64,000 nucleotides of DNA, from contig CALXUO010000030.1 of the NCBI GenBank assembly GCA_944391695.1, positions 5,100 to 69,099 on the forward strand, written 5' to 3'. Within the stretch, counting starts at the first letter, position 1; every line of letters starts with the position of its first letter. The position numbers and the translations under genes are program-made. Positions 1-64,000 of this stretch are shown one piece after another. The notes under the pieces are model-generated. The model had not been told where the DNA came from and did not search any database. It worked only from the letters and a program-made list of their open reading frames with translations. This DNA comes from an uncultured Alphaproteobacteria bacterium (GTDB taxonomy: Bacteria > Pseudomonadota > Alphaproteobacteria > RF32 > CAG-239).

Positions 1-1000
1 AAATAACGGAATAGTGTATCAAAATAATATGCTGGTCGGCGATGAGAGAAATGCCAAAGAATTGGTGCTTGACGGACAAAAAATAAATTATCCGCTGAAA
101 CCAATCATTGACGGAGAAAAAGGAGAAGAGAAAAAAATAAATAACGGACTTAAAAATCTGTATTTGAGCCATGCCGGATTTTTTGAATATGATGTCGGTG
201 AAAATTTGAAAGTGAAAGAATTGTTGAGTGTTGAAAACAGTAGCGGAGAAATGCCGGCAGCGGCTATGGTTGATATGGATTATGATGAATTGTTGAAAAA
301 TTATTTGCCGACAGGTAAAAAATATTCGGTAGCAATTTTGGCTGAGGGAAAATTTGTTTCAATGTTTGACAAGCCGCTAATCGAAGATGCCGAGATGATG
401 CTTAAAATGCCGCCTTTTTTGAGTGTGCCGCTTAAGGAGGGAAAGCTTTTGCTAATTGGGGACAGCGATATGTTTTCGGCTGATTTGTGGGATGCAAAAT
501 ATAAAGAAAAGCACGGTGCTTATGAGGCTGTTTTTATCTCGGATAATATGCGCTTTTTGCTAAAGGCGGTTGATTATATGACCGAAAGCGGGTATGTAAC
601 GTTAACTGCAAAAGCAGGGCGCCTAAGTCTTGTCAGTGTTGCTCAGGTGTTGCGAGATAAGGCTATGGCAAATTATGCCAAACAAAAGGAAGATAGTGAA
701 AAAAAATTAATGCAAATTAGGCAGAATATGGCTATTATAGGTGATAAGACCAAAGCAAAAGGTTTGACAACAATTGCTCAGTTTAAGGAAATGGAAGAGC
801 TGCAGAGAGCAGAAATGGCAGAAAATAGAAATTTGGAGCAAATAGAATATTTGATTAATAAAAAATATCAGAGCTATTTGGATTGGCTGGCATGGATGTT
901 GATTGTTGTTATTCCTTTGGGAGTTGCGGCGGCGATATGGGGGATTTATTATGCTTATGAGCTTGGGGCTAAGCGAAAAGCCAGGGAGTATGTGAAATGA
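1..1000 (+). CDS. ABC-type transport auxiliary component, GldG-like (C-terminal part; gene continues upstream of window)
   Basis: Frame is open from nt 2, so the GTG at 14 is an ORF-caller artifact. 'LLLIGDSDMFSADLW' and 'MRFLLKAVDYM' resemble the ABC_transp_aux (GldG) C-terminal region. Single C-terminal TM helix, as in GldG. Followed by a DUF4340-like gene. Confidence 0.4.
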   Translation, partial: NNGIVYQNNMLVGDERNAKELVLDGQKINYPLKPIIDGEKGEEKKINNGLKNLYLSHAGFFEYDVGENLKVKELLSVENSSGEMPAAAMVDMDYDELLKNYLPTGKKYSVAILAEGKFVSMFDKPLIEDAEMMLKMPPFLSVPLKEGKLLLIGDSDMFSADLWDAKYKEKHGAYEAVFISDNMRFLLKAVDYMTESGYVTLTAKAGRLSLVSVAQVLRDKAMANYAKQKEDSEKKLMQIRQNMAIIGDKTKAKGLTTIAQFKEMEELQRAEMAENRNLEQIEYLINKKYQSYLDWLAWMLIVVIPLGVAAAIWGIYYAYELGAKRKAREYVK

Positions 1001-1971
1001 ACAGAAAAAATTTAATCAGTGTAATCGTGTTGGCCGTTATTGCTTTGGCGGCAGTATGGAGCGGAGTTTATTTTAGTGTTTGGCAAAATGAAACTAAAAT
1101 GCAAGGAAAGTTGGTGTTTGCCAAGACTTTTGATTTGGGTGATAAGGTCGATCGCATAGTTATTACAACATCTGATGATGTGATTGATCTGAGGCAGGAG
1201 AAAAGTTTTTGGTTGGTGGAAAATAAAGGTGGATATTTTGCCGATTTTTCGACCATACATAGATTTTTGAGCTCAATAAATGAGAGTGTGTATGCAGTAA
1301 AACTGCCTTATAAAAAAGAAACGTTGAAAGAAAATTATTTGCTAAATCCCAAAGAAGATAAAAATTATGGCGGAATGCTGATACAGACTTTTGCCGGTAA
1401 TGAGATGCTTGATGAAATGATTGTGGGGTTGCCAGTAAAAGACGATAAATATTTCTTCGCCAGAAATCTTGAAAAAAAAGAGATTTGGTTGATTGATGGT
1501 GATTTTAATTTGCCGATTATGGCTAAGTATTGGCTTTTGAGGCCGGTGTTGTCGATACCTGAAAATCAGGTGGAAGTTCTTACCATAGGTGAAACATATG
1601 CTCAGCGTGAAAATAAGACACCTTATTTTAAGAATAATTTGGAACAAAATGTTAATGTCGAGGCACTACTTAATGTGTTGAGCGGTATTGTTGTGGTTGA
1701 TGCCAGGAAAAAAGATGATTTTGAAAAAGAAGGACTTGATAAATTGCAATCAAAAGTGATTGATGTGATTACCGTTTATGGCTTGGAAGTTATTTGCAGG
1801 CTTTATTATGACGATAAAAATGTTTGGCTGAACATTAATTTGACAACCACACCTCTTCCAATGTCGGCAGTTAATGATTATATCAGAGATAACCGCTTCT
1901 TGTACGATGGATGGTATTTTGAGATATCTCCGGGTCAGGGGCATATTTTGAGAGATTTTCGTCTGATATAG
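997..1971 (+). CDS. membrane-anchored hypothetical protein, DUF4340-like (GldG-associated)
   Basis: N-terminal TM helix 'ISVIVLAVIALAAVWSGVYF'. 4-nt overlap with the upstream gene suggests translational coupling. Size and position are typical of DUF4340 proteins downstream of gldG. Confidence 0.4.
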   Translation: MNRKNLISVIVLAVIALAAVWSGVYFSVWQNETKMQGKLVFAKTFDLGDKVDRIVITTSDDVIDLRQEKSFWLVENKGGYFADFSTIHRFLSSINESVYAVKLPYKKETLKENYLLNPKEDKNYGGMLIQTFAGNEMLDEMIVGLPVKDDKYFFARNLEKKEIWLIDGDFNLPIMAKYWLLRPVLSIPENQVEVLTIGETYAQRENKTPYFKNNLEQNVNVEALLNVLSGIVVVDARKKDDFEKEGLDKLQSKVIDVITVYGLEVICRLYYDDKNVWLNINLTTTPLPMSAVNDYIRDNRFLYDGWYFEISPGQGHILRDFRLI

Positions 1972-1983
1972 TTTGATTGAGGT

Positions 1984-3378
1984 ATGAATAATATAAAAAG
2001 TGTTTCGCCGGAGTTTGTTGCCGACATTGCGACTAATATTTTGGTCGAAGTAGCAAAATCAGGAAAAATTTTGTTTTTTAACACTAAGGCTGCTTGTGTG
2101 TTTGCTAATATACGCAAGCCTGGAGTGTATTTGAAAAATGTAGTGGTGGATGATGATTTTAGAGTGTTGATGCAAAATATTGATACTGCTTTGTATCAGC
2201 AATATCCGCATCATTTTTACTGGATGCAGAAAGAAAGATTTTATTTGGTTTATGTTTATCCCAAAGATGACAGCGTATGGTTGGTGATGGAAGATATTAC
2301 CGAAAAACGAAGGCAGGCGCATTTGCTTTATTTGAGCTCTCAGAGGATGATGTTTGCCGAAAGAATTGCCAAATTGGGATATTGGGAATTGGATATTGCC
2401 TTGAAAAGGTTTTATTGGTCGGATGAAATGTATAGAATTTTCGGCATTAAGGATAAAAGCAAAACTTATCATCGTAATCTGATACGAGAGTTGTTGCATC
2501 CGGATGATTTGGGAATGTATAAGCAAAAACTTAAGGAACTTATTGGGACGCACAGAGATATTAAAGGTGATGCAAGAATTGTAACCTATGAAGGAGAGCT
2601 TAAGTATTGTCGCTTTATGGCCGGAATTATTTATGAAAGCGGTGAACCTAAGATAGCCGGAGCTTTTCAAGATATTAGCGATTTAATCAAGGCTCAGCAT
2701 CAATTGATTGACGCCAAAAAAGCAGCTGATGAGGCTAATTTGGCTAAGTCATATTTTTTGGCGCAGGCAAGCCATGATATCAGACAGCCTTTGCAGGCAA
2801 TGGATTTGTTTATTGAGGGTTTGAAAAATGCTCCGGTTGAAAAATATCCGGAATTGGCTGATAAACTGAGCGTCCTTAGCCGGAATCTGACTGGGTTGGT
2901 AAATAATTTTTTGGATGTGTCTAAGCTTGATTCTGGAGGTATGGTTTTTGAAGTGCAAAATTTTGATTTGGGCGGACTGGTCGCAAGAATTTGTGACGAA
3001 TATAAAGAAATGGCCGCGGAAAAGCAAATAATTTTGAGTTATAGAGTTGAAAATGTGATTATAAATCAGGATGTTTTTTTGGTTGAGCGTATCTTGCGTA
3101 ATTTACTGAGCAATGCTTTGAAATATGCCAAAACTAAAATAAGAGTTGGCAATACAAAAAATGGCTTTTGGGTTGTTGATGATGGAGATGGTATAGATAA
3201 AAACAAGCAAAAACACATATTTAAAGCTTTTTATCAATGCAACACTTTAAGTGATAGAAGGCGTGGCGGTGCCGGATTGGGGCTTAATATTGTGGAAAAA
3301 ATTGCCGAGGTAATTGGTGCTAAAATAAGGCTTAGATCAAAACTTAAGTGTTATAGCGCGTTTGAGGTGCGGATATAA
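1984..3378 (+). CDS. cytoplasmic PAS-domain sensor histidine kinase
   Basis: H-box 'AQASHDIRQPL'. ATPase G-boxes 'DDGDGID' and 'GGAGLGLNIVEKI'. PAS-like region around 'ERIAKLGYWELD'. No TM segment. No response regulator adjacent. Confidence 0.8.
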   Translation: MNNIKSVSPEFVADIATNILVEVAKSGKILFFNTKAACVFANIRKPGVYLKNVVVDDDFRVLMQNIDTALYQQYPHHFYWMQKERFYLVYVYPKDDSVWLVMEDITEKRRQAHLLYLSSQRMMFAERIAKLGYWELDIALKRFYWSDEMYRIFGIKDKSKTYHRNLIRELLHPDDLGMYKQKLKELIGTHRDIKGDARIVTYEGELKYCRFMAGIIYESGEPKIAGAFQDISDLIKAQHQLIDAKKAADEANLAKSYFLAQASHDIRQPLQAMDLFIEGLKNAPVEKYPELADKLSVLSRNLTGLVNNFLDVSKLDSGGMVFEVQNFDLGGLVARICDEYKEMAAEKQIILSYRVENVIINQDVFLVERILRNLLSNALKYAKTKIRVGNTKNGFWVVDDGDGIDKNKQKHIFKAFYQCNTLSDRRRGGAGLGLNIVEKIAEVIGAKIRLRSKLKCYSAFEVRI

Positions 3379-3451
3379 ATGTAAAAGCATTTGCAATTAT
3401 TTTGGTTTTGGCATAGACTGCATTACAGTTTTAACAGCTATAGTGATACAA

Positions 3452-5215
3452 ATGTTTGAAGATATTAAAGAAAAAATCGTTAATTCGCAGATGTGCCGCA
3501 ATTATAAAAAAATGTGGAAATATGTTAAGCCATATTGGGGAAGGGCCGTATTGGCTTTGGTGATTACAATTCCAATCGGCGCTATGGATGCGGTTATTGC
3601 TTGGGCGTTAAAACCTTACATGGATATTGTTATGATTGAAAAAGGAAGCAATTATACGGCTTATATTCCGCTTTTGATTATATTATTTACTTTGATACAA
3701 AGTGTTTTTAATTACTCGGCAACTTATCTCAATACTTGGGTTGGACAAAAGGTTTCGATGGGACTTAAGGTGGATTTGTTTAAAAAATTGTTGCATTATG
3801 ATGCGGCTTTTTTTGATAGCCGTAATTCGGGAGAAATTGTTTATCGGTTTAATAATGATGTGGATATGAGCTGTAATGGTTTGTTGGCTAATCTTAAGCT
3901 CTTTACCACAAGATTGTTTTCTTCGATATCTTTGATTGTGGTATTGTTTTATAATTCTTGGCAATTGGCAATAGTGGCAGTCGTGGTGCTGGGAGCGGCA
4001 TTGTATCCGCTTACGACAGTTAAGAAAAGAATTAAAACGGTAATGGATAAATCGGTCTTTTCCGGTTCGGCTGTGGTTACCCATTTTAATGAAACTTTTA
4101 GCGGAAATAGAATAATCAGCTCTTATAATCTGTATGACTATCAGGAAAAAAGATTTAGCGATACTTTACGGCAATGTTTTAAGCTGGGAATTAAGATGAC
4201 ACAGCGTACGGGTATTTTATCGCCGATGATGCATTTTATTGTGTCGGTTGGTATTGCCGCGGTTATTTGGCTGGGAAGTTACCTGATTGTTACACACGAA
4301 ATTACTCCGGGTAATTTTGTATCGTTTATTGCAGCACTTATTATGCTTTATACACCGATTAAGGCTATCGGAAATAATTTTAATGCGGTGCAGATGGCTT
4401 TGATGGCTATGGATAGAGTTTTTTCGTTGTTGGACGGAATGCCTGCCATAAGATCTAAAGAAAATGCCATTGTGCTTAAAGGAATAAACAAGGGAATAGA
4501 ATACAAAAATGTTTGTTTTGAGTATGAAAAAAATAAACCGGTATTAAAAAATATAAATCTTAAGATTGCAAAAGGAGAAACTATTGCGTTTGTCGGTAAT
4601 TCGGGCGGCGGAAAAACAACCATGGTTAACTTGCTGCCAAGATTTTATGACGTAACATCGGGAGAGCTGTTGATAGACGGGATAAATGTTAAAGATTTGG
4701 ATTTGGATTCTTTGCGGGATAAAATTGCAATAGTTTTTCAAGATAATTTTTTATTTGCAGGAACAATCAGAGATAATATTTTGCTTGGGAATGAGAACGC
4801 AACCGAAGAGGAAATAAAAGAAGCCGTAAAGGATGCTTGTTTGGAAGAATTTGTCAAGGGATTGAAGCAAGGACTGGATACGCCAATAGGAGAGCGAGGA
4901 GCTTTACTTTCTGGCGGGCAAAAACAGCGTATTGCCATTGCCAGGGCGTTTTTGAAGAATGCTCCAATAGTTATTTTGGATGAGGCGACATCGGCTTTGG
5001 ACAATAAATCTGAGGCTGTGGTGCAGCAAGCTGTTGACAATTTGATGAAAGACAGAACCGTGTTTATTATTGCACACAGGCTGTCAACGGTTAGAAATGC
5101 CGATAAAATCGTGGTGATAAACTATGGTGAATTGGTTGAAAGCGGAACGCATGACGAGTTGCTTAAAAAAGAAAATTCGATTTATGCATCGCTGTATCAA
5201 TCGCAACTTAAATAG
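3452..5215 (+). CDS. ABC exporter, fused permease-ATPase (MsbA / lipid A-multidrug export family)
   Basis: Six-TM N-terminal domain. Walker A 'GNSGGGKTT', signature 'LSGGQKQRIAIARA', Walker B 'VILDEATSALD'. Start chosen at the first in-frame ATG (3452); alternatives at 3491 and 3512. Confidence 0.85.
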   Translation: MFEDIKEKIVNSQMCRNYKKMWKYVKPYWGRAVLALVITIPIGAMDAVIAWALKPYMDIVMIEKGSNYTAYIPLLIILFTLIQSVFNYSATYLNTWVGQKVSMGLKVDLFKKLLHYDAAFFDSRNSGEIVYRFNNDVDMSCNGLLANLKLFTTRLFSSISLIVVLFYNSWQLAIVAVVVLGAALYPLTTVKKRIKTVMDKSVFSGSAVVTHFNETFSGNRIISSYNLYDYQEKRFSDTLRQCFKLGIKMTQRTGILSPMMHFIVSVGIAAVIWLGSYLIVTHEITPGNFVSFIAALIMLYTPIKAIGNNFNAVQMALMAMDRVFSLLDGMPAIRSKENAIVLKGINKGIEYKNVCFEYEKNKPVLKNINLKIAKGETIAFVGNSGGGKTTMVNLLPRFYDVTSGELLIDGINVKDLDLDSLRDKIAIVFQDNFLFAGTIRDNILLGNENATEEEIKEAVKDACLEEFVKGLKQGLDTPIGERGALLSGGQKQRIAIARAFLKNAPIVILDEATSALDNKSEAVVQQAVDNLMKDRTVFIIAHRLSTVRNADKIVVINYGELVESGTHDELLKKENSIYASLYQSQLK

Positions 5216-5223
5216 CTTAAAAA

Positions 5224-5258
5224 ATAAGGTTTGTCGGGTGAGGATAAACCTTATTTTA
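5224..5258 (+). terminator. possible rho-independent terminator after the ABC exporter
   Basis: 9-bp stem ataaggttt/aaaccttat with a long 13-nt loop, followed by TTTT. Weak. Confidence 0.35.
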
Positions 5259-5315
5259 ATAATTTGATGATAAAATTTTTAAACTGTGGAGAATTTTTAT
5301 GAAAGGTCGCAAATA

Positions 5316-7910
5316 ATGGCAAATAAGGAAATTAAAACACCTAAGGATTTGGAAAACCTGATTAAAAAAGTGAAAGAGGCGCAGAGGCGCTTTGCAACTT
5401 TTGATCAGGAAACGGTAAATAAAATTTTTAAGGCGGCGGCGACTGCTGCCGACAAGGAGCGAATCCCGCTGGCCAAGATGGCGGTTGAAGATACCGGAAT
5501 GGGAGTGGTGGAAGATAAAATTATTAAAAACCATTTTGCCTCAGAGTATATCTATAATAAATACAAAAATGATAAAACCTGCGGTATTATCAAATCGGAC
5601 AAAACAAACGGCGTTAAAATAGTGGCTGAGCCGTTGGGTGTTATGGCCGGAGTGGTGCCGACAACCAATCCTACATCAACAGCAATTTTTAAGGCACTTA
5701 TTTGTTTGAAAACTCGTAACGCTATTATATTTTCGCCGCACCCGAGGGCTAAAAAGTCGACAATTGAAGCGGCTAAAGTTGTTTATGAGGCGGCAGTTAA
5801 AGCCGGTGCACCGGAAAATATTATTGCCTGGATTGATGAACCATCGATTGAGCTAACGGATATTTTGATGACGCATCCTTTAGTTGACGGGATTTTGGCA
5901 ACCGGCGGGCCGGGGATGGTTAAGGCTGCTTATTCATCTGGAAAACCGGCGCTTGGAGTAGGGGCTGGTAATGTGCCGGCAATTATTGATGAGACGGCTG
6001 ATGTCGAGATGGCGGTTTCTTATATTTTGATGTCGAAAACCTTTGATAACGGAATGATTTGTGCTTCGGAACAATCGGTTATTGCGCTGAAGCAAGTTTA
6101 TGAAAAAGTTAAGAAAGAGTTTGTTTTGCGCGGAGCGCACTTGCTGGCTCCAAAAGAGGCTGAAAAGTTATCCAAAATTATTTTGACGCCCAAAGGCGTT
6201 AATCCGGAGATTGTTGGGCAGCCGGCGGTTAAGATTGCTAAAATGGCAGGAATTAACGTGGCTGATCATACTAAAATATTGTTGGCCGAACAAAAAGTCA
6301 TAGATGTGGCTAATCCGTATGCTCATGAAAAATTGTCGCCGATTTTGACACTTTATCAGGCAGATGATTTTGAAACGGCGGTTGACAAGGCTTTGCATTT
6401 GGTAGAGCTTGGCGGTATGGGGCATACTTCGGTTTTGTATACCGATACCAGAAAGCAAGACAGAGTTGATTATTTTGCCAAAAAGCTGCCGACCGGAAGG
6501 TTGCTGGTTAATTCGCCTTCATCGCAGGGAGGAATCGGCGATTTGTTTAACTTTAGATTGGAGCCGTCGTTGACATTGGGTTGTGGCTCGTGGGGTGGAA
6601 ACTCCGTTAGTGAAAATGTTGGGGTTAAGCATTTGTTGAATTATAAAACCGTTGCCGAGAGGAGAGAAAATATGTTGTGGTTTAGAGTACCGCCAAAAAT
6701 TTATTTTAAACGCGGAGCAACGGATTTTGCTTTGCGCGAGTTGGAAGGCAAAAAAAGAGCCTTTATTGTTACTGACAGGTATTTGTTTGATTCGGGTATG
6801 GTTAGCGCCATTACCAATGTTTTGGAAGAAATGGATATTGAGTATCAGATTTTCTTTGATGTGAAACCTGATCCTACAATATCTACCATTGAGGAAGCTT
6901 TGGTGATGATTAATGTGTTTAAGCCGGATGTTTTTATATCTTTTGGCGGCGGTTCGCCGATGGATGCGGCCAAAATTATGTGGCTTAAATATGAAAGGCC
7001 GGATTTGGAATTTGAAGATGTGGCTATGCGTTTTATGGATATCAGAAAACGTATTTGCGCTATCGGCGAATTGGGCAAAAAAGCTATGATGGTTGCTATT
7101 CCGACAACATCGGGTACCGGTTCTGAGGTTACGCCGTTTGCGGTCATTACCGATGATGTAAGTCATGTAAAATATGCTATTGCCGACTATGCTTTGACAC
7201 CTAATATGGCAATTGTTGATGCCAACTTTGTGGATAATATGCCAAAAGGCCTGACTTCGGCCGGCGGTATTGACGCCCTGGTTCATGCTTTGGAAGCCTA
7301 TGTTTCGGTTATGGCGACAAACTTTACCAACTCGGCGGCTTTGGAGGCGGCTAAGCAGGTGTTCCGATATCTGCCGCGAGCCTATAAAAACGGCGCCGAT
7401 GATCCGAAAGCCAGAGAGAAAATGCATCATGCGGCAACAATCGCCGGTATGGCTTTTGCCAATGCCTTTTTGGGTCTGTGTCACTCCATGGCGCATAAAC
7501 TCGGGGCCGCATTTAATATTCCGCACGGAATTGCCAATGCGTTGTTGATTTGTCAAATTATCAAATATAACGCAACTGATTGTCCGCGCAAGCAGGCGAT
7601 ATTCCCGCAATATAAAGTGCCGGAAGCTAAAAAACGCTATGCGCAGATTGCCAACAACCTAAAGCTTAAGGGCAGAACCGATGATGAAAAGGTTGCTGCT
7701 TTGATTGAGGCTATTGCCGAATTGAAAAAAGAAATTGAAATTCCGGCATCGATTAAAGAATGGGGCATATCGAAAAAAGATTTTGAAGCCAAGCTTGATT
7801 GGTTGGTTGAGAATGCTTTTGACGATCAGTGCACGGGAGCAAATCCGGTATATCCTTTGATGGAAGATATCAGGAAAATTTATATGGATGCCTTTGAAGG
7901 AAAAATATAA
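5316..7910 (+). CDS. adhE: bifunctional acetaldehyde-CoA / alcohol dehydrogenase
   Basis: N-terminal aldehyde dehydrogenase and C-terminal Fe-ADH domains ('GGGSPMDAAK'), 865 aa. N-terminus 'MANKEIKTPKDLENLIKKVKEAQRRFA' matches typical AdhE. RBS 'aaagg' upstream of ATG 5316; the GTG at 5286 is a caller artifact. Confidence 0.95.
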   Translation: MANKEIKTPKDLENLIKKVKEAQRRFATFDQETVNKIFKAAATAADKERIPLAKMAVEDTGMGVVEDKIIKNHFASEYIYNKYKNDKTCGIIKSDKTNGVKIVAEPLGVMAGVVPTTNPTSTAIFKALICLKTRNAIIFSPHPRAKKSTIEAAKVVYEAAVKAGAPENIIAWIDEPSIELTDILMTHPLVDGILATGGPGMVKAAYSSGKPALGVGAGNVPAIIDETADVEMAVSYILMSKTFDNGMICASEQSVIALKQVYEKVKKEFVLRGAHLLAPKEAEKLSKIILTPKGVNPEIVGQPAVKIAKMAGINVADHTKILLAEQKVIDVANPYAHEKLSPILTLYQADDFETAVDKALHLVELGGMGHTSVLYTDTRKQDRVDYFAKKLPTGRLLVNSPSSQGGIGDLFNFRLEPSLTLGCGSWGGNSVSENVGVKHLLNYKTVAERRENMLWFRVPPKIYFKRGATDFALRELEGKKRAFIVTDRYLFDSGMVSAITNVLEEMDIEYQIFFDVKPDPTISTIEEALVMINVFKPDVFISFGGGSPMDAAKIMWLKYERPDLEFEDVAMRFMDIRKRICAIGELGKKAMMVAIPTTSGTGSEVTPFAVITDDVSHVKYAIADYALTPNMAIVDANFVDNMPKGLTSAGGIDALVHALEAYVSVMATNFTNSAALEAAKQVFRYLPRAYKNGADDPKAREKMHHAATIAGMAFANAFLGLCHSMAHKLGAAFNIPHGIANALLICQIIKYNATDCPRKQAIFPQYKVPEAKKRYAQIANNLKLKGRTDDEKVAALIEAIAELKKEIEIPASIKEWGISKKDFEAKLDWLVENAFDDQCTGANPVYPLMEDIRKIYMDAFEGKI

Positions 7911-7952
7911 ATTGGTATAAATCAACCCCTTTGGTGGTAAAGGAGGCGCTTG

Positions 7953-8195
7953 ATGCCCAAAAAGATACAGATTTGTATGGGAAGTTCGTGTTTTGCACGT
8001 GGCAATAACAAAAATTTGGATGCCATTATGCGTTATATTAAAGATAACGGATTGGAGGCAGAAGTGGAAATTTCCGGATTGCGGTGTTGCAATCAGTGTG
8101 CAAACGGGCCGAATATTGCTATTGAAGGGGTTGAGTATCATAATGTTGATACCGGAACAATAATTGATATTTTGGATAAGACTTTTAAGGAGTAG
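7953..8195 (+). CDS. thioredoxin-like [2Fe-2S] ferredoxin (NuoE/HydC-type small protein)
   Basis: C-x4-C ... C-x3-C pattern ('CMGSSC' ... 'CCNQC'). Perfect RBS AGGAGG 6 nt before ATG 7953. Confidence 0.6.
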   Translation: MPKKIQICMGSSCFARGNNKNLDAIMRYIKDNGLEAEVEISGLRCCNQCANGPNIAIEGVEYHNVDTGTIIDILDKTFKE

Positions 8196-8200
8196 GACTG

Positions 8201-9958
8201 ATGTCTAGCCGCGAGCATCCGTTGTTTACAATTAAGAACGATTGCCAAGACTGTTATAAATGTGTGCGAGAGTGCCCGGTTAAGGCAATTAAGATTGAAG
8301 ATAATTCGGCGCAAATCGTGCCGGAATTGTGTGTGGCTTGCGGTAAATGCTACAAGGTTTGTCCGGTTAGGGCCAAACAAGATCGAGATGATGTTCCTCG
8401 GGCCAAAAATATGTTACAATCTGGTGAAAAAGTTTATGTATCGTTGGCGCCGTCGTGGGTGGCTGAATTTGAAAATGTTACCAAAGAGCAACTGTTGACG
8501 GCAATTAAGGCTTTGGGGTTTGCAGGGGTTAGTGAAACAGCTCTCGGAGCAGAAGAGGTTTCAGCTCATGTGGTAAGGTTTTTATCAAAGCAGAAAAAAG
8601 GATTGTTTCTGTCAACTGCTTGTCCGGCATTTGTTGAATACATTAATAAATATATGCCTGATTTGAGCGCTAATCTGACGCCAGTGCTTTCTCCGGTGTT
8701 GTCGCATTGTAAATTAATGCGAAAGAAATTGGGAGACGATATTAAAATAGTATTTGTGGGACCTTGCATTGCCAAAAAATTTGAGGCTGACAGAAATGCC
8801 GATTTGTTGAATTTGAGTATATCTTTTAGAGATTTGCGGCGCTGGTTTAGAGAAAAAGGAATTGATTATCATAATATAACCCCAGAAAAAGGAATTGATT
8901 TTGTTTATAAAAGAGCAGAAGAGGGGCGCTATTATCCGATTGAGGGGGGAATGATTGAAACAATTCGTCCTTATGGCGGAATGGATCATGTTTATATGAT
9001 GCAATTGACTGGGCTAGAAAACATTCAACGCGAGCTTGAAACAATAAGAGGAAATATACCTGAAAAGCCGGTGTTTATGGAATGTTTGGCTTGTGAGGGA
9101 GGATGTGTTAACGGGCCTTGCACCAGAAAACTTAAGTCTGGATTTGAAAAAAGAACCAAAATATTGGAGGATGCGAAGGTTTCGGAAAAAACCGGAAAAC
9201 GTAAGCCTGAGGTTGATATAGATAAAGAATATGCCCAAAATCCGGTGGAAAATCATACATATACCGAAGAGCAAATTAAGAGAGTTCTTAATATGCTTGG
9301 TAAATATACTTTGGAAGATGAGATTAACTGCAATGCCTGTGGGTATGATAATTGTCGTAATTTTGCCAAAGCTATTTTGGATGGCAAGGCTGAAATTGAT
9401 ATGTGCGTATCGCATATTAAACAGCAGGCGCAGCGCAAGGCCAATGCTTTGTTGAAATGTATTCCTTCACCGATTGTGATTGTTAATTCCAAGTTGTCAA
9501 TAATGGAATATAATGATTATTTCGTTAAAGAGTTTTGGAATGATGAAGAACATGGTGATATCTATGATAAAAACAATTTGATCGGGGCAAATTTGAGAGA
9601 TTTTATCGGTTTTACCAATTTGTTTTCCGCCTCGCTTGATTTGGGAGAAGATGTTAAAAGAGAAAATGCAAAACATCAGGGAAAAGTTTATGATGTGATG
9701 GTGTTTAATATTGAACAAAAGCAAGTAGTCGGCGGTGTTATTCAAGATGTGACCAATGTGGAAATAAAACGTGAGAAAATTGCCGAAAAGGCCAAAGAGG
9801 TTATAGAGAAAAACTTGGCAACGGTGCAACAAATTGCTTGTACTTTGGGTGAGCATATGGCAGAAACCGAGGTCTTGTTGCGATCAATTGCCAAAGATTA
9901 TGCCGCGGACGATTATGACAAGCCCAATATCACAATTCGCAATAAGAGGGATGAATAG
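8201..9958 (+). CDS. hydS: putative H2-sensing [FeFe]-hydrogenase with C-terminal PAS domain (HydS/HfsB-like, group C)
   Basis: Two N-terminal 4Fe-4S ferredoxin motifs (CxxCxxCxxxCP). H-cluster motifs are present but degenerate: L1 'TACP' instead of TSCCP, L2 'GPCIAKKFE', L3 'MECLACEGGCVNGP'. C-terminal ~180 aa is PAS-like. RBS AAGGAG. Confidence 0.8.
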   Translation: MSSREHPLFTIKNDCQDCYKCVRECPVKAIKIEDNSAQIVPELCVACGKCYKVCPVRAKQDRDDVPRAKNMLQSGEKVYVSLAPSWVAEFENVTKEQLLTAIKALGFAGVSETALGAEEVSAHVVRFLSKQKKGLFLSTACPAFVEYINKYMPDLSANLTPVLSPVLSHCKLMRKKLGDDIKIVFVGPCIAKKFEADRNADLLNLSISFRDLRRWFREKGIDYHNITPEKGIDFVYKRAEEGRYYPIEGGMIETIRPYGGMDHVYMMQLTGLENIQRELETIRGNIPEKPVFMECLACEGGCVNGPCTRKLKSGFEKRTKILEDAKVSEKTGKRKPEVDIDKEYAQNPVENHTYTEEQIKRVLNMLGKYTLEDEINCNACGYDNCRNFAKAILDGKAEIDMCVSHIKQQAQRKANALLKCIPSPIVIVNSKLSIMEYNDYFVKEFWNDEEHGDIYDKNNLIGANLRDFIGFTNLFSASLDLGEDVKRENAKHQGKVYDVMVFNIEQKQVVGGVIQDVTNVEIKREKIAEKAKEVIEKNLATVQQIACTLGEHMAETEVLLRSIAKDYAADDYDKPNITIRNKRDE

Positions 9959-9961
9959 TTA

Positions 9962-11137
9962 ATGAGTGATTCCTTGTTTATTGAGATTGGTTCACACCAG
10001 GAACACAAAGCAACGGAGAGTTGTTTCGGTGATGCCATAGCTTCGGAAAAATTGCCAGAGGAGCAGAGAATTATTTCGGTGCTGTCGGATGGGTTGGGCA
10101 GCGGAGTTAAGGCTAATATATTGTCTTCCATGACAACAAGAATGGCTTTGAAATTTGTCGAAAGCGATTTGGATTTGGTGCGCTCAGCCGAGGTGATGAT
10201 GCAGGCGTTGCCGGTGTGTCAGATAAGAAAAATAAGTTATGCCACATTCTCAATTATTGACGCAACGCTTGAGGGTAAGACACGTATTTATGAGATGGAT
10301 AATCCGCAATGTTTTGTGGTACGCAATTTTGAGCAATATCATCCTTCGCACCATGAAATATCTTCGGATAACTGGAAAGACAGAGTGATAAATATTTATC
10401 AGTTTGTGGCTAAAGAAGAAGACAGAATTATTATAATGTCGGACGGAGTTACGCAGGCTGGACTTGGTAATCCTAAATATCCTTTGGGGTGGCAACGTGA
10501 AGGTGTTTGGAAATTTATTGAAAATCAAGTCAGACGTCATCCTCATATTTCTGCTAAAGATTTGGCTGAGACTATCGTGCATGAAGCCTTGGATAAAGAA
10601 CCGGAAGGAAAAGCCGGTGATGATATCAGCTGTACGGTGGTTTATTTTAGAAAGCCCAGAAAGCTTTTGCTTTTGAGCGGGCCGCCGTTTGATGAAGAAA
10701 AAGACCATGAAATTGCCGAAATGATTGATTATTATGATGGTAAAACCGCAATTTGCGGCGGAACTACCGCTAATATTATTGAGCGCGAGCTTTGTTTGAA
10801 ATGTGAAATGGATAAGACGACATTTGATCCCAATATTCCGATGGCATCGATTATGCCCGGTATTGATTTGGTAACAGAAGGTATTTTGACATTGACCGAA
10901 GTGTACCGTATGCTAAAAGAAGGAATCGATGAGGACAAGGATAATGCGGCTACCAGATTGGCAAAGCTTTTGCTTGATTCTGATAAAATAGATTTTGTTA
11001 TCGGTACCAAAATCAATGAAGCGCATCAGGATCCTAATTTGCCGATGGAGCTTGACATTCGCCGAAATATTGTTAAAAAGATTTTTAGGCTTTTGCAGAG
11101 CAAATACTTAAAAGAAATAAGTGTTAAGTACGTTTAA
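9962..11137 (+). CDS. PP2C-family serine phosphatase (SpoIIE/RsbU-like)
   Basis: 'VLSDGLGSGVKA' and 'MSDGVTQAG' metal-binding motifs of PPM phosphatases. Sits immediately after hydS, as in hfs-type clusters. Confidence 0.7.
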   Translation: MSDSLFIEIGSHQEHKATESCFGDAIASEKLPEEQRIISVLSDGLGSGVKANILSSMTTRMALKFVESDLDLVRSAEVMMQALPVCQIRKISYATFSIIDATLEGKTRIYEMDNPQCFVVRNFEQYHPSHHEISSDNWKDRVINIYQFVAKEEDRIIIMSDGVTQAGLGNPKYPLGWQREGVWKFIENQVRRHPHISAKDLAETIVHEALDKEPEGKAGDDISCTVVYFRKPRKLLLLSGPPFDEEKDHEIAEMIDYYDGKTAICGGTTANIIERELCLKCEMDKTTFDPNIPMASIMPGIDLVTEGILTLTEVYRMLKEGIDEDKDNAATRLAKLLLDSDKIDFVIGTKINEAHQDPNLPMELDIRRNIVKKIFRLLQSKYLKEISVKYV

Positions 11138-11159
11138 TTGAGAAAAAAGGATAAAGCAC

Positions 11160-11435
11160 ATGGAAAAAATACAAGTTAAACTTTGTGCCGGGACAGCCTG
11201 TTTTGTTATGGGAGCTCCGCAAATACAGGCTTTGGAGTTTGCCGCACCTTCCGATATTGCCGATAAAATAGAGGTGAAAGAAGTTAGGTGTATGAATCAT
11301 TGCAGCCAAGGTCAAGGTTATAACAAAGGGCCGTTTGTGGAGATTAACGGTGAAGTTATACAAGAGGCTACCTTGGAAAAAGTGGTTGCCAGAGTTAGAG
11401 AATTGATTGCCAAAGAGGAAGAAAAATCGTGTTAA
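11160..11435 (+). CDS. thioredoxin-like [2Fe-2S] ferredoxin (second copy)
   Basis: 'CAGTAC' ... 'CMNHC' gives the C-x4-C ... C-x3-C pattern. Overlaps the hydA start, suggesting translational coupling. Confidence 0.6.
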   Translation: MEKIQVKLCAGTACFVMGAPQIQALEFAAPSDIADKIEVKEVRCMNHCSQGQGYNKGPFVEINGEVIQEATLEKVVARVRELIAKEEEKSC

Positions 11436-12880
11436 TACCCAAAAATTATGCCAACCAAATGCGTAGCAGAATTCTGGTTAAAGTGGTTGAAAGCTTTTAT
11501 AAAGACAGATTTGAAACGGCCGATGAGATACCTATAGAAATGCGCCCGAAAGATTATGATTCCAGCAGGTGCTGCATTTATAAAGACAGGGCCATCTTAA
11601 AATACAGAATGATGGCGGCGATGGGCTTTACGCCGCAAGATGAAACAAACGAGGCAAAGCAGCTTAAAGATTATGGCAAAGAGGCGTTAAAAAGACAAAA
11701 TCATGCCAAAAGTTGTTTGGCGGTGATTGATATTGCTTGCTCGGCTTGTGTCAAATCGCAATATATGGTTACCGATGCGTGCCGGGGGTGTTTTGCCAGA
11801 CCTTGTGTGATGAATTGCCCTAAACAGGCGATTTCGATTGTTCATGGGCGTTCACACATTGACCCTGGTCTTTGTGTGTCGTGCGGAAAATGCATGGAAG
11901 TTTGTCCGTATCATGCAATTGTTAAGCTGCCGGTGCCGTGCGAGGAGGCTTGTCCGGTGGGGGCTATCAGAAAAGACGAGTTTGGGGTTGAGCATATTAA
12001 CGAGGATACCTGTATCTCTTGCGGCAAATGTTTGCAGTCTTGCCCATTTGGCGCAATTGTTGAACGCTCGCAATTGGTTGATGTCTTAAACCTTATTCAT
12101 AACAGTGATAAAAAGGTGGTGGCTATGTTGGCACCGGCGATTGTGGGACAGTTTCCGTTTGAAATCGGTCAGGTTGTCGGGGCTTTGAAAAAGGCTGGCT
12201 TTGACGATGTTATCGAGGTGGCGGCCGGGGCAGATGTTACATCTAAAAATGAGGCTGCCGAATTTATTGAAAGAATGAAAGAAGGCAAGAATTTTATGAC
12301 AACCTCTTGTTGTCCGGCTTATTACAGAGCTGCCAAGGTACATATTCCGGAGTTGGCGCCGTTTGTTTCTAACACCAAAACACCAATGTATTATGCTGCA
12401 GAAATGCTTAAAAAAGAGCAACCTGACAGTGTATCGGTATTTGTTGGTCCTTGTTTGGCCAAGAGAACCGAGGCGGAATATGATCCTAATGTTGATTATG
12501 TTTTGACCTTTGAAGAAATAGGTGCGATGTTTGTTGGTGCCGGAATTGAAATCGGCGATTGTGAAGCTCAAGAATTTGCCAAAGTATCGTCAGCTCAAGG
12601 GCGAAACTATCCGCTTTCGGGCGGAGTAGCCGGAGCGGTTGGTAATTTGGTGGACGGCAAGGTCGATTTTAGGCCGGAAAGAATTGACGGATTGAGCAAA
12701 GAAAATATGAAGTTGCTTAAGAAATACGCTACCAAAGGCTCAGAGAACAATATGATTGAAGTTATGTGTTGTGAGGGCGGATGTGTGGCAGGGCCTGGTT
12801 GTATTGCTTTGGCCAAAAAGGCAGCACGGCAAATTGAAACCTATGTTGCTCAAGGTACTAACCAAAAAGACATGAAATAG
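11429..12880 (+). CDS. hydA: [FeFe]-hydrogenase catalytic subunit with ferredoxin-like 4Fe-4S domains
   Basis: Canonical H-cluster motifs: L1 'TTSCCPAYY', L2 'VGPCLAKRTE', L3 'MCCEGGCVAGPGC'. Three CxxCxxCxxxCP clusters. Unusual N-terminal extension with a 'SSRCCIYKD' motif. Start is GTG at 11429 or ATG at 11459. Confidence 0.85.
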   Translation: MLIPKNYANQMRSRILVKVVESFYKDRFETADEIPIEMRPKDYDSSRCCIYKDRAILKYRMMAAMGFTPQDETNEAKQLKDYGKEALKRQNHAKSCLAVIDIACSACVKSQYMVTDACRGCFARPCVMNCPKQAISIVHGRSHIDPGLCVSCGKCMEVCPYHAIVKLPVPCEEACPVGAIRKDEFGVEHINEDTCISCGKCLQSCPFGAIVERSQLVDVLNLIHNSDKKVVAMLAPAIVGQFPFEIGQVVGALKKAGFDDVIEVAAGADVTSKNEAAEFIERMKEGKNFMTTSCCPAYYRAAKVHIPELAPFVSNTKTPMYYAAEMLKKEQPDSVSVFVGPCLAKRTEAEYDPNVDYVLTFEEIGAMFVGAGIEIGDCEAQEFAKVSSAQGRNYPLSGGVAGAVGNLVDGKVDFRPERIDGLSKENMKLLKKYATKGSENNMIEVMCCEGGCVAGPGCIALAKKAARQIETYVAQGTNQKDMK

Positions 12881-12884
12881 AAGA

Positions 12885-12918
12885 AAAATCCCTTTGAGTG
12901 ATTCAAAGGGATTTTTTT
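12885..12918. terminator. bidirectional rho-independent terminator (hydA / proS convergent)
   Basis: 13-bp perfect stem aaaatccctttga / tcaaagggatttt, loop gtgat, then TTTTTTT. Confidence 0.75.
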
Positions 12919-12960
12919 CATGATTAAATTTAAGCCCCGATGATTTCGGTGCTTTAGAGT

Positions 12961-14478
12961 TTAGTAGCATCTGGCGTAGATTACATCCATGGTTGCAGGT
13001 TTGCCAGTTAAAAGACACTCGCCGGTAGTTTCGCTTTGGTCAAAGGGCAGGCAACGGATGGTGATTTTCATCTGTTTTAAGATTTCTTCCGTTTCCGGAT
13101 CACCGCACCATTTGCCGCGCACAAAAGCAACTTTGCCCTTTTTGCCGTCTTCAATCCATTCGTTGGCATTGGCAAAATAGTCGGCAAAAGCTTGTTTGGT
13201 GGTGATATCGGTGCGGATGTTGTCATCCAAGCGCTTTTTGGCTCGTGCAAACATCTCGTTTTGAATATTTTCAAGATATTTAGTTGCTTGGGCAACAAAA
13301 TCTGATTTGGCGATGACTTGTTTGCCTTGAGGCGTATTGATATAGATACGTTGTTTTAACATCAGGTTATTGCCGTCTACATCGCGTTTGCCAATCTCTA
13401 AAATTATCGGAGCGCCTTTTTTGGTCCATTCCCAGAATTTATCGACAGATGGCTTGTCGCGTTTGTCAAGTTTAATGCGGATTTTTTCGCCAAAAGGAGT
13501 TTGCTTCATTAAATCTGCTTGCAGGCCCTTGATATAGGCCATAACTGCATCGGTATCATCGGCATTTTTAATTACCGGAATAATCACAATTTGATAAGGC
13601 GCAATCTTGGGCGGAGTTACCATACCTTCGTCATCGGCATGGGTCATAATCAAGCCGCCGATTAAGCGAGTTGATACGCCCCAAGAAGTGGTGTAGGCAA
13701 ATTCTTGTTGATTGTTTTTGTTGACAAACGAAATATTGGCCGCCTTGGCAAAATTTTGCCCTAAGAAATGCGAGGTTCCGGCTTGCAGGGCTTTGCCGTC
13801 TTGCATCATGGCTTCAACACAGTAGGTGTCTACGGCACCGGGAAATTTGTCGTATTCAGGTTTGCGACCGCATATTACCGGCATAGCCAAAGTTTGTTCG
13901 CAAAGCTCTTTATAAGCTTCAAGCATGGTAGTAGTTTCCTCTAAAGCCTCCTCGGCTGAGGCGTGTGCTGTATGTCCTTCTTGCCATAAAAATTCGCGAG
14001 TGCGCAAAAACAGGCGAGGGCGCATCTCCCATCTTACCACATTGGCCCATTGGTTGACCAATACAGGCAAATCGCGATAGGATTTGACCCATTTGGAAAA
14101 AGAATCGGCAATAATGGCCTCGGATGTCGGGCGGACAATCAAAGGTTCTTCCAGTTTGGAAGAAGGGGTAAGTTTGCCGTTTTCCATAGCAAGGCGCGAG
14201 TGCGTTACAACCGCCATTTCTTTGGCAAATCCCTCAACATGCTCAGCTTCTTTTTGGAAGAAAGAAAGCGGAATAAACATTGGAAAATAGCAGTTTTCAT
14301 GGTCGGTAGATTTAATCTTTTCATCAAATACGTCGCGGATGCGCTCCCAGATACCATAGCCCCAAGGTTTTATGACCATGCAGCCGGGAGATGATGAGTT
14401 TTCGGCCATGTCAGATTCTGATACTACGGCTTGATACCATTCGGGATAATTGTCTTGGCGTAATTTTTTTAGTGTCAT
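12961..14478 (-). CDS. proS: prolyl-tRNA synthetase, eukaryote/archaeal-like type (no editing insertion, C-terminal Zn-binding domain)
   Basis: Class II motifs throughout. C-terminal '...IYARCY'. This ProRS type is typical of alphaproteobacteria. Confidence 0.95.
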   Translation of the reverse strand: MTLKKLRQDNYPEWYQAVVSESDMAENSSSPGCMVIKPWGYGIWERIRDVFDEKIKSTDHENCYFPMFIPLSFFQKEAEHVEGFAKEMAVVTHSRLAMENGKLTPSSKLEEPLIVRPTSEAIIADSFSKWVKSYRDLPVLVNQWANVVRWEMRPRLFLRTREFLWQEGHTAHASAEEALEETTTMLEAYKELCEQTLAMPVICGRKPEYDKFPGAVDTYCVEAMMQDGKALQAGTSHFLGQNFAKAANISFVNKNNQQEFAYTTSWGVSTRLIGGLIMTHADDEGMVTPPKIAPYQIVIIPVIKNADDTDAVMAYIKGLQADLMKQTPFGEKIRIKLDKRDKPSVDKFWEWTKKGAPIILEIGKRDVDGNNLMLKQRIYINTPQGKQVIAKSDFVAQATKYLENIQNEMFARAKKRLDDNIRTDITTKQAFADYFANANEWIEDGKKGKVAFVRGKWCGDPETEEILKQMKITIRCLPFDQSETTGECLLTGKPATMDVIYARCY

Positions 14479-14732
14479 AATGTTTATTCCTTTTCTTCAT
14501 AACGTAATGAAAGACCCACACCCCCATTGGTGCGAGCCTGTGAGGCTTTATGTATAACATATTTTTTATTTTTGTGAAGTGTTTTTATGCGCAAAGTAGT
14601 TTGTTAATTTTTAAGAATGTTTGTAAATATATCTTGCCAAGCTCAAAATAGTGTATTAAAGTTAGTGTCATGATGAAAATCATGAGGCGTTGAGGCCTTT
14701 GTATTAACCTGTTTTATGTGAGGATATTCGAG

Positions 14733-14951
14733 ATGGCAACAGGAACAGTTAAATGGTTTAACAAGAAAAAAGGTTATGGTTTTATTACTCCGGATGAGGG
14801 CGGAAATGATGTATTTGTTCATATTACCGCTGTTAAGGCTGCCGGTATGTATACTTTGCAGGAAGGTGCAAAGGTAAGTTACGAGCTGAAGACAGAAAGA
14901 GAAAAAACTGTTGCCGGCGATTTGAAGTTGGTTGAAGAGGCTAATTCGTAA
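14733..14951 (+). CDS. cspA: cold-shock protein (CspA family)
   Basis: '[30 protein letters not shown]' with RNP1/RNP2 motifs. RBS GAGGA precedes ATG 14733; GTG 14718 is an artifact. Long (~250 nt) 5' leader. Confidence 0.9.
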
Positions 14952-14976
14952 ATCGCAAGTCTCGGTTAGACAAATA

Positions 14977-15003
14977 AAAGCCCCGTTTTTTTACGGGGCT
15001 TTT
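14977..15003. terminator. bidirectional terminator (cspA / rbr convergent)
   Basis: Stem aaaagccccg / cggggcttt with a U-rich loop, followed by TTTT. Confidence 0.6.
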
Positions 15004-15011
15004 CGTTTTAA

Positions 15012-15551
15012 TTAGAACTGCTCTTGCAATTCAAAAAAGTATGCTTGCGGATGATCGCAAACCGGGCATTTTTCCGGTGCAGAAGGAGCTTCTACACGGT
15101 GGCCACAGTTGGCGCACTCCCATATAACTTTGGTTGGACGATTGAATATGGTGCCTTCTTCCAAAGATTTGAGCAGAGCTTGATAACGCTCCTCATGGCC
15201 TTTCTCTATCTTGCCTACCATCTCAAAAAGAGCGGCAATTTTGGTGAAGCCTTCTTCTTTGGCTTCTTTGGCCATGCGGGCATACATATCGGTCCACTCG
15301 TAGTTCTCACCGGCGGCAGCATCTTTTAAGTTGGCCATGGTGGAAGGAACTTCGCCGCCGTGAAGAAGCTTGAACCAAATTTTGGCATGTTCTTTTTCAT
15401 TATTGGCGGTTTGTTCAAATTTGTCTGCTATGATGTTATAGCCTTCTTTTTTGGCTTTGGAGGCATAATAGGTATATTTGTTGCGGGCTTGAGATTCGCC
15501 GGCAAATGCTTCCATTAAGTTCTTTTCGGTTTTAGAGCCTTTGAGTTCCAT
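15012..15551 (-). CDS. rbr: rubrerythrin
   Basis: Ferritin-like diiron domain (ExxH motifs) plus C-terminal rubredoxin-like 'CANCGH...CPVCDH'. Confidence 0.9.
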
Positions 15552-15569
15552 CGTTTTCTCCTTTAGTTG

Positions 15570-15959
15570 TTATAAGTTTTGGTTTAATCGGAGGCAGTCA
15601 GGGCAGATTCCTTTTAAGGATATGTCTGCACTTTCTACTGCCAGACCTGTTTGATCTGTAATCTGCTGGATAAAAGACGGAAGAATGTTGCTGTCAATGT
15701 CTATTATGCGAGAGCAGGAAGTACAGATAAAATGGTAGTGCTTGACCAAAGTATGGTCAAAGCGGGCAACCTTGTCAATATGAGAAAGTTTGCGTATCAT
15801 GCCGTTTTCGGCTAGTCGATTTAGGTTGCGGTATACGGTTGCCAAGCTGATGTTGTCGTCTTTTTGACGCACAAGTGCAAAAATCTGTTCTGCCGTCGGG
15901 TGGCAGGGATTTTGCCTCAGAGTGTCTAGAATTAGAGAACGTTGCTTGGAATATTTCAA
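15570..15959 (-). CDS. perR: Fur-family metalloregulator, PerR-like (peroxide stress)
   Basis: Fur fold with 'HHF' and 'CTSCSRI' Zn site. Directly upstream of rbr and divergent from the FDP gene. Apparent TTG start, with no in-frame ATG upstream. Confidence 0.7.
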   Translation of the reverse strand: MKYSKQRSLILDTLRQNPCHPTAEQIFALVRQKDDNISLATVYRNLNRLAENGMIRKLSHIDKVARFDHTLVKHYHFICTSCSRIIDIDSNILPSFIQQITDQTGLAVESADISLKGICPDCLRLNQNL

Positions 15960-15985
15960 ATTTTTACCTTGTGTATAAAATTAAG

Positions 15986-15998
15986 AATGATTATCATT
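15986..15998. promoter_or_regulatory. Fur/PerR-box-like palindrome AATGATtATCATT in the perR / FDP divergent promoter
   Basis: One mismatch from the core of the E. coli Fur box (AATGATAATCATT). Lies 27 nt upstream of the perR start. Confidence 0.45.
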
Positions 15999-16080
15999 TT
16001 TAATAAAATTATTTTATCTTGTCAATCAAAATAAAAAGCTTATCTTATAGTCATATGTAAATTTTTAAGGAGAAATGCGA

Positions 16081-17259
16081 ATGAAAGCCGTTGAGATAAA
16101 AAAAGATATATTTTGGGTGGGTGCTAAAGATTGGAATTTGAGAGAATTCCACGGGTATAACACGCCGGATGGATCAACCTACAATAGTTATTTGATTATG
16201 GATGACAAGATTACTTTGGTTGACGGAGTTAAGGCTTATATGAGCAATGAGCAGATTGCAAGAGTTAAATCCGTAATCGATTTTTCTAAAATAAATTATC
16301 TAATCGTTAATCATGTGGAGCAAGACCATTCGGGAAGTGTGCCGGAGATTATGAAATTGGCTCCGCAGGCGATAATTGTTACCAATGCCGCGGGTAAAAT
16401 GGCTTTGGAGGCGCATTTTGACACGACAGGCTGGCAATATCATATTGTTAAGACCGGCGATGTGCTTAATATCGGCAAACGTAACTTGAGTTTCTTGACA
16501 ACGCCGATGCTGCATTGGCCGGATTCAATGATGACCTATGTGGCAGAGGATAAACTATTGTTGCCCAATGACGGATTTGGTCAACACTTGTGCTGTGAGG
16601 CTTTGATGGTTAGGGATTATCCTAATGATTTGGTAGTTAAAGCAGCCAAAAGTTATTATGCCAATATTTTGTTTCCCTATGGTATGCAGGCCGAAAAAGC
16701 TTTGTCTTCGGCAGCCGAGATGAAGCTTGATATTGATATGATTGCGCCATCGCACGGGCTTATTTGGTCGGGCAAAGATGAGGTTAATCAAATTTTGTCG
16801 CTTTATGCCGATTGGGCCAAAGGCAAAACGGTTAAAAAAGCAGTGATAGCTTATGATACGATGTGGGGGGCAACCGCAAAATTGGCCGAGGCGGCCATGG
16901 CCGAATTTCAGGATGAAGGAATCGAGGTGGTTAAGCACAATTTGGGGGTCAGCCATATCTCTGATGTTATGACCGATATCTTGGATGCCGAATATGTTTT
17001 GGTCGGGACACCAACACTTAATAATCAAATCTTTCCTCGGGTGGCGGCGTTTTTGACCTATATGAAAGGCCTTGCGCCCAAGGGAAAGAAAGGACTGGCT
17101 TTTGGTTCCTACGGCTGGCGGCCGGGGGTTGTTAAAGAGGTCAAACAAGTGATGGATGATCTCGGTTGGCAGACGGCAGAAGTTTTTGAAGAAAAGTATA
17201 CGCCGAAGTCTGATATTTTGAATCAGTTTGCGGAAAAAGTTAAAGCTTTTATCGGATAA
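16081..17259 (+). CDS. flavodiiron protein (A-type FDP; O2/NO reductase, metallo-beta-lactamase plus flavodoxin domains)
   Basis: 'HxExDH' diiron motif ('NHVEQDHSG') and a C-terminal flavodoxin-like domain. RBS AAGGAG spaced correctly for ATG 16081. Confidence 0.85.
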   Translation: MKAVEIKKDIFWVGAKDWNLREFHGYNTPDGSTYNSYLIMDDKITLVDGVKAYMSNEQIARVKSVIDFSKINYLIVNHVEQDHSGSVPEIMKLAPQAIIVTNAAGKMALEAHFDTTGWQYHIVKTGDVLNIGKRNLSFLTTPMLHWPDSMMTYVAEDKLLLPNDGFGQHLCCEALMVRDYPNDLVVKAAKSYYANILFPYGMQAEKALSSAAEMKLDIDMIAPSHGLIWSGKDEVNQILSLYADWAKGKTVKKAVIAYDTMWGATAKLAEAAMAEFQDEGIEVVKHNLGVSHISDVMTDILDAEYVLVGTPTLNNQIFPRVAAFLTYMKGLAPKGKKGLAFGSYGWRPGVVKEVKQVMDDLGWQTAEVFEEKYTPKSDILNQFAEKVKAFIG

Positions 17260-17351
17260 TGAAAAAGTAAAAAAAAAACTTGTTTTTTGTCGAATTTTGT
17301 GCTAGAGAGCACAAAGTGTCGGATCAATTTTCTTTTATAAGGAAGCAAAAG

Positions 17352-18281
17352 ATGGAACAAAAAAGTGTTCGAATAGGGCAGATTGAAATTAATAACCGCA
17401 AGGCTTTTTCTTTGTTGTGCGGACCGTGTCAGATTGAGAGTAAGCAACACGCCGCGGATATTTGCGGCGCGATGTGCGAGATTACCAAAGAGTTGGACAT
17501 TCCTTATGTCTTTAAGGCCTCGTTTGACAAAGCCAATCGCTCGTCAATTCGTGGCGCGCGCGGTGTCGGTCTCGAAAAAGGGATGGAAACGTTTGACGAA
17601 ATTAAAAAGCTTTATAATAATATTCCGATTGTGACCGATGTGCATGAGCCGTGGCAATGTGCCGAGGTTGCTCAGCATGTTGATATGTTGCAAATTCCGG
17701 CTTTTTTGTGCCGCCAGACCGATTTGGTGGTGGCCGCAGCCAAGACCGGAAAAGTTATCAATATCAAAAAAGGCCAGTTTTTGGCGCCGGAAGATATGAA
17801 AAACGCGGTGCAGAAATGCTTGGATGCCGGTAATGAACAAGTCTGCCTGACTGAGCGCGGCGTTTCGTTCGGGTATCATACATTGGTGGTGGATATGACG
17901 GGTTTTTCCGTTATGGCCAAGACAACCGGGTGTCCGGTTATTTTTGACGCGACGCATTCGGTGCAAAAACCCGGCGGGTTGGGAACATCTACCGGAGGTA
18001 ATCGGGAATTGGCTCCGGTATTGGCCAGAGCGGCAATTGCAGCCGGAGTCGGCGGGTTGTTTTTTGAAACCCACGAAAACCCCGACAAGGCTTTATCTGA
18101 CGGACCGAATACCATTGCTCTTAAGGATATGAAACCGATTTTGGCGTATTTGAAAGAGTATGATTTGATTACAAAATCAAAAATTACGGATTATTACAGC
18201 GAAACAGCCTCTAATCTGGCTGATTTTGGCGCGGCTTATCAGGCCATACAGGCGCAGAAAGAGGGCAAAAAAACAGCCTGA
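17352..18281 (+). CDS. kdsA: 2-dehydro-3-deoxyphosphooctonate aldolase (KDO8P synthase)
   Basis: 'FSLLCGPCQIES', 'VFKASFDKANRSS' and 'DATHSVQ' are characteristic of KdsA. ATG 17352 with RBS AAGGAAG; the upstream TTG extension is an artifact. Confidence 0.85.
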   Translation: MEQKSVRIGQIEINNRKAFSLLCGPCQIESKQHAADICGAMCEITKELDIPYVFKASFDKANRSSIRGARGVGLEKGMETFDEIKKLYNNIPIVTDVHEPWQCAEVAQHVDMLQIPAFLCRQTDLVVAAAKTGKVINIKKGQFLAPEDMKNAVQKCLDAGNEQVCLTERGVSFGYHTLVVDMTGFSVMAKTTGCPVIFDATHSVQKPGGLGTSTGGNRELAPVLARAAIAAGVGGLFFETHENPDKALSDGPNTIALKDMKPILAYLKEYDLITKSKITDYYSETASNLADFGAAYQAIQAQKEGKKTA

Positions 18282-18305
18282 CAGCGGCTTTATGGTTCAA
18301 AGACG

Positions 18306-18337
18306 GCTCCGATTGTATGATTCGGAGCTTTCTTTTT
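18306..18337 (+). terminator. rho-independent terminator after kdsA
   Basis: Stem gctccga / tcggagc, 9-nt loop, then TTTCTTTTT. Confidence 0.6.
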
Positions 18338-18396
18338 GGTTGATTAATATCTTCGGATGATTGACGAAACATAAGGTTAATGATATGGCTTAAGGT

Positions 18397-19122
18397 ATGA
18401 AATTTGTTGACGAGGGCTATATCATTCATTGCCGCAAACACGGCGAAAATTCGCTTATTTTGACCGTTTTATGCAAAGAATACGGCAAGGTGTGCGGTTA
18501 TGTCAGATCGGGCCTCAATAAAAAGACATTGGCGGTTTTTCAACCCGGAAATAAAGTTAAAATTGATGCCTGGTCGCGGGTGGATGACAATATGCTGTCA
18601 TTGAAGGTGGAATTGATTACACCATATGCGGTTAATTTTTTGGATAATGCAGACAAGCTTCAAGCTTTGTCGTGTTTTTGTGCGCTTAGTAATGCTTGTT
18701 TGCCCGAACTACAACCATTAGACAGATTTTATTACTGGGCTGAGAGTTTTGTTAATCTAATAGATGAAGATAATTGGATAATTCATTATTCTTTCTTTGA
18801 ATTTTATTTGCTAGAGTTTTTGGGTATAGGGCTTGATTTGAGCGAGTGTGCAGCAACGGGGACAAGAGAAAATTTGGAGTTTGTCTCGCCAAAAAGCGCT
18901 AAGGCCGTTTGTTTGGATGCGGGGAGGCCGTATAAAGACAAAATGTTTAGATTCCCGCATTTTATTGTGGAAAAAAATTATTATCCCGAACAATCGGAAG
19001 TGGCGGATTTGCTTAATATGACGGAGTTTTTCCTCAAAAAAAATTTTTTTGCAATTCATAACTTGAAATTTCCGGAATGTCGTGTTAATTTGGCTCAAAT
19101 TGTTGAAAATACTCAAGGATAG
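18397..19122 (+). CDS. recO: DNA repair protein RecO
   Basis: N-terminal OB-fold. '[27 protein letters not shown]' matches the alphaproteobacterial RecO Zn-region consensus. Confidence 0.8.
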
Positions 19123-19124
19123 CA

Positions 19125-21347
19125 ATGTCTGAAACACAAGAAAAAATTAAAACCGTGCAGCTGGCTGAAGAATTGAGCAGCCGCTATTTGTCTTATGCAA
19201 TGTCTACCATTGTATCACGCTCGTTGCCTGATGTGAGAGACGGATTAAAGCCGGTGCACAGAAGGCTTTTATTTGCTATGAGACAATTGCACCTTGACCC
19301 TAAGTCAGGATTTAAGAAATGTGCACGCGTGGTGGGCGATGTTATCGGTAAGTATCATCCGCACGGCGATAGTGCGGTTTATGGGGCGATGTGTCGTTTG
19401 GCGCAGGATTTTTCGGTAAGATATCCGCTGGTGGACGGGCAGGGTAATTTTGGCAATATTGACGGTGACAGTCCGGCGGCAATGCGTTATACCGAGGCCA
19501 GGTTGACCGAATTTGCCATTGCTTTGATGGATGGATTAAACGAAAACGCCGTTGATTTTATGGATACTTATGACGGTGAGGAGCAAGAGCCGGTTGTTAT
19601 GCCGGGGGCTGTACCTAATTTGTTATGCAACGGTTCAAGCGGAATTGCGGTTGGTATGGCGACTAATATTCCGCCGCACAATTTGTCGGAAGTGTGTGAT
19701 GCACTTTTGTTGATGATTGAAAAGCCTGATGTGACAATCGAAAATTTGGTCAGAAAAATTAAAGGGCCTGACTTTCCAACAGGCGGGGTGATTGTTGACA
19801 AATTTGCCACCATTTTGGATGCTTATACTACCGGAAAAGGTAATTTCAGAATCAGAGCCAAGTGGGAAAAAGAAGACTTGGGTATGGGGCAATACCAGAT
19901 TGTGGTTACCGAGATACCGTATCAGGTGATAAAATCAAAGCTGATTGAAAGAATTGCGCTTTTGTTGCAAGAAAAGAAGCTGCCGCTTCTCAATGATGTC
20001 AGAGATGAGTCAGCGCAAGATGTCAGAATTGTGTTGGAGCCAAAAAACCGCAACGTTGATGCCAATATGCTGATGGAGTTGTTGTTTAAGAACACCGAAT
20101 TGGAAGCCAAATTCAATATGAACATGAATGTGCTTGATTCTGACGGTGTACCGAGAGTTATGAGTATCGCCGAGGTGTTGCGCGAGTTCTTAAACCACAG
20201 AATGATTGTTTTGCAAAGAAGAACCGATTATCGTTTGCAAAAGATAATTGCCAGATTAGAGATTTTGTCGGGTTATCTAATCGCATACCTTAATTTGGAT
20301 GAGATTATCCGTATTATCCGCGAAGAAGACGAGCCAAAGCCTAAGATGATTGAGAAATTTGGTCTATCGGAAGTACAGGCGGAATCAATTCTTAACATGA
20401 AACTTAGAAATTTGCGGAAACTGGAAGAAGCCGAAATAAGGCGCGAATTTGATGATTTGAGTGCCGAGAAGCAGGGGTTGGAAGAATTGCTTGCAGATGA
20501 AGCTAAACGCTGGCAAAAAGTGGCTGAGGAAATAAAAGCAATAAAAGAAAAATTCGGTAAAAAGACGGCTTTGGGCCGCAGACGCACCGAATTTGCCGAG
20601 GTTGATGTCGAAAATATTGATATTTCAATTGAGGCGATGGTTGAAAAAGAGCCGATTACGGTAATCTTGTCCGAAAAAGGGTGGATACGCTGTGTTAAAG
20701 GGTATGTAAATCTTGCGGAAGATTTTAAATTTAAGGATGATGACGGTTTATTGAAAGCAATACACGCGCAAACAACCGACAAGATAATATTGTTTGATAC
20801 GGCAGGAAAATTCTTTAATGTCAATGCCTGCGATATTCCATCGGGCAGAGGGTTCGGGCAGCCGTTGCGATTGATGATTGATTTGGGCAACAATGACTCT
20901 ATCACCGAGATGTTTGTGTTTGAACCCAAAGCCTCATATCTGATTGCCACCAATAAAGGATATGGTTTTATTGTTGATGAAAATCATATTATTGCTCAGA
21001 CCAGGCAGGGACGCAAAATTATGAATGTGGCCGAAGGCGAAAAGACCATGTTTTGTAAAAAAGTGGTTGGCGATATGGTGGCAATGATTGGAGATAATCG
21101 CAAAATATTGGTATTTAAAACAGAAGAAATTCCCACAATTGCCAGAGGACGCGGTGTTTGCTTGCAAAAATACAAAGACGGTGGGTTGAGCGATATACAA
21201 ATCTTTAACGAAGCAGACGGATTTGCTTATAATCGTGCCGGCGGAATAAGTGTTGAAAAAGATTTGCTTACTTGGCTTGGGCATCGGGCGCAAGTTGGTA
21301 AGTTGGCGCCGTTTGGTTTTGCTAAGAACAACAAGTTTTTGAAATAA
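19125..21347 (+). CDS. parC: DNA topoisomerase IV subunit A
   Basis: '[18 protein letters not shown]', catalytic 'RYTEARL', 740 aa without the GyrA-box region. Confidence 0.9.
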
Positions 21348-21348
21348 A

Positions 21349-21528
21349 ATGGCAGATGTTTTGTTTGAATATGTAAGAATGGGAGCTTCGGTTAGGGTTA
21401 CGGCAATTGAACCTGACACCAAAACCGAGGCGGTAGTAGTTGTGCCGGCAGGATTGTCGGAAAAAGAAATGCAGGCAAGAGCCATGCAAAAATTGTTGTA
21501 TATTTTGAAAAAGAAAGATGAAGCCTGA
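21349..21528 (+). CDS. small hypothetical protein (59 aa), absent from the ORF track
   Basis: ATG lies 1 nt after the parC stop (TAAaATG). Translation is 'MADVLFEYVRMGASVRVTAIEPDTKTEAVVVVPAGLSEKEMQARAMQKLLYILKKKDEA'. Codon usage is consistent with neighbouring genes. Confidence 0.45.
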   Translation: MADVLFEYVRMGASVRVTAIEPDTKTEAVVVVPAGLSEKEMQARAMQKLLYILKKKDEA

Positions 21529-21654
21529 ATTCCTTGTGGATAAAGTATTGTCGTAAGCTGATTGTATTTCCAATTTAAAAAAATATGCTTATAATGCTCT
21601 CTGAAGTCCGTTGATTTGGACTTTGGGGAATATTTGTTATGGGGAATTGACCAG

Positions 21655-24600
21655 ATGTCTGATAAAGCAGCTGAGAATATCGGCAATGTTACGGTTTTGC
21701 CGCAATTTATGAAAGAATCAAAAACACCTATTGAAATTGAAGAAAAAGAATCTTGGCTTAATAATAATTTGCACAAGCTGATGATTAGTGTCAGTGTGGT
21801 ATGGTTTGCCGTGGTTTTAATCTATATCACCCAGTTTTTTGGATGGTCTAATCTGTTTTTGATGATGCCAGATGAGTTTGGTGGATTTTTGGCCGGGGTT
21901 ACGTTGCCTTTGGCTATAATTTGGGTAGTGATGGCTTATATTGATCGTGGAAGCTCTTTTAAACATGAGGCCAAATTTTTGCGGGCTTATATGAATCAGT
22001 TGGTATATCCTGAAGATGGCGCTCCGCAAACAGCTAAAGCGATGGCTGATGCAATTCGTTCACAAGTGGTGGAGTTGCAGCAGGTGTCTAAGCTTGCTCA
22101 TGAGCAGACATCTAAAATTAAAGATGCTATTAAAGAAAATGTGGATGATTTTGCTAAATTGGTTGGTACTTTGGATAATTATTCTTCAAAAACCATTGTT
22201 GAATTGAGCGATGGGGTTAAGTTTTTGATGGCAAATTTTGAAAACATACTTAATAAAGCTGAAAATTCTACTCAGAGTTTGGCCAAAATAAATCAGGATT
22301 TTATTGACAGCGGTAACGGGATAGAAACTTCTCTTAATGATTTGTTTGTTAAGATGTCGCCTCAGTTAAAAGAGTTGAAAGAAGCTGCTGAACAATTGAA
22401 AGATATTAATACATGTTCGGCAAATGATATAGCAACGGCAAATCAGAATCTTAAAAATTTTGCCGAAAATACCAATGTAACCTTTAATGCCGTACGTGGT
22501 GTTTTGGAAGGGCAGACTAATTTACTTAAGCAAATTGGTGATACTGCCGTAAATAACTGTAATATACTTAAAAATTCAATTGCATCTGAAGTATCTGGTC
22601 TTGAAGACAGTTTACAAAATCATGTGCAGAAGCTTAATTTGTTTTTGGAAGAAGTGGGAAAAGAAGCAAAACAAAAAACAGAAGAAGTTACAAAGTCTGC
22701 CATATCTAATATAGGAATTATTAATAATAATCTGAAAACCGGAATGAATAATATTGATGATGCCGTCGATTTACAAATTAGAAAAATGGATGAAGCTTTA
22801 GCTAAACACAATAAGGATATTGCCGCGTTTATAAAAGTTTTGGAAGAAAAAGCTGAGGGGGTTAACAAGAAATTTACAACTCATGGCGAACTAATTAATC
22901 AAGAGCTTGATAGACTTATGGTTAGAAGTTCTAATTTGGAAGATGCTATTGCTATGCAGGTATCTAATCTTAGCGGTGTATCCGATAAGGCTATTGCCGC
23001 TATGCAAGAGGTGGAAAATGCTTTGAGCAGCAATGTATCCGTTTTGGACGAGAAAGTATTGGCAGCCAACGGAGATATTGTGTCATATATGACTACATTA
23101 CAAGAAAAGACATCTGACTTTGGGGAGATCAGCAAAGACAGTATTGATAAGATTGTTGATTTTACCGAACTCTTGAATCAGCGATACGGTGAATTGCAAA
23201 AGACTATTGCAGCCGGATTTTCCCAAATGCAAGATGCTGATAAAGGAATTAATCTGTCGACCGAAAATTTGATGGTGCAGACAGCTCAATCTGTCGAAAA
23301 TCTTAATCAGGTCGCCGCGTTGATGCAAAAGCAAACTTCGGTATTGAACGAGGCTTCATCAATAGTGGTTACTCAAAGCCAAATCAGTGAAGCATCTTTG
23401 GCGCAACAACAAAAATATATTACCGATACGGCATCTCGAGTAGAAGATATTAAAAATGAATTAAAGCGTCAGATTGATGAATTATCGGCATCATCTGCCA
23501 GTTTGGAGCAGGACGCCGTAAGTATTTTGGAATTGCTGAAATCTAATATTGCTAAAATGCTTTCGCAATGTAATGATGCTCTCAATAAAAGCAAAGCTCT
23601 TAATGATAATTTATCGGAGCAGGCAAATCAGTTTGATACTTCTGCCAACAGGACTTTGGCAAAAGTTACGCAGTTTGAAAATGTTTTGATTAAACAATCG
23701 CAAAATATGGAAACTTTGGCTAATAATATTGAAACAAAAAGTGATGCAATTGCTAAATCGTTGGATGCTCACACACGAAAATTAAGCGAAACGACGGACA
23801 ATTCAGAAATTGTTTTGGCTAAGTCCATAACTGATTTTGAGGCTAAGAGCGACAATATTAATACTATTTCTCAAAATGCTGCCAAGTATATAAGTGAAGT
23901 AACTGCCGGAATGGATGAAAAAGTGGCGGCGCTTAATGTTATGTTTAGGCAACAGCAAGCTGATTTTTATGCTTATTGTGATAAAGTGTCAGAAAATACA
24001 AATAAGATGGCGGATATTTTGAAATCACAAATGGCAGGAGTTGAGGAGGGTGCCGATAAACTGTTTGCTCGGTTGGTTATTTTGGAGGAAGATACCGGAC
24101 GCAGAGCAGAAACAGTTATTGCCAATTCTCAGAAATCAGTACAGGATTTGGCCGAAATTGAAAAAATGTTGGCAAACAAGCATGAATTAACCGAAAAAAC
24201 AGTTGATGCAGCTATTAATAAACTTAAGACAATAAATGATGAAATTAATAATCATTTGCATGGTTTTGATGCTGCAATGATGTCTGTGAAAACAAATATG
24301 GGTGAAACTTTGCAACAAATTGAAGATAGCGAAAAAGGGATGAAAGAAGTTCATCAAAATATGCTTAAAGATAATGAAATATCTTGGCAGAAACTTAATG
24401 AACAAACCAAATATATGGAAAATGCAGCTTTGAAATTGTCTTCACAAAGTGAAAATATTGCCAATATGCTTGATATGCAGAAAAATAATATTACTGAGGT
24501 TATTAATAATTTGGCTACTCAGGCAAGGTTGGGAGAAGCCTCTCTGGCACAACAGTATAAATATCTTACGGACGCAACGGTTAAAGTGGCTGATAAAGTT

Positions 24601-25830
24601 CAGGAAATAAGCACTTCGTTTAATGATGGAACATCTGATATATTTGAAGTTACCAACAAATTATCATATGAATTTGAGGTGTTGGGTGACAGATTGCTTA
24701 AGGCTTGTGATGCTATTAGTAAATCTTCAAAAGATTCGATTAAAAATATTGATCAAGTAAGTTTACGCTTAAATCAATGCAGCGAGGATTTGGATACGGC
24801 TATTTATCATTCGGTTGAAAATATTAGCGGAGTATTTAACGAGTATGAAAAATATTTGGCCGGGTTTAATACCGTTACGGCTGAAACTTCTACCGGGGTG
24901 GTCGAAATTAATAATTTGATTACGGCACAAAGCGATAAGATGGTGAAAATATCGGAAGATACCAAAAAATTGGTTGATTGCTTTAATAACGTTTTGAGCG
25001 ATACATCAAATCAATTGGCGGACAGAGCCAATGACGCTTATGAAAAGGTGAAGAGCCTGGGACAAGATTTGAAAAAGCTCGGACTTGAAATGGATGATGC
25101 GGCGAAGTTAAGCGCTACGCATTTGGAAAAATCTGGTGATAAGTTGCGGGCTTCAATTAATGAAATTGCTGCAAATGCCGAAAGAATATCAAATACTATT
25201 TTGTCATCGGGAGAGGTTTTTGTTAAACAATCACAAGCTCTGACAGCGATGGCAGATGATACGGCGGCTAAAGTTAATGACAGTATCGGTAATTTGGTTG
25301 AGGCGGGTAAGTCTTTTGAGGCTCAGGGACAGGCTATTGTCAAAGAAAGTATCAGATTTAATGATACAATTAATGCTCAGACCAAGAATTTGAGTGAAAG
25401 TGCGGTTAAAGCCGAGAAAGCCATGAAAGGTTTGGCTACAACCTATAAAGACGTTAAAATTGATTCTTTCCTTAAAGATGCCGGCAAGATTATTAGTCAT
25501 TTGGAGAATATATCGGTTGATGTTAACAGACTTTTGAATCCTAGGGATGAAGATGATTTGTGGAAGAAGTTTTATAATGGCGATACTCAGGTATTTATTC
25601 GTTCTATTGCCAAAAATATGACCGGTACCCAAATAAACGCTTTACGCAAAGAACTTGAGAAAAACGGGGATTTGAGAAAGTTAGTAAATGTTTATATGAG
25701 TGAGTTTGAAACTTTGGTCGAAAAATCAAAAACACATGAATATTCGGCAGCATTGATGGCGGTGATTTCGGGAGCTGATTTGGGTAGATTGTATTATGTG
25801 TTGGCCAAAGCCTTAAACAAAATAAACTAG
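21655..25830 (+). CDS. giant membrane-anchored alpha-helical coiled-coil protein (1391 aa), function unknown
   Basis: Two predicted TM helices near the N-terminus. About 1100 aa of N/Q/S/E/K-rich helical heptad-like sequence with an internal duplication (see findings). Distinct C-terminal globular region of about 150 aa. Start is ATG 21655 (RBS gggga) or TTG 21616. Confidence 0.7.
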   Translation: MSDKAAENIGNVTVLPQFMKESKTPIEIEEKESWLNNNLHKLMISVSVVWFAVVLIYITQFFGWSNLFLMMPDEFGGFLAGVTLPLAIIWVVMAYIDRGSSFKHEAKFLRAYMNQLVYPEDGAPQTAKAMADAIRSQVVELQQVSKLAHEQTSKIKDAIKENVDDFAKLVGTLDNYSSKTIVELSDGVKFLMANFENILNKAENSTQSLAKINQDFIDSGNGIETSLNDLFVKMSPQLKELKEAAEQLKDINTCSANDIATANQNLKNFAENTNVTFNAVRGVLEGQTNLLKQIGDTAVNNCNILKNSIASEVSGLEDSLQNHVQKLNLFLEEVGKEAKQKTEEVTKSAISNIGIINNNLKTGMNNIDDAVDLQIRKMDEALAKHNKDIAAFIKVLEEKAEGVNKKFTTHGELINQELDRLMVRSSNLEDAIAMQVSNLSGVSDKAIAAMQEVENALSSNVSVLDEKVLAANGDIVSYMTTLQEKTSDFGEISKDSIDKIVDFTELLNQRYGELQKTIAAGFSQMQDADKGINLSTENLMVQTAQSVENLNQVAALMQKQTSVLNEASSIVVTQSQISEASLAQQQKYITDTASRVEDIKNELKRQIDELSASSASLEQDAVSILELLKSNIAKMLSQCNDALNKSKALNDNLSEQANQFDTSANRTLAKVTQFENVLIKQSQNMETLANNIETKSDAIAKSLDAHTRKLSETTDNSEIVLAKSITDFEAKSDNINTISQNAAKYISEVTAGMDEKVAALNVMFRQQQADFYAYCDKVSENTNKMADILKSQMAGVEEGADKLFARLVILEEDTGRRAETVIANSQKSVQDLAEIEKMLANKHELTEKTVDAAINKLKTINDEINNHLHGFDAAMMSVKTNMGETLQQIEDSEKGMKEVHQNMLKDNEISWQKLNEQTKYMENAALKLSSQSENIANMLDMQKNNITEVINNLATQARLGEASLAQQYKYLTDATVKVADKVQEISTSFNDGTSDIFEVTNKLSYEFEVLGDRLLKACDAISKSSKDSIKNIDQVSLRLNQCSEDLDTAIYHSVENISGVFNEYEKYLAGFNTVTAETSTGVVEINNLITAQSDKMVKISEDTKKLVDCFNNVLSDTSNQLADRANDAYEKVKSLGQDLKKLGLEMDDAAKLSATHLEKSGDKLRASINEIAANAERISNTILSSGEVFVKQSQALTAMADDTAAKVNDSIGNLVEAGKSFEAQGQAIVKESIRFNDTINAQTKNLSESAVKAEKAMKGLATTYKDVKIDSFLKDAGKIISHLENISVDVNRLLNPRDEDDLWKKFYNGDTQVFIRSIAKNMTGTQINALRKELEKNGDLRKLVNVYMSEFETLVEKSKTHEYSAALMAVISGADLGRLYYVLAKALNKIN

Positions 25831-25846
25831 GGGTATATAATATAAA

Positions 25847-26182
25847 GTGCCGCAAACGTATATTAACAGTTATGTCGAAAGCTTGCAAAAGCAAATTGCT
25901 GATGTTGCCTCAAGAATAAAACGAAAAAACTCAGCAAAAGAGTTTGCCGACAATAAGGATACGTTACAAAATTATGGGTTTAAACTACGTTCTGAGGTCG
26001 AAGTGCAAGCATATAGGCTTGTTTGTGAAGAGACTGCATATACGTTATTGGGGCAAGGTGAGGGGGCTAATAGTTCGTATGTTGCGGGTTTATATGGTTT
26101 TATAAGCAAGGTGGACAGGCCTTCGTCGGTAATTGACGGGCTGGAATTTGAAAATAATCAGCAATTTGATTTTAAGGTATAG
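25847..26182 (+). CDS. hypothetical protein (111 aa)
   Basis: Open frame with a GTG start and a weak RBS, packed between the giant gene and dusB. No recognisable motif. Confidence 0.35.
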   Translation: MPQTYINSYVESLQKQIADVASRIKRKNSAKEFADNKDTLQNYGFKLRSEVEVQAYRLVCEETAYTLLGQGEGANSSYVAGLYGFISKVDRPSSVIDGLEFENNQQFDFKV

Positions 26183-27163
26183 ATGATAGCAAAAGGTTTT
26201 GACAGTAAAGTTTTTTTGGCACCAATGGCCGGTATTACCGACAAACCAATGCGCAAGCTTGTGCATTCTTTTGGTAAGGGAAATATTGTGTCGGAAATGG
26301 TGGCAATAAATGCTTTGTCGAGGCGTAATCCTAAAACCTATAGAATTGCCGATGTCAGAGATGAAAATTATCCGGTTGCGGTGCAATTGGTTGGAAATGA
26401 TCCGCAACTTTTTGCTGAGAGCGTAAAGTTAATTGAAGAATTAGGAGCTTGTGGCATCGATATAAATATGGGGTGTCCGGTCAAAAAAATTGTGGCTAAT
26501 CGTTCGGGATCATATTTGATGAAAGACATGATCTTGGCGGCCGAAATTATAAAAGCTGTTAAAAATTCAACCAAGCTGCCGGTAAGTGTTAAATTTCGCA
26601 AAGGATGGGATAATCTTACTGTTAATGCTGTTCAATTTGCCAAAATGTGCGAGGACTGCGGCGCGGATTATCTGACCATTCACGGCAGGACAAAAACAGA
26701 TATGTATTCCGGAAAGGCTGATTGGGATATTATTGCCGAGGTTAAGGGAGCTGTTAAAATACCTGTTGTCGGAAACGGTGATATAGATTCTCCTTACAAA
26801 GCTAGAGAAATGTTGGATTATACCAAAGTTGACGCAGTGATGGTAGGGAGGGCTGCTTTGGGAAGGCCTTGGCTTATATCTCAGATACACAATTATTTGG
26901 AAAAAGGTGTCGAGCCAAAGGGTGTTGATATTGGGAAGATAAAAAACACGCTTTTAAAACATATAGAAGGATTGGAAGAATATTACGGAGAAAAGTTGGC
27001 TTTGGCTTTGTCGCGAAAATATGTTTGCTGGTATTGCAAAAATTTACGTGAAGCTCGAAAATTTAGAGAAAAATATGTGCGAATTGGAAATTTGGAACAA
27101 GCAGTGGCTGAGATAGAAAACTTTTTTATACAAGATAATTTAGATATTGAAGAGAGGTTGTGA
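26183..27163 (+). CDS. dusB: tRNA-dihydrouridine synthase (NifR3 family)
   Basis: 'LAPMAGITD' and 'DINMGCP' FMN/TIM-barrel motifs. Confidence 0.85.
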   Translation: MIAKGFDSKVFLAPMAGITDKPMRKLVHSFGKGNIVSEMVAINALSRRNPKTYRIADVRDENYPVAVQLVGNDPQLFAESVKLIEELGACGIDINMGCPVKKIVANRSGSYLMKDMILAAEIIKAVKNSTKLPVSVKFRKGWDNLTVNAVQFAKMCEDCGADYLTIHGRTKTDMYSGKADWDIIAEVKGAVKIPVVGNGDIDSPYKAREMLDYTKVDAVMVGRAALGRPWLISQIHNYLEKGVEPKGVDIGKIKNTLLKHIEGLEEYYGEKLALALSRKYVCWYCKNLREARKFREKYVRIGNLEQAVAEIENFFIQDNLDIEERL

Positions 27164-27166
27164 GAG

Positions 27167-28522
27167 ATGAAAATTATTGTTTGCGGAGCAGGGCAGCTCG
27201 GAAAAAGCGTCGTGAGCTATTTGGCAAAAGGAAATAATGATATTATTGTGGTTGATGACAACCAATACGATTTGGACGAGCTTTCAAAAGAATTTGATAT
27301 CTTGCCAATTCAGGGGAAGCCATCTCATCCCGATGTTTTGGAGCGCGCAGGGGCAAAAGACTGTGATATGATTTTGGCAGTTACCGAGACTGATGAAATT
27401 AACATGATTGTATGCCAGTTGGCTTATACATTGTTTAATATTCCTAAAAAAATTGCCAGCGTTAACAGCAAGACGTTTATTGACCCGTTGTGGGGAATGC
27501 TTTACAACGATAATCATTTGCCGATTGATTTGTTGATATCTCCGGATATCGATATTGCCGATAATATTTTGAAAATATTGCAATATCCCGGATGTGCCGG
27601 TATCTTGCCGGTATTGGACGGAAAATATTATGTTATGACCTTAAATATCAAAAAAGATTGTCCGTTGCTTGAAGTGCCTTTGGTGGAAGCTAACCGGCAT
27701 GATGATTTGAATATTGGTTTTATAAATATTATCAGAAATAACGTAAGTTTTGTGCCGGATATGTATGAAACTTTGCAGCCAGGTGATGAGGTTAATATTT
27801 TGGTGGCCGACAAAGACATCTATAGCACCATAAGCGCTTTTGGTCTTGAAAAGCAGGCAAATGAACGCTTGGTTATGTTTGGCGGAGATGAAATTTCGGA
27901 ATATATCGGAGATAAGGTAGAACATGACGACAGTATTATATCTTGTCGCTTGATTGAAGAGGATATTGAAAAAGCTCGCAAGCTGGCGCGCAAGCTTAAT
28001 CATGTGGTAGTTATTCACGGTGAGATGATGAGCGATGTCATATTAAAAGAAGCTGATTTGGCTCATGCCGATGCCGTAATTGCTTTGACCGATAATGACA
28101 AAGATAATTTGCTGGCTTCGCTTTTGGCGTCTAAAAACGGTGTGGGGACTACTATATCGGTTATTAATACTCCGTCTTATAATAACTTGATGTTTAATAT
28201 TACCGATAACATCTTAGTTGACAGAAGCGCAATTACAATTTCTAAAATCTTGAAAGAAATCCGCAAGGCCAGGCTGAAAGAAGCTTATTCGGTGGCAAGA
28301 GAAATGGGTGAAATATGGGAAATAAGACTTGAGGAAGAAAATATGTGTTGCGGCAAAAAAATCGGAGAACTGGGACTGGCAAAGACATCCAGAGTATTTG
28401 CCGTTTTGCGGGGAGAAGAGTTGATTTATTCGGATCAAACGATTAAATTAAACTGTGGAGATGTTTTGCTGATATATGTTGATTCTGCGGCTATTAGACA
28501 GGCAGAGCAAATTTTTTGCTAA
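27167..28522 (+). CDS. trkA: Trk potassium uptake system NAD-binding protein
   Basis: Two RCK_N Rossmann motifs ('IIVCGAGQLG', 'VVVIHG') with RCK_C domains. Confidence 0.9.
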   Translation: MKIIVCGAGQLGKSVVSYLAKGNNDIIVVDDNQYDLDELSKEFDILPIQGKPSHPDVLERAGAKDCDMILAVTETDEINMIVCQLAYTLFNIPKKIASVNSKTFIDPLWGMLYNDNHLPIDLLISPDIDIADNILKILQYPGCAGILPVLDGKYYVMTLNIKKDCPLLEVPLVEANRHDDLNIGFINIIRNNVSFVPDMYETLQPGDEVNILVADKDIYSTISAFGLEKQANERLVMFGGDEISEYIGDKVEHDDSIISCRLIEEDIEKARKLARKLNHVVVIHGEMMSDVILKEADLAHADAVIALTDNDKDNLLASLLASKNGVGTTISVINTPSYNNLMFNITDNILVDRSAITISKILKEIRKARLKEAYSVAREMGEIWEIRLEEENMCCGKKIGELGLAKTSRVFAVLRGEELIYSDQTIKLNCGDVLLIYVDSAAIRQAEQIFC

Positions 28523-28528
28523 AAGTCT

Positions 28529-28557
28529 TTGACAGCTCGGAAAAAATAATATTAAAT
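28529..28557 (+). promoter_or_regulatory. sigma-70-like promoter for hfq
   Basis: TTGACA (-35), 17-nt spacer, TTAAAT (-10), about 40 nt upstream of the hfq ATG. Confidence 0.45.
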
Positions 28558-28598
28558 GACTGTTAATAAATATAAACTAATAAAAAGGGACTAAACCT

Positions 28599-28814
28599 AT
28601 GAGTGCAGATAAAGAAATTGAAAATAAATTCTTGGATAAACTGAAAAAAAGCGAAATATCGGTTACGGTGTTTTTGGTAAACGGTGTTAAGCTGCAAGGA
28701 ATTATCACCTGGTTTGATGATGCAATACTGTTGTTGAGAAGAGACGGGCATACACAATTGATTTATAAACATGCCGTTTCGACGATTATGCCGGGTGAAG
28801 CCGTTGAAATCTAA
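28599..28814 (+). CDS. hfq: RNA chaperone Hfq
   Basis: Sm1/Sm2 motifs '[15 protein letters not shown]...[10 protein letters not shown]' in the alphaproteobacterial form. Confidence 0.95.
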
Positions 28815-28824
28815 GTAAAAATCA

Positions 28825-30150
28825 TTGCCGTTGATTGAGTTTGATAATAAGGTTGATAAGATAAAAGCCGCGGTTATCTTTCCGGAAATATACGGGCAGA
28901 GGATATCTTTGTCCGCGGAGGTGCGTTTGGCTGAGGCTGTCGGTTTGGCTGAGGCTATTGATCTTTGTGTCGCTTATAGGAATATTATCAAGGTTAAAAA
29001 TATTAAGCCGGCAACCTTGATGGGGCAGGGCATAATTGCAAAATTGCGAGAAATTGCCCAAGATTTAGAAATCGGGTTGTTTGTTTTTGATACCAGTTTG
29101 ACGCCGGTGCAACAAAGAAATTTGGAAAAAGAACTTGGGACAAAGGTTATTGACCGGACAGCGTTGATATTGGAAATATTTGGTGAAAGGGCGCAGACAA
29201 AAGAAGGAAAGCTTCAGGTTGAGCTTGCTCATTTGACATATCAGCGCAGCAGGCTGGTGAGAAGTTGGACCCATCTTGAGAGGCAACGCGGAGGTGCCGG
29301 TTTTTTGGGCGGCCCGGGTGAAACTCAGATTGAGCTTGATAGGCGTATTATCGATGATAAAATCTTGCGAATTAAGAAAGATTTGGAAAAAGTAAAGAAA
29401 ACTAGAGGAATTCAGCGCTCAGCTCGTAAGAAAGTACCCTATCCTATAGTGGCTTTTGTTGGGTATACCAACGCCGGAAAATCGACATTGTTTAATCTTT
29501 TATCAGGAAGCAGTGTTTTAGCTAAGGATTTGTTGTTTGCAACACTTGCTCCGGCAATGCGCAAAGTTAGGCTGTCAAACGGAAATGATGTAATATTATC
29601 AGATACGGTCGGTTTTATATCTGATTTGCCGCATGAGTTGGTAATGGCTTTCAGAGCCACGCTGGAGGAGGTTTTGGAGGCCGATTTGATTGTGCATATT
29701 AGAGATATTGCATCGCAAAGTACCAAAGAACAACGAAGTGATGTATTAAAAGTATTGAAAAGTTTGGGTATCGTTGATGTTGAAAATTCAGAGATATATA
29801 TTGAAGTATTAAATAAAATTGATTTGTTAGATGATAACAAAAAAGCAGAATTAAAAAATAAAATATCATCTAATAAAGTGGCGGTTTCGGCTATAACCGG
29901 TGAGGGAATAGATAATTTGCTTCGGCTTATGGCCGAAAAAGTATCATCTGATTTTGAGATGGTAGAAATCAGGATACCTTCGATAAATGGTAAAAATTTG
30001 GCCTGGATTTATGCCAATGCTACAATTTTGGAAAAACAAAGCAAAGATATGGCGGTTATTTTTAAAGCAAAAATGAGCCGTAAAAATCTTGCTGTGATGA
30101 AAAGTAAAAATATTTCGTACAAGCAATTAAAAATATCTTGCTTTAATTAA
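28825..30150 (+). CDS. hflX: GTPase HflX
   Basis: HflX N-domain 'GKLQVELAHLTYQRSRLVRSWTHLERQRGGAGFLGGPGETQIE'. G-domain 'GYTNAGKSTLFN', 'DTVGF', 'NKID'. Apparent TTG start. Confidence 0.9.
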   Translation: MPLIEFDNKVDKIKAAVIFPEIYGQRISLSAEVRLAEAVGLAEAIDLCVAYRNIIKVKNIKPATLMGQGIIAKLREIAQDLEIGLFVFDTSLTPVQQRNLEKELGTKVIDRTALILEIFGERAQTKEGKLQVELAHLTYQRSRLVRSWTHLERQRGGAGFLGGPGETQIELDRRIIDDKILRIKKDLEKVKKTRGIQRSARKKVPYPIVAFVGYTNAGKSTLFNLLSGSSVLAKDLLFATLAPAMRKVRLSNGNDVILSDTVGFISDLPHELVMAFRATLEEVLEADLIVHIRDIASQSTKEQRSDVLKVLKSLGIVDVENSEIYIEVLNKIDLLDDNKKAELKNKISSNKVAVSAITGEGIDNLLRLMAEKVSSDFEMVEIRIPSINGKNLAWIYANATILEKQSKDMAVIFKAKMSRKNLAVMKSKNISYKQLKISCFN

Positions 30151-30178
30151 AATATTGATATAAACATATCTGTGCTTT

Positions 30179-30255
30179 CGGGACTTAGCTCAGCCTGGTA
30201 GAGCGCTTGCTTTGGGAGCAAGATGTCGTTGGTTCGAATCCAATAGTCCCGACCA
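30179..30255 (+). tRNA. tRNA-Pro (anticodon UGG)
   Basis: Cloverleaf folds: 7-bp acceptor cgggact/agtcccg, D-arm gctc...gagc, anticodon loop tTTGGga, T-arm gttgg-ttcgaat-ccaat, encoded CCA. Confidence 0.9.
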
Positions 30256-30310
30256 AAGTTTTTTAGATGCCCTCGGATAACGGGGGCATTATGGTTATGA
30301 TTGAGGCGAA

Positions 30311-30625
30311 ATGAAACAATTTCAACGCAAAAAAGAAGATTTTGTTTGTGAGCATTGCGGAGCAAAAGTTAAAGGCAACGGATACACCAACCATTGCCCC
30401 AAATGCTTATACTCCAAACATGTTGACATTAATCCCGGCGACAGGCTTGAGTGTTGCGGCGGATTGATGGAGCCGGTGGATTTGGAGATTAAAGACGGAA
30501 AATATGTTTTGGTGCATAAATGCCAAAAATGCGGCTTTATCAGACGCAATAAAGTTTGCGATGATGATGATTTTGAGGCGGTATTAAAACTTGCAAAACA
30601 AAAAGTAAACAATCTTAAAAGATAA
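30311..30625 (+). CDS. RNHCP-domain protein (Zn-ribbon, function unknown)
   Basis: 'YTNHCPKC' plus further CxxC pairs ('CEHCG', 'CQKCG'). Confidence 0.55.
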   Translation: MKQFQRKKEDFVCEHCGAKVKGNGYTNHCPKCLYSKHVDINPGDRLECCGGLMEPVDLEIKDGKYVLVHKCQKCGFIRRNKVCDDDDFEAVLKLAKQKVNNLKR

Positions 30626-30668
30626 CCGCCGATATGATAACCGGCGGTTTCGTTTAAGTAGGTGATTT

Positions 30669-31154
30669 TTATTTCTTGGTTGAAGATGATTTTTTGCCTT
30701 TGCTTACGGTTATTTTTTGTTTTTTGCTTTGTTCTTGCGTGGTTTTGGGAATATTAATCGTTAGGACACCATTGTCATATTCGGCTGCTGCTTTGGTATA
30801 TTCCAAATCCCAGGGAAGAGGGATGGTGCGGCTGATGTGGCCATAGGATATCTCAGAAAAATAGTTATCCTGAGATACTTCGGTGTTTTCATGCCTTTTT
30901 TCGCAGTTGATGGTCAAATAACCGTTGGCCGATATTTCCAAATCAATATCTTGCTCATTTATACCCGGAATTTCGGCAGTTACAGTTACATTTTTTTTGG
31001 TTTCGGAAACCTCTATTTTAGGCTCCATTTCCTGTAACATAAAATTATGAGGCATATCAAATATACTTAGCAAATTCCCAAATGTGCGATTACGGTAAGT
31101 GGAGGCAGAGTGATTGCTGCTTGATTTTTCGGTAGTGCTTAGTTGATTTTGCAT
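30669..31154 (-). CDS. Hsp20/alpha-crystallin family small heat-shock protein
   Basis: Alpha-crystallin domain 'VTVTAEIPGINEQDIDLEI...GVLTINIPK'. RBS AAGGAG 8 nt before the ATG. Confidence 0.8.
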   Translation of the reverse strand: MQNQLSTTEKSSSNHSASTYRNRTFGNLLSIFDMPHNFMLQEMEPKIEVSETKKNVTVTAEIPGINEQDIDLEISANGYLTINCEKRHENTEVSQDNYFSEISYGHISRTIPLPWDLEYTKAAAEYDNGVLTINIPKTTQEQSKKQKITVSKGKKSSSTKK

Positions 31155-31230
31155 AATAAAAACTCCTTAAAATTGAATAACACTAAACCAGATAATCAAC
31201 TTTAAGGAGTTTTCAATACACAAAAATACT

Positions 31231-32262
31231 TTATTTGAGGTTGATGCCTTTTTGTTTGCAGCGGTTGTTCCATTTTAGTTTGGCATAAACCTGCATATCG
31301 GTAATGGTGTCGGTTTCGTCGACAATTTCTTTGCCGATAATGGTCTCTATAATGTCTTCCAAGGTTATGATGCCAATCCAATTGCCAAGCTGATCAACAA
31401 CCAAAGCCATGTGGTTGTGGTCTTCCAACATTGCCGAAAGAACATCTTGAAGCCGTGCCTCGGGAGAAAATGAACGCATGTCGCGGGCAAATTTGTCAAC
31501 TTTGTCTTCTTCTTTGGCTTTGTAAGTGCTTGATTTGTGGATGTAGCCTTTGAATATTTGCTTTTTCTCATCAATAATCGGAAAACGAGAAAAAGGCGTT
31601 GATGATAAAAATTTGGCAAAATCTTTTATCTTGGTTCCTGGTTTTATGGTATGAACAACCGTGCGTGGCGTCATGACATCTTTTACATCAAGCTGGCGCA
31701 AGTTAATAGTATTTATGACGACACGATATTCAATATCGTCAACAACTTTGGCCGCTTGTCCCATTTTGGCCAGAGCTTTAATTTCTTCTTTAATATTTGA
31801 ACAGTCAGTATCAGTTGTAAACCATCTGGTAATTAACGCTGATAGCCAAATAAACGGTTTCATTACCCAAATAATGATATTAAGCGAGGGAACCATAATC
31901 GGTACCAGAGCTTTCCAATATTTGGCACCAATCGATTTGGGCAAAATCTCCGAAGTGGTGAGAATTAAAAATGTCATGATACCACTGGCCCAGCCAACAT
32001 ATGCCTGACCATAAATTTCTGCAACTTGAGCACCTACACCGGTCGCACCGACGGTGTGGGCAATGGTGTTTAGAGAAAGAATGGCGGCTAAAGGCTCATC
32101 AATGTGTTCTTTCATATATGATAATTTTTTAAAAAGTGCGGGATTTTTGTCTTCAAGTTGGGCAACATAGCTCGGAACAATCGATAAAAGTGCGGCTTCT
32201 AACACAGAACATATAAATGAAACCGCAATTGCCATAATGGCAAAAACCAATAAAATAAACAT
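31231..32262 (-). CDS. CNNM/HlyC-CorC family transporter (DUF21 plus CBS pair)
   Basis: Four N-terminal TM helices followed by tandem CBS domains. RBS AAGGA. Confidence 0.8.
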   Translation of the reverse strand: MFILLVFAIMAIAVSFICSVLEAALLSIVPSYVAQLEDKNPALFKKLSYMKEHIDEPLAAILSLNTIAHTVGATGVGAQVAEIYGQAYVGWASGIMTFLILTTSEILPKSIGAKYWKALVPIMVPSLNIIIWVMKPFIWLSALITRWFTTDTDCSNIKEEIKALAKMGQAAKVVDDIEYRVVINTINLRQLDVKDVMTPRTVVHTIKPGTKIKDFAKFLSSTPFSRFPIIDEKKQIFKGYIHKSSTYKAKEEDKVDKFARDMRSFSPEARLQDVLSAMLEDHNHMALVVDQLGNWIGIITLEDIIETIIGKEIVDETDTITDMQVYAKLKWNNRCKQKGINLK

Positions 32263-32431
32263 TTTTTCCTTATTTGTTGTTAACGACTATTTGTTAATAA
32301 CATCTTTTTTTATAAAAATAAAGTATAATTATAGTTTTATTTACTATTTTTGTGCGGGGAGGAGATGTTATTTGTCGTTGTGGCAATTATATAAAAACCA
32401 GAAAATTATAATATTGAAGCGAGAGAAGGGG

Positions 32432-33634
32432 ATGCGGACGCAAAATTTATCGACTAAAGTTTATAATATCGGACATAATTATAAGATGGTAAGGCCCGAA
32501 AAAAACAAATGTCTGTTGTTTTTTGAAGACGGAGACGACAAATTGTTGGCTTCAATCGAGGGATGCCAAAATATATTTAACCGGGTGATTTTGCCACCTT
32601 ATAAGCAAAGCCTTAATCAGGATGAAAAAAGATATTTGTTATCTTTTATCAGGCAAAATAATTTTTTTATTACGGCTGAGATGGCTGCTGATCTTCAAAT
32701 CTCGGTTATTAAGTATGCCGGCGGAGAAGAAGAATATTTGTCGGAAAATCAGTTGGTGAATAAAATTGCCGAAGGAATAGATTTTGCCAAAATTTATGTC
32801 GGAAAAATGAAAGTTCATACTCTGAAAATTCCATCTGAGGCCAAAGGAACATATTATAACTTTTATAATGCTGAAATAAAAAAACTCATTGTGGCGGAAA
32901 ATTGTGATCTTAATATTGATTTTAGAGATAACAATGTGGTCGAAACTATTGTTATGGGCGATAATTTCGCCGGAACAATAAATATGTCACGAACTGTTGT
33001 CGAAAATATCTCATTGGCTGATAATTGTCGTTGTAATTTGACTGTAAGCGATGCCAAAAAGTGCTTTAATTTGCGGCTTGGCGATTTCTACCATGGTAAT
33101 CTTATAATCAATAATTCGTGTTTGGCGGATATGAAAATAGGAGATTTTTCTTATGCCGATATAATACTCAATAACGATGTAGTAAAAAAAGAAATGGCTT
33201 TGGGTGATTATTTTAGAGGTAATCTTCATATAATCAACCAAAATGCTAACATTCTTGAAATAGGCAACAATTGCAAAGGATTGATTAAAATTGAGAATCC
33301 AAATCATAATATGAGCATAAGAAAAATTATAGTCGGTGATGATTTTGCCGGAGATATGATTATAGACGATGATCAAAATATCAGAATATTGGAGTTTGGT
33401 GCCAGAGCTGTGGGAAATTTTAGTGTTTTTGCCTGTAAACGCTTGTCTTTGATAAAGGCCGGAGCTGATAATATGCTTAATATAGAGAGCAAATGTTTTA
33501 TAAAAGATATTAAATCTTTTGAAAATATACGATATTATGTTTTTGATAATGATGAAAAAACAAATACTTGTATGCCTTTTTATAAAAAAGTATATTATAC
33601 TATTCGTAAAATGGTACATAATCTTTTTATTTAG
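32432..33634 (+). CDS. BspA-type leucine-rich-repeat (LRR_5-like) protein
   Basis: At least 8 tandem ~21-aa units of the form 'L..I.IGD.F.GN..I', for example 'IVMGDNFAGTI', 'LRLGDFYHGNL', 'IGDFSYADI', 'LGDYFRGNL', 'VGDDFAGDM'. Very AT-rich. ATG 32432 chosen; the upstream ORF extension overlaps the CNNM gene. Confidence 0.5.
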   Translation: MRTQNLSTKVYNIGHNYKMVRPEKNKCLLFFEDGDDKLLASIEGCQNIFNRVILPPYKQSLNQDEKRYLLSFIRQNNFFITAEMAADLQISVIKYAGGEEEYLSENQLVNKIAEGIDFAKIYVGKMKVHTLKIPSEAKGTYYNFYNAEIKKLIVAENCDLNIDFRDNNVVETIVMGDNFAGTINMSRTVVENISLADNCRCNLTVSDAKKCFNLRLGDFYHGNLIINNSCLADMKIGDFSYADIILNNDVVKKEMALGDYFRGNLHIINQNANILEIGNNCKGLIKIENPNHNMSIRKIIVGDDFAGDMIIDDDQNIRILEFGARAVGNFSVFACKRLSLIKAGADNMLNIESKCFIKDIKSFENIRYYVFDNDEKTNTCMPFYKKVYYTIRKMVHNLFI

Positions 33635-33734
33635 GAAGAATTGTTACGATTTTGTTACAAAATACTTGTTTTAAAGCTTGTTTTGTGTTATAGTATAAGT
33701 ATTAGGAAAACCTTCAATTTATTGGGAGGGTATT

Positions 33735-34100
33735 ATGATGAAAAGCAGCAGAGAGCAAGGGCTTAAGTTCTTAAGCGAAATGCAAAAGCAGATTACTTCA
33801 AAAGAGCAGATTTTTGATGCACTTTTTGAGGCCTGCGGTGCCGGTGATAATGTTAACACCAAGCACGTCTTCTTCCAAGAGGTTATTATTAAATTTAATG
33901 CCTCTAAAGCTAGAGCTGTTATTGCTAATTGTCTGCCCTATGAAACCGAAAGTCATTATGTCGATGTGGCATTATATGCCTATATTAATGCCGGTTTTAA
34001 GATGAAAGATTTTGACAAGGATTTATCGGAATATAAAGCAAAATACAACTTTTTATACACCCCGCTTGCAAATGGCCAAACTGCCTATGCAAACGCTTAA
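33735..34100 (+). CDS. hypothetical protein (121 aa)
   Basis: RBS GGGAGGG. -10-like TATAGT upstream. Followed by a terminator hairpin. Confidence 0.4.
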   Translation: MMKSSREQGLKFLSEMQKQITSKEQIFDALFEACGAGDNVNTKHVFFQEVIIKFNASKARAVIANCLPYETESHYVDVALYAYINAGFKMKDFDKDLSEYKAKYNFLYTPLANGQTAYANA

Positions 34101-34108
34101 AACCCCGT

Positions 34109-34150
34109 AAGGCTTCTGTTTTTTACTCCTTTTTGACAGAAGCCTTTTTT
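34109..34150. terminator. bidirectional terminator hairpin
   Basis: 10-bp stem aaggcttctg / cagaagcctt with an 18-nt loop, then TTTTTT. Confidence 0.5.
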
Positions 34151-34191
34151 ATGGCCTTTTTTGAACACTAAAAGATATTATGATAAACGTT

Positions 34192-35955
34192 TTAGTCTGC
34201 GCCAATAGCCTTAAAGATGCATCCTGTTACCGGAACGCTGTTTTCGTTTCTTAAGATGATATCTTCTATTTGTATATCCTTAAAGCCGTTTTGCTCCAAC
34301 AACTGCTTAATATAAGATGGGTTGTGTTTAAGACGTCCGTTGGTTTGGAGTTGGCAAGGGGAGGAGATGTCTGATTTTTCAATGGAAAAAATTATGTTTT
34401 TGCCACGGCATAACCCTATTAATTTTTCGACAGATTGAACATAACCTAAAACATCGGCAGCTATAATCCAATCATAATCAGAGCGGTTTTTCAGAAAATC
34501 AAATAGGTCTGATTGAACCAATTCGGTGTAGATTTGTTTGTTTTTTGCCTGCTTGAGCATCTTTGATGACAGATCGACACCTATAAGTTGATTCCGATTA
34601 TTCTTAACAGCTTGGCCAACAAGCCCCGAGCCACATCCCAAATCCGCAATACGGCCTTTGATATCCCCTGCAATTCTTCTAATAGCCAACGGAGCTTGAT
34701 AGTCCAAATTTTGCATAACCAATTCGTAATTATCAGCAAAATTGTCAAACAACTTTTCAACAAAAATTTGATTATTTTCAATGTTTCCTCCTTCAAAAGC
34801 TGCATTAATGTGGTGGGCGAATTGATCATCAGGAAAATTATTTAACCAATTTTTTGCTATTTGCAGCGCAATCTTTTCGTCTTGTGAAAATAAAAGAATT
34901 AGGGTTTCGGATAAGTTTACGGAGGCGGCAACAAGCTCTTGGTCGCAACGAAGAGCATTGATAAATAAATCTGATGCTTGCTGATATTGGCCCAAATCTT
35001 TAAGCACAACTCCCAAATTGTTGCTGGTTTCGGCAGTATCGGGACGTAAAATCACGGCTTTCCTATATTCTTCCAAAGCCTCGGGCAGGCGTTTTTGGCG
35101 GTAGAGCATTTCGGCATAGTTGTTGTGCGGCTCAAACCGCTTGTCATCCAGCTCGATTAATCTGCGGTAACGTTGTTCGGCCTCGTTAAAAAGGTCTGAG
35201 CGGCTTAAAATGTCGGCCAGGCATAGTTTGGCTTCGTAATTGTCGGCATTTATTGCTTCGGCTTTGATAAAACATTTTTTTGCTTGTTCGGTTTGTTCCA
35301 GTTCCAAATATATTAAGCCCAATATATAATTTACGGCGTCTGAGTTTGGAGACAATTCGATAGCTTTTAGGGCATAGGTGAGGGCATTTTGATAGTGGCT
35401 TTGATTGTAGTTAAGCCAGGCCAGATCGTAAAAAACCAATACCTCTTTGGGATATTGCTCAGAAAGCTCTTTAAGTTTGGTTTCGGCAAAGGAAGGATTG
35501 TCTTGGCGATAGCTGTTGGCCAGATTTATGGCCGCGGTTGAATAATCGTGATCAAAGGACAGCGCTGTTTGCCAATATTGTCTTGCTTGGGGCAAACCGG
35601 CCAGGGTTTCGTAAATACAGGCAATTTCATTATAGGTTTCTTTGATTTGCGGCGCCAGATTAACAACCTGCATAAAATTGTTGAGGGCATCGGCATATTC
35701 GCCGTTGGCCTTGAGTGAAAATGCCAAATTAAAATAAAAAGAAGCTTCGTCTTTTTTTTGTCTGATGGCGGCTGAAAACCAAGAACATGCTTCTTGATGC
35801 AGCCCCTGAGCCTGAGCTGTTAATCCCAAGAGATTTAGGATATTGGGATTGTCAGGTGATGTTTGTAGAATTTGGCGTGCAAAAGCCTCGGCAGAGATAA
35901 AATCTCCGCAATCAAAGCTCTTGAGCGCTTGTCTAAATAGATCATCGTAAAACAT
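34192..35955 (-). CDS. TPR-repeat protein fused to a class I SAM-dependent methyltransferase
   Basis: About 400 aa of TPR repeats. C-terminal motif I 'IADLGCGSGLVG' and post-I 'IGVDLS'. Confidence 0.75.
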   Translation of the reverse strand: MFYDDLFRQALKSFDCGDFISAEAFARQILQTSPDNPNILNLLGLTAQAQGLHQEACSWFSAAIRQKKDEASFYFNLAFSLKANGEYADALNNFMQVVNLAPQIKETYNEIACIYETLAGLPQARQYWQTALSFDHDYSTAAINLANSYRQDNPSFAETKLKELSEQYPKEVLVFYDLAWLNYNQSHYQNALTYALKAIELSPNSDAVNYILGLIYLELEQTEQAKKCFIKAEAINADNYEAKLCLADILSRSDLFNEAEQRYRRLIELDDKRFEPHNNYAEMLYRQKRLPEALEEYRKAVILRPDTAETSNNLGVVLKDLGQYQQASDLFINALRCDQELVAASVNLSETLILLFSQDEKIALQIAKNWLNNFPDDQFAHHINAAFEGGNIENNQIFVEKLFDNFADNYELVMQNLDYQAPLAIRRIAGDIKGRIADLGCGSGLVGQAVKNNRNQLIGVDLSSKMLKQAKNKQIYTELVQSDLFDFLKNRSDYDWIIAADVLGYVQSVEKLIGLCRGKNIIFSIEKSDISSPCQLQTNGRLKHNPSYIKQLLEQNGFKDIQIEDIILRNENSVPVTGCIFKAIGAD

Positions 35956-36170
35956 TGCTTATTCTCAGTTATCAATATATGTTCAGGTTATAGCAGATGT
36001 ATTAAAAAAATCCAGTAGTTTTATCAAAAAAAAGACTTGATTTTGTCAAAATATTATTATACATTGCCATCACTTCCGAGAATGAAGACGGTGTTTTTAT
36101 CGTCTCGTTTGGCATGTGGTGTCAAAACTATCGGGACAATAACGTTAATTAATATATAAGGAAATTTAAG

Positions 36171-36782
36171 ATGAAAAGCATTGTTTCTACAAAGAAAAAG
36201 AAAGAACGTCAATATGGCGTTATTTGGGGTGCGCCCAACGCTTCGGTTGCCAAGAGAGAATATGCTCCGGGACAACACGGCCAAAGAAGAAAAAAACCTA
36301 CCGATTATGGTGAGCAATTGGCCGCAAAGCAAAAATTGAAAACTTATTACGGCAATGTTTCGGAAAAACAATTCCATAAATATTATGTTGAGGCTATTCG
36401 TCGTTCGGGCGATGCGGCCGAAAACTTAATCGGTATTTTGGAATCTCGCTTGGATAATATCGTTTATAAAGCAAAATTTGTTCCGACTATCTTTGCGGCA
36501 CGTCAGTTCGTAAACCATGGTCATGTTTTGGTTAACGGCAAGAAGGTTAATATTCCTTCTTATATGTTGAAGGCCGGTGATGAGATTGAGGTTAGGGCAA
36601 AATCTAAGCAATTGCCTATTGTTATTGCTGCTTTGGAATCTGCGGCGCGTGATGTACCGGCTTATGTTGAGCTTGATGCCAAAAAGGCCGTTGCAAAATA
36701 CGCTTTTGTTCCTAAGCTTGATGACATTCCTTATGCATCGGTTATGCAGCCAAATATGGTTATCGAGTTCTACTCAAGATAG
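36171..36782 (+). CDS. rpsD: 30S ribosomal protein S4 (alphaproteobacterial long form)
   Basis: '[14 protein letters not shown]...[12 protein letters not shown]' and '[29 protein letters not shown]...MVIEFYSR'. Confidence 0.95.
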
Positions 36783-36804
36783 TAGGGATTGCCTGTTTAC
36801 TACA

Positions 36805-36846
36805 AAAATCCTCAGAAGTTGTGCAAACTCTGAGGATTTTTGTTTT
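36805..36846 (+). terminator. rho-independent terminator after rpsD
   Basis: 11-bp stem aaaatcctcag / ctgaggatttt, then TTTTTGTTTT. Confidence 0.65.
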
Positions 36847-36907
36847 AAATAGAATAAATATAAGATACACTCTGTCTATCTTTTGGTATTGTGATGTTAA
36901 CCCTAAT

Positions 36908-39652
36908 ATGAAAAGGACAGAATTTATGGATGATATTCATCTGGATGATCCGAGGAAATTTTCTGCCAAACAAATAAAAATAGAAATAGAAAACGCCTCT
37001 AAAAAAAGAAATATTTGGCAATATTTGGCTGATTTGCTGGTTAAAACTTTAATTTGCGCTACATTAGTAGCAATTGATTTTACCCTGTTTGCCAACGCCG
37101 GAAACTATAATATATTTGTCTCTAATACTGATTTTACTCCTGAAGTAGGACATATTTATATTGCTATATTTTTATGTAGTTTTGTTATAATGCTGATTGC
37201 TTCGTTTTGGCCAAAATTGGAAAATATGGTTTTGTCTTTGTGTTTTGCGCTTATGACAATTGCGTTGATTAATCAATTTGCCACGTTTGAAAAGCACTCG
37301 GGATTGCTCATAATTTTTAACGGAATTTTCAGCGATGGTATAAATGCAGTATTGTATGAGTATGCTTTCTTGATTATCGGTGTTATTGCATTTGTTGTTT
37401 TTTGGATAGGGATTAGTGCGCTTAAAAGATCTTTTCGGTTTTATTTTTTGTGTGGATTGTTGGCCGTTTGGGGATGGATATTAAGTGAGGCTTATTTTAA
37501 TACGTCATCACAATATTTTAGGACTGTTGCATCTTCGCCTACACTTCGGGGGGATGATAATGGAAAGTTGTTGATTGTTTTGTCTTTTAACAATCTGACC
37601 TCGGTTGATAATTTGTTGAGCTTGAGCAATGAAAAAACACAAAATGTTGAGATAAAAAAGAGTGCTAATAATTTGCTTGGTTTTTTTGATATCAACAATT
37701 TTGTTTTGTATCCTAATGCAACGGTGAATAATCCTTATGAGCCGTTTTTGAATTTGGTATCGCTTTATAATCCTGGGAATGAAACGGAGGCCTCTTCTCA
37801 TGTAATGTCATCTGCGGAAAGGCAAGATTATTTCGATTTTAGCGCTATACAAAAAGACAGGCTTTATATTAAGGATAGTTCTCTTTACAAAATGTTACAA
37901 AAAGAAGACTACCGGATTAATGTTTATCAGACCAGAGATATTGATACCTGCTATTTGGATAATAAGTTGGCGGCGGCCGTATGTCGAGAAAAAGTTAATA
38001 TGCCGATTGCGTTCAACGAGGATATTTTTACCTCTGTGGATAAAACAGTATTGTTGACAGCTCAATGGCTTAATTCTATAGGTCTGATGCAATCAATAAA
38101 CTCAGTATTAAAGGCGGCGGAATACATAATACCAGGCAATAGTTTGAAGCCTTTGGGGTTTGATATAGATAAACTTTATGTATTGAACTCCTTTAAGGTA
38201 TTTGATTTGATTGTTGAAAGTATTGATAAGCAAAGCGGTAATCAGGCGTATTTTGCAATTATTGATTTGCCGTCTGATATGTATGCTTATGATGAGTTTT
38301 GCCAACTTAAAAAAGTTGATGAATGGAAAAGTGAGGAAAGTGTTGCTTTTGCTAAGTCTTCTTTGGAAAGTAGGCGCGAAGCTTATGCAGATCAGGTTAA
38401 TTGTTTGGTTGGTAGTTTGGAGCGTTTTATGCAACAGCTTGATAAAATGGGGCAACTTGACAATGCTACAATAGTTATTGACGGTCTGAACAATCCGCAA
38501 AGTTTGCTAAAAGATGAAGACGATTATTTTAGGCGACAACAAAGTAAAAGTCAGGTGATGTTTGCTATAAAACCAGAAAACGCTCAAAAACCAGAGATTG
38601 ATTATAGCGTTTGTAGGGTTGATGATATTGTAAATTCATATTTAATTACTCATAAGCCATGCGAAGAGTTTGTCGGAATTAGAACAACCGAAAAGAATAT
38701 GAAGCAGATTCGTGATTTTATTGAAAAAAATAAGTATAAAGACGATGTTGTGGAGGTCGCATCTCAAAACTTTGAGGAATGGGTAAGTGCTTGGATGGCT
38801 CATAATCAGTATGAAAACTATGCTCAAAAGAAAAAATTTGAGTCATCGGAAGAACAAAATGTCGATGATAACCAAATTGTAGAACTTAAGGAGAATGCTG
38901 TAAGCGAAAAGGTTGTCGAAGATGTGCCGGAGCAAAAATTGCCAAGTATTAGTGTAGCGGCTCAAGAGATGGATGTTGCTGAGAACGACGAACAGAATGA
39001 TGAAGTTTTGGGATTGGAACAAGATGCCGTAAATGAAAATAATTCGAATCAAGATGTTTTTGAAAATTCGGAAACCAAAGAGGAAAATACGGTTGAGGTA
39101 ACTAAGCCGGAGATGGAAAAAACAGAAGATATCACTGCTACAGAGAATCCTTTGACTGATAATACAGAACCTGATGTGGATGTTGCTGATAATAATGTTT
39201 TGCCAGGAATTAATAATACAGAGCAAACTACCACAGATGCAAAATCTGATATTGATACGCTTGGCAAGGATAAAGAGACTATGACAGAAGAGGTTGTTGA
39301 AGATGCTGTAGTTTCGGAAGATGTTATTCCGGATACGGTTTTTGATGTTAATGAAGACAGCAACACTACCGAAGCGGCTATTGAAAAAGCCAAGCAAGCG
39401 CTTAAAGTAAAAAAAGAAAAGAAAAAATTGTCAGAACGTGAAATTCCTAAAAAGAAACTTGATACTTTGGTTAAGGATATTGATATCCTGACTAAAAATG
39501 AAGACTTTAGGCAGGTGTTGGAAGCTCCGGTTGCTGAGGGGCAAAATCTTTCACCGGAAGAGTTAAAAAAACAATATCATCAAAATATTAAGGAGGCCGC
39601 CGATAAAATCGAAAATAACGTTAATCTTGAGGTTAAAGTTATTGAAAATTAG
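36908..39652 (+). CDS. polytopic membrane protein with a large extracytoplasmic domain (distantly sulfatase/LtaS-EptA-like architecture) and a long acidic disordered C-terminal tail
   Basis: Five or six N-terminal TM helices. Middle domain of about 350 aa. The last ~270 aa are E/D/N/T-rich low complexity. The ORF-track start at 36821 lies inside the rpsD terminator, so the first plausible ATG is 36908. Confidence 0.55.
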   Translation: MKRTEFMDDIHLDDPRKFSAKQIKIEIENASKKRNIWQYLADLLVKTLICATLVAIDFTLFANAGNYNIFVSNTDFTPEVGHIYIAIFLCSFVIMLIASFWPKLENMVLSLCFALMTIALINQFATFEKHSGLLIIFNGIFSDGINAVLYEYAFLIIGVIAFVVFWIGISALKRSFRFYFLCGLLAVWGWILSEAYFNTSSQYFRTVASSPTLRGDDNGKLLIVLSFNNLTSVDNLLSLSNEKTQNVEIKKSANNLLGFFDINNFVLYPNATVNNPYEPFLNLVSLYNPGNETEASSHVMSSAERQDYFDFSAIQKDRLYIKDSSLYKMLQKEDYRINVYQTRDIDTCYLDNKLAAAVCREKVNMPIAFNEDIFTSVDKTVLLTAQWLNSIGLMQSINSVLKAAEYIIPGNSLKPLGFDIDKLYVLNSFKVFDLIVESIDKQSGNQAYFAIIDLPSDMYAYDEFCQLKKVDEWKSEESVAFAKSSLESRREAYADQVNCLVGSLERFMQQLDKMGQLDNATIVIDGLNNPQSLLKDEDDYFRRQQSKSQVMFAIKPENAQKPEIDYSVCRVDDIVNSYLITHKPCEEFVGIRTTEKNMKQIRDFIEKNKYKDDVVEVASQNFEEWVSAWMAHNQYENYAQKKKFESSEEQNVDDNQIVELKENAVSEKVVEDVPEQKLPSISVAAQEMDVAENDEQNDEVLGLEQDAVNENNSNQDVFENSETKEENTVEVTKPEMEKTEDITATENPLTDNTEPDVDVADNNVLPGINNTEQTTTDAKSDIDTLGKDKETMTEEVVEDAVVSEDVIPDTVFDVNEDSNTTEAAIEKAKQALKVKKEKKKLSEREIPKKKLDTLVKDIDILTKNEDFRQVLEAPVAEGQNLSPEELKKQYHQNIKEAADKIENNVNLEVKVIEN

Positions 39653-39668
39653 TTCGGAGTATTGATTC

Positions 39669-40709
39669 TTGTCATTTAAAATAAAAAAAAATTATGCTTC
39701 CACAATAAGAAAAAAAATGAGGCTGTTTGCCAAAAACAAGCGGGCATACTATTCGCTGATTATTTTGAGCGTTTTGTTTGTCTTGAGTCTTTTGGCCGAA
39801 CTTATAGCCAATGATAAGCCTTTGGCGGTCAGGTATGATGGTGATTGGTATTTTCCGGCGTTTAAGACATATACGGAACAGACTTTCGGCGGGGATTTTC
39901 CGACCGAGGCCGATTACAAGGATCCGTTGATTGTTAAAAACATCAAAGAAAACGGCAATATGTGGTTTACGTTGATACCATATGCTTTTAATACGGTTGA
40001 TTATCATTTGGACGGGCCAACTCCTTCGGCGCCGGATAGAAATCACTGGCTGGGAACAGATGATGAGGGCAGGGATATTTTGGCGCGTATTTTATACGGT
40101 ATCAGATTGTCGGTGGTATTTGCTTTTGTATTAACATTTATTTCTTCGATTATAGGGATTATTGTGGGGGCGGTTCAAGGGTATTTCGGCGGTAAAACGG
40201 ATATTGTTATTCAGCGATTGTTGGAAATCTGGGATTCTTTGCCGCAGTTATTTATTTTGATTATTATTGCCAGTGTATTTGCTCCGACGTTTGGGGTATT
40301 GTTATTGATTATGCTGTTTTTTAGTTGGACATCACTGGTCGGGGTGGTAAGGGCTGAATTTTTAAGAACGCGCAATTTTGAGTTTGTTAAGGCAGCAAAA
40401 GCTCTTGGAGTGAGCGATATTCGCATTATGTTTCGTCATATTTTACCTAATGCCTTGGTGGCATCTATAACATTTATTCCTTTTATTTTATCAGAATCTA
40501 TTGTGGCATTGACTGCGCTTGACTTTTTGGGGCTTGGGCTATCACACGAGTATCCATCTTTGGGCGATTTGGTAAGACAGGGCAAAGATAATTTGCAGGC
40601 GCCTTGGATCGGTATATCTATATTTGTGGTTTTGTCGTCTTTGCTGACAATGCTTATATTCATCGGCGAGGGAATAAGAGATGTATTTGACACCAGGAGA
40701 ACCCGCTGA
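39669..40709 (+). CDS. yejE: ABC transporter permease, YejE-like (peptide/microcin C importer family)
   Basis: OppC_N-like N-terminus plus BPD_transp_1 core. Confidence 0.8.
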   Translation: MSFKIKKNYASTIRKKMRLFAKNKRAYYSLIILSVLFVLSLLAELIANDKPLAVRYDGDWYFPAFKTYTEQTFGGDFPTEADYKDPLIVKNIKENGNMWFTLIPYAFNTVDYHLDGPTPSAPDRNHWLGTDDEGRDILARILYGIRLSVVFAFVLTFISSIIGIIVGAVQGYFGGKTDIVIQRLLEIWDSLPQLFILIIIASVFAPTFGVLLLIMLFFSWTSLVGVVRAEFLRTRNFEFVKAAKALGVSDIRIMFRHILPNALVASITFIPFILSESIVALTALDFLGLGLSHEYPSLGDLVRQGKDNLQAPWIGISIFVVLSSLLTMLIFIGEGIRDVFDTRRTR

Positions 40710-42316
40710 TGAGTGATTTGTTGGAAGTTAAAAACTTTAGCGTCGGATTTAGGAAAGATGACGGATATTGTTATAAGGTGGTAAAAGATATTTCGTTTAG
40801 TTTGAAAAAAGGCGAGGTTTTGGGGATCGTTGGCGAATCAGGCTCAGGAAAATCAATAACCGCGTTATCGATTTTGGGGCTTTTGCCTTATCCCAAAGCG
40901 TTTCATGGCAAGGGAAGCTCCATAAAATTTGAAGGAGTTGAGCTGCTTGATAACCCCAATATAAGGAACTATCGCGGCGGCAAAGTCGGGTTTGTGTTTC
41001 AGGAGCCGATGTCATCACTTAATCCCTTACATAAAGTTGGCAAACAAATTGTTGAAACTATTATTTTGCATCAGAAATTATCTGCAAAACGTGCTAAAGC
41101 AAAAACTATAAGATTATTAAAATTAACCGGCATTCAAAATCCAAAAGCCAAATTTGAGGCCTATCCGCATGAACTTTCGGGCGGGCAGCGGCAACGCGTT
41201 ATGATTGCTATGGCTATTGCCAATAATCCGGATATTTTGATTGCTGATGAACCAACAACAGCATTGGATGTTACGATTGCGGCACAAATAATCGATTTGC
41301 TTTTAAAATTAAAAAAAGAGCTAAATATGGCTGTTATATTTATCAGCCATGATTTGAACGTTATTCGCAAGATTGCTGATCGGGTTTTGGTGATGAAAAG
41401 CGGCAGGATTATTGAGCAGGGCAAATGCGAAGATATATTTAATCATCCTAAAGAAAGGTATACCAAATCGCTGATTTATGCCTCTAATGTGTCAAAAGAA
41501 CCCAATAACAATCAAAACGATTTTGTATTGCAGGCTCATCGTTTGGTGGTTAAATATCCGCTAAAAAAAAGCTTTTGGGGCAAGGTTAGGGAATATCTTT
41601 ATGCCGTTAATAACATATCTGTCAAGCTAAAGGCAGGAAAAACATTAGGAATTGTGGGAGAATCAGGCTCGGGCAAAACCACATTGGGGATGGCAATAGC
41701 CGGATTAAATAAGTTTGAAGGTGATATATTTTATAAAGGGCAAGACATAAAACTGATTAAAAACAAAGAGTTGAGAAAAAAAATCCAGATTGTGTTTCAG
41801 GACCCTTATAACTCGCTTAACCCACGCATGACGGTTGGTGATATTGTGGGCGAGGGGCTGTTGGTTCATTTTAAAAATTTGAGCAAAAACGATAGGATAA
41901 ACAAAGTTGTTAATGTATTACATGAAGTTGGGCTAAAGGAAGATATCCTAAATAAATATCCGCATGAGTTTTCCGGCGGGCAGCGGCAGCGTATTGCCAT
42001 TGCCAGGGCTTTGGTGGTGGAACCGGAGGTGCTTATTTTGGACGAGCCGACATCGGCTTTGGATGTTACCATCGCGGCGCAAATCCTAAAATTATTACAG
42101 AAAATTCAAAAGGATAGGGGTTTAGCTTATCTTTTTATTACTCACGATATGAAAGCAATTAAGGCGATGGCAGATGATATCGCCGTGTTGAAAGATGGCA
42201 AAATCGTCGAGCTTAATGCTGCCGGCAAAATATTTAATCAGCCGCGGCATCCTTATACCAAAAATCTGATTTATTCGGCTAATTTGAAAAAACAATTTAT
42301 CTATAAAAGGAGATAG
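40709..42316 (+). CDS. yejF: ABC transporter ATP-binding protein with duplicated ATPase domains, YejF-like
   Basis: Two Walker A motifs ('GESGSGKS', 'GESGSGKTT') and two signature motifs ('LSGGQRQR', 'FSGGQRQR'). Confidence 0.85.
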   Translation: MSDLLEVKNFSVGFRKDDGYCYKVVKDISFSLKKGEVLGIVGESGSGKSITALSILGLLPYPKAFHGKGSSIKFEGVELLDNPNIRNYRGGKVGFVFQEPMSSLNPLHKVGKQIVETIILHQKLSAKRAKAKTIRLLKLTGIQNPKAKFEAYPHELSGGQRQRVMIAMAIANNPDILIADEPTTALDVTIAAQIIDLLLKLKKELNMAVIFISHDLNVIRKIADRVLVMKSGRIIEQGKCEDIFNHPKERYTKSLIYASNVSKEPNNNQNDFVLQAHRLVVKYPLKKSFWGKVREYLYAVNNISVKLKAGKTLGIVGESGSGKTTLGMAIAGLNKFEGDIFYKGQDIKLIKNKELRKKIQIVFQDPYNSLNPRMTVGDIVGEGLLVHFKNLSKNDRINKVVNVLHEVGLKEDILNKYPHEFSGGQRQRIAIARALVVEPEVLILDEPTSALDVTIAAQILKLLQKIQKDRGLAYLFITHDMKAIKAMADDIAVLKDGKIVELNAAGKIFNQPRHPYTKNLIYSANLKKQFIYKRR

Positions 42317-42318
42317 AG

Positions 42319-42663
42319 ATGAGCAAAACTAAAACTTATGTTTCGATTTTGATTGCGGCGATTGTGATAATTGCCATCGGTTTTATTATGAATATCAATA
42401 TGATAAAATCTTTTGTGATGATGTGTCTTAATTTCGCCGGCAACAATATTCAATCGGTTGCGGCGGCAGTATGCGCTTTTATCTTCTTGGGTAACAAGAA
42501 TTATTGGCTGATTATGCTGGGTTGTGCGATTGTTACGGCGTTGGTGGTGCAGGTTGTGGTTATGGGGCAGAGCGCAGGATTGCTTGTTTTGGCAGCCAGA
42601 ACAGTAACATTTATGGCGATTGTGTTCTTAATGAATTTTGTTAAGCTGCTGATTAACAAATAA
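42319..42663 (+). CDS. small integral membrane protein (about 4 TM), coupled to yejF
   Basis: Starts 3 nt after the yejF stop. Hydrophobic throughout. Confidence 0.5.
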   Translation: MSKTKTYVSILIAAIVIIAIGFIMNINMIKSFVMMCLNFAGNNIQSVAAAVCAFIFLGNKNYWLIMLGCAIVTALVVQVVVMGQSAGLLVLAARTVTFMAIVFLMNFVKLLINK

Positions 42664-42669
42664 AAAACC

Positions 42670-42698
42670 AAAGGGCTCTTGCGAAAAGAGCCCTTTTT
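42670..42698. terminator. bidirectional rho-independent terminator
   Basis: 10-bp stem aagggctctt / aagagccctt, loop gcgaa, then TTTTT. Confidence 0.75.
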
Positions 42699-42699
42699 G

Positions 42700-43482
42700 T
42701 TACTCCCAGGTTTGAACCAAGTTAAGCGACATCTGCAAATCCTCAGGATAACCGGTTGATGTTGCAAGCGAAAATATGACGTCAGTATCGTTTAACTTAT
42801 CATGAAGCAGGTCTTCATAATCAATATTTCCTTCGCCGATAACCACACAGCGCTTGAGCTCGGCATCGTAGTCTTTTAAGTGAAAATATTGGCATTTGTT
42901 GATGATATCTTGCAACTCTTGCGGCTTGAAATCATCGGCCATGGCGATGGTGTTACCCATATTTAGCAACGGAAAAATATTGGAAAATCCATACAATTCA
43001 AGTAGTTGATGCATGGAGCTGATGGTCGAGATGTTGCAAGCGGCATCGTTTTCCAGCAAAAGCGAAATACCGCGCTCCAAAGCCATTTGGCTATAGACAT
43101 CAAGTTTTTTACCCAAATCTTCTATCGATATTTTATTATCTTTCAAATAAGAATATATGACAATATTGGGAGCGCCGAAAATATCGGCCAAATCCATCAA
43201 TTTGGTAAAATATTCGGCCTCATCGGCGACTTTTTGCCCGCAAATGCTAAAATCAGCCTTGCTTTCAGACCATTTAAGAAAAGGCGAGGCGATGGACGAT
43301 ACCAAGATCCCTGACGACAATATCTTGCCCGCCATCTCAGAGGCCTCAGCAAGCGTAAAATCGCAGATATTGCGGCTGTTGATATTGCGCAACTCGATAT
43401 AGCGCAAATTGTTCTTTTTAGCAAAGCGAAGGCTATCTTCTAGGTTGGAAGAATATTCGTCATTGATAAAGCTTATTTCCAT
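42700..43482 (-). CDS. sugar phosphate isomerase/epimerase (xylose-isomerase-like TIM barrel)
   Basis: 'LLLEN' and 'FHLKD' motifs of the AP-endonuclease-2 / TIM-barrel family. Confidence 0.7.
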   Translation of the reverse strand: MEISFINDEYSSNLEDSLRFAKKNNLRYIELRNINSRNICDFTLAEASEMAGKILSSGILVSSIASPFLKWSESKADFSICGQKVADEAEYFTKLMDLADIFGAPNIVIYSYLKDNKISIEDLGKKLDVYSQMALERGISLLLENDAACNISTISSMHQLLELYGFSNIFPLLNMGNTIAMADDFKPQELQDIINKCQYFHLKDYDAELKRCVVIGEGNIDYEDLLHDKLNDTDVIFSLATSTGYPEDLQMSLNLVQTWE

Positions 43483-43545
43483 AATGTGTTTCCTATATTA
43501 AAAGATGTGTTTATGGGGCATAAATAAAACCATAAATATCAAAAA

Positions 43546-44115
43546 TCAAGAGTTTTTTAGTTTGGCAAAGACTAATCTGTCATGAAATTTATTATCACTA
43601 AAGATTGCATCTTTATTGGCTCCTTCAAAGATATAGCCTGAGCGCTTGGCCACATTGGATGAGCGTATATTTTCTTGCTGAGTGGTGATAACCAGGCGGT
43701 GCAGACCTTGCAAAAAAGATGCTGTTTCAATCAATTTGACGGCCTGTGTCATATAGCCGAAACCATTATATTCCGGAGCCAGCCAATAGCCGATCTCGGC
43801 ACTGTGATTTTCGCAATCGACATTATGAATATCTATCGAGCCAACAGCTTTGCCGGTTGATTTTAGGACGATAGAGTAGGCAAAATCGGTGCCTTTGTGC
43901 CATTTGTCGGTAAACATATCGGTGGCGGAGTTGCAATCTTGCAGGGAATGAGTTTTATCAACCCAGGGCATATAAGTGCGTAAAAAGTTGCGGTTCTTAT
44001 CAGTTTCAGACCACATATCTTCGTCATATTTATGATTATTACGAGATGACAACAGAATGGTGTCATTTTCGATGATTTCTGGCATTACAAAGTTTTCGAG
44101 CATATAAAACCTCAT
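43546..44115 (-). CDS. GNAT N-acetyltransferase (RimJ/RimL-like)
   Basis: Acetyl-CoA binding region 'IGYWLAPEYNGFGYMTQAV'. Confidence 0.8.
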   Translation of the reverse strand: MRFYMLENFVMPEIIENDTILLSSRNNHKYDEDMWSETDKNRNFLRTYMPWVDKTHSLQDCNSATDMFTDKWHKGTDFAYSIVLKSTGKAVGSIDIHNVDCENHSAEIGYWLAPEYNGFGYMTQAVKLIETASFLQGLHRLVITTQQENIRSSNVAKRSGYIFEGANKDAIFSDNKFHDRLVFAKLKNS

Positions 44116-44305
44116 TGTAAATGTGTTGTAATTTTTGTCAAGTATATAACATCAGTTTGATTTTGCAACATTATTTTGCTCTGTTTTTTGAGGGAGCTTT
44201 TTTTATCAGGGGACATCTTTTATTCATAAATATATTGTCGCATAATATATATTATGTATACAAAAACATATTAAAAAAGAGGGATGATGTGAAATAGCCC
44301 CAGAT

Positions 44306-44557
44306 TTATACCAATCTGAGCTTACCTAACAGTGGCAAATATATTTGCTCGGCTTTTGATATTAGCTCTTGCGGCGATAATTCGGTGATATCTTTCTTTA
44401 TTTGCTGCATTTTTATAATGCAATCTTCTTTTGTCGCTGCGTCTTGCAACAATCTGATTGAATACTCGCGATATAATAACAGCAAAACAAAATGCGCGTC
44501 TTCAATATTTTGCACTTTGTGCTTGTTTTGCATCAAATCCATCCGATTATTTGCCAT
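44306..44557 (-). CDS. hypothetical small protein (83 aa)
   Basis: Open frame overlapping the 3' end of the phosphatase gene by 25 nt. No motif. Could be spurious. Confidence 0.25.
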   Translation of the reverse strand: MANNRMDLMQNKHKVQNIEDAHFVLLLLYREYSIRLLQDAATKEDCIIKMQQIKKDITELSPQELISKAEQIYLPLLGKLRLV

Positions 44558-45114
44558 GTATCGTTTTCCTTTTTGAGGTGCAATATAGCCCCGTTTGAGA
44601 CATTTTGGCAGCTTTGTCCTAAGGCGATCATCGTTTGGGCCAACGCAATGCCATGCGATGATATGGCTATAACATCATAATCTTTTTGGCTTACCCAATA
44701 CTCAAGGCCGGCAAAAACACGCTCGCGCACTTGTTTTTTGGTCTCGCCACCCGGATAGCAGATGTTTTCATCGGGTACTACATTATGCAGTTTATCATAT
44801 ATATCTTTGTATTGGCTTAATATTTTGTCTTGAGGCCAGCCCTCGACACAGCCAACGTTAATCTCTATAAAGCGCTCGTCCTCAACTATATTGACATTTA
44901 GGCTTTGATTGGCAAGCTCGGCGGTTTGGCGGGCGCGTTTGAGAGGCGATGTAACAATAAGCTCTATGCCTTTGTCTTTAAGCTTTTGGCCGATACCAGC
45001 CGCCTGCTCTTGTCCAAGCTCTGTCAACACCGAATCATTGGTATGGCCTTGAGTACGCCCAATGAGGTTATAGGTGCTTTGTCCATGCCTAAATATATAA
45101 AAATCTTTTGTCAT
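44533..45114 (-). CDS. histidine phosphatase family protein (phosphoglycerate-mutase-like)
   Basis: 'RHGQSTYN' catalytic RHG motif. Confidence 0.8.
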   Translation of the reverse strand: MTKDFYIFRHGQSTYNLIGRTQGHTNDSVLTELGQEQAAGIGQKLKDKGIELIVTSPLKRARQTAELANQSLNVNIVEDERFIEINVGCVEGWPQDKILSQYKDIYDKLHNVVPDENICYPGGETKKQVRERVFAGLEYWVSQKDYDVIAISSHGIALAQTMIALGQSCQNVSNGAILHLKKENDTWQIIGWI

Positions 45115-46031
45115 TTCAAGGCTCTATTAAATTCTTTGGTTATGGTTTGGTTAAGCAGCTTGCTGACATGGCCAAAATCAGGCACTATTTCAAGGTGCGA
45201 ATTCTTTAGGCTGCAATGCACATCCCATGCACCTTTGAGAGGTGCTATCAAATCAAGCCTGTTGTGGACAATACATGCTTCTATCTCTTTGATTTTGTTT
45301 ATATTATCCAAAATATCATTGGCACTTAAAAAGAAATTGTTGGCGGAATAGTGCATATAAATCCGCTGGGAAGCCAATTCTTTTTCGGAAAGCTCGGTAA
45401 AAGTGCCAAATGCCGGGTTCATACTGCCGCAAACACGCTCAAACCAGCCATAATGATTGGCGGCGGTGAGCTGATCTTGTAGGTTATCGGACTGGATTAA
45501 TTTGTTGTAATAATCGATTGTTTTTCCAGCGGATTCTTCTTGCATATATGATACAAATTCAGGGTATAAGTACCCGCTTCCACCAAACTCCCACTGGTGG
45601 AAATCCTGGTTGGCCAAAAACACCTGCGAGAGCAACAATTTTTCTACTCTTTGCGGGTGTTTTTCAGCCCACAACAACGCTAAAGTCGATCCCCAAGAGG
45701 CTCCGCGCAAAATTACTTTGCCCTGGATATTTAGATGCTCCAATAAACGATCAACATCATCTAATAAATCTTGAGTGGTATTATGCTCTAATTTGCCCAA
45801 AGGCTGGGATTGTCCGCAACCGCGCTGATCAATCATAATCGCGCGATATTTGCGCAAATTAATGGTTTTGGCATATTTGGCTTTGCAACTGCCGCCGGGG
45901 CCGCCGTGAAAAAATATTACCGGCATACCTTTTTTGTTACCGAACTCGGCAAAATAAACCAAATGACCGTCTTTTTCCGGCAAAAAGCCACTATTAAAAG
46001 GTTTGGGAATAAACCAGTCTTGCCAAAACAT
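45111..46031 (-). CDS. pip: proline iminopeptidase (alpha/beta hydrolase, S33)
   Basis: 'FFHGGPG' and nucleophile elbow 'GASWGS'. Start refined to the ATG 3 nt after the queH stop, with an AGGAG RBS. Confidence 0.85.
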   Translation of the reverse strand: MFWQDWFIPKPFNSGFLPEKDGHLVYFAEFGNKKGMPVIFFHGGPGGSCKAKYAKTINLRKYRAIMIDQRGCGQSQPLGKLEHNTTQDLLDDVDRLLEHLNIQGKVILRGASWGSTLALLWAEKHPQRVEKLLLSQVFLANQDFHQWEFGGSGYLYPEFVSYMQEESAGKTIDYYNKLIQSDNLQDQLTAANHYGWFERVCGSMNPAFGTFTELSEKELASQRIYMHYSANNFFLSANDILDNINKIKEIEACIVHNRLDLIAPLKGAWDVHCSLKNSHLEIVPDFGHVSKLLNQTITKEFNRALK

Positions 46032-46033
46032 TC

Positions 46034-46564
46034 TTACTCCTTTCGCGGTTTGCAACCGCAATAAGTTTGATTATACAACTCAAGCTCTTTTATCAATTCT
46101 TGGCGGCGCTCTTGCATGCCGCCCTTGCGACCCTCTATCTCCAAATAGGGCAATCCGGCTTTTTCTGCTGCCGCCTGAGCCGCCCGATTGACCTGCGCTA
46201 AGTCTTTGTAGCGCGAAACGCCCAAAACGCTGGCAACAGCGTCAAAGCCCTCATCTTTGGCATAGGCAAAAGCACGCTCAAACCGCATCGAAAAGCAAAT
46301 ACTGCAACGCTTATCCCTTTCAGGCAAATCTTCCAATCCTTGGGTTAACTCACACCAACGGGTATTATCATACTCAAGCTCAATAAACTTAACACCATAT
46401 TTTCGGCACAAGCGCTCATTCTCGTCGCGGCGTTTTTGATACTCGGCCAAAGGTCTGATATTGGGATTATAAAACAAAACTGCAAAATCGGCCTTTTCCT
46501 GAGCCAATTTCTCAATTACCGCGCAAGAACACGGAGCACAGCATGACAATAGTAAAAAGCGCAT
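46034..46564 (-). CDS. queH: epoxyqueuosine reductase QueH (DUF208)
   Basis: 'LLSCCAPCS' and 'CSICF...CGCK' cysteine motifs. Confidence 0.8.
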   Translation of the reverse strand: MRFLLLSCCAPCSCAVIEKLAQEKADFAVLFYNPNIRPLAEYQKRRDENERLCRKYGVKFIELEYDNTRWCELTQGLEDLPERDKRCSICFSMRFERAFAYAKDEGFDAVASVLGVSRYKDLAQVNRAAQAAAEKAGLPYLEIEGRKGGMQERRQELIKELELYNQTYCGCKPRKE

Positions 46565-46641
46565 TTTACTTGTTTTCCTCTTATTTTGGAATTATAAAAA
46601 AATAACTAGTTATTGCAACAGATATTTTGAGGTTTTTGGGT

Positions 46642-47361
46642 ATGAAAATTTTTAAGAATATAGTTATTTTGACCGGTGCTGGGATATCAGCCGAATCAGG
46701 CTTGGCAACTTTTAGAGCCTCCAACGGGCTTTGGAATAACCACAAAGTGGAAGATGTGGCAACAATTGAGGCTTTTCAAAAAAATCCGCAATATGTGCAT
46801 GAATTTTATAATGAGCTTAAGAAAGAACTGGTTAAGGCCAAGCCTAATGCCGCTCATCTGGCAATTACCAAGCTGCAAAACGAATATCCGGCCGACATCA
46901 ATATTGTTACTCAAAATGTTGACACCCTGCACGAAAAAGCCAAAAGTAAAAATATCTATCATGTTCACGGGCAGATTAATCAGGCGGTTTGCCTTAATTG
47001 CGGGCATATTTTGGAAACTTTTGGCGATGTCGACACCGAAACCGTATGTCCTAATTGTCAGGTTGCCGGAATGATGAAGCCCAATATCGTATTTTTTGGC
47101 GAAAATCTTTTATATATGGACAAGGTTGATGAGTTGTTAAGGAGTTGCGACCTATTCTTATCTATCGGCACATCAGGGGTGGTATTTCCGGCGGCAGCCT
47201 TTGTACAGACAGCCAAATATTACGGTGCCTTAACCTATGAATTTAATCTGGAGCCAACCTCAAATAATTTTTATTTTGATCATCATATCATGGGAAAGGC
47301 AGGCGTTACCCTGCCCGCCTTTGTCGATGAAATGACAGCATCTCTTAAAAACGGCGATTGA
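46642..47361 (+). CDS. cobB: NAD-dependent protein deacylase (Sir2 family)
   Basis: 'LTGAGISAESG' and Zn ribbon 'CLNCGH...CPNC'. Confidence 0.85.
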   Translation: MKIFKNIVILTGAGISAESGLATFRASNGLWNNHKVEDVATIEAFQKNPQYVHEFYNELKKELVKAKPNAAHLAITKLQNEYPADINIVTQNVDTLHEKAKSKNIYHVHGQINQAVCLNCGHILETFGDVDTETVCPNCQVAGMMKPNIVFFGENLLYMDKVDELLRSCDLFLSIGTSGVVFPAAAFVQTAKYYGALTYEFNLEPTSNNFYFDHHIMGKAGVTLPAFVDEMTASLKNGD

Positions 47362-48316
47362 GCTCCCAATTCCAAGCCGTGCGGACAATATCCTCGATAT
47401 TGATATATTGAGGATGCCAGCCCAAAATATCTTGAGCCAGCTTGTTGTTGGCATAGAGCTCGGCCGGGTCGCCTTCGCGGCGCGGAGCAATGCTTATGGG
47501 ACAAGCTTTGCCGCTTACTTTTTCGGCTGCTTTTATAATCTCGTAAACCGAGGTCGGTATCCCGGTGCCAAGATTTATAAAGCCCTGATATTTATCCAGC
47601 TTTTCCAATGCCAGCCGATGGGCCAAGGATAGGTCATTGACATGAATATAGTCTCTTAAACAAGTCCCGTCAGGCGTATCATAGTCATTGCCAAAAACTT
47701 TGATATCGGCCCTCTCCCCTTTAATAGCCTTTAGCACCAGCGGAATAAGATGGCTTTCGGGGCTATGGCTTTCGCCGATTAGGCCTTCCTCATCTGCTCC
47801 GGCGGCATTAAAATAACGCAGAGCGATATACTTTAGCCCATAGGCTTTGTGATAGTCGCGGAAGACATTTTCTATTGCCAGCTTGGTTTGACCGTATGGA
47901 TTGATGGGGGATTGCGGGTGTTTTTCATCCATGGGCGTATGCAAAGGATTGCCATAGGTGGCACAAGTACTTGAAAATACTATTTTATCAACCCCAAATT
48001 CGCGCATGGTATCAAGCAAATTGAGTGTGCCGACAACATTATTGCGATAGTATTTGCCAGGATCTGTCACACTCTCGCCCACAAGCGAAAAAGCGGCAAA
48101 GTGAATTATCGCATCTATCTTATATGATGAAAACAGCTTTTTGAGACTATCTAAATCCAGCAAATCGGCGATTACCAATTCGCTGTCTAAAACTGCTTCT
48201 TTGTGGCCGGTTGCAAGATTATCGGCAGCCAAAACATCATAGCCTTTTTCTTTTAAGTGCTTTAGGGTGTGCGAGCCAATATAGCCCGCACCTCCCATAA
48301 CCAAAACTTTGCCCAT
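47345..48316 (-). CDS. galE: UDP-glucose 4-epimerase
   Basis: 'VMGGAGYIGSH' and catalytic 'YGQTK'. Confidence 0.9.
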   Translation of the reverse strand: MGKVLVMGGAGYIGSHTLKHLKEKGYDVLAADNLATGHKEAVLDSELVIADLLDLDSLKKLFSSYKIDAIIHFAAFSLVGESVTDPGKYYRNNVVGTLNLLDTMREFGVDKIVFSSTCATYGNPLHTPMDEKHPQSPINPYGQTKLAIENVFRDYHKAYGLKYIALRYFNAAGADEEGLIGESHSPESHLIPLVLKAIKGERADIKVFGNDYDTPDGTCLRDYIHVNDLSLAHRLALEKLDKYQGFINLGTGIPTSVYEIIKAAEKVSGKACPISIAPRREGDPAELYANNKLAQDILGWHPQYINIEDIVRTAWNWELNRRF

Positions 48317-48325
48317 TACCTGCTC

Positions 48326-49486
48326 CTATTTACCGTTATAGGCTTTTTTATAAACCTCCAAAACAAGAGCTTTGGTGCAAGGACGCGGATTGCCTCCGGT
48401 GCAGACATCGGCCATGGCAGCATCGGCTAACGCCTCCAAATCTTCTTTTTTAACTCCGATTTCTTTTAAGGTTTTGGGAATGCCAACATCTTTTTTAAGT
48501 TTGGTAACAGCCTTGATGGCGGCCTCGCGATACTCGGCCTGTTTCATTTTATCAACATTTTTTACACCCATGGCTCGAGCAATTTCTCTAAACTTGGTGC
48601 CGGTATAGGGAGCATTGAACTCCATAACATAGGGAAGTAATACAGCATTGGCCACCCCGTGCGGAGTATCATAAAAAGCAGACAAAGGATGGGCCATACC
48701 GTGAACCACGCCCAAGCCGACATTAGAAAATGCCATACCGGTTACGTATTGGCCCAAAGCCATAGCCTCGCGAGCATCGGGATCATTTTCAACCGCTTTG
48801 CGCAAATTCTTGGATATCAGCTCTATTGCTTTTAAGTTCAAAGTATCGGCCAACTCCCAGGCTGCCAAAGTAGTATAGCCCTCGATAGCATGCGTTAAGG
48901 CATCCATACCGGTGGCGGCGGTTAGGCCTTTGGGCATGGACGACATCATATCCGGGTCAACAACGGCTACAACCGGAATATCATGTGGATCAACACAGAC
49001 AAATTTGCGGCGCTTTTTCTCATCAGTAATGACATAGTTAATTGTGGTCTCGGCGGCGGTACCGGCCGTGGTGGCAACCGCAATTACCGGCACACTTTTA
49101 TTCTTGGTGGGAGCAACACCCTCTAATGACACAACATCGGCAAATTCCGGATTGTTGATAATGATACCTATACCTTTGGCAGTATCTTGCGGAGAGCCGC
49201 CGCCAATGGCTATCATATAATCGGCTTTGGCTTTTTTGAAAGCTTTAACCCCGGATTTGACGATATCAACACTCGGGTTGGCCTTGACCTCGTCAAAAAT
49301 TTCATAAGCTAATTTATTTTTATCCAACAAATCGGCTATTTTTTTTACCACTTTAAATTTTACTAAATCTTTGTCGGTAACAATTAAGGCTTTTTTAAAA
49401 CCTCTGGATTTGACCTCGGTTACAATTTCTTTAATTGCACCATGGCCGTGATAGCTGGTTTCATTTAAAATAAAGCGTTGCGACAT
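48326..49486 (-). CDS. iron-containing alcohol dehydrogenase (lactaldehyde / propanediol oxidoreductase-like)
   Basis: 'GGGSPQDTAKG' and His-rich metal site. Start set at the ATG preceded by a perfect AAGGAGG RBS; the upstream ORF extension was rejected. Confidence 0.9.
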   Translation of the reverse strand: MSQRFILNETSYHGHGAIKEIVTEVKSRGFKKALIVTDKDLVKFKVVKKIADLLDKNKLAYEIFDEVKANPSVDIVKSGVKAFKKAKADYMIAIGGGSPQDTAKGIGIIINNPEFADVVSLEGVAPTKNKSVPVIAVATTAGTAAETTINYVITDEKKRRKFVCVDPHDIPVVAVVDPDMMSSMPKGLTAATGMDALTHAIEGYTTLAAWELADTLNLKAIELISKNLRKAVENDPDAREAMALGQYVTGMAFSNVGLGVVHGMAHPLSAFYDTPHGVANAVLLPYVMEFNAPYTGTKFREIARAMGVKNVDKMKQAEYREAAIKAVTKLKKDVGIPKTLKEIGVKKEDLEALADAAMADVCTGGNPRPCTKALVLEVYKKAYNGK

Positions 49487-49652
49487 TGGTTTCCTCCTTA
49501 TAACAAAATAATTTATTTTTATCTTAAGCGCAAAAAAATTAAGCAAAAGTAAATATATACCATTTTATAACATAAACGTTTTTGGTGCTTTACTTTTAAG
49601 AATTAACGCATTAAAACAACTCCGTTTTGCTTGAAAGAAATATGGTGATAAA

Positions 49653-51044
49653 ATGATAAAAGACTTAACACGAGGGAATCCGATAAAACTGATTATATGC
49701 TTTGCCTTGCCTATTTTGGTTGGCAATTTGTTTCAACAATTATTTCAAATATCGGATATCTTGATTGTCGGCCGCTTGCTCGGGGTTAAATCTTTGGCCG
49801 CAGTCGGTTCATCGGCGCCGTTATTTTTTATGTTTTTGATGATTGCTTTCGGGTTTACTGCCGGGTTGACGATTATTACGGCACAACGCTTTGGTGCCAA
49901 AGATTGGAAAGGAGTTAAATCATCGGCTTTTCATGCTTTGGTGGCTTCGGTTTTATTAAGTGTTATCATAAGCTTGAGTTTGGTATTTTTCTTGCGCCCG
50001 TTGCTGAGGCTTATGAATGTACCTGAAGAAATTATGGATGAAGCTCATCGCTTTATGTTTATTTTGGGAGTGGCGATAACATCTATTGTCTTATACAATT
50101 TATTATCCGGGCTTATCAGAGCTTTGGGCGATTCTAAAACTCCGCTTTATTTCCTTATTGCCTCGTCATTGTTGAATATCGTTTTTAATTTTATGTTTAT
50201 TTATTTCTTCGGTTGGGGAGTTGCTGGTTCGGCTATGGGAACGTTTTGTTCCATGACTTTAAGCGTGGTGGCTTGCGTTTGGTTTATTGCCAAAAAATTT
50301 CCTTTATTAAAACTGTCGTGGAAAGACTGCAAATATAATCACAAATTTATGAAAGAACATTTGAGAGTGGCCGCACCTATGGCAATTCAATTTTCGATTT
50401 TGGCCTTGAGTATGATGATTGTGCAAAGTGTGTGCAACTCTTTTGGAACGGATATTATTGCAGGATTTACCGCGGCAATGCGAATTGAACAGATATCAAC
50501 TCAGCCTTTGTTTGCACTTGGTATTGCTTTTGCTACCTTTTCGGCTCAAAATTATGGCGCGGCGCTTATTAAACGTATTCGCCAAGGTGTTCGCCAATGC
50601 TTGATGCTTTGTCTGATATTAAGCATTACAATTACGTTATCGGTAAGGTTCTTCGGCTCGCACATGGTGTCGGCATTTATTGAGGGAGAAAACGGAAATA
50701 TCATCCATATCGGGCAGCAATATTTGATGATAAGCTCTTATTTCTACTTTTGTTTATCGTGCATATTTATTGCCAGAAATGCTCTTCAAGGTATGGGAAG
50801 AACCAATATTCCGCTTATCTCCGGTATTGTAGAACTGGGAGTAAGGGCTTTTGCCGCCATGTATTTGGCACATGTAATCGGATATATCGGCATTTTTTGG
50901 GCCGGCCCGATTGCCTGGGTCGGCGGTGCTGTTGTGGTTTGCGGCGGCTATTTCTTTATTGTTATGCGGATTAGCAAAGACGAGATGCGGCAGATATTTA
51001 TTAAGAAACATATGATACAATATCACACAGACCCAATATCATAG
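49653..51044 (+). CDS. MATE family efflux transporter
   Basis: 12-TM protein with a NorM/DinF-like N-terminus. Confidence 0.85.
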   Translation: MIKDLTRGNPIKLIICFALPILVGNLFQQLFQISDILIVGRLLGVKSLAAVGSSAPLFFMFLMIAFGFTAGLTIITAQRFGAKDWKGVKSSAFHALVASVLLSVIISLSLVFFLRPLLRLMNVPEEIMDEAHRFMFILGVAITSIVLYNLLSGLIRALGDSKTPLYFLIASSLLNIVFNFMFIYFFGWGVAGSAMGTFCSMTLSVVACVWFIAKKFPLLKLSWKDCKYNHKFMKEHLRVAAPMAIQFSILALSMMIVQSVCNSFGTDIIAGFTAAMRIEQISTQPLFALGIAFATFSAQNYGAALIKRIRQGVRQCLMLCLILSITITLSVRFFGSHMVSAFIEGENGNIIHIGQQYLMISSYFYFCLSCIFIARNALQGMGRTNIPLISGIVELGVRAFAAMYLAHVIGYIGIFWAGPIAWVGGAVVVCGGYFFIVMRISKDEMRQIFIKKHMIQYHTDPIS

Positions 51045-51048
51045 ACAT

Positions 51049-51087
51049 AAAAAAATGCCTTTCTTTATCACAAAGAAAGGCATTTTA
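51049..51087. terminator. bidirectional terminator (MATE / OMP convergent)
   Basis: 14-bp stem aaatgcctttcttt / aaagaaaggcattt flanked by an A-run and a T-run. Confidence 0.7.
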
Positions 51088-51098
51088 TGATGGATTAT

Positions 51099-51662
51099 TT
51101 AGAAGGAATATCTCAAACCTGCTGTTACTTCTGCTATATGGTTTAACTCATTAGAGCCAACATAAGCAAAACGTCCAACAACACGGGCTGAAATATGATC
51201 GGTCATGTTATACATTGCACCGCCACCAATACGCCAGCCAACATGGTTGCTGCTTGAGCTACCACCATCTGTCTCACCTTTATAATAGTAATCAGCTACA
51301 CCGATGGTTGCCAATAAATCAAATTTGCCTTCGCAACCAAGGGGTTGATATCCGTAAAGATCAAGACCATATGCATTTACCTTGCTTTTTAATTTACCTG
51401 CGGCCAAGTCTTTGGTTCTTTTGCCTGTCCACTGACCAAAAACTTCGGCACCGATACGATCCATTCTCGCACCGATGTTGAAAATAGCTGAATTGTAGCT
51501 CTTTTTGGCTTCATCCAAACCACCTTTGAAATCGGCATAATCATAACCGTAGTCTATACCTACATACATTTTTGGATTGCTCATTACATCTTTCCACTCG
51601 GCAGATGCATTGGTTGAAATCAAAACACAGGCTACTCCTGCAAGTAATAATGATTTTTTCAT
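51099..51662 (-). CDS. small outer-membrane beta-barrel protein (OmpW/Opa-like)
   Basis: Signal peptide. Alternating amphipathic strands. C-terminal '...GLRYSF' signature. Confidence 0.75.
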   Translation of the reverse strand: MKKSLLLAGVACVLISTNASAEWKDVMSNPKMYVGIDYGYDYADFKGGLDEAKKSYNSAIFNIGARMDRIGAEVFGQWTGKRTKDLAAGKLKSKVNAYGLDLYGYQPLGCEGKFDLLATIGVADYYYKGETDGGSSSSNHVGWRIGGGAMYNMTDHISARVVGRFAYVGSNELNHIAEVTAGLRYSF

Positions 51663-51849
51663 TGTATTTTTGCTCCATTTATAAACAGATTTTATTTAAT
51701 ACATTATAATATAGTCCTGTTTATAAACCGCATGGATATACGGTTTATGTCTGTTAGATAATGGCTATATTTTTTATTTAAAGGGGGTATTTAAATATTT
51801 TTTTACATAATTGCGATATTTTTTTATTATTGATGAAAGGATTTTAATT

Positions 51850-52497
51850 ATGGTATTTTGTCCACCTGATAAGACTTGCGATAAGTGTAAAAGATTACTC
51901 CAATTCAGAGCTGATAATATAAAAAAATTTCCCGCTTATTTTAATGCTCCAGTGCCGCCGTTTGGCTCTTTGGATGCAAAAGTGCTTGTCATTGGGCTTG
52001 CTCCCGGACTTAACGGCGCTAACCAAACCGGAAGGCCTTTTACCAATGATTATGCCGGCGATGTACTCTACCCTATTTTGAAAAAATACGGCTTTGCCAA
52101 AGGAAATTACGCCAAAAAAGCCAATGACGGTTTTGAGCTTGTTGATGTTAGGATTACCAACTCGGTCAGATGTGTGCCGCCGCAAAATAAGGTTACCGGG
52201 GAGGAAATTAGAAATTGCGGAACCTATCTCAAGCAAGAAATTGCCAACATGCCAAACCTTAAAATCATCCTTACTTTGGGGGCCGTGGCACATAATGCAG
52301 TACTTAGTGTCTTGGGGTATAAAAAGTCGGCTTTCAAATTTGCTCACGGGGCCTGCCATAAGCTTGATAGACATAATTTGTTGATGCTTAACTCTTATCA
52401 TACATCGCGCTATAACATAAATACCGGGGTGTTAACTTATGAGATGTTTGAAGATATTGTACAAAATTTGAAAAAAATATTGACAACCATGTCGTAA
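51850..52497 (+). CDS. uracil-DNA glycosylase superfamily protein (family 4/5-like, Fe-S)
   Basis: 'GLAPGLNGANQTGRPFT' motif A and N-terminal Cys cluster 'CDKCKRL'. Confidence 0.8.
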   Translation: MVFCPPDKTCDKCKRLLQFRADNIKKFPAYFNAPVPPFGSLDAKVLVIGLAPGLNGANQTGRPFTNDYAGDVLYPILKKYGFAKGNYAKKANDGFELVDVRITNSVRCVPPQNKVTGEEIRNCGTYLKQEIANMPNLKIILTLGAVAHNAVLSVLGYKKSAFKFAHGACHKLDRHNLLMLNSYHTSRYNINTGVLTYEMFEDIVQNLKKILTTMS

Positions 52498-52558
52498 AAG
52501 TTCTACTATTAGCGAACATTTATTACAATTAGTGCTAATTTTTTTAAACTTTATTTTT

Positions 52559-52918
52559 ATGGAAAAGGAATTTTATCGCTTCGGCATCAGCGATGCTTTT
52601 CAAACGGAAAGTGAATTGAATTATATGTCATCGAGAGATGCCGTCATCGAAGCTGTTAGCAAAGGATTAGGCTTCATTGTCAGACATTATCAATCTGAGG
52701 ACAAAAAAGCCCGGCGCGCCATTTTGGGTTGGAATATAAAGGTTTTGTCTTATGACGAGGCTTTTAGACGGTATGAACACAACCCAAAAATGTTGAGGAT
52801 TGTGCTGGACAGCGAAGAAAAAGACGTATTCGTCATTTCGCCAAGTAATGACGGCGAAATTGTCTTCCCGTTCAAGGCTGACAGCCTGACGGTGGTGGAT
52901 ATGCAAAAATTGCTTTAG
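52559..52918 (+). CDS. hypothetical protein (119 aa)
   Basis: Open frame followed by a terminator. No motif recognised. Confidence 0.4.
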   Translation: MEKEFYRFGISDAFQTESELNYMSSRDAVIEAVSKGLGFIVRHYQSEDKKARRAILGWNIKVLSYDEAFRRYEHNPKMLRIVLDSEEKDVFVISPSNDGEIVFPFKADSLTVVDMQKLL

Positions 52919-52939
52919 CCACCAGATAAAAAACTACAG

Positions 52940-52981
52940 AGAGTCTTCGGTTTATGAAATAAACCTAAGGCTCTTTTTTTT
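52940..52981. terminator. bidirectional terminator (hypothetical gene / rnfA convergent)
   Basis: 14-bp stem with one mismatch, loop atgaaat, then TTTTTTTT. Confidence 0.6.
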
Positions 52982-53555
52982 AATATGAAATTCCGGCAAA
53001 GCCCATAAATGCCATCGACAACAAAGCGGCTGATATCAACACTATCGGCGTGCCTTTTAGGGCTTGCGGAATATCGGTACGCTCCAATCTCTCCCTGATG
53101 CCGGCAAAAATAACAATTGCCAAAGTAAAGCCCATGGCCGAGGCCAACGTATAGCAAATGCCTGCCAGAAGCGTATAGTTTTTTTGGATTGTCAAAATTG
53201 CAATACCCAAAACCGCACAATTGGTGGTGATAAGCGGTAAGAAAATACCCAAAGACTGATATAGGGCCGGTGATGTTTTCTTGATTACCAACTCAACCAT
53301 TTGCACTAGTGAGGCGATGACCAAAATAAAGGTTACCGTGGTCATAAATTTTAACTGATAGGGCTGCAAAAAAGTATAATAAATCAAAAAGGTTACAACT
53401 GTTGCCAAGGTCATGACAAACATTACGGCAAAACCCATGCCTATAGCGGTTGAAATACGCTTGGAAACCCCCAAAAACGGACATATTCCCAAAAACTGCG
53501 ACAGAATTATGTTGTTTACAAATATCGCGGTAATAAAAATCATTAGATAATCCAT
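52980..53555 (-). CDS. rnfA: Rnf complex subunit A
   Basis: 'FLGICPFLGVSK' membrane subunit. Confidence 0.9.
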   Translation of the reverse strand: MDYLMIFITAIFVNNIILSQFLGICPFLGVSKRISTAIGMGFAVMFVMTLATVVTFLIYYTFLQPYQLKFMTTVTFILVIASLVQMVELVIKKTSPALYQSLGIFLPLITTNCAVLGIAILTIQKNYTLLAGICYTLASAMGFTLAIVIFAGIRERLERTDIPQALKGTPIVLISAALLSMAFMGFAGISY

Positions 53556-53557
53556 GG

Positions 53558-54154
53558 CTATTTTACTCCCCGAAGTTTGTTAACAACAATGATGATACCG
53601 GCCAAGGCTAAAAACGCTCCGGGCGGCATAATAAACAAAAGCATCGGATGGGCATCCTCTCCGATAAATGACCACCCAAATACCGAACCATTGCCCAAAA
53701 TCTCTCTGATGGTGCCAAGAATTGTTAGAGCCATGGTAAAGCCTAACCCCATGCCAACACCATCTAAAAGCGATTGCCACACACTGTTCTTGGAGGCAAA
53801 AGCTTCGGCGCGGCCCAAAATTATGCAATTTACCACAATAAGCGGAATATATATGCCCAAAGCCTGATATAATGTCGGCAAATAGGCCTGCATCAGCATT
53901 TCTATCACTGTTACAAATGAGGCTATAATCACAATAAAGCTTGGTATTCTTATAATATCAGGAATTAAGTTCTTAACCACCGATATAAATACATTGGACA
54001 ATATCAAAACAAATGCTGTGGCCAAGCCCATGCCCAAGCCGTTTATGCCGGAGGTTGAAACACCCAGCGTCGGACACATGCCAAGCATCATGACAAATAT
54101 CGGATTTTCTCTTATAATGCCGCGAGTGAGGTTTGATATGCTCTCTTTATTCAT
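53558..54154 (-). CDS. rnfE: Rnf complex subunit E
   Basis: 'MMLGMCPTLGVSTS'. Start refined to the ATG preceded by GGAGG. Confidence 0.9.
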   Translation of the reverse strand: MNKESISNLTRGIIRENPIFVMMLGMCPTLGVSTSGINGLGMGLATAFVLILSNVFISVVKNLIPDIIRIPSFIVIIASFVTVIEMLMQAYLPTLYQALGIYIPLIVVNCIILGRAEAFASKNSVWQSLLDGVGMGLGFTMALTILGTIREILGNGSVFGWSFIGEDAHPMLLFIMPPGAFLALAGIIIVVNKLRGVK

Positions 54155-54737
54155 GGTTGCCTCCGGAATTAAAATTGCTAAATGCATCAAATGCCCGTTC
54201 AAGAGCTTTAAGGACGGCTCGAGAGCTTATGGTTGCTGCCGTTACGGCATCTACATCGCCACCGTCTTGCTTGACTTTTAATACCTGACGACGTGGATAA
54301 AATCCGTTGAATTGCTCCTTAAATTTCGGCTCATCAACTTTGGTCCCAAGCCCAGGTGTTTCGTGGCTTGAAATAACCTTGAAATTTTTAATGGAACCAT
54401 CAACATTAAATCCGGCCATAATTTCTATTCTGCCGCCAAAGCCGGTGTTGGTGTAAGCCTTGATGGCAACAGAGGTAAGCGCTCCATTTTGGCGGGCTGG
54501 ATACATCGTCAACTTATGTTTTTTGTTTTTGGTGGTGATTTTCATCTTCTCGGCAAACGGGTTGTTGTCAAACTCCCCTACGACCTCGGCTATGGCAGCC
54601 AATTCTTGATTATCTTTGGCTTGACGTATCGGTTCTAACGTAATGTCATGAACATAGCCTAAAATAAAAGCTGACAAGCAGGCGATGACAACTAAAGTTA
54701 CAATCGGTTTTATCGGACCTTGTTTTTTCTTTGACAT
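54147..54737 (-). CDS. rnfG: Rnf complex subunit G (FMN-binding)
   Basis: N-terminal TM helix and FMN_bind domain 'DAVTAATISSRAV'. TAATG-type overlap with rnfD. Confidence 0.85.
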   Translation of the reverse strand: MSKKKQGPIKPIVTLVVIACLSAFILGYVHDITLEPIRQAKDNQELAAIAEVVGEFDNNPFAEKMKITTKNKKHKLTMYPARQNGALTSVAIKAYTNTGFGGRIEIMAGFNVDGSIKNFKVISSHETPGLGTKVDEPKFKEQFNGFYPRRQVLKVKQDGGDVDAVTAATISSRAVLKALERAFDAFSNFNSGGNHE

Positions 54738-55726
54738 CAGCGTTTCTCCCCGTAGCAACGTTGAACTGCATATTTGTCAATTAGCGGCACAAGCGCGTTC
54801 ATTATCAAAATGGCAAAAGAAACTCCCTCGGGATAGGCGCTAAAAGACCTAATAATCACCGTTAATATTCCGCAGCCTATGGCAAAAATTATTTGCCCTT
54901 TAAGTGTCATTGGCGAAGTAGTATAATCGGTTGCCATAAAGATTGCACCAAGCATTAAACCACCAGATAACAAATGCGCTAAGGGCAAAAATTTCATATC
55001 GCCGGTCGTAAAATATAAGACGGAGGTAAACACCAAAACTGTTGCCACATAATAAACCGGAATATGCCAAGTGATTACTTTGCGATACAAAAGCCAGGCA
55101 AAACCCAACAACAACGCCAAAGCCGATATCTCGCCTATACAGCCGCCAATATTGCCTAAAAACATATCAAGATAGCTGGGCAAATCCTCCGGTGAATACA
55201 TCTGCGCGCTGGCCGAAGATGATGCGTCAATGCTCTTTAATATCCTAAGCGGTGTGGCTCCGGTCGAGCCGTCGGGGCTTACCATTTGCAAAAAGTGAGG
55301 CTTGGGCCAAACAGTCATTTGTACCGGAAACGAAATAAACAAAAATACTCTTCCAACCAAGGCCGGATTAAAAATGTTTTTGCCAAGCCCGCCAAAGCAC
55401 ATCTTGGCAACGATTATGGCCATGAAAGCTCCGATTAATATCATCCAGCAAGGCATGGTAGACGGTAAATTATAGGCCAACAGTATTCCGGTAATAACCG
55501 CTGAAAAATCAACCGTTGAGTTTTGGGTCTTAAGCCAATAGCGGCAAGCTAAATACTCAAACATGACACAAGCCGCAACCGAAGTTAAAATCACCCTTAG
55601 GGCATCTATTCCAAAAAATAATATTGCCGATATTGCCGCTGGCATTAAGGCTATTACCACATCAAGCATCAAAGCTTTGGTATCTCGATTGGTTTGCATA
55701 TGCGGATTGGTTGATATCTTTAACAT
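54737..55726 (-). CDS. rnfD: Rnf complex subunit D
   Basis: Polytopic NqrB/RnfD family protein. Confidence 0.9.
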   Translation of the reverse strand: MLKISTNPHMQTNRDTKALMLDVVIALMPAAISAILFFGIDALRVILTSVAACVMFEYLACRYWLKTQNSTVDFSAVITGILLAYNLPSTMPCWMILIGAFMAIIVAKMCFGGLGKNIFNPALVGRVFLFISFPVQMTVWPKPHFLQMVSPDGSTGATPLRILKSIDASSSASAQMYSPEDLPSYLDMFLGNIGGCIGEISALALLLGFAWLLYRKVITWHIPVYYVATVLVFTSVLYFTTGDMKFLPLAHLLSGGLMLGAIFMATDYTTSPMTLKGQIIFAIGCGILTVIIRSFSAYPEGVSFAILIMNALVPLIDKYAVQRCYGEKR

Positions 55727-55728
55727 GG

Positions 55729-57051
55729 TTACTTCTTTCTTATTTCCTGCTTAGCTATTTTACAGTAATCTAACAACGGAATGTTGGCCGGGCAAACATA
55801 GGCACAACAGCCGCATTCTATGCAATCTCCGGCGTGGAGTTTGCGCAAATCTTCGGCCGTGTCGTTAAAACTTATGGCTTGCTTGATGGCAAACGGACGA
55901 AGTCCTGCCGGACAACTTAGAGCACATTTGCCGCAACGAATGCAGCTTGATGCTTCTTTCTTGCTGAAATTTTCGTCCTTAAGAAGCAGTATACCCGATG
56001 TTAGCTTGGTAACCGGAGCTGATGTATTGACAATGGCATTGCCCATCATAGGACCGCCCAAAACTATTTTGTGAACATCAGTGCTCAACCCTCCGGTGGC
56101 CTCTATCAAATCAGAAACCGGCGTGCCTACCCTAACCTTATAATTGCAGGGATGCTGACATCCATCACCGGAAACAGTTACAATGCGCTCAAACAAAGGT
56201 TTGTTTTTTAGTACGGCTTCATAGACGGCAAAAACCGTGCCGACATTTTGGACTATGCATCCGACATCTATGGGCAATTTGCCTAAGGGAAGCTCTTTGC
56301 CGGTAATTGCTTTTATAAGCTGTTTTTCTCCTCCTTGGGGATATTTGGTGCGGCATACCTTAACGTTGACACCTATATAGCGCTTGCTTAAATTGGTTAA
56401 AATTTCAATTGCACGAGGTTTGTTTTCATCAATGGCAATAATGGCGTTTTGTATCCCTAATGCCCGGTTGATTACTCTGGCTCCCATAATGATTTCTTCG
56501 GCATGCTCTACCATTAATCTGTCATCGGCGGTCAAAAAAGGCTCACATTCAATGCCGTTTATAATCAACAACTCAACCTTTTTACCCTCGGGAACAGAGG
56601 TCTTTATCGGTGTGGGATAGCCGGCACCGCCCATGCCGACAATACCGCCTTCCCTTATCTTGGTGATAATCTCTTCTTGCGTCAGATTGATCTCTTTAAT
56701 GACCTCAGGTTTGCGGTTAACTGATTTTTCCCATTTGTCACCTTCGGTTTTGATGGTTATCATCTTTTCTTCGTAGCCGCTTGCTGACGGTAAATCTTCA
56801 ATTTTTATAACCTCGCCGGAAACGGAAGAATGAACGTCTGATGAAACAATGCCGTCGGCATCGGCCAATAAAGTGCCTACTTTTACTTTGTCTCCTTTGG
56901 ATACCAAAATTTTGGCCGGTGATCCGATGTGCTGCTTTACCGGAATATTGACAATCTCGGGGATTTGAGCCTCGACTATTGGGCAATCAGCGGTTATTTT
57001 ATATTTTTCAATATGCAGGCCGCCCATCGGAAATGTATATTCTTTAATCAT
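55729..57051 (-). CDS. rnfC: Rnf complex subunit C (NADH-binding, 2x[4Fe-4S])
   Basis: 'GGAGYPT' plus C-terminal 'CIRCGKCALSCP' and 'CIECGCCAYVCP'. Confidence 0.9.
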   Translation of the reverse strand: MIKEYTFPMGGLHIEKYKITADCPIVEAQIPEIVNIPVKQHIGSPAKILVSKGDKVKVGTLLADADGIVSSDVHSSVSGEVIKIEDLPSASGYEEKMITIKTEGDKWEKSVNRKPEVIKEINLTQEEIITKIREGGIVGMGGAGYPTPIKTSVPEGKKVELLIINGIECEPFLTADDRLMVEHAEEIIMGARVINRALGIQNAIIAIDENKPRAIEILTNLSKRYIGVNVKVCRTKYPQGGEKQLIKAITGKELPLGKLPIDVGCIVQNVGTVFAVYEAVLKNKPLFERIVTVSGDGCQHPCNYKVRVGTPVSDLIEATGGLSTDVHKIVLGGPMMGNAIVNTSAPVTKLTSGILLLKDENFSKKEASSCIRCGKCALSCPAGLRPFAIKQAISFNDTAEDLRKLHAGDCIECGCCAYVCPANIPLLDYCKIAKQEIRKK

Positions 57052-57874
57052 GAATCCTCTCTTTATAAATGATGGCTGAGGTCGGACAGTTTTGGGCTAA
57101 TTCGGCCCCAAACTCTCCGGCGTCTACCTCCGGAGGAATATAGGAAAGATTGTTTTCAATCTTTATCTTGTCGCAGATTTTGGCGCATTTCATGCAGCCA
57201 ATACAAGCTTTGGAGCAATTTTTACGAGCAACCGCCCCTTTTTGTTTGTTGCGGCAGGCAACATAGACCATGCCGCCAGCCAGACTCTGAGGACGAATCT
57301 CAAACAAACCGCGCGGACATATCTTTACACAGGCTCCGCAAGAAGTACACTTCTTGCTGTCAACAACCGGCATGCCGCTTGCCTCATCAAACGACAAAGC
57401 TCCGAATTTGCACACCTTTACACAATCGCCCAAATGCAAACATCCATCCGGACAACCACTCTGTCCGCTTGATATGCGATTGGCAATGCGGCAGGAACTT
57501 ACGGCTTCATAGTTTACTTTGGCCGGAGCATTCTGACAATTGCCTTGACAGCGTAAAACAGCAACGGTGGGGGCCTTGTCGGTGGCTGCAAACCCCCTTA
57601 GAGAGGCAATTTTCTGCATTACTGCCGCCCCGCCTACCGGACAATATAAATTGGCAAACGATGCCTCATCGGCTCTGGCACAGGCCGTGGCAAAGTCGGC
57701 ACATCCGGCTTTGCCGCATGCACCGCAATTGGCCTGCGGCAAAGCAGCCGCTATACTTATTACCATTTCGTCGGTTTTGACGGCAAATCTTTTGGATACA
57801 ATGTATAGTACCAAAGCGGCAATAAAGGCCGTGCCGCCGAGGATAAGTATGTTTAGCAATATCAAATCATCCAT
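57044..57874 (-). CDS. rnfB: Rnf complex subunit B (polyferredoxin)
   Basis: N-terminal TM helix and multiple 4Fe-4S motifs. Confidence 0.9.
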   Translation of the reverse strand: MDDLILLNILILGGTAFIAALVLYIVSKRFAVKTDEMVISIAAALPQANCGACGKAGCADFATACARADEASFANLYCPVGGAAVMQKIASLRGFAATDKAPTVAVLRCQGNCQNAPAKVNYEAVSSCRIANRISSGQSGCPDGCLHLGDCVKVCKFGALSFDEASGMPVVDSKKCTSCGACVKICPRGLFEIRPQSLAGGMVYVACRNKQKGAVARKNCSKACIGCMKCAKICDKIKIENNLSYIPPEVDAGEFGAELAQNCPTSAIIYKERIHD

Positions 57875-58292
57875 TTGCTTTGTGCCTTATAATCTTAAAT
57901 TTAATATCTGAGGTAATTTTACTTCTCATCAAGAATAAAACAAAATAATAAGGAATCAAGACAATTATGCCAGATATTCCGCTCTTAAAATCATCGAATC
58001 CTATAAACTGAAGTCCGATAATTGTTGCAACCAACAAAATAAGCGGTATGACATAGGCGTAAATGACTGCTTTTATTCCACCGGTTAGCGATGTTGCAAT
58101 ATCCACCTCCTCGCCTATTTTAAGGGTTGAGGCTTTGGGGTCTTTGATGACAATAATCTTTTCTTTGCTCTCGCTTAAACCGCAAACTCCCTTGGCCAAG
58201 CAAGAAGAACACGCACTTTGGCTTGTTATCTTCAACTCCACAACATCGCCTTTGATACTGATTATGCGAGCCTGATGTCTTATTTCCTCCAT
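57867..58292 (-). CDS. rseC: RseC/MucC-family (SoxR-reducing-system-type) small membrane protein
   Basis: N-terminal 'CSSCLAKGVCG' motif plus two C-terminal TM helices. Immediately upstream of rnfB. Start refined to the ATG with a GAGGA RBS. Confidence 0.65.
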   Translation of the reverse strand: MEEIRHQARIISIKGDVVELKITSQSACSSCLAKGVCGLSESKEKIIVIKDPKASTLKIGEEVDIATSLTGGIKAVIYAYVIPLILLVATIIGLQFIGFDDFKSGISGIIVLIPYYFVLFLMRSKITSDIKFKIIRHKANG

Positions 58293-58296
58293 AAGT

Positions 58297-59298
58297 TTAT
58301 TCCTCAAAAATTGCTTTGGCCGCGCTTGAAAGATTGGGCTTTAGATTATTGTCAAATATTATGACTTTGAGGTCATATTTATTGGCAAAAGCCAAGCCCT
58401 CTTCTACCCCCATGGCCATAATTGCCGTGGCGTAGGCATCGGCGTACATGCAAGAATCGTGAAAAACACTGACCGATAGAGCATCGGTTTGGATTGGACG
58501 ACCTGTCTTATAAGAAATGGTATGGGCCAAAATATTGCCGTCTTGCTTATAAAAATTACGATAGTTGCCTGAGGTGGCAACCGCTAAATTGCTGATTGAA
58601 ACAACCATTACATTGTCATAGGCGCCTGATTGCGGACGATTAATGCCTATATTCCAGGAATCTCCTTGGTCAGAACGTGAACCTCCTACTTTTATTTCTC
58701 CGCCAATTTCTATCATGTAATCATGATATCCTTTGCTTGAAAGAAGCTCGGCAACTTTATCTACCCCGTATCCCTTGGCTATGGCCGAAAGATTGATATA
58801 AGTTGCGGAATCTTTTTTGCGAAGCTGCTTGAAATCTTTTGAAAATACCAATTTGTCAAAACCAGATGTCTTTAGGGCTTGGGTTATTTCTTGAGACGAC
58901 GGATTTTTCATATCTCCGGCGCCAAAACCCCACAAATCTATAAGTTTGCCAAGTGTTGGATCAAACCACCCTTGAGATTGGCGGTTGACTTTTGCCGCCG
59001 CTGCCATAACTTCTGCCATATCTTGAGATAAAGGTATGTCTATTCCTTTATTGCTGCGATTAATTTGCGATATTTCGCTTGTTTCATCAAATACCGACAT
59101 CGACCGGTTTACTTTATCAAGTACTGAGGCAATTTCGGCACTTATATTTTTATCAGGTTTTGCGGTCCTGATTTTTATTGTGTAGTAGGTGCCAAAAATG
59201 TTTCCCTTTATAATCTGCTGGTTGGGAGAATAAAAATATATCCCGATTGCTGATGCTACCACAACAACCAATATTGAAATGTAAGCAAAAATACGCAT
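58297..59298 (-). CDS. apbE: FAD:protein FMN transferase (ApbE)
   Basis: ApbE family protein with signal/TM N-terminus. Expected partner for flavinylation of RnfG and RnfD. Start refined to the second ATG, with an AAGG RBS. Confidence 0.85.
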   Translation of the reverse strand: MRIFAYISILVVVVASAIGIYFYSPNQQIIKGNIFGTYYTIKIRTAKPDKNISAEIASVLDKVNRSMSVFDETSEISQINRSNKGIDIPLSQDMAEVMAAAAKVNRQSQGWFDPTLGKLIDLWGFGAGDMKNPSSQEITQALKTSGFDKLVFSKDFKQLRKKDSATYINLSAIAKGYGVDKVAELLSSKGYHDYMIEIGGEIKVGGSRSDQGDSWNIGINRPQSGAYDNVMVVSISNLAVATSGNYRNFYKQDGNILAHTISYKTGRPIQTDALSVSVFHDSCMYADAYATAIMAMGVEEGLAFANKYDLKVIIFDNNLKPNLSSAAKAIFEE

Positions 59299-59412
59299 AT
59301 TTATACCTTGCATAAATGTGAAGTAGTTTTTTACAAAACATAAAAAATGTTTTATCGTTAACGGGATATAAAGTCAACAACTCAAGTATTTTTATATATA
59401 AGGGGCTATACC

Positions 59413-60108
59413 ATGCTTGATAAAATAATCAATAAATTCAAACTGTTAATCGCAGAATATCGCAATTCTGAATTTTGCAAAAATGCCAAATGCACCAAAG
59501 AGGCTTGGCAGAAAAAAATTAATTCTTGGGGAAAAGAATTATATAAAAACGGAATTAACGCCAACATGATTTCAATCTTTGGTTTTGTTATCGGTATGAT
59601 GGCGATAAACTTTTTGGCTATGAATATGTATTTTGAGGCTTTGATGTGTATCCTGATTAACAGATTTTGCGATGTTTTGGACGGCGCGGTGGCCAGGTGC
59701 GAAAAAGCAAATAAATTCGGCATATTTTTGGATGCTTGTTTGGATTTTATCTTTTACGCCGGAGTTATTTTTGGATTTGCGCTTGCTAATCCGGAAGAAA
59801 ATGCCGTGGCGGCTTGCTTCTTGCTGTTTGGTTTTACGGCTTCGGCCTCGGCTATGTTGGCGTATGGTGTCGTAACATATGACAACAGGGCCCCGAAAGA
59901 ACAAGAGACGCTTGGTGCTTCGCCTTTTTATTTGGGCGGTCTGGCGCAAGGTTTTGAGACTTTGGTTGCTTTTGTGTTGTTATGCATTATGCCGTTTGCC
60001 TTTTTGCCGATTGCCATTGCTTTGGGATGTTGGTGTATTATAAAGGCTTTGATCATAATCTCTTCGGCTTATTATAAACTGGTAATTTTGGAAAAAAGCA
60101 AAAAATAA
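59413..60108 (+). CDS. CDP-alcohol phosphatidyltransferase family protein (PgsA/Pcs-like)
   Basis: 'DVLDGAVAR...G...D...D' motif matches D-x2-DG-x2-AR...G-x3-D-x3-D. Polytopic. Confidence 0.6.
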   Translation: MLDKIINKFKLLIAEYRNSEFCKNAKCTKEAWQKKINSWGKELYKNGINANMISIFGFVIGMMAINFLAMNMYFEALMCILINRFCDVLDGAVARCEKANKFGIFLDACLDFIFYAGVIFGFALANPEENAVAACFLLFGFTASASAMLAYGVVTYDNRAPKEQETLGASPFYLGGLAQGFETLVAFVLLCIMPFAFLPIAIALGCWCIIKALIIISSAYYKLVILEKSKK

Positions 60109-61628
60109 TGAGGTGGCTTTTTGCACTTTTGCTGGTTATTTTCTTATCTCCGTTGCCGACAAAAGCGGCAGACGAAATCAATATAACAACCTTTACACGT
60201 TATGACAAAGACGGGTTGTTTGAAGCGCTGATGGAATTTGATATTAAACCGGAGTGGCACATCTTTGCACCTTATGAACAAGAATTTGGCTCGCCGCTTA
60301 CCATAAAATGGCGTTTGCCCGAGGGTGCAACCATCTTGGAAGAAAGTTTTAGCAAAACTAAGCATTATAATCTGGACGGATTGTCTTTCGACGGGTATGA
60401 AGGAAAGGCTTTTTATAAGACAACCATTAAAACTCTTGAACCTGTTGATAAATTTGAAGCGGTAATTAATTGGCTGGCTTGTAAAGACGAGTGTATCAGA
60501 GGACAAAAGGTGCTGACGATATTGCCGATTGACACCATAGATTTTGACAAGATTATTGATAATGCCAGTAAGAGTTTTGCTGATGAGCAATCTTTGCCCC
60601 CAATAAACTGGTTAATTATTTTGGCAATGGCTTTGGGCGGCGGAATAATTCTTAACCTGATGCCTTGTGTGTTGCCGATTTTGAGCATAAAAATAATATC
60701 CCTGGCCGAAGTGAAAAAAAGAACGCGTCATTTTGAGGCTTGGTTTTATACCTTGGGCGTGGTGATTTCGATGTTGGCAATGGCTACATTATTAATGATT
60801 GTGAGAAAAACCGATGCGGCCGCCAACTGGGGATTTCAAATGCAATCACCGTGGTTCGTCGGAATTATGCTGATTATCTTTATCATTTTAGCCTTGATGA
60901 TGCTTGATATTGTGAATTTTAAATATGCTTGGCTGAATAAGCTCTCGTTATTAAAATTTGACGGGGTGAAAACCAATGCTTTTATGACCGGATTGCTGGC
61001 GGTGTTGATTGCCAGTCCTTGCTCGGCTCCGTTTATGGGGGCTGCTATCGGGTATGCCTTGATGGCTCCGGTTTATATCTATTTTCCGGTATTTTTGGCT
61101 CTGGGGATAGGATATTCCCTGCCCTTTGCGTTGCTGGCTTACTCGCCCAAATTGCTTCATAAAATACTGCCCAAACCCGGTAAATGGATGGTTGTTTTGA
61201 AAAAAATACTCAGCATCCCAATTGTGCTTACTTGTTTGTGGTTGGCATGGATTTTGGCAACACAAACAGGAATTATACAACCTAAAGAAAATGTCGCGTG
61301 GGAAGAATATTCCGGCGACAAAGTCAAAACCGCACTGGCTGATAAACAGCCGGTATTTATTGATTTTACCGCCAAATGGTGTATTACTTGTTTGGTTAAT
61401 AAAAAAGCGGCTTTGCAATCGGATAAATTAAAAAAATTGGCCAAGAAAAAAAATATTTTGTTACTTAGGGCCGATATTACCGATCAAAACGTAATAGCTT
61501 CTGCCGGGCTTAAAAGTTATGGCCGGGCAAGCGTGCCACTTTATATATATTATAACGGCAAATCAACAGATTATGTCGTTTTGCCGCAAATATTGACACC
61601 GCAAATTTTGGAAGAATATTTGCAATAG
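60108..61628 (+). CDS. dsbD: thiol:disulfide interchange protein DsbD-like (signal peptide, N-domain, CcdA-type TM core, C-terminal thioredoxin)
   Basis: TM core with 'LMPCVLPIL' and 'ASPCSAPF' cysteines. C-terminal Trx 'FTAKWCITCLVN'. Confidence 0.8.
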   Translation: MRWLFALLLVIFLSPLPTKAADEINITTFTRYDKDGLFEALMEFDIKPEWHIFAPYEQEFGSPLTIKWRLPEGATILEESFSKTKHYNLDGLSFDGYEGKAFYKTTIKTLEPVDKFEAVINWLACKDECIRGQKVLTILPIDTIDFDKIIDNASKSFADEQSLPPINWLIILAMALGGGIILNLMPCVLPILSIKIISLAEVKKRTRHFEAWFYTLGVVISMLAMATLLMIVRKTDAAANWGFQMQSPWFVGIMLIIFIILALMMLDIVNFKYAWLNKLSLLKFDGVKTNAFMTGLLAVLIASPCSAPFMGAAIGYALMAPVYIYFPVFLALGIGYSLPFALLAYSPKLLHKILPKPGKWMVVLKKILSIPIVLTCLWLAWILATQTGIIQPKENVAWEEYSGDKVKTALADKQPVFIDFTAKWCITCLVNKKAALQSDKLKKLAKKKNILLLRADITDQNVIASAGLKSYGRASVPLYIYYNGKSTDYVVLPQILTPQILEEYLQ

Positions 61629-61693
61629 CTTGGCCTCCCCCTTTTTATTTGGAAGTCAATAATTATATCTTCCGATTAAACGGAGATATAAAA

Positions 61694-62365
61694 ATGAAAT
61701 TATTTAAACATAAAAATACTGATATCAAGAAATTTATTACCGCAATATGGGACTTTTGGACCAGCAAAACCGGAGCGTTTTTGTTGGCGGTATCCGCAAT
61801 TGTCATCGGGTGGTATCAATTTTATATCAATAAACCGATTTTGAAATATGATACCGAAACAATATCTTTTATCTCATCGCAGAACGACAATGACTACAAA
61901 GTAAATGTCCATGGCAAAGAATATAATGACCTATATCTTACAAGAGTAACTTTACAAAACAAAGGCGCCTCGGCCCTGTCAGGGAAAGATGTGTCAAAAA
62001 TCGGGCATAATCCGATAAGAATTGTTGTCCCCGATGATGCCAAGATGGTGCATTTTACTCTGGATAAGACCATAACCACACCTGATTTGACAGCAAGCTT
62101 AAAGAAAATTGACGGTGATTTGGTGATTGAGTTTGACTTTTTGAACTCTGATTATCAAATCGGGGCATCAATTTTGCATGAAAACCCAAATGCCAAATTT
62201 AAGGTTGAAGGAAGCGCGCTTAATGTCAACTCCATCACAAAAGAATGGAGCGACAAGCAAATCAAATTTTGGACATTTTGGATTATGGGCGGATTATATC
62301 TGATATTGGTGGCAGTTTATCTCTACAACCACATCAAAAGAAGATTTAGACTAAAGAGAAACTAG
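61694..62365 (+). CDS. hypothetical membrane protein (TM helices at both termini)
   Basis: ATG 61694 preferred over the upstream extension. No motif recognised. Confidence 0.4.
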   Translation: MKLFKHKNTDIKKFITAIWDFWTSKTGAFLLAVSAIVIGWYQFYINKPILKYDTETISFISSQNDNDYKVNVHGKEYNDLYLTRVTLQNKGASALSGKDVSKIGHNPIRIVVPDDAKMVHFTLDKTITTPDLTASLKKIDGDLVIEFDFLNSDYQIGASILHENPNAKFKVEGSALNVNSITKEWSDKQIKFWTFWIMGGLYLILVAVYLYNHIKRRFRLKRN

Positions 62366-64000
62366 CGACCTTGTGGAATTTTGGCCATGGCTACAGCCCT
62401 ATCCCAAGGCAGAGTTTTGCCAGTGTTCGACTGTGGCTTATTTAAGGCCAGTACTTTTCCGTCTTGCTCGACAATGTTGTATTTGGCAATTAATTCTTTG
62501 GCAATATCAGGATGTAATTGCCCTACTATGCTTTCTTTAATGGTCGAGGCGGTAAATTTGGCTTTAATATCGGCATTAACCTCGGCTAGTTCACGCACGA
62601 CAAAAGTTCTATCGTCGTTTTCTAACGGATTACGAGAGTGTTTATTGGGATACTGGTAATATTTCATATCTTTGCTGCCGATAATATTTTTATTGAGGCA
62701 TAATATGTCGGCCATATTGGCTTCATATAGCCAACCAGTAAAACCGTTGCGGTTAAGCAATCCAAAGTTGCGCTTACCTCCAACATTACGATAATAGGAA
62801 AAAGCTTCACGAACTTTGTAGTCATCATTGACAGCGCAGCAAACTTTGGAACTTTTAAATTTACCTTCGTCATTGTTATAAATGAACATCTCAACCGCCA
62901 ATAATTGCTCTGCCGATAATTCGCGATTGATGTACTTAAGTTGCGGATATACGTATTTTTCCAAATGCCTTTTGACTGCAGCTACGGCCTCATCATGTGT
63001 AACCTTAGTGTTTTTGTTAACCAAAGTACCATCGGCTAATACGCGAGAACCGTATCCTACGGTATATTTGCCGGCCGAACAACGATATGCTTTTTCATGA
63101 TACCCTTCATAGCCGGATAATAAAAAGATAAACTCTTTTTCATATTCTTTGGCGGTTTTGCAGTTTTGATAAAAATTTTCATCGGTGGTATTGTATTTAG
63201 CAAAAAAAGCCTCTTTTGCTTTTTGCTCGGCCAGTTTTTGATCCTCTATTTCTTGTTTTAATCTGATATTATCTTTTATAGCCGGAGTTATTTTCATACC
63301 GCCCCATACACTAAGCGGAATAAGCGCTTTCAACGCTCCTTTGCGAATATAAGGCAATGCTTTTTCATCAATACAGCTTTTAAATTTGTTATCTGCAAAA
63401 CGTAGTTTTTTATCAAGGAGATAATAAACAGCAGCCGGTAAAGCTCCGGCAGTACCAGCCAAAATATTTAGGGTTTGTTCTCCGCTCCATTTGAATGTTT
63501 GAGCCAAACCTTGTCCAATTTTTTTGAAACAATATTTGGTATGGAGCTCGCTAAGATTTTTAATGACCTTCTTGTCAAGAGTTATGGCAAAATGTCGTTG
63601 CGGATGTTCTTTTTGAGCTCTGGCGGTTTTTCTGATGGCCGATAAATATTGGCGCCGTGCTTTTTTGAGCGATTTTGCTATAATTTCCTCTGCTGATAAA
63701 CCTTGTTTCGTTTGCCTAAACGTGGGGCTAATGGAAAATTCCGGGATGATTTCCTTATTCTGAGCATGAGCTAAAATTGTTTTTAGTCTTTCCGAAGGTT
63801 TTATGCCATCTGTTAAAAGCTTAGGTGTGTTCGTTTGAATTTTTTTTATATCTGTTATTTTGACATTAAGCGGTTCTAGCATATCTTGAGAATGACGTTT
63901 GTTATATCTGTCATACCTTTTGTAATGTTCATCTTGGAACGAAAAAAGATCTTCTACAAATTTTTCGGCATCGCCTTTATAGCTGGGAGGTAAAACAAAG
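62362..64000 (-). CDS. large hypothetical protein with a GH24 (phage/T4-type) lysozyme-like domain; 5' end beyond the window
   Basis: 'EGYHEKAYRCSAGKYTVGYGS' matches the GH24 catalytic Glu and Y-[RK]-[CD]-xxG-x-[WY]-TVG-[YH]-G motif. The reading frame stays open upstream of the ORF-track start (63882) to nt 64000, so the gene is truncated by the window. Confidence 0.6.
   Translation of the reverse strand, partial: FVLPPSYKGDAEKFVEDLFSFQDEHYKRYDRYNKRHSQDMLEPLNVKITDIKKIQTNTPKLLTDGIKPSERLKTILAHAQNKEIIPEFSISPTFRQTKQGLSAEEIIAKSLKKARRQYLSAIRKTARAQKEHPQRHFAITLDKKVIKNLSELHTKYCFKKIGQGLAQTFKWSGEQTLNILAGTAGALPAAVYYLLDKKLRFADNKFKSCIDEKALPYIRKGALKALIPLSVWGGMKITPAIKDNIRLKQEIEDQKLAEQKAKEAFFAKYNTTDENFYQNCKTAKEYEKEFIFLLSGYEGYHEKAYRCSAGKYTVGYGSRVLADGTLVNKNTKVTHDEAVAAVKRHLEKYVYPQLKYINRELSAEQLLAVEMFIYNNDEGKFKSSKVCCAVNDDYKVREAFSYYRNVGGKRNFGLLNRNGFTGWLYEANMADILCLNKNIIGSKDMKYYQYPNKHSRNPLENDDRTFVVRELAEVNADIKAKFTASTIKESIVGQLHPDIAKELIAKYNIVEQDGKVLALNKPQSNTGKTLPWDRAVAMAKIPQGR

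Follow-up and report, generated by a model that had tools for sequence, protein, structure and literature searches.

Gene content of a 64-kb window points to a fermentative gut alphaproteobacterium of order RF32, family CAG-239

Does a stretch of DNA that combines alphaproteobacterial housekeeping genes with genes of hydrogen metabolism and fermentation represent a genuinely anaerobic member of this class, and where would such an organism live? The window analysed here, the whole stretch of 64 kb, contains 59 genes at 40% GC. An initial annotation had interpreted it as DNA of a strictly anaerobic, fermentative alphaproteobacterium, consistent with a reduced symbiont. Our analysis confirmed the observation itself and partly supported the interpretation: the picture is real and right in outline, yet the lineage and the oxygen-free lifestyle have already been described. 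In our reading, to which we assign a probability of about 0.88, the window is chromosomal DNA of an uncultured gut bacterium of order RF32, family CAG-239, with a small genome (~1.6–2 Mb) and a fermentative life in the anoxic gut of vertebrates. The present analysis established what the genes are, that the housekeeping genes belong to the clade, and that AdhE, HydS and HydA occur throughout it; for the missing terminal oxidases and the small genome we rely on the literature.

Table 1. Features identified in the window.
Feature	Coordinates	Strand	Evidence
adhE, bifunctional acetaldehyde-CoA/alcohol dehydrogenase	5286..7910	+	NF010378, 1375 bits (cut-off 951)
Small thioredoxin-like [2Fe-2S] ferredoxin, first gene of hydrogenase module	7950..8195	+	PF01257, 32.9 bits (cut-off 24.8)
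HydS-type (group C/D-like) putative H2-sensing [FeFe]-hydrogenase homologue	8201..9958	+	Fe_hyd_lg_C domain, residues 76-306
PP2C/SpoIIE-family Ser phosphatase (HfsC-like)	9962..11137	+	PF07228, 39.6 bits
Second small thioredoxin-like [2Fe-2S] ferredoxin	11160..11435	+	PF01257, 28.5 bits
Monomeric group B [FeFe]-hydrogenase (HfsD/HydA2-like)	11429..12880	+	TIGR04105, 542.7 bits (cut-off 450)
ProRS, archaeal/eukaryote-like type I	12961..14478	-	TIGR00408, 467.6 bits (cut-off 437); ends ARCY
Rubrerythrin	15012..15551	-	NF045767, 239.5 bits (cut-off 200); Pfam Rubrerythrin and rubredoxin-like domain
Fur-family regulator, PerR-like	15570..15959	-	Best NCBIfam matches PerR models, 89 and 85 bits, both below cut-off
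Class A flavodiiron protein (FDP; O2/NO reductase)	16075..17259	+	ODP beta-lactamase and flavodoxin domains
kdsA-recO-parC-DUF6898, clade-wide synteny anchor	17280..21528	+	Pfam, NCBIfam
dusB-trkA-hfq-hflX-tRNA-Pro(TGG)	26183..30255	+	Order conserved in relatives
hfq	28599..28814	+	Within dusB-trkA-hfq-hflX; best PDB match 6gwk
Ribosomal protein S4	36171..36782	+	NF003717, 240.7 bits; contains [17 protein letters not shown]
FucO-type lactaldehyde reductase (Fe-ADH)	48326..49546	-	NF007911, 674.4 bits (cut-off 537)
rnfBCDGEA, ferredoxin:NAD+ oxidoreductase (ion-pumping)	52980..57874	-	TIGR subfamily models: RnfA, RnfE, RnfG, RnfD, RnfC (52980-57051) above cut-offs; RnfB-like Fe-S protein (57044-57874) below RnfB cut-offs
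rseC-like gene and apbE (FMN transferase), upstream of rnf	57867..59313	-	rseC-like, PF04246, 88.1 bits; ApbE, NF007774, 189.9 bits, below cut-off
DsbD-like thiol:disulfide reductase	60108..61628	+	DsbD_TM and Thioredoxin_7 domains

Lineage and gene order

Our search of species-representative genomes returned 115 relatives of ParC from gut MAGs, with identities of 72–94%, whose titles are nearly all Alphaproteobacteria, Rhodospirillaceae, Azospirillum or Acetobacter. Proteins that cluster with S4 carry the name "S4 [Alphaproteobacteria bacterium]", and the S4 and rubrerythrin clusters together contain the names Alphaproteobacteria, Azospirillum sp. and Ca. Scatocola (Rhodospirillaceae in NCBI), as well as accession CDB53520.1; this accession and Ca. 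Scatocola fall in the 90% cluster of the rubrerythrin. The top PDB matches of Hfq and KdsA were 6gwk and 3fs2, both of which we take to be alphaproteobacterial. The trkA-hfq-hflX order agrees with the rhizobial arrangement, ntr-trkA-hfq-hflX (PMC2848018). These results uphold the alphaproteobacterial origin proposed before, and the markers named for it (S4, RecO, ParC and dusB-trkA-hfq-hflX) were all located by Pfam and NCBIfam.

The exception is ProRS, which had been cited as a eukaryote-like alphaproteobacterial marker. It scored 99.6 bits (cut-off 550) on NF008979, presumably the model of the alphaproteobacterial-type enzyme, and its top PDB match was the Thermus ProRS (1h4q, 426 bits), against 44.6 bits for 2i4l. 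By these scores it is of the Thermus/eukaryote type, unlike the usual alphaproteobacterial type, and does not serve as a marker of this class.

Assignment to RF32 was based on MAG labels, similarity and the supplement of PMC8199421, in which ruminant gut RUG and RGIG alphaproteobacterial MAGs, other than those matched here, are listed as Alphaproteobacteria; RF32; CAG-239. The earliest known representatives of the group went under the names 'Azospirillum sp. CAG:239' and 'Acetobacter sp. CAG:977'. The kdsA-recO-parC-DUF6898 block is kept in nearly all of the related loci L004–L083, and in about 35 related loci ParC is followed by a gene for a big protein and then dusB-trkA-hfq-hflX. The block from hydrogenase to flavodiiron protein adjoins kdsA only in the nearest relatives (ParC 88–94% identical), which indicates that gene order is fluid.

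Anaerobic metabolism and oxygen defence

Anaerobic redox metabolism and O2 defence account for about 18 of the 59 genes, far above chance expectation. All the metabolic genes listed in the initial annotation were present at identifiable coordinates, the second hydrogenase being reinterpreted below. RnfB, ApbE, the PerR-like protein and the flavodiiron protein all score under the curated equivalog cut-offs; the last reached 354.9 bits on the flavorubredoxin model, below its cut-off, and no rubredoxin domain was found in it. The PerR-like gene sits between the rubrerythrin gene and the divergently transcribed flavodiiron protein gene. The rnf operon was also found in one related locus (L009), with 72–91% identity.

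Hydrogenase module

Two [FeFe]-hydrogenases had been claimed for this region; one of them looks catalytic and the other is a HydS-type homologue, a putative sensor. The group B enzyme retains intact H-cluster motifs L1–L3 (TSCCP, GPCLAKRTE and EVMCCEGGC) and is predicted to be a ferredoxin-dependent H2 producer. The HydS protein has an N-terminal Fer4 domain and an extra PF04060 FeS site (residues 375–403). Its L1 motif is STACP, with Ala in place of the proton-relay Cys, and L2 and L3 are retained. A PAS domain was matched only weakly (PAS_9, E = 0.12; mean pLDDT of the AF2 model 46.9). Judged from its sequence, this protein is a sensory HydS-type homologue and putative H2 sensor; scores under every catalytic hydrogenase cut-off, the STACP motif and the extra PF04060 site speak against a role as second catalytic hydrogenase.

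The HydS and PP2C phosphatase genes form an hfs-like operon, and the phosphatase gene directly follows HydS also in related loci L004–L007, L010 and L084–L087. An equivalent of the first small ferredoxin gene occupies the corresponding position in L084–L087, and the whole Fd-HydS-PP2C-Fd-HydA module was found again in another species, at a different locus. The two small 2Fe-2S ferredoxin genes had been overlooked in the initial annotation.

Clade-wide distribution and alternative explanations

The whole clade shares AdhE, HydS and the group B hydrogenase. Where named, the homologues of AdhE (75–90% identity) are all from Alphaproteobacteria MAGs, those of HydS (60–99%) all from Alphaproteobacteria, Rhodospirillales or Azospirillum MAGs, and those of the group B hydrogenase (60–87%) from Alphaproteobacteria or Rhodospirillales MAGs. 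This makes it extremely improbable that the anaerobic genes are foreign to the lineage, as would follow if the contig were chimeric through assembly or binning, or carried an island acquired very recently from Firmicutes or Bacteroidota. Non-alphaproteobacterial anaerobes do typically have an hfs-like operon, the gene order rnfBCDGEA and this type of ProRS, the anaerobic genes have a mean GC of 43.4% against 40.1% in the others, and one related contig (L082) is titled [Ruminococcus] gnavus. However, anaerobic and housekeeping genes overlap in base composition (KdsA 47.7%, GalE 45.9%, ParC 42.7% GC), and HydS...FDP-kdsA-recO-parC is contiguous in independent assemblies from different studies (L004–L007, L010 and L012). 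The closest homologues of AdhE, HydS and HydA all belong to the same clade, down to 60% identity, and hydrogenases from outside it, which represent mixed phyla, reach at most 52% identity, leaving no recent donor.

It appears unlikely that the organism is a facultative anaerobe or microaerophile whose genes for anaerobic respiration, or for cytochrome bd or cbb3 as high-affinity oxidase, lie elsewhere in the genome. None of the 59 genes in the 64-kb window was respiratory by Pfam and NCBIfam, as had been noted, and PFOR, HydEFG maturases and ATP synthase were not found within the window either. By our rough estimate, a typical respiring alphaproteobacterium would have about one respiratory gene among 59, with a probability of none of ~0.4, so zero in the 64 kb seen of this genome is unremarkable and, taken alone, weak evidence. 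Rubrerythrin, flavodiiron protein and the PerR-like regulator show that the cell meets oxygen; they are, however, the typical kit of strict anaerobes. The DsbD-like protein might also be held to favour respiration, but is by itself uninformative on cytochromes and no evidence of cytochrome c. Other [FeFe]-hydrogenase-bearing Rhodospirillaceae keep high-affinity oxidases, whereas all terminal oxidases are reported missing from CAG:239, after which the family is named (PMC6431628), and RF32 genomes are reduced, with a mean of 1.59 Mb and loss of amino-acid biosynthesis (PMC8199421). The claim of absent respiration rests on such published inventories of relatives; with the clade-wide hydrogenase and AdhE genes, they bear out the proposed anaerobic, fermentative and reduced character. 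Life as a reduced symbiont in anaerobic protists or invertebrate guts, as first proposed, is less probable still than facultative anaerobiosis. The small clade genomes and the 40% GC would suit it, ciliates are abundant in rumen and hindgut samples, and RF32 is mentioned in a dung-beetle MAG paper (PMC12509527). Against this, record titles place the ParC relatives in human (Hadza, Nepal, UMGS, HGM), infant, ruminant, horse and rabbit gut metagenomes, and CAG:239 made up 11.6% of the reads of one human stool sample (PMC4967309). Clade contigs are as long as 1.86–2.03 Mb. The genome does not look like that of a decaying endosymbiont: 94.7% of the window is coding, and among its products are KdsA (LPS), a beta-barrel protein of the outer membrane, a sensor kinase, and ABC and MATE transporters. 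There are also genes for Hsp20 and for DNA repair, and relatives encode mreBCD-pbp2-rodA. The habitat is the vertebrate gut, probably with free life in its lumen, rather than protists or invertebrates.

Proposed fermentation and comparison with known systems

The RF32; CAG-239 placement, genomes of ~1.6 Mb, [FeFe]-hydrogenases and the lack of terminal oxidases in CAG:239 have all been published. The lifestyle, described earlier as uncommon for the class, is indeed so, but was already on record. The genomes of 'Azospirillum sp. CAG:239' and 'Acetobacter sp. CAG:977' contain [FeFe]-hydrogenases, maturases and PFO (PMC4967309), and in gut bacteria ferredoxin reduced by PFOR is re-oxidised by a group B hydrogenase (PMC12578642). 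From the gene content, sugars, probably including fucose or rhamnose, would be converted to acetyl-CoA with reduction of ferredoxin, presumably by a PFOR encoded outside the window. Reduced ferredoxin would then yield H2 through the monomeric group B [FeFe]-hydrogenase, or pass electrons to NAD+ through Rnf with ion pumping. The NADH formed may be used by AdhE to convert acetyl-CoA to ethanol and by FucO to convert lactaldehyde to propanediol. Traces of O2 and peroxide would be cleared by the system of rubrerythrin, flavodiiron protein and PerR-like repressor. The HydS-type sensor and the PP2C phosphatase, whose genes lie between adhE and the catalytic hydrogenase gene, probably tune the split between H2 and ethanol to H2 pressure. 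This role is modelled on proposals for hfs of Thermoanaerobacterium and hydS of Ruminococcus albus; hfsABCD and HydS have been described previously (PMC11837493, PMC10055695).

Gene content of the window

The window holds 59 genes in 64 kb, with a GC content of 39.9% and 94.7% of its length coding. Curated family models (NCBIfam and Pfam) bore out the gene list of the initial annotation, whose further remark that nothing respiratory appears in 64 kb also held: none of the 59 genes is respiratory, which is weak evidence when taken alone. PFOR, the HydEFG maturases and ATP synthase were likewise not found within the 64-kb window, which has no rRNA gene and a single ribosomal protein gene. The genes that bear on lineage are an S4 gene with the motif quoted by the initial annotation, kdsA-recO-parC, dusB-trkA-hfq-hflX with the tRNA-Pro gene behind it, and a prolyl-tRNA synthetase (ProRS) with the C-terminal residues ARCY. 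The other genes include transporters, a PAS histidine kinase, Hsp20, QueH, Sir2, GalE, UDG, an outer-membrane beta-barrel protein, a DsbD-like protein and several unknowns.

Positions and model scores of the main features of the window
Feature	Position	Strand	Remarks
AdhE	5286-7910		1375 bits, cut-off 951
HydS, sensory-type [FeFe]-hydrogenase homologue	8201-9958		
PP2C/SpoIIE phosphatase	9962-11137		
HydA(B), monomeric group B [FeFe]-hydrogenase	11429-12880		TIGR04105, 542.7 bits, cut-off 450
ProRS	12961-14478	-	
Rubrerythrin	15012-15551	-	oxygen defence
PerR-like Fur-family regulator	15570-15959	-	oxygen defence
Regulator gene with the adjoining intergenic region	15570-16074		
Class A flavodiiron protein	16075-17259	+	oxygen defence
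1404-aa protein	21616-25830	+	
dusB-trkA-hfq-hflX	26183-30150		then tRNA-Pro
dusB-trkA	26183-28522	+	
943-aa protein	36821-39652	+	
FucO-type lactaldehyde reductase	48326-49546		674 bits, cut-off 537
rnfBCDGEA	57874-52980	-	preceded by RseC-like gene and ApbE
rnfBCDGEA with upstream rseC-like gene and apbE	52980-59313	-	
506-aa protein	62362-63882	-	

Three of the predicted proteins have unusual architectures. The 1404-aa protein, for which Pfam gave no match, begins with membrane segments and continues as a long body of low complexity that resembles a coiled coil; its gene lies directly 3′ of parC-DUF6898 in many clade members (36-81% identity). The 943-aa protein, also without a Pfam match, has an N-terminal half that passes the membrane several times, whereas its C-terminal half is very acidic and repeat-like. 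The 506-aa protein has a central phage-lysozyme domain (PF00959) between long flanks, and no other phage genes were seen close to it.

The GC skew is +0.13 to +0.34 at 1-44 kb, where the genes are on the + strand, and about 0 at 44-64 kb, where they are on the - strand. Replication-strand and coding-strand skews would thus seem to be additive, and the window appears to be part of one replichore, with no internal origin or terminus.

Probable placement in the RF32/CAG-239 clade

A ParC scan of one genome per bacterial species gave 115 relatives, the best 80 of which showed 72-94% identity. Nearly all the relatives are MAGs titled Alphaproteobacteria, Rhodospirillaceae, Azospirillaceae, Azospirillum or Acetobacter. 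The order kdsA-recO-parC is kept in nearly all loci among the best 80 of the 115, and in about 35 of these 80 it is followed by a block consisting of the 1404-aa protein gene and dusB-trkA-hfq-hflX. By housekeeping similarity and gene order, the window very probably belongs to RF32/CAG-239. Because the best ParC match among the species-representative genomes is 94%, with no identical one, the window may belong to another species of the same genus-level group.

The closest PDB matches of the housekeeping proteins Hfq and KdsA were also alphaproteobacterial references. Hfq matched 6gwk best (86.8 bits; next 63.7) and KdsA matched 3fs2 (333 bits; next 308), which we take to be a Caulobacter and a Brucella entry, respectively. 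The members of the S4 cluster bear the name Alphaproteobacteria, and the rubrerythrin cluster includes Candidatus Scatocola, placed in the Rhodospirillaceae by NCBI taxonomy, and CDB53520.1, which falls within the accession series given for Azospirillum sp. CAG:239 (PMC4967309). In the supplement of PMC8199421, a catalogue of ruminant MAGs, RUG14511 and RGIG4207, which are other MAGs than those matched here, are classified as Alphaproteobacteria; RF32; CAG-239.

The alphaproteobacterial trkA-hfq-hflX neighbourhood was found in the window. In Rhizobiales the order is ntrBC-ntrYX-trkA-hfq-hflX, with the two-component genes upstream of trkA (PMC2848018), whereas in the window dusB is directly followed by trkA and no ntr genes were found. 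The absence of ntrBC-ntrYX would fit a reduced genome that has lost regulators.

The strong positive GC skew had raised the idea of a Firmicutes origin, which is contradicted by the housekeeping genes and by clade membership. One relative among the loci (L082; CAVEOB010000005.1, 1-22217) is titled '[Ruminococcus] gnavus', yet it carries the kdsA-recO-parC order of the clade (ParC 75%) and hfq-hflX. A bin with a wrong label or with contamination is the probable cause.

Prolyl-tRNA synthetase

The ProRS is of the archaeal/eukaryote-like type I, with 467.6 bits against TIGR00408 and 426 bits against the Thermus structure 1h4q. Against NF008979, which we assume to model the alphaproteobacterial-type enzyme, it scored 99.6 bits (cut-off 550), and against 2i4l 44.6 bits. 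The eukaryote-like ProRS ending in ARCY had been taken as a sign of Alphaproteobacteria; the enzyme is indeed present, but on the NF008979 score it does not serve as such a marker. Its type argues against vertical alphaproteobacterial ancestry of the gene. Type I ProRS is common to the clade relatives, including two single loci, L039 and L074, at 73-94% identity. This essential enzyme was probably replaced long ago, the alphaproteobacterial type giving way to a Thermus/eukaryote-like one.

HydS, the group B hydrogenase and their neighbours

Two [FeFe]-hydrogenases had been reported from the sequence, of which only one looks catalytic. This is HydA(B), which exceeded the TIGR04105 cut-off and has intact H-cluster motifs L1-L3 (TSCCP, GPCLAKRTE and EVMCCEGGCVAG). 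A catalytic role for the other, HydS, was rejected, as it gave only a partial H-cluster domain match and fell under every hydrogenase cut-off. Its L1 motif is STACP, not TSCCP, with Ala in place of Cys as at A131 of the sensory TmHydS of Thermotoga (PMC10055695). An additional FeS site (PF04060) was found at residues 375-403. HydS thus has both the non-canonical proton-relay position and the extra C-terminal Fe-S cluster of sensory groups C/D. The match of PAS_9 to its C-terminus was weak (E = 0.12, 13.1 bits), though it spanned the whole model. An AF2 model built on a 15-sequence alignment had a mean pLDDT of 46.9, with values <50 across most of residues 409-585.

The gene context of HydS is also that of a sensory type, the phosphatase gene and then catalytic HydA(B) following it. 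Two genes for small thioredoxin-like [2Fe-2S] ferredoxins (Fd), missed by the initial annotation, flank HydS and the phosphatase. A further clade species (L084-L087) carries the whole module, Fd-HydS-PP2C-Fd-HydA(B), in intact form at a locus other than that of the window. HydE/F/G maturases have been reported for CAG:239, CAG:260 and CAG:977 (PMC4967309).

Rnf and oxygen defence

The six Rnf subunits are encoded in a single operon with the FMN transferase gene apbE adjacent. RnfA, C, D, E and G exceeded their TIGR cut-offs, while RnfB is an Fe-S protein that scored under its own (60.2 vs 68.7 and 285 vs 437). The gene order, with the rseC-like gene and apbE upstream, is rnfBCDGEA, which is the Bacteroides/Chlorobium-type order; that of Rhodobacter is rnfABCDGEH. 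This is a hint that the descent of Rnf, too, is atypical for Alphaproteobacteria.

A PerR-rubrerythrin-flavodiiron defence against oxidative stress is known from clostridia. The window likewise has a Fur/PerR-like gene between rbr and a divergent flavodiiron gene, the two sides being separated by a 115-bp intergenic region in a layout like that of a clostridial PerR regulon. The regulator of the window scored under the PerR equivalog cut-offs.

Origin of the anaerobic genes

In the databases, the group B hydrogenase, AdhE and HydS had best homologues at 60-87%, 75-90% and 60-99% identity, respectively. All the named ones are Alphaproteobacteria, Rhodospirillales or Azospirillum, and some lie on contigs of 1.86-1.89 Mb. 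We searched for outgroups of the hydrogenase in a protein library clustered at 50% identity. There the clade was present as one representative at 60%. The next representatives, at 44-52%, came from another Alphaproteobacteria MAG, Sedimentisphaerales, Bacteroidales, Planctomycetia and Pleomorphochaeta. As the outgroups reach at most 52% identity and belong to mixed phyla, no recent donor of the hydrogenase is indicated.

A chimeric assembly and a recent island were considered as sources of the anaerobic genes. The stretch from HydS to ParC is contiguous in several independent assemblies (L004-L007, L010 and L012), which excludes a chimera, and the anaerobic and housekeeping genes overlap in GC and codon usage. 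Both explanations were therefore rejected. The block from hydrogenase to flavodiiron protein lies beside kdsA only in the nearest relatives, whose ParC is 88-94% identical, and in the single locus L009 the rnf operon occupies that position. Gene order in the clade is fluid.

A much further-reaching explanation would make the fermentative kit (group B hydrogenase with HydS, AdhE and Rnf) an old, vertically inherited alphaproteobacterial trait and not a gut-era import. RF32 would then be a living model of the H2-producing, facultatively anaerobic mitochondrial ancestor of the hydrogen hypothesis. Degli Esposti et al. argued for such a reading of the mitochondrial ancestor, whereas Stairs et al. 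(PMC7449678) argue that eukaryotes owe their H2 metabolism to a source other than Alphaproteobacteria. We regard this explanation of the window's genes as very improbable. What the sequence identities show is that these genes have long been part of the clade and lack a close donor; they show neither an alphaproteobacterial origin nor a eukaryotic affinity.

Habitat, lifestyle and proposed metabolism

The ParC relatives come from the gut: their sources are gut samples of humans (Hadza, Nepal, UMGS, HGM), infants, roe deer, yak, sheep, buffalo, horse (faeces) and rabbit. Anaerobic protists or invertebrate guts had been proposed as the habitat, but the record titles name human, ruminant, horse and rabbit guts instead. 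Nor did the picture of a reduced symbiont of the intracellular type hold, as a coding fraction of 0.947 at a GC of 0.399 shows no gene decay. Genes for envelope, sensing and transport are kept in the window (KdsA, the outer-membrane beta-barrel protein, the PAS histidine kinase, and ABC and MATE transporters). This compact but intact gene set is unlike an endosymbiont genome. The description as an anaerobic, fermentative alphaproteobacterium was correct, yet it had already been published (PMC4967309, PMC6431628, PMC8199421). For the absence of respiration, the basis is the literature on relatives.

The gene content suggests the following metabolism. Sugars would be fermented to give reduced ferredoxin and NADH. 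The ferredoxin could be re-oxidised by the group B hydrogenase with formation of H2, or by Rnf as a second route, in which case energy would be conserved as an ion gradient. AdhE and FucO would consume the NADH, and HydS-PP2C is probably an H2 sensor that tunes the split between H2 and ethanol. Rubrerythrin, the flavodiiron protein and the PerR-like regulator are predicted to handle O2 and peroxide.

Comparison with known systems

The window is a member of a known and already characterised kind, and the initial annotation was right in outline. [FeFe]-hydrogenases, maturases and PFO were described in the human-gut 'Azospirillum sp. CAG:239/260' and 'Acetobacter sp. CAG:977/267' (Degli Esposti et al. 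2016, PMC4967309), and CAG:239 as a strict anaerobe without any terminal oxidase (Degli Esposti et al. 2019, PMC6431628). RF32 genomes are reduced (mean 1.59 Mb, n=38) and have lost amino-acid biosynthesis (Xie et al. 2021, PMC8199421). The longest contigs of the clade measure 1.86-2.03 Mb. RF32 has been recorded in many 16S gut surveys. Our literature search turned up 16S surveys, MAG catalogues and the two papers by Degli Esposti et al., but no study devoted to the genomics or cultivation of RF32. Lineage, reduced genomes, [FeFe]-hydrogenases and the lack of oxidases are thus already public, and the proteins of the window are in public databases, on an NCBI contig of 82,081 bp. What is added here is at the level of annotation: an hfs-type sensor/hydrogenase operon beside adhE, the rnfBCDGEA order, a ProRS type unusual for Alphaproteobacteria, and a hydrogenase without a close donor outside the clade. 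Alphaproteobacteria that are strict anaerobes and produce H2 are rare, and they matter to the debate on a fermenting mitochondrial ancestor. RF32 is uncultured, and it recurs in the gut communities of humans and livestock.

The HydS module has a counterpart in order in hfsABCD of Thermoanaerobacterium and hydS-hydA2 of Ruminococcus albus (PMC11837493). With hfs it shares the succession of a hydrogenase homologue that has gained a sensory part, a Ser phosphatase and a ferredoxin-linked monomeric hydrogenase, and it adjoins adhE, the gene whose flux hfsB affects (PMC11837493). Unlike hfs, it is found in an alphaproteobacterial host, and small 2Fe-2S ferredoxins replace HfsA. For its HydS, neither sequence nor model demonstrated a PAS domain.

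The group B hydrogenase of Bacteroides and gut Firmicutes (PMC12578642) belongs to the same TIGR04105 subfamily as the window enzyme with its intact H-cluster, and the window enzyme shows at most 52% identity to non-clade representatives. Re-oxidation of ferredoxin with H2 release was shown for the enzyme of gut Bacteroides (PMC12578642), and the same role in gut fermentation is presumed for that of the window. The main text of PMC12578642 does not mention Alphaproteobacteria or Pseudomonadota.

The nearest known group is the GTDB family CAG-239 of the order RF32, whose members include 'Azospirillum sp. CAG:239/260', 'Acetobacter sp. CAG:977/267', Candidatus Scatocola and RUG/RGIG/UMGS MAGs. 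It shares housekeeping synteny, AdhE, HydS, the group B hydrogenase and the gut habitat with the window. Alphaproteobacterial [FeFe]-hydrogenases and fermentative enzymes are also found in the facultatively anaerobic Phaeospirillum, Pararhodospirillum and Rhodospirillum rubrum (PMC4967309, PMC6431628). However, these Rhodospirillaceae keep high-affinity oxidases, photosynthesis and large genomes, whereas the clade of the window reportedly has no oxidases and has reduced genomes (PMC6431628, PMC8199421).

Follow-up and report, generated by a model that had tools for sequence, protein, structure and literature searches.

A probable Group C putative H2-sensing [FeFe]-hydrogenase encoded beside a phosphatase, a Group B hydrogenase and adhE in a gut alphaproteobacterium

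Results

Organisation of the locus

The window, that is, the whole stretch of DNA analysed, comprises 64,000 nt of contig CALXUO010000030.1 (assembly GCA_944391695.1; positions 5,100–69,099, forward strand). It originates from an uncultured Alphaproteobacteria bacterium (GTDB RF32; CAG-239), a host known solely through uncultured gut MAGs. Near its start, a cassette of five genes in the order 2Fe2S-hydS-PP2C-2Fe2S-hydA lies directly 3' of adhE. All six genes, and the features within them, are encoded on the + strand.

The adhE gene (5286–7910) codes for a bifunctional aldehyde/alcohol dehydrogenase with Pfam Aldedh, Fe-ADH and ADH_Fe_C domains; its true start is likely the ATG at 5316, and it ends 40 nt 5' of the cassette. 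The cassette opens with a small thioredoxin-like [2Fe-2S] ferredoxin of 81 aa (7950–8195; Pfam PF01257, E = 6.9e-8), which carries the Cx4C...Cx3C ligands and occupies the position equivalent to hfsA. It is followed by hydS (8201–9958), coding for a 585-aa [FeFe]-hydrogenase of the putative sensory Group C (M2f-type) as judged from Pfam and AlphaFold2. Four nucleotides past the hydS stop begins the gene of a 391-aa SpoIIE/PP2C-family Ser/Thr phosphatase, the equivalent of hfsC (9962–11137; Pfam SpoIIE, E = 7e-10). A second thioredoxin-like [2Fe-2S] ferredoxin of 91 aa (11160–11435; Pfam PF01257, E = 1.6e-6) overlaps by 7 nt at its 3' end with the start of hydA (11429–12880), which codes for a 483-aa monomeric [FeFe]-hydrogenase of Group B (B1/B3-type, 'colonic-type'), the equivalent of hfsD/HydA2.

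Between hydA and the convergent proS, a 14-pair hairpin with A/T-rich flanks (12884–12916, not assigned to a strand) probably serves as a terminator in both directions and ends the operon. This hairpin excepted, a terminator scan of 5100–13100 stayed at chance level (9 against 7.8 expected), as did a promoter scan of the same region (22 sites against 18.5 expected); no internal operon boundary could be assigned. Control by Rex was rejected: with up to 3 mismatches allowed, the operator TTGTGAAN4TTCACAA was matched 5 times against 6.6 expected, and never near adhE or hydS. The genes of the cassette include no Ser/Thr kinase, STAS protein or transcription factor, and its base composition has no GC anomaly that would mark it as a recent island. 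Pfam annotation of ~40 ORFs in the window found no HydE, HydF or HydG maturase. An Rnf operon is also encoded in the window.

The H-cluster site of HydS

The catalytic domain of HydS is matched by Pfam Fe_hyd_lg_C at E = 4e-46, and the AlphaFold2 model of the protein (pLDDT 92) superposes on [FeFe]-hydrogenases with E about 1e-20. The L1 motif, LSTACPAFV, spans residues 137–145 (nt 8609–8635). Read in frame, codons 8612–8632 (TCA ACT GCT TGT CCG GCA TTT) give S138-T-A140-C141-P-A-F144, which confirms the TACP stretch that an earlier note on this DNA had reported at this site. A phmmer search of PDB chains established the homology to L1: it pairs A140 with the proton-relay residue Cys299 of CpI and C141 with Cys300, a ligand of [4Fe-4S]H. 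The replacement of the conserved relay cysteine by alanine proposed in that note is thus borne out. The best-scoring CpI chain was the engineered C299A variant 6GLY ('FTSACPGW'). Chance is not an issue for the TACP stretch, since it sits at a homologous position inside a domain matched with such significance, and the HydS protein contains no further 'CC' or 'CCP', hence no canonical TSCCP elsewhere.

The L2 motif GPCIAKKFE (residues 187–195; nt 8759–8785) supplies C189, K192 and E195, equivalent to Cys355, Lys358 and Glu361. The L3 motif MECLACEGGCVNGP (residues 293–306; nt 9077–9118) aligns with 'FIEVMACHGGCVNGG' of CpI and supplies C298 and C302, equivalent to Cys499 and Cys503. The H-cluster ligands C300, C355, C499 and C503, represented by C141, C189, C298 and C302 in HydS, are invariant or nearly so among 86–150 relatives. 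Because all four cysteines are present in sequence and models together with the counterparts of Lys358 and Glu361, HydS should be able to bind a complete H-cluster.

The surroundings of the cluster are extensively substituted. The alignment with PDB hydrogenases places G187 at Met353 and F185 at Thr351, states shared by most of the family (G in 135/150, F in 136/150). Leucine (L296) takes the position of Met497, again a common state (L 113, M 12, of 150), and leucine for M497 severely lowers the activity of CpI (PMC10055695). Y245 occupies the position of Phe417, which together with Met353 and Met497 flanks the di-iron site. In the same PDB alignment, the proton-transfer positions read C299 to A140, E279 to V120, E282 to H123, R286 to F127 and S319 to T160. 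This loss of the group-A proton relay is found family-wide and not just in HydS.

Alanine is the consensus at the position of Cys299

Among about 147–150 representatives with 30–50% identity, the CpI-299 position holds 116 A, 13 C and 10 S. Alanine occupies it in all 27 alphaproteobacterial orthologues, with GCT, GCA, GCC and GCG all in use as codons. The dN/dS of hydS, ~0.03–0.07, points to strong purifying selection, with the ratios serving as rough upper-level indicators only because dS is saturated (>1.5, some undefined). The motif had earlier been called 'degenerate'; this label is wrong for a residue that is the consensus of a family under such selection.

The absence of Cys299 is published for both Groups C and D, with A131 in TmHydS and A137 in TamHydS (PMC8163306, PMC10407848, PMC10055695). 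Group C enzymes have cysteine in 17% of cases, and the A131C exchange gives no gain of activity in TmHydS (PMC10055695). With alanine at Cys299 documented for most sensory [FeFe]-hydrogenases, the motif of HydS is in itself nothing new. Moreover, five of nine Bacteroidales relatives with the same phosphatase cassette keep the cysteine (ISSCCP). As related sensors in the same cassette carry Cys299, alanine is not what makes HydS a sensor, and on its own it discriminates the sensory type only weakly.

Accessory domains of HydS and the phosphatase

The N-terminal region contains two [4Fe-4S] motifs (residues 12–58; 8234–8374; Pfam Fer4_7, Fer4 and Fer4_21), whose eight cysteines are all conserved, invariant or nearly so (alignment A1). 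Downstream of the H-domain, a regular-expression search located a Cx2Cx4Cx16C motif, CNACGYDNCRNFAKAILDGKAEIDMC (residues 377–402; 9329–9406), a predicted extra [4Fe-4S] site that coincides with the Pfam FeS domain PF04060 (E = 4.7e-10); its cysteines C377, C380, C385 and C402 are invariant among relatives.

A PAS domain follows at residues ~421–516 (9461–9748), recognised through homologues and the AlphaFold2 model. Pfam itself returned no PAS match at E < 0.01 for the whole protein, and the C-terminal fragment gave only PAS_9 at E = 0.13. Among the HydS homologues, 50 of 86 match PAS_8 at E ≤ 1e-3 (best 8.7e-8). The model of residues 400–585 has a pLDDT of 92.5, and its best 50 Foldseek matches in the PDB are all PAS/LOV domains with a probability of 1.0. 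DSSP on the models delimits a long C-terminal, J-alpha-like helix (residues 518–568; 9752–9904) with the near-invariant residues Q543, I545, A546, L549, G550, E551 and L560. An alignment of 181 columns matches the helix to its PAS-linker counterpart in YF1 (4gcz), and it is presumed to be an output or docking element.

In the phosphatase, the catalytic domain covers residues ~5–227, and alignment with SpoIIE from the PDB shows the GD, SDG, SDG and GDD motifs to be intact. Beyond it lies a conserved C-terminal domain of 165 aa (nt 10643–11134) without a known fold. It has no Pfam match at E ≤ 1, and a 13-sequence profile searched against the PDB gave no match (best E = 1.6). Of the 2075 homologues retrieved by a database search, most were fragments, and none carried a Pfam annotation in this region.

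HydA is a Group B enzyme by its sequence

The earlier note had contrasted HydS with a canonical HydA. All L1, L2 and L3 strings that it quoted for the two enzymes are present, in HydA TSCCPAYY (nt 12302–12325), GPCLAKRTE (nt 12446–12472) and MCCEGGCVAGPGC (nt 12764–12802). The description as canonical holds for L1 and for the proton relay, in which the PDB alignments show C299, E279, E282, R286 and S319 all to be kept. It fails for L2 and L3: HydA has GPC and MCCEGGCVAGPGC in place of the Group A motifs MPC and MxCxxGC...GGGQP. Likewise, the Group A model TIGR02512 scores 156.5 bits, below its cutoff of 405.95, whereas the NCBIfam Group B model TIGR04105 scores 542.7 bits against a cutoff of 450, matching residues 6–459 to profile positions 3–459 of 462. 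The PDB alignments further place F338 at Thr351 and G340 at Met353 ('VFVGPC') and A237 at Ser232 ('APA'), the same states as F/G at T351/M353 and A at S232 described for the Group B enzyme CpIII (PMC12138974). On these grounds, HydA is a Group B enzyme and not a canonical Group A hydrogenase.

The cassette in other genomes

Wherever an orthologous locus with at least 79% HydS identity reaches far enough upstream, adhE lies directly 5' of the cassette. The [2Fe-2S] gene 5' of hydS is kept in every locus whose sequence reaches it, and the phosphatase gene stands 3' of hydS in every locus reaching beyond it. The alphaproteobacterial loci retain the order 2Fe2S-hydS-PP2C-(2Fe2S)-hydA, as do the Bacteroidales loci that span the cassette, and adhE is found beside or within it in two phyla. 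Compared with the published descriptions (PMC5707799, PMC11837493, PMC6776011), the locus shows the hfsABCD-type order and the linkage to adhE. As far as gene order can tell, 2Fe2S-hydS-PP2C-hydA with adhE matches a known operon type, represented by hfsABCD and the R. albus cluster.

Discussion

HydS as a putative H2 sensor

HydS is probably an ordinary member of the HydS/HfsB family, the Group C (M2f) putative H2-sensing [FeFe]-hydrogenases. It shows every sequence feature of this group: the H-domain ligands, two N-terminal [4Fe-4S] motifs, the Cx2Cx4Cx16C motif, a PAS domain and a relay that is not conserved. By context, it would belong to class C3, which HydDB defines as phosphatase-linked (PMC5037454). 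Membership of Group D (M2e) was rejected because HydS has a PAS domain and carries Gly187, rather than Ser/Thr, at Met353.

The earlier note had derived a sensory, low-turnover role from the alanine. The role itself agrees with the PAS-fused HydS type and with the surroundings of the active site; the argument from the alanine does not suffice. More weight attaches to the absence of the relay as a whole, to the further substitutions at the active site, to the PAS domain and to the neighbouring PP2C phosphatase. TmHydS and TamHydS have low but measurable catalytic activity (PMC8163306, PMC10055695, PMC10407848), and the literature continues to call H2 sensing 'putative' for every Group C enzyme (PMC8924675).

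The domain architecture suggests how such a sensor may work. Electrons derived from H2 would reach the C-terminal cluster of HydS, and the change in this cluster would alter the PAS domain and helix and thereby modulate the SpoIIE/PP2C phosphatase. The phosphatase, acting via a phospho-protein, may in turn set the expression or activity of the co-located, ferredoxin-dependent Group B hydrogenase and of AdhE, so that H2 pressure would switch the electron sink between H2 and ethanol. This control step draws on Thermoanaerobacterium genetics, where adhE expression rises when hfsA or hfsB is deleted (PMC5707799), and on Ruminococcus albus transcriptomics, where the hydA2-adhE-hydS-phosphatase cluster is 111-fold down at low H2 (PMC6776011).

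Alternatively, HydS could sense redox state rather than H2, which we regard as unlikely. Its N-terminal clusters would be in redox equilibrium with the pool of ferredoxin, the redox state of the cell would be reported by the PAS domain and the C-terminal cluster, and the H-cluster would merely vent or buffer electrons. The ferredoxin-like N-terminal domain, which is of the same type as in catalytic enzymes, the dedicated small [2Fe-2S] protein gene directly upstream and the ferredoxin-centred metabolism indicated by the Rnf operon are in line with this. A plain Fe-S sensor, however, would have no need for the invariant H-cluster ligands and strongly selected H-domain, and the response in R. 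albus follows the level of H2 (PMC6776011). Nor do the two models exclude each other entirely, as the H-cluster couples H2 to the redox state of the clusters.

It is more doubtful still that HydS is no regulator and serves as a slow catalytic or electron-transfer subunit of an Hfs complex of 2Fe2S protein, HydS and HydA. The tight packing of the genes, with short gaps and overlaps, would befit an operon that encodes a complex, and each hydrogenase gene has its own [2Fe-2S] gene on the 5' side. Deletion of the whole hfs locus in T. saccharolyticum lowers H2 production (PMC5707799), and the activity of TmHydS and TamHydS is measurable (PMC8163306). Yet when hfsB alone was deleted, hydrogenase activity and the yield of ethanol rose, contrary to what loss of a catalytic subunit would cause (PMC5707799). 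A purely catalytic complex would also leave the PAS domain, the output helix and the adjoining phosphatase without a role, and the relay is absent family-wide.

That TACP marks a decaying pseudo-enzyme paralogue that has lost binding of the [2Fe] subcluster, as the label 'degenerate' and the substitution of C299, M353 and M497, all key second-sphere residues in Group A, might imply, is effectively refuted by the low dN/dS, by alanine retained through four synonymous codons in 27 orthologues, by the invariant cluster ligands, and by TmHydS and TamHydS, which take up [2Fe]adt and are active with the same substitutions (PMC8163306, PMC10055695).

Returning to HydS as a putative H2 sensor, the value of the locus is a modest one of context: uncultured Alphaproteobacteria of gut and rumen, and Bacteroidales too, conserve the complete module of sensor, phosphatase, Group B hydrogenase and AdhE that was known from Ruminococcus and Thermoanaerobacterium. 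According to a recent report, the Group B 'colonic-type' hydrogenase is what mainly drives H2 production in the human gut. We tentatively propose, as a possibility rather than an expectation, that the HydS-PP2C-Group B HydA cassette with adhE is an H2-feedback switch shared horizontally among gut Alphaproteobacteria, Bacteroidales and Firmicutes, which controls this hydrogenase and signals through the 165-aa C-terminal domain of the phosphatase. This domain might dock the output helix of HydS, or might act post-translationally on AdhE/HydA without a transcription factor. In cassettes that are otherwise identical, the loci offer natural variants with Ala, Cys or Ser at position 299. Together with the conserved, unannotated phosphatase domain, these variants could help to explain how Group C sensors signal.

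Comparison with known systems

TmHydS, TamHydS, HfsB and R. albus HydS were compared with HydS through published residue identities and descriptions rather than by sequence alignment. The overall architecture of HydS is that of TmHydS from Thermotoga maritima, with the shared domain order 2x[4Fe-4S], H-domain, Cx2Cx4Cx16C and PAS. On the residue level, A131, G177 and Y223 of TmHydS (PMC8163306, PMC10055695) correspond to A140, G187 and Y245 of HydS at CpI positions 299, 353 and 417, and both proteins are without the group-A proton relay. At Met497, however, TmHydS has a serine (S267), whereas HydS has leucine like TamHydS and 113 of 150 relatives.

The 'TamHfsB' named in the earlier note merges two proteins, TamHydS, a Group D enzyme without a PAS domain, and the PAS-bearing HfsB of Thermoanaerobacterium. 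TamHydS of Thermoanaerobacter mathranii (Group D/M2e), a putatively sensory enzyme of low turnover, shares with HydS the alanine at Cys299, the leucine at Met497 and the C-terminal Cx2Cx4Cx16C motif. Group D enzymes lack a PAS domain and have Ser/Thr at Met353, whereas HydS has a PAS domain and glycine.

On the level of the operon, hfsABCD of Thermoanaerobacterium saccharolyticum has the same order of small protein, PAS-hydrogenase, Ser/Thr phosphatase and ferredoxin-dependent hydrogenase, and HfsD is termed Group B, as is HydA here. Unlike hfsABCD, the present cassette has an extra [2Fe-2S] gene between phosphatase and hydA. While the published description has HfsA aligning poorly with known proteins, its counterpart in the present cassette is a clear thioredoxin-like [2Fe-2S] ferredoxin. 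In R. albus 7, adhE is part of the same co-regulated cluster as HydS, and the adhE linkage is common to both. The hosts of hfsABCD and the R. albus cluster are Firmicutes, whereas those here are gut Alphaproteobacteria MAGs.

When comparing HydS with Group A and the CpI variant C299A (PDB 6GLY), the H-domain fold and cluster ligands are the same, and the engineered 'TSACP' resembles the natural 'STACP'. In Group A, the cysteine is essential and C299A nearly inactive, whereas in HydS the whole relay and the second sphere are remodelled, a state ancestral to the family.

The [NiFe] system HoxBC-HoxJ of Ralstonia eutropha follows the same logic, with a slow hydrogenase, a PAS-containing partner and a phospho-relay through which hydrogenase expression is controlled. 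The parallel is one of analogy only, as metal site and fold are unrelated and the output is a histidine kinase instead of a PP2C phosphatase.

Residues of the HydS active site

In the frame of hydS (8201–9958, plus strand; 585 amino acids), positions 8612–8632 read TCA ACT GCT TGT CCG GCA TTT and encode S138-T-A140-C141-P-A-F144. Phmmer alignments to PDB chains place A140 at residue 299 and C141 at ligand C300 of Clostridium pasteurianum hydrogenase I (CpI), the top-scoring CpI chain being 6GLY, the engineered C299A variant. The TACP stretch is thus the H-cluster motif L1, as an earlier note made from the sequence alone had proposed; all motif strings quoted there were found in the genes named, HydS and the 11429–12880 protein. 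The dipeptide CC occurs nowhere in the 585 residues, so HydS hides no canonical TSCCP, and the alternative of a TACP stretch not homologous to L1 with a canonical TSCCP elsewhere in HydS fails.

Alignment to CpI further equates C355, C499 and C503 with HydS C189, C298 and C302, K358 and E361 with K192 and E195, T351 and M353 with F185 and G187, M497 with L296 and F417 with Y245. Given these correspondences, the H-cluster site is complete and can hold the entire cofactor. At E279, E282, R286 and S319, HydS has V120, H123, F127 and T160. HydS lacks the Group A proton relay, and the loss extends to the pathway as a whole, beyond its first residue.

Domain architecture and family placement of HydS

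Pfam identifies two [4Fe-4S] motifs at HydS residues 12–58, an [FeFe]-hydrogenase H-domain at residues 76–306 (E = 4e-46) and an 'FeS' motif at residues 375–403, with an exact Cx2Cx4Cx16C at 377–402, giving three accessory cluster sites. The AlphaFold2 model of full HydS, built from 86 homologues, has a mean pLDDT of 92, and over its N-terminal ~400 residues it superposes on experimental [FeFe]-hydrogenase structures with E about 1e-20; the PDB holds no Group C or Group D [FeFe]-hydrogenase structure.

In the window HydS sequence, Pfam yields no PAS match at normal thresholds, the sole match being PAS_9 at E = 0.13. Among 86 full-length relatives of 31–47% identity, 50 match PAS_8 at E <= 1e-3 (best 8.7e-8), 15 match PAS_9 and 12 match PAS. 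Residues 400–585, modelled separately (pLDDT 92.5), form an N-cap helix, a five-stranded PAS core at ~421–516 and a 50-residue C-terminal helix in which Q543, I545, A546, L549, G550, E551 and L560 are near-invariant. Every one of the top 50 Foldseek matches of this model in the PDB is a PAS/LOV domain (probability 1.0), among them YF1 (4gcz), Aer2 (3vol), FixL (8js5) and CitA (5fq1). Both Pfam on relatives and Foldseek therefore bear out the PAS fusion proposed earlier.

The published description of Group C (M2f) lists a pair of [4Fe-4S] clusters at the N-terminus, the H-domain, a Cx2Cx4Cx16C motif and PAS, and neither Cys299 nor the relay is conserved (PMC8163306). HydS has every one of these features. 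Thermotoga maritima HydS (TmHydS) carries Gly at the M353 position and Ser at M497 (PMC8163306). Group D (M2e), represented by TamHydS of Thermoanaerobacter mathranii, is without PAS, its M353 position being Ser/Thr and its M497 position Leu (PMC8163306); a Group D assignment for HydS fails on two features, the PAS domain and Gly rather than Ser/Thr at M353. Leu at M497 is common to TamHydS and HydS but is also the majority residue in HydS's own family. HydDB subdivides Group C by linked regulator, C3 being 'phosphatase-linked' (PMC5037454), and by context HydS would be a C3-type sensor. HydS belongs to a well-described kind of hydrogenase.

Alanine at position 299

Family counts used 150 sequences, the best cluster representatives at 50% identity, which are 30–50% identical to HydS. 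At the position-299 equivalent, 116 carry Ala, 13 Cys and 10 Ser; in the same set, M353 is Gly in 136/151 and M497 Leu in 114/151, and the cysteine ligands of the H-cluster are invariant. Each of the 27 orthologues in Alphaproteobacteria MAGs carries Ala at 299, encoded by GCT, GCA, GCC or GCG, and hydS dN is 0.10–0.16 with dS saturated (>1.5), so omega is only roughly 0.03–0.07. Based on the family counts, the four Ala codons and the low omega, STACP is the selected consensus of the HydS family. The same majority, 27/27 retention and omega leave no room for calling the motif 'degenerate', and the Ala preference agrees with published Group C counts (Ala ~43%, Cys 17%, Pro ~10%, Ser ~10%; PMC10055695). 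They also contradict a decaying pseudo-enzyme, a very remote prospect given HydS conservation.

Nor does Ala at position 299 define a sensor. In five of nine Bacteroidales relatives that share the phosphatase cassette, the residue is Cys (ISSCCP, ~390–420 nt into hydS). E279 and R286 are absent from Cys-bearing relatives as well. By locus of our cross-genome scan, L029, L031, L033, L035 and L036 have Cys, L028, L037 and L038 Ala, and L030 Ser, a natural variant series at this position. In TmHydS, the A131C exchange did not raise activity (PMC10055695, PMC10407848).

The neighbouring hydrogenase

Aligned to Group A HydA1 (8a6t), the 483-residue hydA product (11429–12880) keeps TSCCP and the equivalents of E279, E282, R286 and S319, and its proton relay is intact. 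To this extent the label 'canonical' in the earlier note holds; it does not extend to L2 (VFVGPC; T351 to F, M353 to G), to APA in place of APS (S232 to A) or to L3, which reads MCCEGGCVAGPGC. Exactly the same F/G pair and S232A have been described in the Group B enzyme CpIII (PMC12138974). The neighbour scores 542.7 bits over its full length against NCBIfam TIGR04105 (monomeric [FeFe] hydrogenase, B1 type; cutoff 450) and 156.5 bits against the Group A model, below the cutoff of 406, and these models settle its class as Group B.

The HydS H-domain scores 193.6 bits against TIGR04105 versus 90.6 bits against the Group A model. Together with the F/G pair at T351/M353 that it has in common with its neighbour, this suggests that HydS is related more closely to Group B than to Group A.

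Operon, phosphatase and conservation

The genes from adhE (5286–7910) through a thioredoxin-like [2Fe-2S] gene (7950–8195), hydS, a SpoIIE/PP2C phosphatase gene (9962–11137, starting 4 nt downstream of hydS) and a second [2Fe-2S] gene (11160–11435) to hydA are co-oriented, with intergenic gaps of <=40 nt or overlaps. The GTG start of hydA overlaps the preceding gene by 7 nt (11429–11435), suggesting translational coupling of the two. A 14-pair hairpin with A-/T-run flanks (12884–12916), between hydA and the convergent proS, probably closes the unit. The hydS cassette contains no kinase, STAS protein or transcription factor; a PAS-HisKA-HATPase histidine kinase (1984–3378, plus strand) is encoded ahead of the ABC exporter, which itself lies upstream of adhE. 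Over window positions 1–24000, GC skew is unusually strongly positive on the plus strand (0.2–0.36 in most 2-kb windows, 36–44% GC), and neither skew nor content breaks at the hydrogenase cassette.

The phosphatase is intact, with metal-binding motifs GD, SDG, SDG and GDD all present. Its 165-residue C-terminal domain (residues 228–391; 10643–11134, plus strand) is highly conserved: Alphaproteobacteria and Bacteroidales share 44 invariant columns, and the motifs are CGGTTA, DLVTEGILT and GTKINxAHQDPNLPxELEIRRN. The domain matches neither a Pfam family at E <= 1 nor any PDB sequence, and about 2075 protein-database homologues carry no Pfam annotation on the corresponding part.

A scan of one genome per species returned 38 loci. 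Gut or rumen Alphaproteobacteria MAGs (submitter labels Alphaproteobacteria, 'Azospirillum sp.' or Rhodospirillales) account for 27, at 58–99% identity; wherever the contig reaches far enough they contain the full [2Fe-2S]-hydS-PP2C-[2Fe-2S]-hydA cassette, with adhE immediately upstream in the clade of >=79% identity. Bacteroidales loci (38–47% identity) have [2Fe-2S] before and PP2C after hydS wherever the contig reaches, and six also have hydA. In two of these six, L033 and L036 (Bacteroidales / Lentimicrobiaceae MAGs), the second [2Fe-2S] gene and hydA flank an adhE internal to the cassette (11461–14016 and 6663–9218 respectively), its product 61–62% identical to window AdhE; linkage to adhE is therefore found again in another phylum, where the genes are ordered differently. 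Linkage of hydS to a Group B hydrogenase and adhE is conserved. [FeFe]-hydrogenases and maturases were already known from gut 'Azospirillum sp. CAG' genomes (PMC4967309), and Group C genes had been counted in human gut metagenomes (PMC12578642).

Elsewhere in the window, an Rnf operon with all its genes (rnfB, C, D, G, E, A) has an ApbE flavin transferase behind it (52980–59313, minus strand). This indicates that the organism also has ferredoxin:NAD+ energy conservation and is consistent with a ferredoxin-dependent hydrogenase. Rubrerythrin (minus), a Fur/PerR-family regulator (minus) and a flavodiiron protein (plus; ODP beta-lactamase fold and flavodoxin) at 15012–17259 make up the kind of oxidative-stress set that typifies strict anaerobes. 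Another iron-containing alcohol dehydrogenase, this one stand-alone, lies at 48326–49546 (minus), and a 506-residue protein (62362–63882, minus) has a phage-lysozyme domain at residues 258–378. Four plus-strand ORFs match no Pfam family at E <= 1e-5: 21616–25830 (1404 aa), 36821–39652 (943 aa), 32237–33634 (465 aa) and 997–1971 (324 aa).

A probable sensing role and comparison with known systems

Judging from characterised relatives, slow turnover of HydS would let the redox state of its H-cluster track ambient H2. Its architecture suggests that the C-terminal cluster hands the signal to the PAS domain and the helix; because the polypeptide ends at that helix, the next recipient would be another protein, for which the downstream phosphatase is the most plausible candidate. 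Genetics elsewhere suggests that the output may set expression or activity of hydA and adhE, and with it H2 versus ethanol as electron sink. The interpretation in the earlier note was right in its main direction; its labels 'degenerate' for the motif and 'canonical' for the neighbour were wrong, and a single residue was given too much weight.

A sensor of ferredoxin-pool redox state is a much less probable reading of HydS, and one partly compatible with H2 sensing. Somewhat less probable still, a role as a slow catalytic subunit within an Hfs complex is contradicted by the PAS/PP2C pairing and by the phenotype of the hfsB deletion.

What remains new is the module's taxonomic spread, the naturally occurring Ala, Cys and Ser variants at 299 and the conserved phosphatase C-terminal domain, which carries no annotation. 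The window cassette itself matches Thermoanaerobacterium hfsABCD, in which TsHfsD, the positional equivalent of the window hydA product, has likewise been called Group B (PMC8924675). In Thermoanaerobacterium, both adhE expression and the yield of ethanol go up when hfsA or hfsB is deleted (PMC5707799, PMC11837493). A second match is the Ruminococcus albus cluster, in which a ferredoxin-only hydrogenase is grouped with AdhE, a sensory hydrogenase and a phosphatase; this cluster is down-regulated 111-fold when a partner consumes H2 (PMC6776011).

Follow-up and report, generated by a model that had tools for sequence, protein, structure and literature searches.

The closest described relatives of the protein reported here are the giant polar scaffolds of the Rhizobiales, of which three members have been studied: GPR of Agrobacterium tumefaciens (Atu1348; PMC8262873), RgsE of Sinorhizobium meliloti (SMc00190; PMC7327166), and the RgsE homologue of Brucella abortus (PMC9938171). 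Proteins of this family are typically seen as a ring or focus at the growing (new) pole and are required for polar growth and a rod-shaped cell. At the growth pole, GPR is arranged as six foci in a ring, and complementation by GPR needs its C-terminal 221 aa (PMC8262873). RgsE sits at the growing pole and has TolQ, RgsA, and RgsS as partners (PMC7327166). The Brucella homologue, which has been called essential, is found at the new pole (PMC9938171). Distant RgsE homologues have already been reported in Rhodospirillales by Krol et al. (2020), who saw no further Rgs proteins in the orders to which these homologues belong (PMC7327166).

Unlike these proteins, the gene analyzed here belongs to an organism outside the Rhizobiales, an uncultured anaerobic gut alphaproteobacterium from which a 64-kb stretch of DNA (the window) was analyzed. 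We propose that its product is a remote GPR/RgsE-family member with a variant structure, an inner-membrane-anchored scaffold that would organize envelope growth or polarity, and we give this reading a probability of roughly 0.6. As the host lies outside the Rhizobiales and no other Rgs proteins were reported from the orders with distant homologues, the cellular role may differ from that in Rhizobiales. In the Rhizobiales, the family occurs together with other Rgs proteins and in the absence of the MreB/RodA elongasome. Within the 64-kb window, we found no other Rgs genes and no MreB/RodA elongasome genes.

The ORF (21616..25830, plus strand) is intact and comprises 1404 aa when counted from the TTG at 21616. 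It is the largest of the window, as the original prediction held, with the runner-up at 943 aa. Because full-length homologues measure 1388 to 1395 aa, the true start is probably the ATG at 21655, which gives a product of 1391 aa and is preceded by GGGGA ~10 nt upstream. The composition (A, 9.7%; L, 9.5%; K, 8.7%; N, 8.5%; S, 8.3%; E, 8.0%; P, 0.6%) and a nearly proline-free region of ~1,150 aa bear out the expectation of a mostly helical protein rich in N, S, E, K, and A. The entire 1391-aa protein contains eight prolines; P1296 is the only one within the last 1,100 residues, and a single proline lies between residues 125 and 1295. The features of the locus are collected in Table 1.

Table 1. 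Features of the giant gene and its immediate neighbors, with nucleotide positions in the window
Feature	Residues	Position	Strand	Basis or remark
DUF6898 gene between parC and giant gene	59 aa	21349..21528	+	PF21839, 73.8 bits; in 68/83 loci
Giant gene	1391 aa	21655..25830	+	Homologues of 1388-1395 aa align from ATG; stop codon 25828-25830
N-terminal module (TM hairpin and first cytoplasmic helix)	34-190	21754..22224	+	Column identity 0.73-0.95
TM helix 1	L42-F62	21778..21840	+	Kyte-Doolittle 19-aa windows >1.6; preceded by 5 Lys
Short periplasmic loop	63-77	21841..21885	+	Most conserved stretch of the protein; no K/R
TM helix 2, then conserved juxtamembrane YIDRG...LVYPE	F78-I96	21886..21942	+	Hydropathy, homologue conservation
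Cytoplasmic alpha-helical rod	~100-1262	21952..25440	+	Hydrophobic period 3.576
~32 in-register degenerate 25-residue repeats	370-1162	22762..25140	+	Offset analysis, register table
Duplication, copy 1	351-609	22705..23481	+	EASLAQQQKY at 579
Duplication, copy 2	733-991	23851..24627	+	EASLAQQYKY at 961; offset 382 aa
C-terminal all-alpha domain	1262-1391	25438..25827	+	Homologous to GPR/RgsE C-terminus
ORF between giant gene and dus	111 aa	25847..26182	+	Same-position tblastn matches in 35/83 loci, 27-94% identity

The link to GPR/RgsE is carried by the C-terminal domain. An HMM of this domain matched Agrobacterium GPR at 46.8 bits (E = 6e-8), and a broadened version reached 84.7 bits (E = 1e-19). 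Reciprocally, an HMM derived from 112 Rhizobiales fragments matched residues 1234 to 1390 of the window protein at 52.5 bits (E = 5e-9). These HMM E values are scaled to 1.8 billion (1.8e9) sequences; the scaling does not apply to the corresponding BLASTP comparison, which gave 24% identity (E = 8e-8). The C-domain profile also pulled out proteins of Sinorhizobium, Agrobacterium, Mesorhizobium, and Rhizobium at ~1e-35. Near the other end of the protein, TM helix 2 and the juxtamembrane segment align with GPR residues 127 to 198 in a collinear position, with a weak score of 19.6 bits; at the database scale, significant similarity to GPR is limited to the C-terminal domain. The original prediction of a distinct domain at this end was correct, since the last ~130 aa behave as a separate conserved unit and yield a confident AlphaFold2 model of eight helices (pLDDT, 86; pTM, 0.73). 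The domain is without a solved structure, comparison of the predicted fold with known structures found no informative neighbor, and the Pfam copy that we searched holds no model for it.

Besides this homologous domain of ~115 to 130 aa at the extreme C-terminus, the window protein and GPR/RgsE have in common a membrane anchor of two TM helices at the N-terminus and an almost uninterrupted alpha-helical stretch of over 1,000 aa. They differ in length (1391 aa versus 2115 and 2089 aa) and in the type of rod, which is built of 25-residue repeats with 3.576 residues per turn here but of 11/22-residue apolipoprotein-like repeats with 3.65 residues per turn in GPR. GPR also has a proline-rich low-complexity linker before its C-domain (residues 1890 to 2000), which the window protein lacks. 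The gene had been singled out as the best candidate for an undescribed system, a view that its C-domain and architecture do not uphold, as both are those of the studied GPR/RgsE family; the accompanying suggestion that it is a landmark or scaffold agrees with its homology to a polar scaffold.

The two hydrophobic N-terminal helices that had been predicted appear as clear hydropathy peaks at residues 42 to 62 and 78 to 96. As read from the sequence, K and R residues occur before the first helix and after the second, with none in the 15-aa loop between them. In this loop, GWSNLFLMMPDEFGG, 13 of the 15 residues are invariant across 26 homologues of 44 to 81% identity, and S65 is among those that vary. 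Its motif MMPDEFG was the pattern used for a genome scan.

Between the anchor and the C-domain lies an amphipathic helix of ~1,150 residues that is essentially free of breaks and consists of 25-residue (seven-turn) repeats. The hydrophobic period of 3.576 has a power of 757 (at most 129 after shuffling), and its phase is continuous over residues 110 to 1260. Power at 3.50 is at the background level, which excludes a canonical heptad coiled coil for the rod. The long helical rod claimed initially stands, with this correction to its description as a coiled coil. In a profile self-comparison, offsets of 25, 50, 75, 100, and 125 were the top five among offsets 3 to 159, and the ungapped offset-25 diagonal spans 793 aa. 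The array is gap-free with at least 32 copies, each making seven turns at 3.576 residues per turn, with bulky hydrophobics at registers 1, 8, 12, 15, and 19 and small residues at 4/5 and 22/23. Indels in the rod are rare among homologues and preserve the phase. For a 537-aa orthologue, AlphaFold2 gives a single unbroken helix through the rod, albeit at low confidence.

The rod also contains the internal duplication that had been claimed at ~385 aa and that we place at an offset of 382 aa. The motif EASLAQQxKY occurs at residue 579 and again at residue 961 (592 and 974, respectively, in the 1404-aa numbering). In BLASTP comparisons of tiles, residues 524 to 598 matched residues 888 to 980 with 28% identity (E = 7e-8), and profile-profile comparison of tiles gave four independent matches, each at an offset of exactly 382 (residues 364 to 660 against 746 to 1046). 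The ungapped profile diagonal at this offset scores 129.6 over 259 aa, compared with a shuffled-column maximum of 26.

Very long coiled-coil scaffolds with non-heptad repeats are also found in the polarisome of Streptomyces, where Scy and FilP act in polar growth. They have no membrane anchor, are unrelated in sequence to the window protein, and differ from it in repeat length. Walshaw et al. (2010) reportedly described a 51-residue repeat with ~3.64 residues per turn in Scy/FilP.

An exhaustive profile search recovered ~2,200 clusters (at 50% identity) of proteins of 326 to 1900 aa with the same build, and in most full-length representatives the N-terminal module lies close to the start of the chain and the C-domain at its very end. 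Members are present in Rhodospirillales and related taxa. The ORF is intact in 295 genome loci; in the 83 loci examined the neighbors are the same, at identities of 38 to 96%. The surrounding housekeeping block, recO-parC-...-dus-trkA-hflX, is kept in 82 of 83 related loci, and orthologues of only 537 aa occupy the same slot (X in recO-parC-DUF6898-X-dus-trkA) as the 1391-aa protein. This conserved housekeeping setting leaves the suggested role in host interaction unsupported, and we found no support for the reduced genome that had been assumed along with it.

Two other readings accept a structural role for the protein but assign it differently. By analogy with TipN of Caulobacter crescentus, it might be a landmark of the new pole, marking the division-derived pole and steering polarity (flagellum placement and ParA-driven chromosome segregation). 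The function of TipN is in polarity and flagellum placement, not in wall growth. TipN is a polar landmark of the same gross architecture, with a pair of TM helices at the N-terminus and a long cytoplasmic coiled-coil region, although it is shorter (882 aa versus 1391 aa) and the likeness is one of architecture only. The position of the giant gene in a block with parC and recO and the occurrence of relatives in Rhodospirillales and related taxa, beyond the polar-growing Rhizobiales, would suit such a landmark. However, the sole demonstrated homology is to GPR/RgsE, and the neighbors are generic housekeeping genes that point to no specific function; we consider a TipN-like landmark unlikely. An NCBIfam search of the window protein returned no match named TipN. 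TipN itself has been termed "analogous" to GPR (PMC13170164). The GPR authors hypothesized an apolipoprotein-like function in organizing lipids or membranes, and applied to the window protein this would mean amphipathic helices lying on the inner membrane or lipid bodies and organizing lipid or membrane synthesis. The rod is indeed strongly amphipathic over ~1,150 aa, and some homologues have faint PF01442, ApoLp-III, or DUF948 matches. In GPR itself, several apolipoprotein A1/A4/E (PF01442) domains take up most of the rod, and GPR matches PF01442 (136.7 bits, with a cutoff of 90, in our positive control), but the window protein has no match to this family at an E value of ≤1 in the Pfam search. 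Furthermore, its hydrophobic stripe takes up 7 of 25 positions (five bulky and two small), as in coiled coils; K and R are not enriched at the polar/apolar boundary, unlike in class A lipid-binding helices; and the period is 3.576, whereas lipid-binding repeats of the 11-mer type typically have 3.67. A lipid binder of this kind is, in our judgment, quite improbable.

A tail that transmits signals, passing a membrane event along the coiled coil to an effector at its tip as in ZorA or chemoreceptors, is a much fainter prospect. ZorA of the Zorya system likewise extends a long cytoplasmic helical tail from an inner-membrane anchor; the rod scores 46.7 bits (E = 4.5e-13) with ZorA models of PADLOC, and NCBI labels one 537-aa orthologue a "methyl-accepting chemotaxis protein." However, the matches are confined to the helical tail of ZorA (profile positions 316 to 696) and come from several models at differing sites of the rod, which is what a common helical composition would produce. 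ZorA has a MotA/ExbB/TolQ channel domain and accompanying ZorB, ZorC, and ZorD genes, whereas the window protein has only two TM helices, no such domain, and, as neighbors, parC, DUF6898, dus, and trkA, in a synteny kept in 82 of 83 loci. No chemoreceptor signaling or HAMP domain was matched in Pfam. Weak matches to a PHROG tape measure (23.4 bits; residues 144 to 405) and to the SMC model TIGR02169 (21.7 bits, against a cutoff of 729) might suggest a phage tape measure or an SMC-like protein, and so long an ORF might be an assembly artifact, but the chance of any of these is negligible. The 23.4-bit match is the best from PHROG, no phage genes lie nearby, and the housekeeping synteny speaks against a phage origin; Pfam shows neither an ATPase head nor a hinge of SMC type; and the recurrence of the intact ORF among the same neighbors excludes an artifact.

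Under the GPR/RgsE-family reading, the rods would associate laterally to give a homo-oligomeric coiled coil with weak supercoiling, whose length at full extension could reach ~170 nm. The TM hairpin would dock the rod to the membrane, possibly via a membrane partner such as the RgsE binder TolQ, and the C-domain may bind partners or mediate assembly of a higher order. The whole could then serve as a spacer or ruler organizing envelope growth or polarity at the pole or division site, like GPR/RgsE in Rhizobiales. Rod length would be specific to the clade (537 versus 1391 aa in the same slot), and the rod probably grew at least partly via the phase-preserving 382-aa tandem duplication.

A broader proposal, which we put forward tentatively and hold to be possible but doubtful, is that Rhizobiales GPR/RgsE are one branch of a far larger family of ~2,200 clusters that combines a TM-hairpin module and a C-domain with an exchangeable rod. 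Outside the Rhizobiales, the rod would be a phase-perfect coiled coil of 25-residue repeats whose length is fixed to a few residues within a clade but varies about fivefold between clades (326 to 1900 aa), as in an encoded molecular ruler or spacer. If so, the ruler would set one of the dimensions of the cell, for instance how wide a polar ring is or how far a partner sits from the membrane, and would work in bacteria without known polar growth. The natural rod-length variants of 537 and 1391 aa make the idea that length sets geometry testable. What is conserved is the membrane hairpin and the C-domain, while rods differ in length and even in the kind of repeat; this confinement narrows the search for partners and assembly contacts. 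As the family reaches anaerobic gut commensals and spirilla, its role may exceed polar growth of the Rhizobiales type.

The 111-aa ORF downstream of the giant gene matched no family in family-profile searches; judging from its same-position matches, it is a conserved neighbor within a subclade.

The giant membrane-anchored coiled-coil protein of the window belongs to the GPR/RgsE family, as a distant member with a variant structure from outside the Rhizobiales. The ORF is intact, and the original prediction described its composition and anatomy accurately: A, L, K, N, S, and E each account for 8 to 10% of residues, proline accounts for 0.6%, and hydropathy places the two hydrophobic helices at L42-F62 and F78-I96. 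Full-length homologues number more than 200, are mostly 1388 to 1395 aa long, and align from the ATG at 21655; residues are therefore numbered on the 1391-aa form that begins there. Lys and Arg residues lie ahead of TM1 and behind TM2, with none in the 15-residue loop, so that the simplest predicted topology is N-in/C-in, with ∼1,300 residues in the cytoplasm. In an alignment of 26 homologues (44 to 81% identity), the N-module (residues 34-190; the hairpin and first cytoplasmic helix) is extremely conserved, and nearly all positions of the hairpin loop, GWSNLFLMMPDEFGG, are invariant. Conservation is weak at residues 200-560, better at ∼560-680 and 950-1200, and again clear in the C-domain (residues ∼1262-1391).

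To compare the protein with GPR, the growth pole ring protein Atu1348 of Agrobacterium, we used a GPR sequence read by OCR from Fig. S3 of PMC8262873 (2099/2115 residues, minor errors possible). A C-domain HMM broadened with family members matched GPR with 84.7 bits (E = 1e-19), an HMM built from 112 Rhizobiales C-terminal fragments matched residues 1234-1390 of the giant in return (52.5 bits, E = 5e-9), and BLASTP aligned giant residues 1279-1391 with GPR residues 1988-2099 (24% identity, E = 8e-8). Together, these results firmly establish, at the sequence level, that the giant C-domain is homologous to the C terminus of GPR. The C-domain profile also retrieved proteins of Sinorhizobium, Agrobacterium, Mesorhizobium, and Rhizobium at ∼1e-35, none of them with a Pfam annotation. 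The broadened N-module HMM matched GPR residues 127-198 (TM2 and the juxtamembrane “PE” segment; 19.6 bits), a match that is collinear and supportive but below database-scale significance. The overall architecture is likewise shared, as GPR is a cytoplasmic protein with two N-terminal TM helices, a continuous helix of ∼1,700 aa, and an essential C terminus (PMC8262873). The giant had been proposed to represent an undescribed system; given the homologous C-domain and the common architecture, it is not a new system. The GPR homologue RgsE has been studied in Sinorhizobium, and Krol et al. reported that Emcibacterales and Rhodospirillales have “more distant” RgsE homologues, unaccompanied by other Rgs proteins, and suggested that the role there may differ (PMC7327166). 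The whole giant had no match above the cutoff in Pfam, NCBIfam, or PDB sequences. The C-domain is predicted with confidence to be a small all-alpha fold (pLDDT, 86; pTM, 0.73), with no informative structural or sequence neighbor in the PDB.

We then searched 1.84 billion representative proteins exhaustively with a profile of 537-aa orthologues (described below) and three giants, with the rod as insert columns. This search retrieved 2,210 clusters with E-values up to 1e-3, of which 1,239 reached E <= 1e-10. The best 150 representatives range from 326 to 1900 aa, and most full-length proteins among them have the N-module near the N terminus and the C-domain at the extreme C terminus. Named members come from Minwuia, Novispirillum itersonii (WP_184263344, 845 aa), and Roseospira visakhapatnamensis (WP_184043908), and all of them are annotated either as “hypothetical” or with an automatic name that is spurious; distant representatives are mostly unnamed or spuriously named (“tape measure,” “MlaD,” “SbcCD,” “YhgE,” “MCP”). 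Precomputed annotation of two C-terminal fragments from the family (P0200 and P0212) lists PF27605, which might be a recent Pfam model covering part of the GPR/RgsE-like family.

The rod that connects the termini is unusually regular. Positions 110-1260 have one sharp hydrophobicity period of 3.576 residues (power of 757, versus 129 for the top of 200 shuffles), while power at 3.50 equals background. The phase drifts slowly without jumps, and a single proline occurs between residues 125 and 1295. Across the 26 homologues (down to 44% identity), rod indels are very rare, and their lengths (3, 4, 7, 8, 11, 15, 25, and 29 residues) mostly come near whole numbers of turns. When the rod profile was compared with itself, the best five short offsets were 25, 50, 75, 125, and 100, ahead of whole-turn alternatives (18 or 43, for example), and a single gapless diagonal at offset 25 spanned 793 residues. 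Stacking residues 370-1162 in 25s places bulky hydrophobics at registers 1, 8, 12, 15, and 19 (62 to 79%) and small or semi-hydrophobic residues at registers 4/5 and 22/23. With five bulky and two small registers, each 25-residue unit has seven core positions (25/7 = 3.571), which form a stripe like that of a coiled coil. We infer a continuous, weakly supercoiled, homo-oligomeric coiled coil, which would be ∼170 nm long at ∼0.15 nm per residue if fully extended. The 25/50/75 signature recurs in the rods of the Minwuia, N. itersonii, and R. visakhapatnamensis proteins. The GPR rod, in contrast, has repeats of 11, 22, 44, and 66 residues and a period of 3.65, compared with 25 residues and 3.576 in the giant and other non-Rhizobiales members, and the proline-rich linker of GPR is absent from the giant. 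Several PADLOC ZorA models hit the rod at differing places (residues 124-1066), always within the tail portion of ZorA (best match, 46.7 bits; E = 4.5e-13).

The internal duplication of the original prediction was borne out. The motif EASLAQQxKY is present at residues 579 and 961, and tiled BLASTP aligned residues 524-598 with 888-980 (28% identity, E = 7e-8). In profile-profile comparisons, four independent best tile matches all had an offset of exactly 382 and jointly linked residues 364-660 to 746-1046. The same offset ranked first in the ungapped profile self-comparison (351-609 versus 733-991; 259 residues), with a score of 129.6 against a shuffled-column maximum of 26. Self-BLAST of the whole giant returned only the identity match (contained HSPs are culled), and the duplication was read from the BLAST tiles and profile diagonals. 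These lines of sequence evidence converge on a real, ancient duplication of ∼260 to 300 aa, and its offset of 382 aa equals 106.8 turns, preserving the phase. Rod length also varies between orthologues. In other MAGs, 537-aa proteins fill the giant’s slot upstream of dus-trkA-hfq-hflX; they correspond to giant residues 1-260 plus 1101-1391 and lack 840 residues, or 234.9 turns. AF2 modeled one such orthologue at low confidence only (pLDDT, 62), and fold searching was confined to other models.

When species-representative genomes were scanned with one alignment (A1), which matched close gut-MAG relatives only, 295 loci were recovered. The best 80 are all from MAGs of uncultured Alphaproteobacteria of the gut or rumen (hosts: human, ruminant, chicken, and mouse; 38 to 96% identity), and one relative is “Candidatus Scatocola,” placed by NCBI in Rhodospirillales. 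The neighborhood is one of housekeeping genes: among 83 fetched loci, dus lies downstream in 82 and is joined by trkA in 79, and recO, parC, and the small DUF6898 gene lie upstream in most. The 111-aa ORF that follows the giant gene shares the frame of dus, with a stop codon between them. It has a protein-level match at the equivalent position in 35/83 loci (27 to 94% identity); some clades lack it and have dus directly next, and elsewhere there is a 400- to 600-bp gap. Searches of Pfam, NCBIfam, PHROGs, and PADLOC assigned it to no family. One locus (JAISVX010000003.1, an 829-kb contig) is titled “MAG: Lactobacillaceae bacterium” yet has the alphaproteobacterial recO-parC-giant-dus order, with 38% identity; its taxonomic label is probably wrong.

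The giant assembly as a whole is probably a spatial organizer of envelope growth or polarity, a role that GPR/RgsE has at the growth pole of Agrobacterium, Sinorhizobium, and Brucella cells (PMC8262873, PMC7327166, PMC9938171). The rods would form oligomeric coiled-coil bundles, the hairpin with its invariant loop would dock onto the membrane or onto a partner within it (TolQ is a two-hybrid partner of RgsE [PMC7327166]), and the C-domain would mediate assembly or partner binding. Rod length and phase are tightly conserved within clades, with a several-fold spread in length between clades, a pattern suggesting that the length of the rod matters for function in its own right. What the giant adds is a definition of the conserved termini, the unusual 25-residue rod, and natural rod-length variants that make a ruler hypothesis testable.

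A landmark role like that of TipN, the nearest analogy in the original prediction, is less likely than the scaffold reading, and the two are not mutually exclusive. An apolipoprotein-like, lipid-binding rod is disfavored: GPR matches PF01442 with 136.7 bits, but the giant has no match to this family at E <= 1. The narrow core stripe and the period of its rod also disfavor lipid binding, and the K/R enrichment looked for at the polar/apolar boundary as a lipid-binding signature was absent. A signaling tail like that of ZorA or chemoreceptors is disfavored as well, as the similarity to ZorA is limited to helical tails and the defining domains and neighbors are missing; we rejected both as identities of the giant. 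Its identification as a tape-measure protein, an SMC protein, or an assembly artifact was refuted.

Besides the scaffold candidate, the window has genes for housekeeping and for anaerobic metabolism (AdhE, [FeFe]-hydrogenases, and Rnf), and there are no cell-shape genes in its 64 kb. Two [FeFe]-hydrogenase-like genes flank a SpoIIE/PP2C phosphatase gene in the anaerobic set, and the energy-metabolism genes fit an alphaproteobacterium that lives in the gut as a strict anaerobe. The second-largest ORF is directly upstream of the permease gene of an ABC transporter and a gene for a double ATPase.

Coordinates of the giant gene, its neighbors, and other features of the window
Feature	Position	Strand	Remarks
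324-aa ORF	997-1971	+	No Pfam match at 1e-5
Anaerobic energy-metabolism set	5286-12880 and 52980-59313		AdhE; Rnf cluster with ApbE
Flavodiiron-type protein gene	16075-17259		Anaerobic set
DUF6898 gene, 59 aa	21349-21528	+	PF21839, 73.8 bits; in parC-giant interval in 68/83 loci
Giant gene	21616-25830	+	Unbroken ORF, 1404 aa from TTG; largest in window
111-aa ORF	25847-26182	+	Between giant gene and dus
465-aa ORF	32237-33634	+	No Pfam match at 1e-5
943-aa ORF	36821-39652	+	Second largest in window; no Pfam match at 1e-5
506-aa ORF	62362-63882	-	Phage lysozyme (PF00959) at residues 258-378 only; N-terminal half without match

GC skew is strongly positive (0.2 to 0.36) across ∼1 to 42 kb, where nearly all genes are on the plus strand, and is about zero or slightly negative past ∼44 kb, in a region with most of its genes on the minus strand. 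This shift may reflect gene strand bias or a nearby replication landmark.
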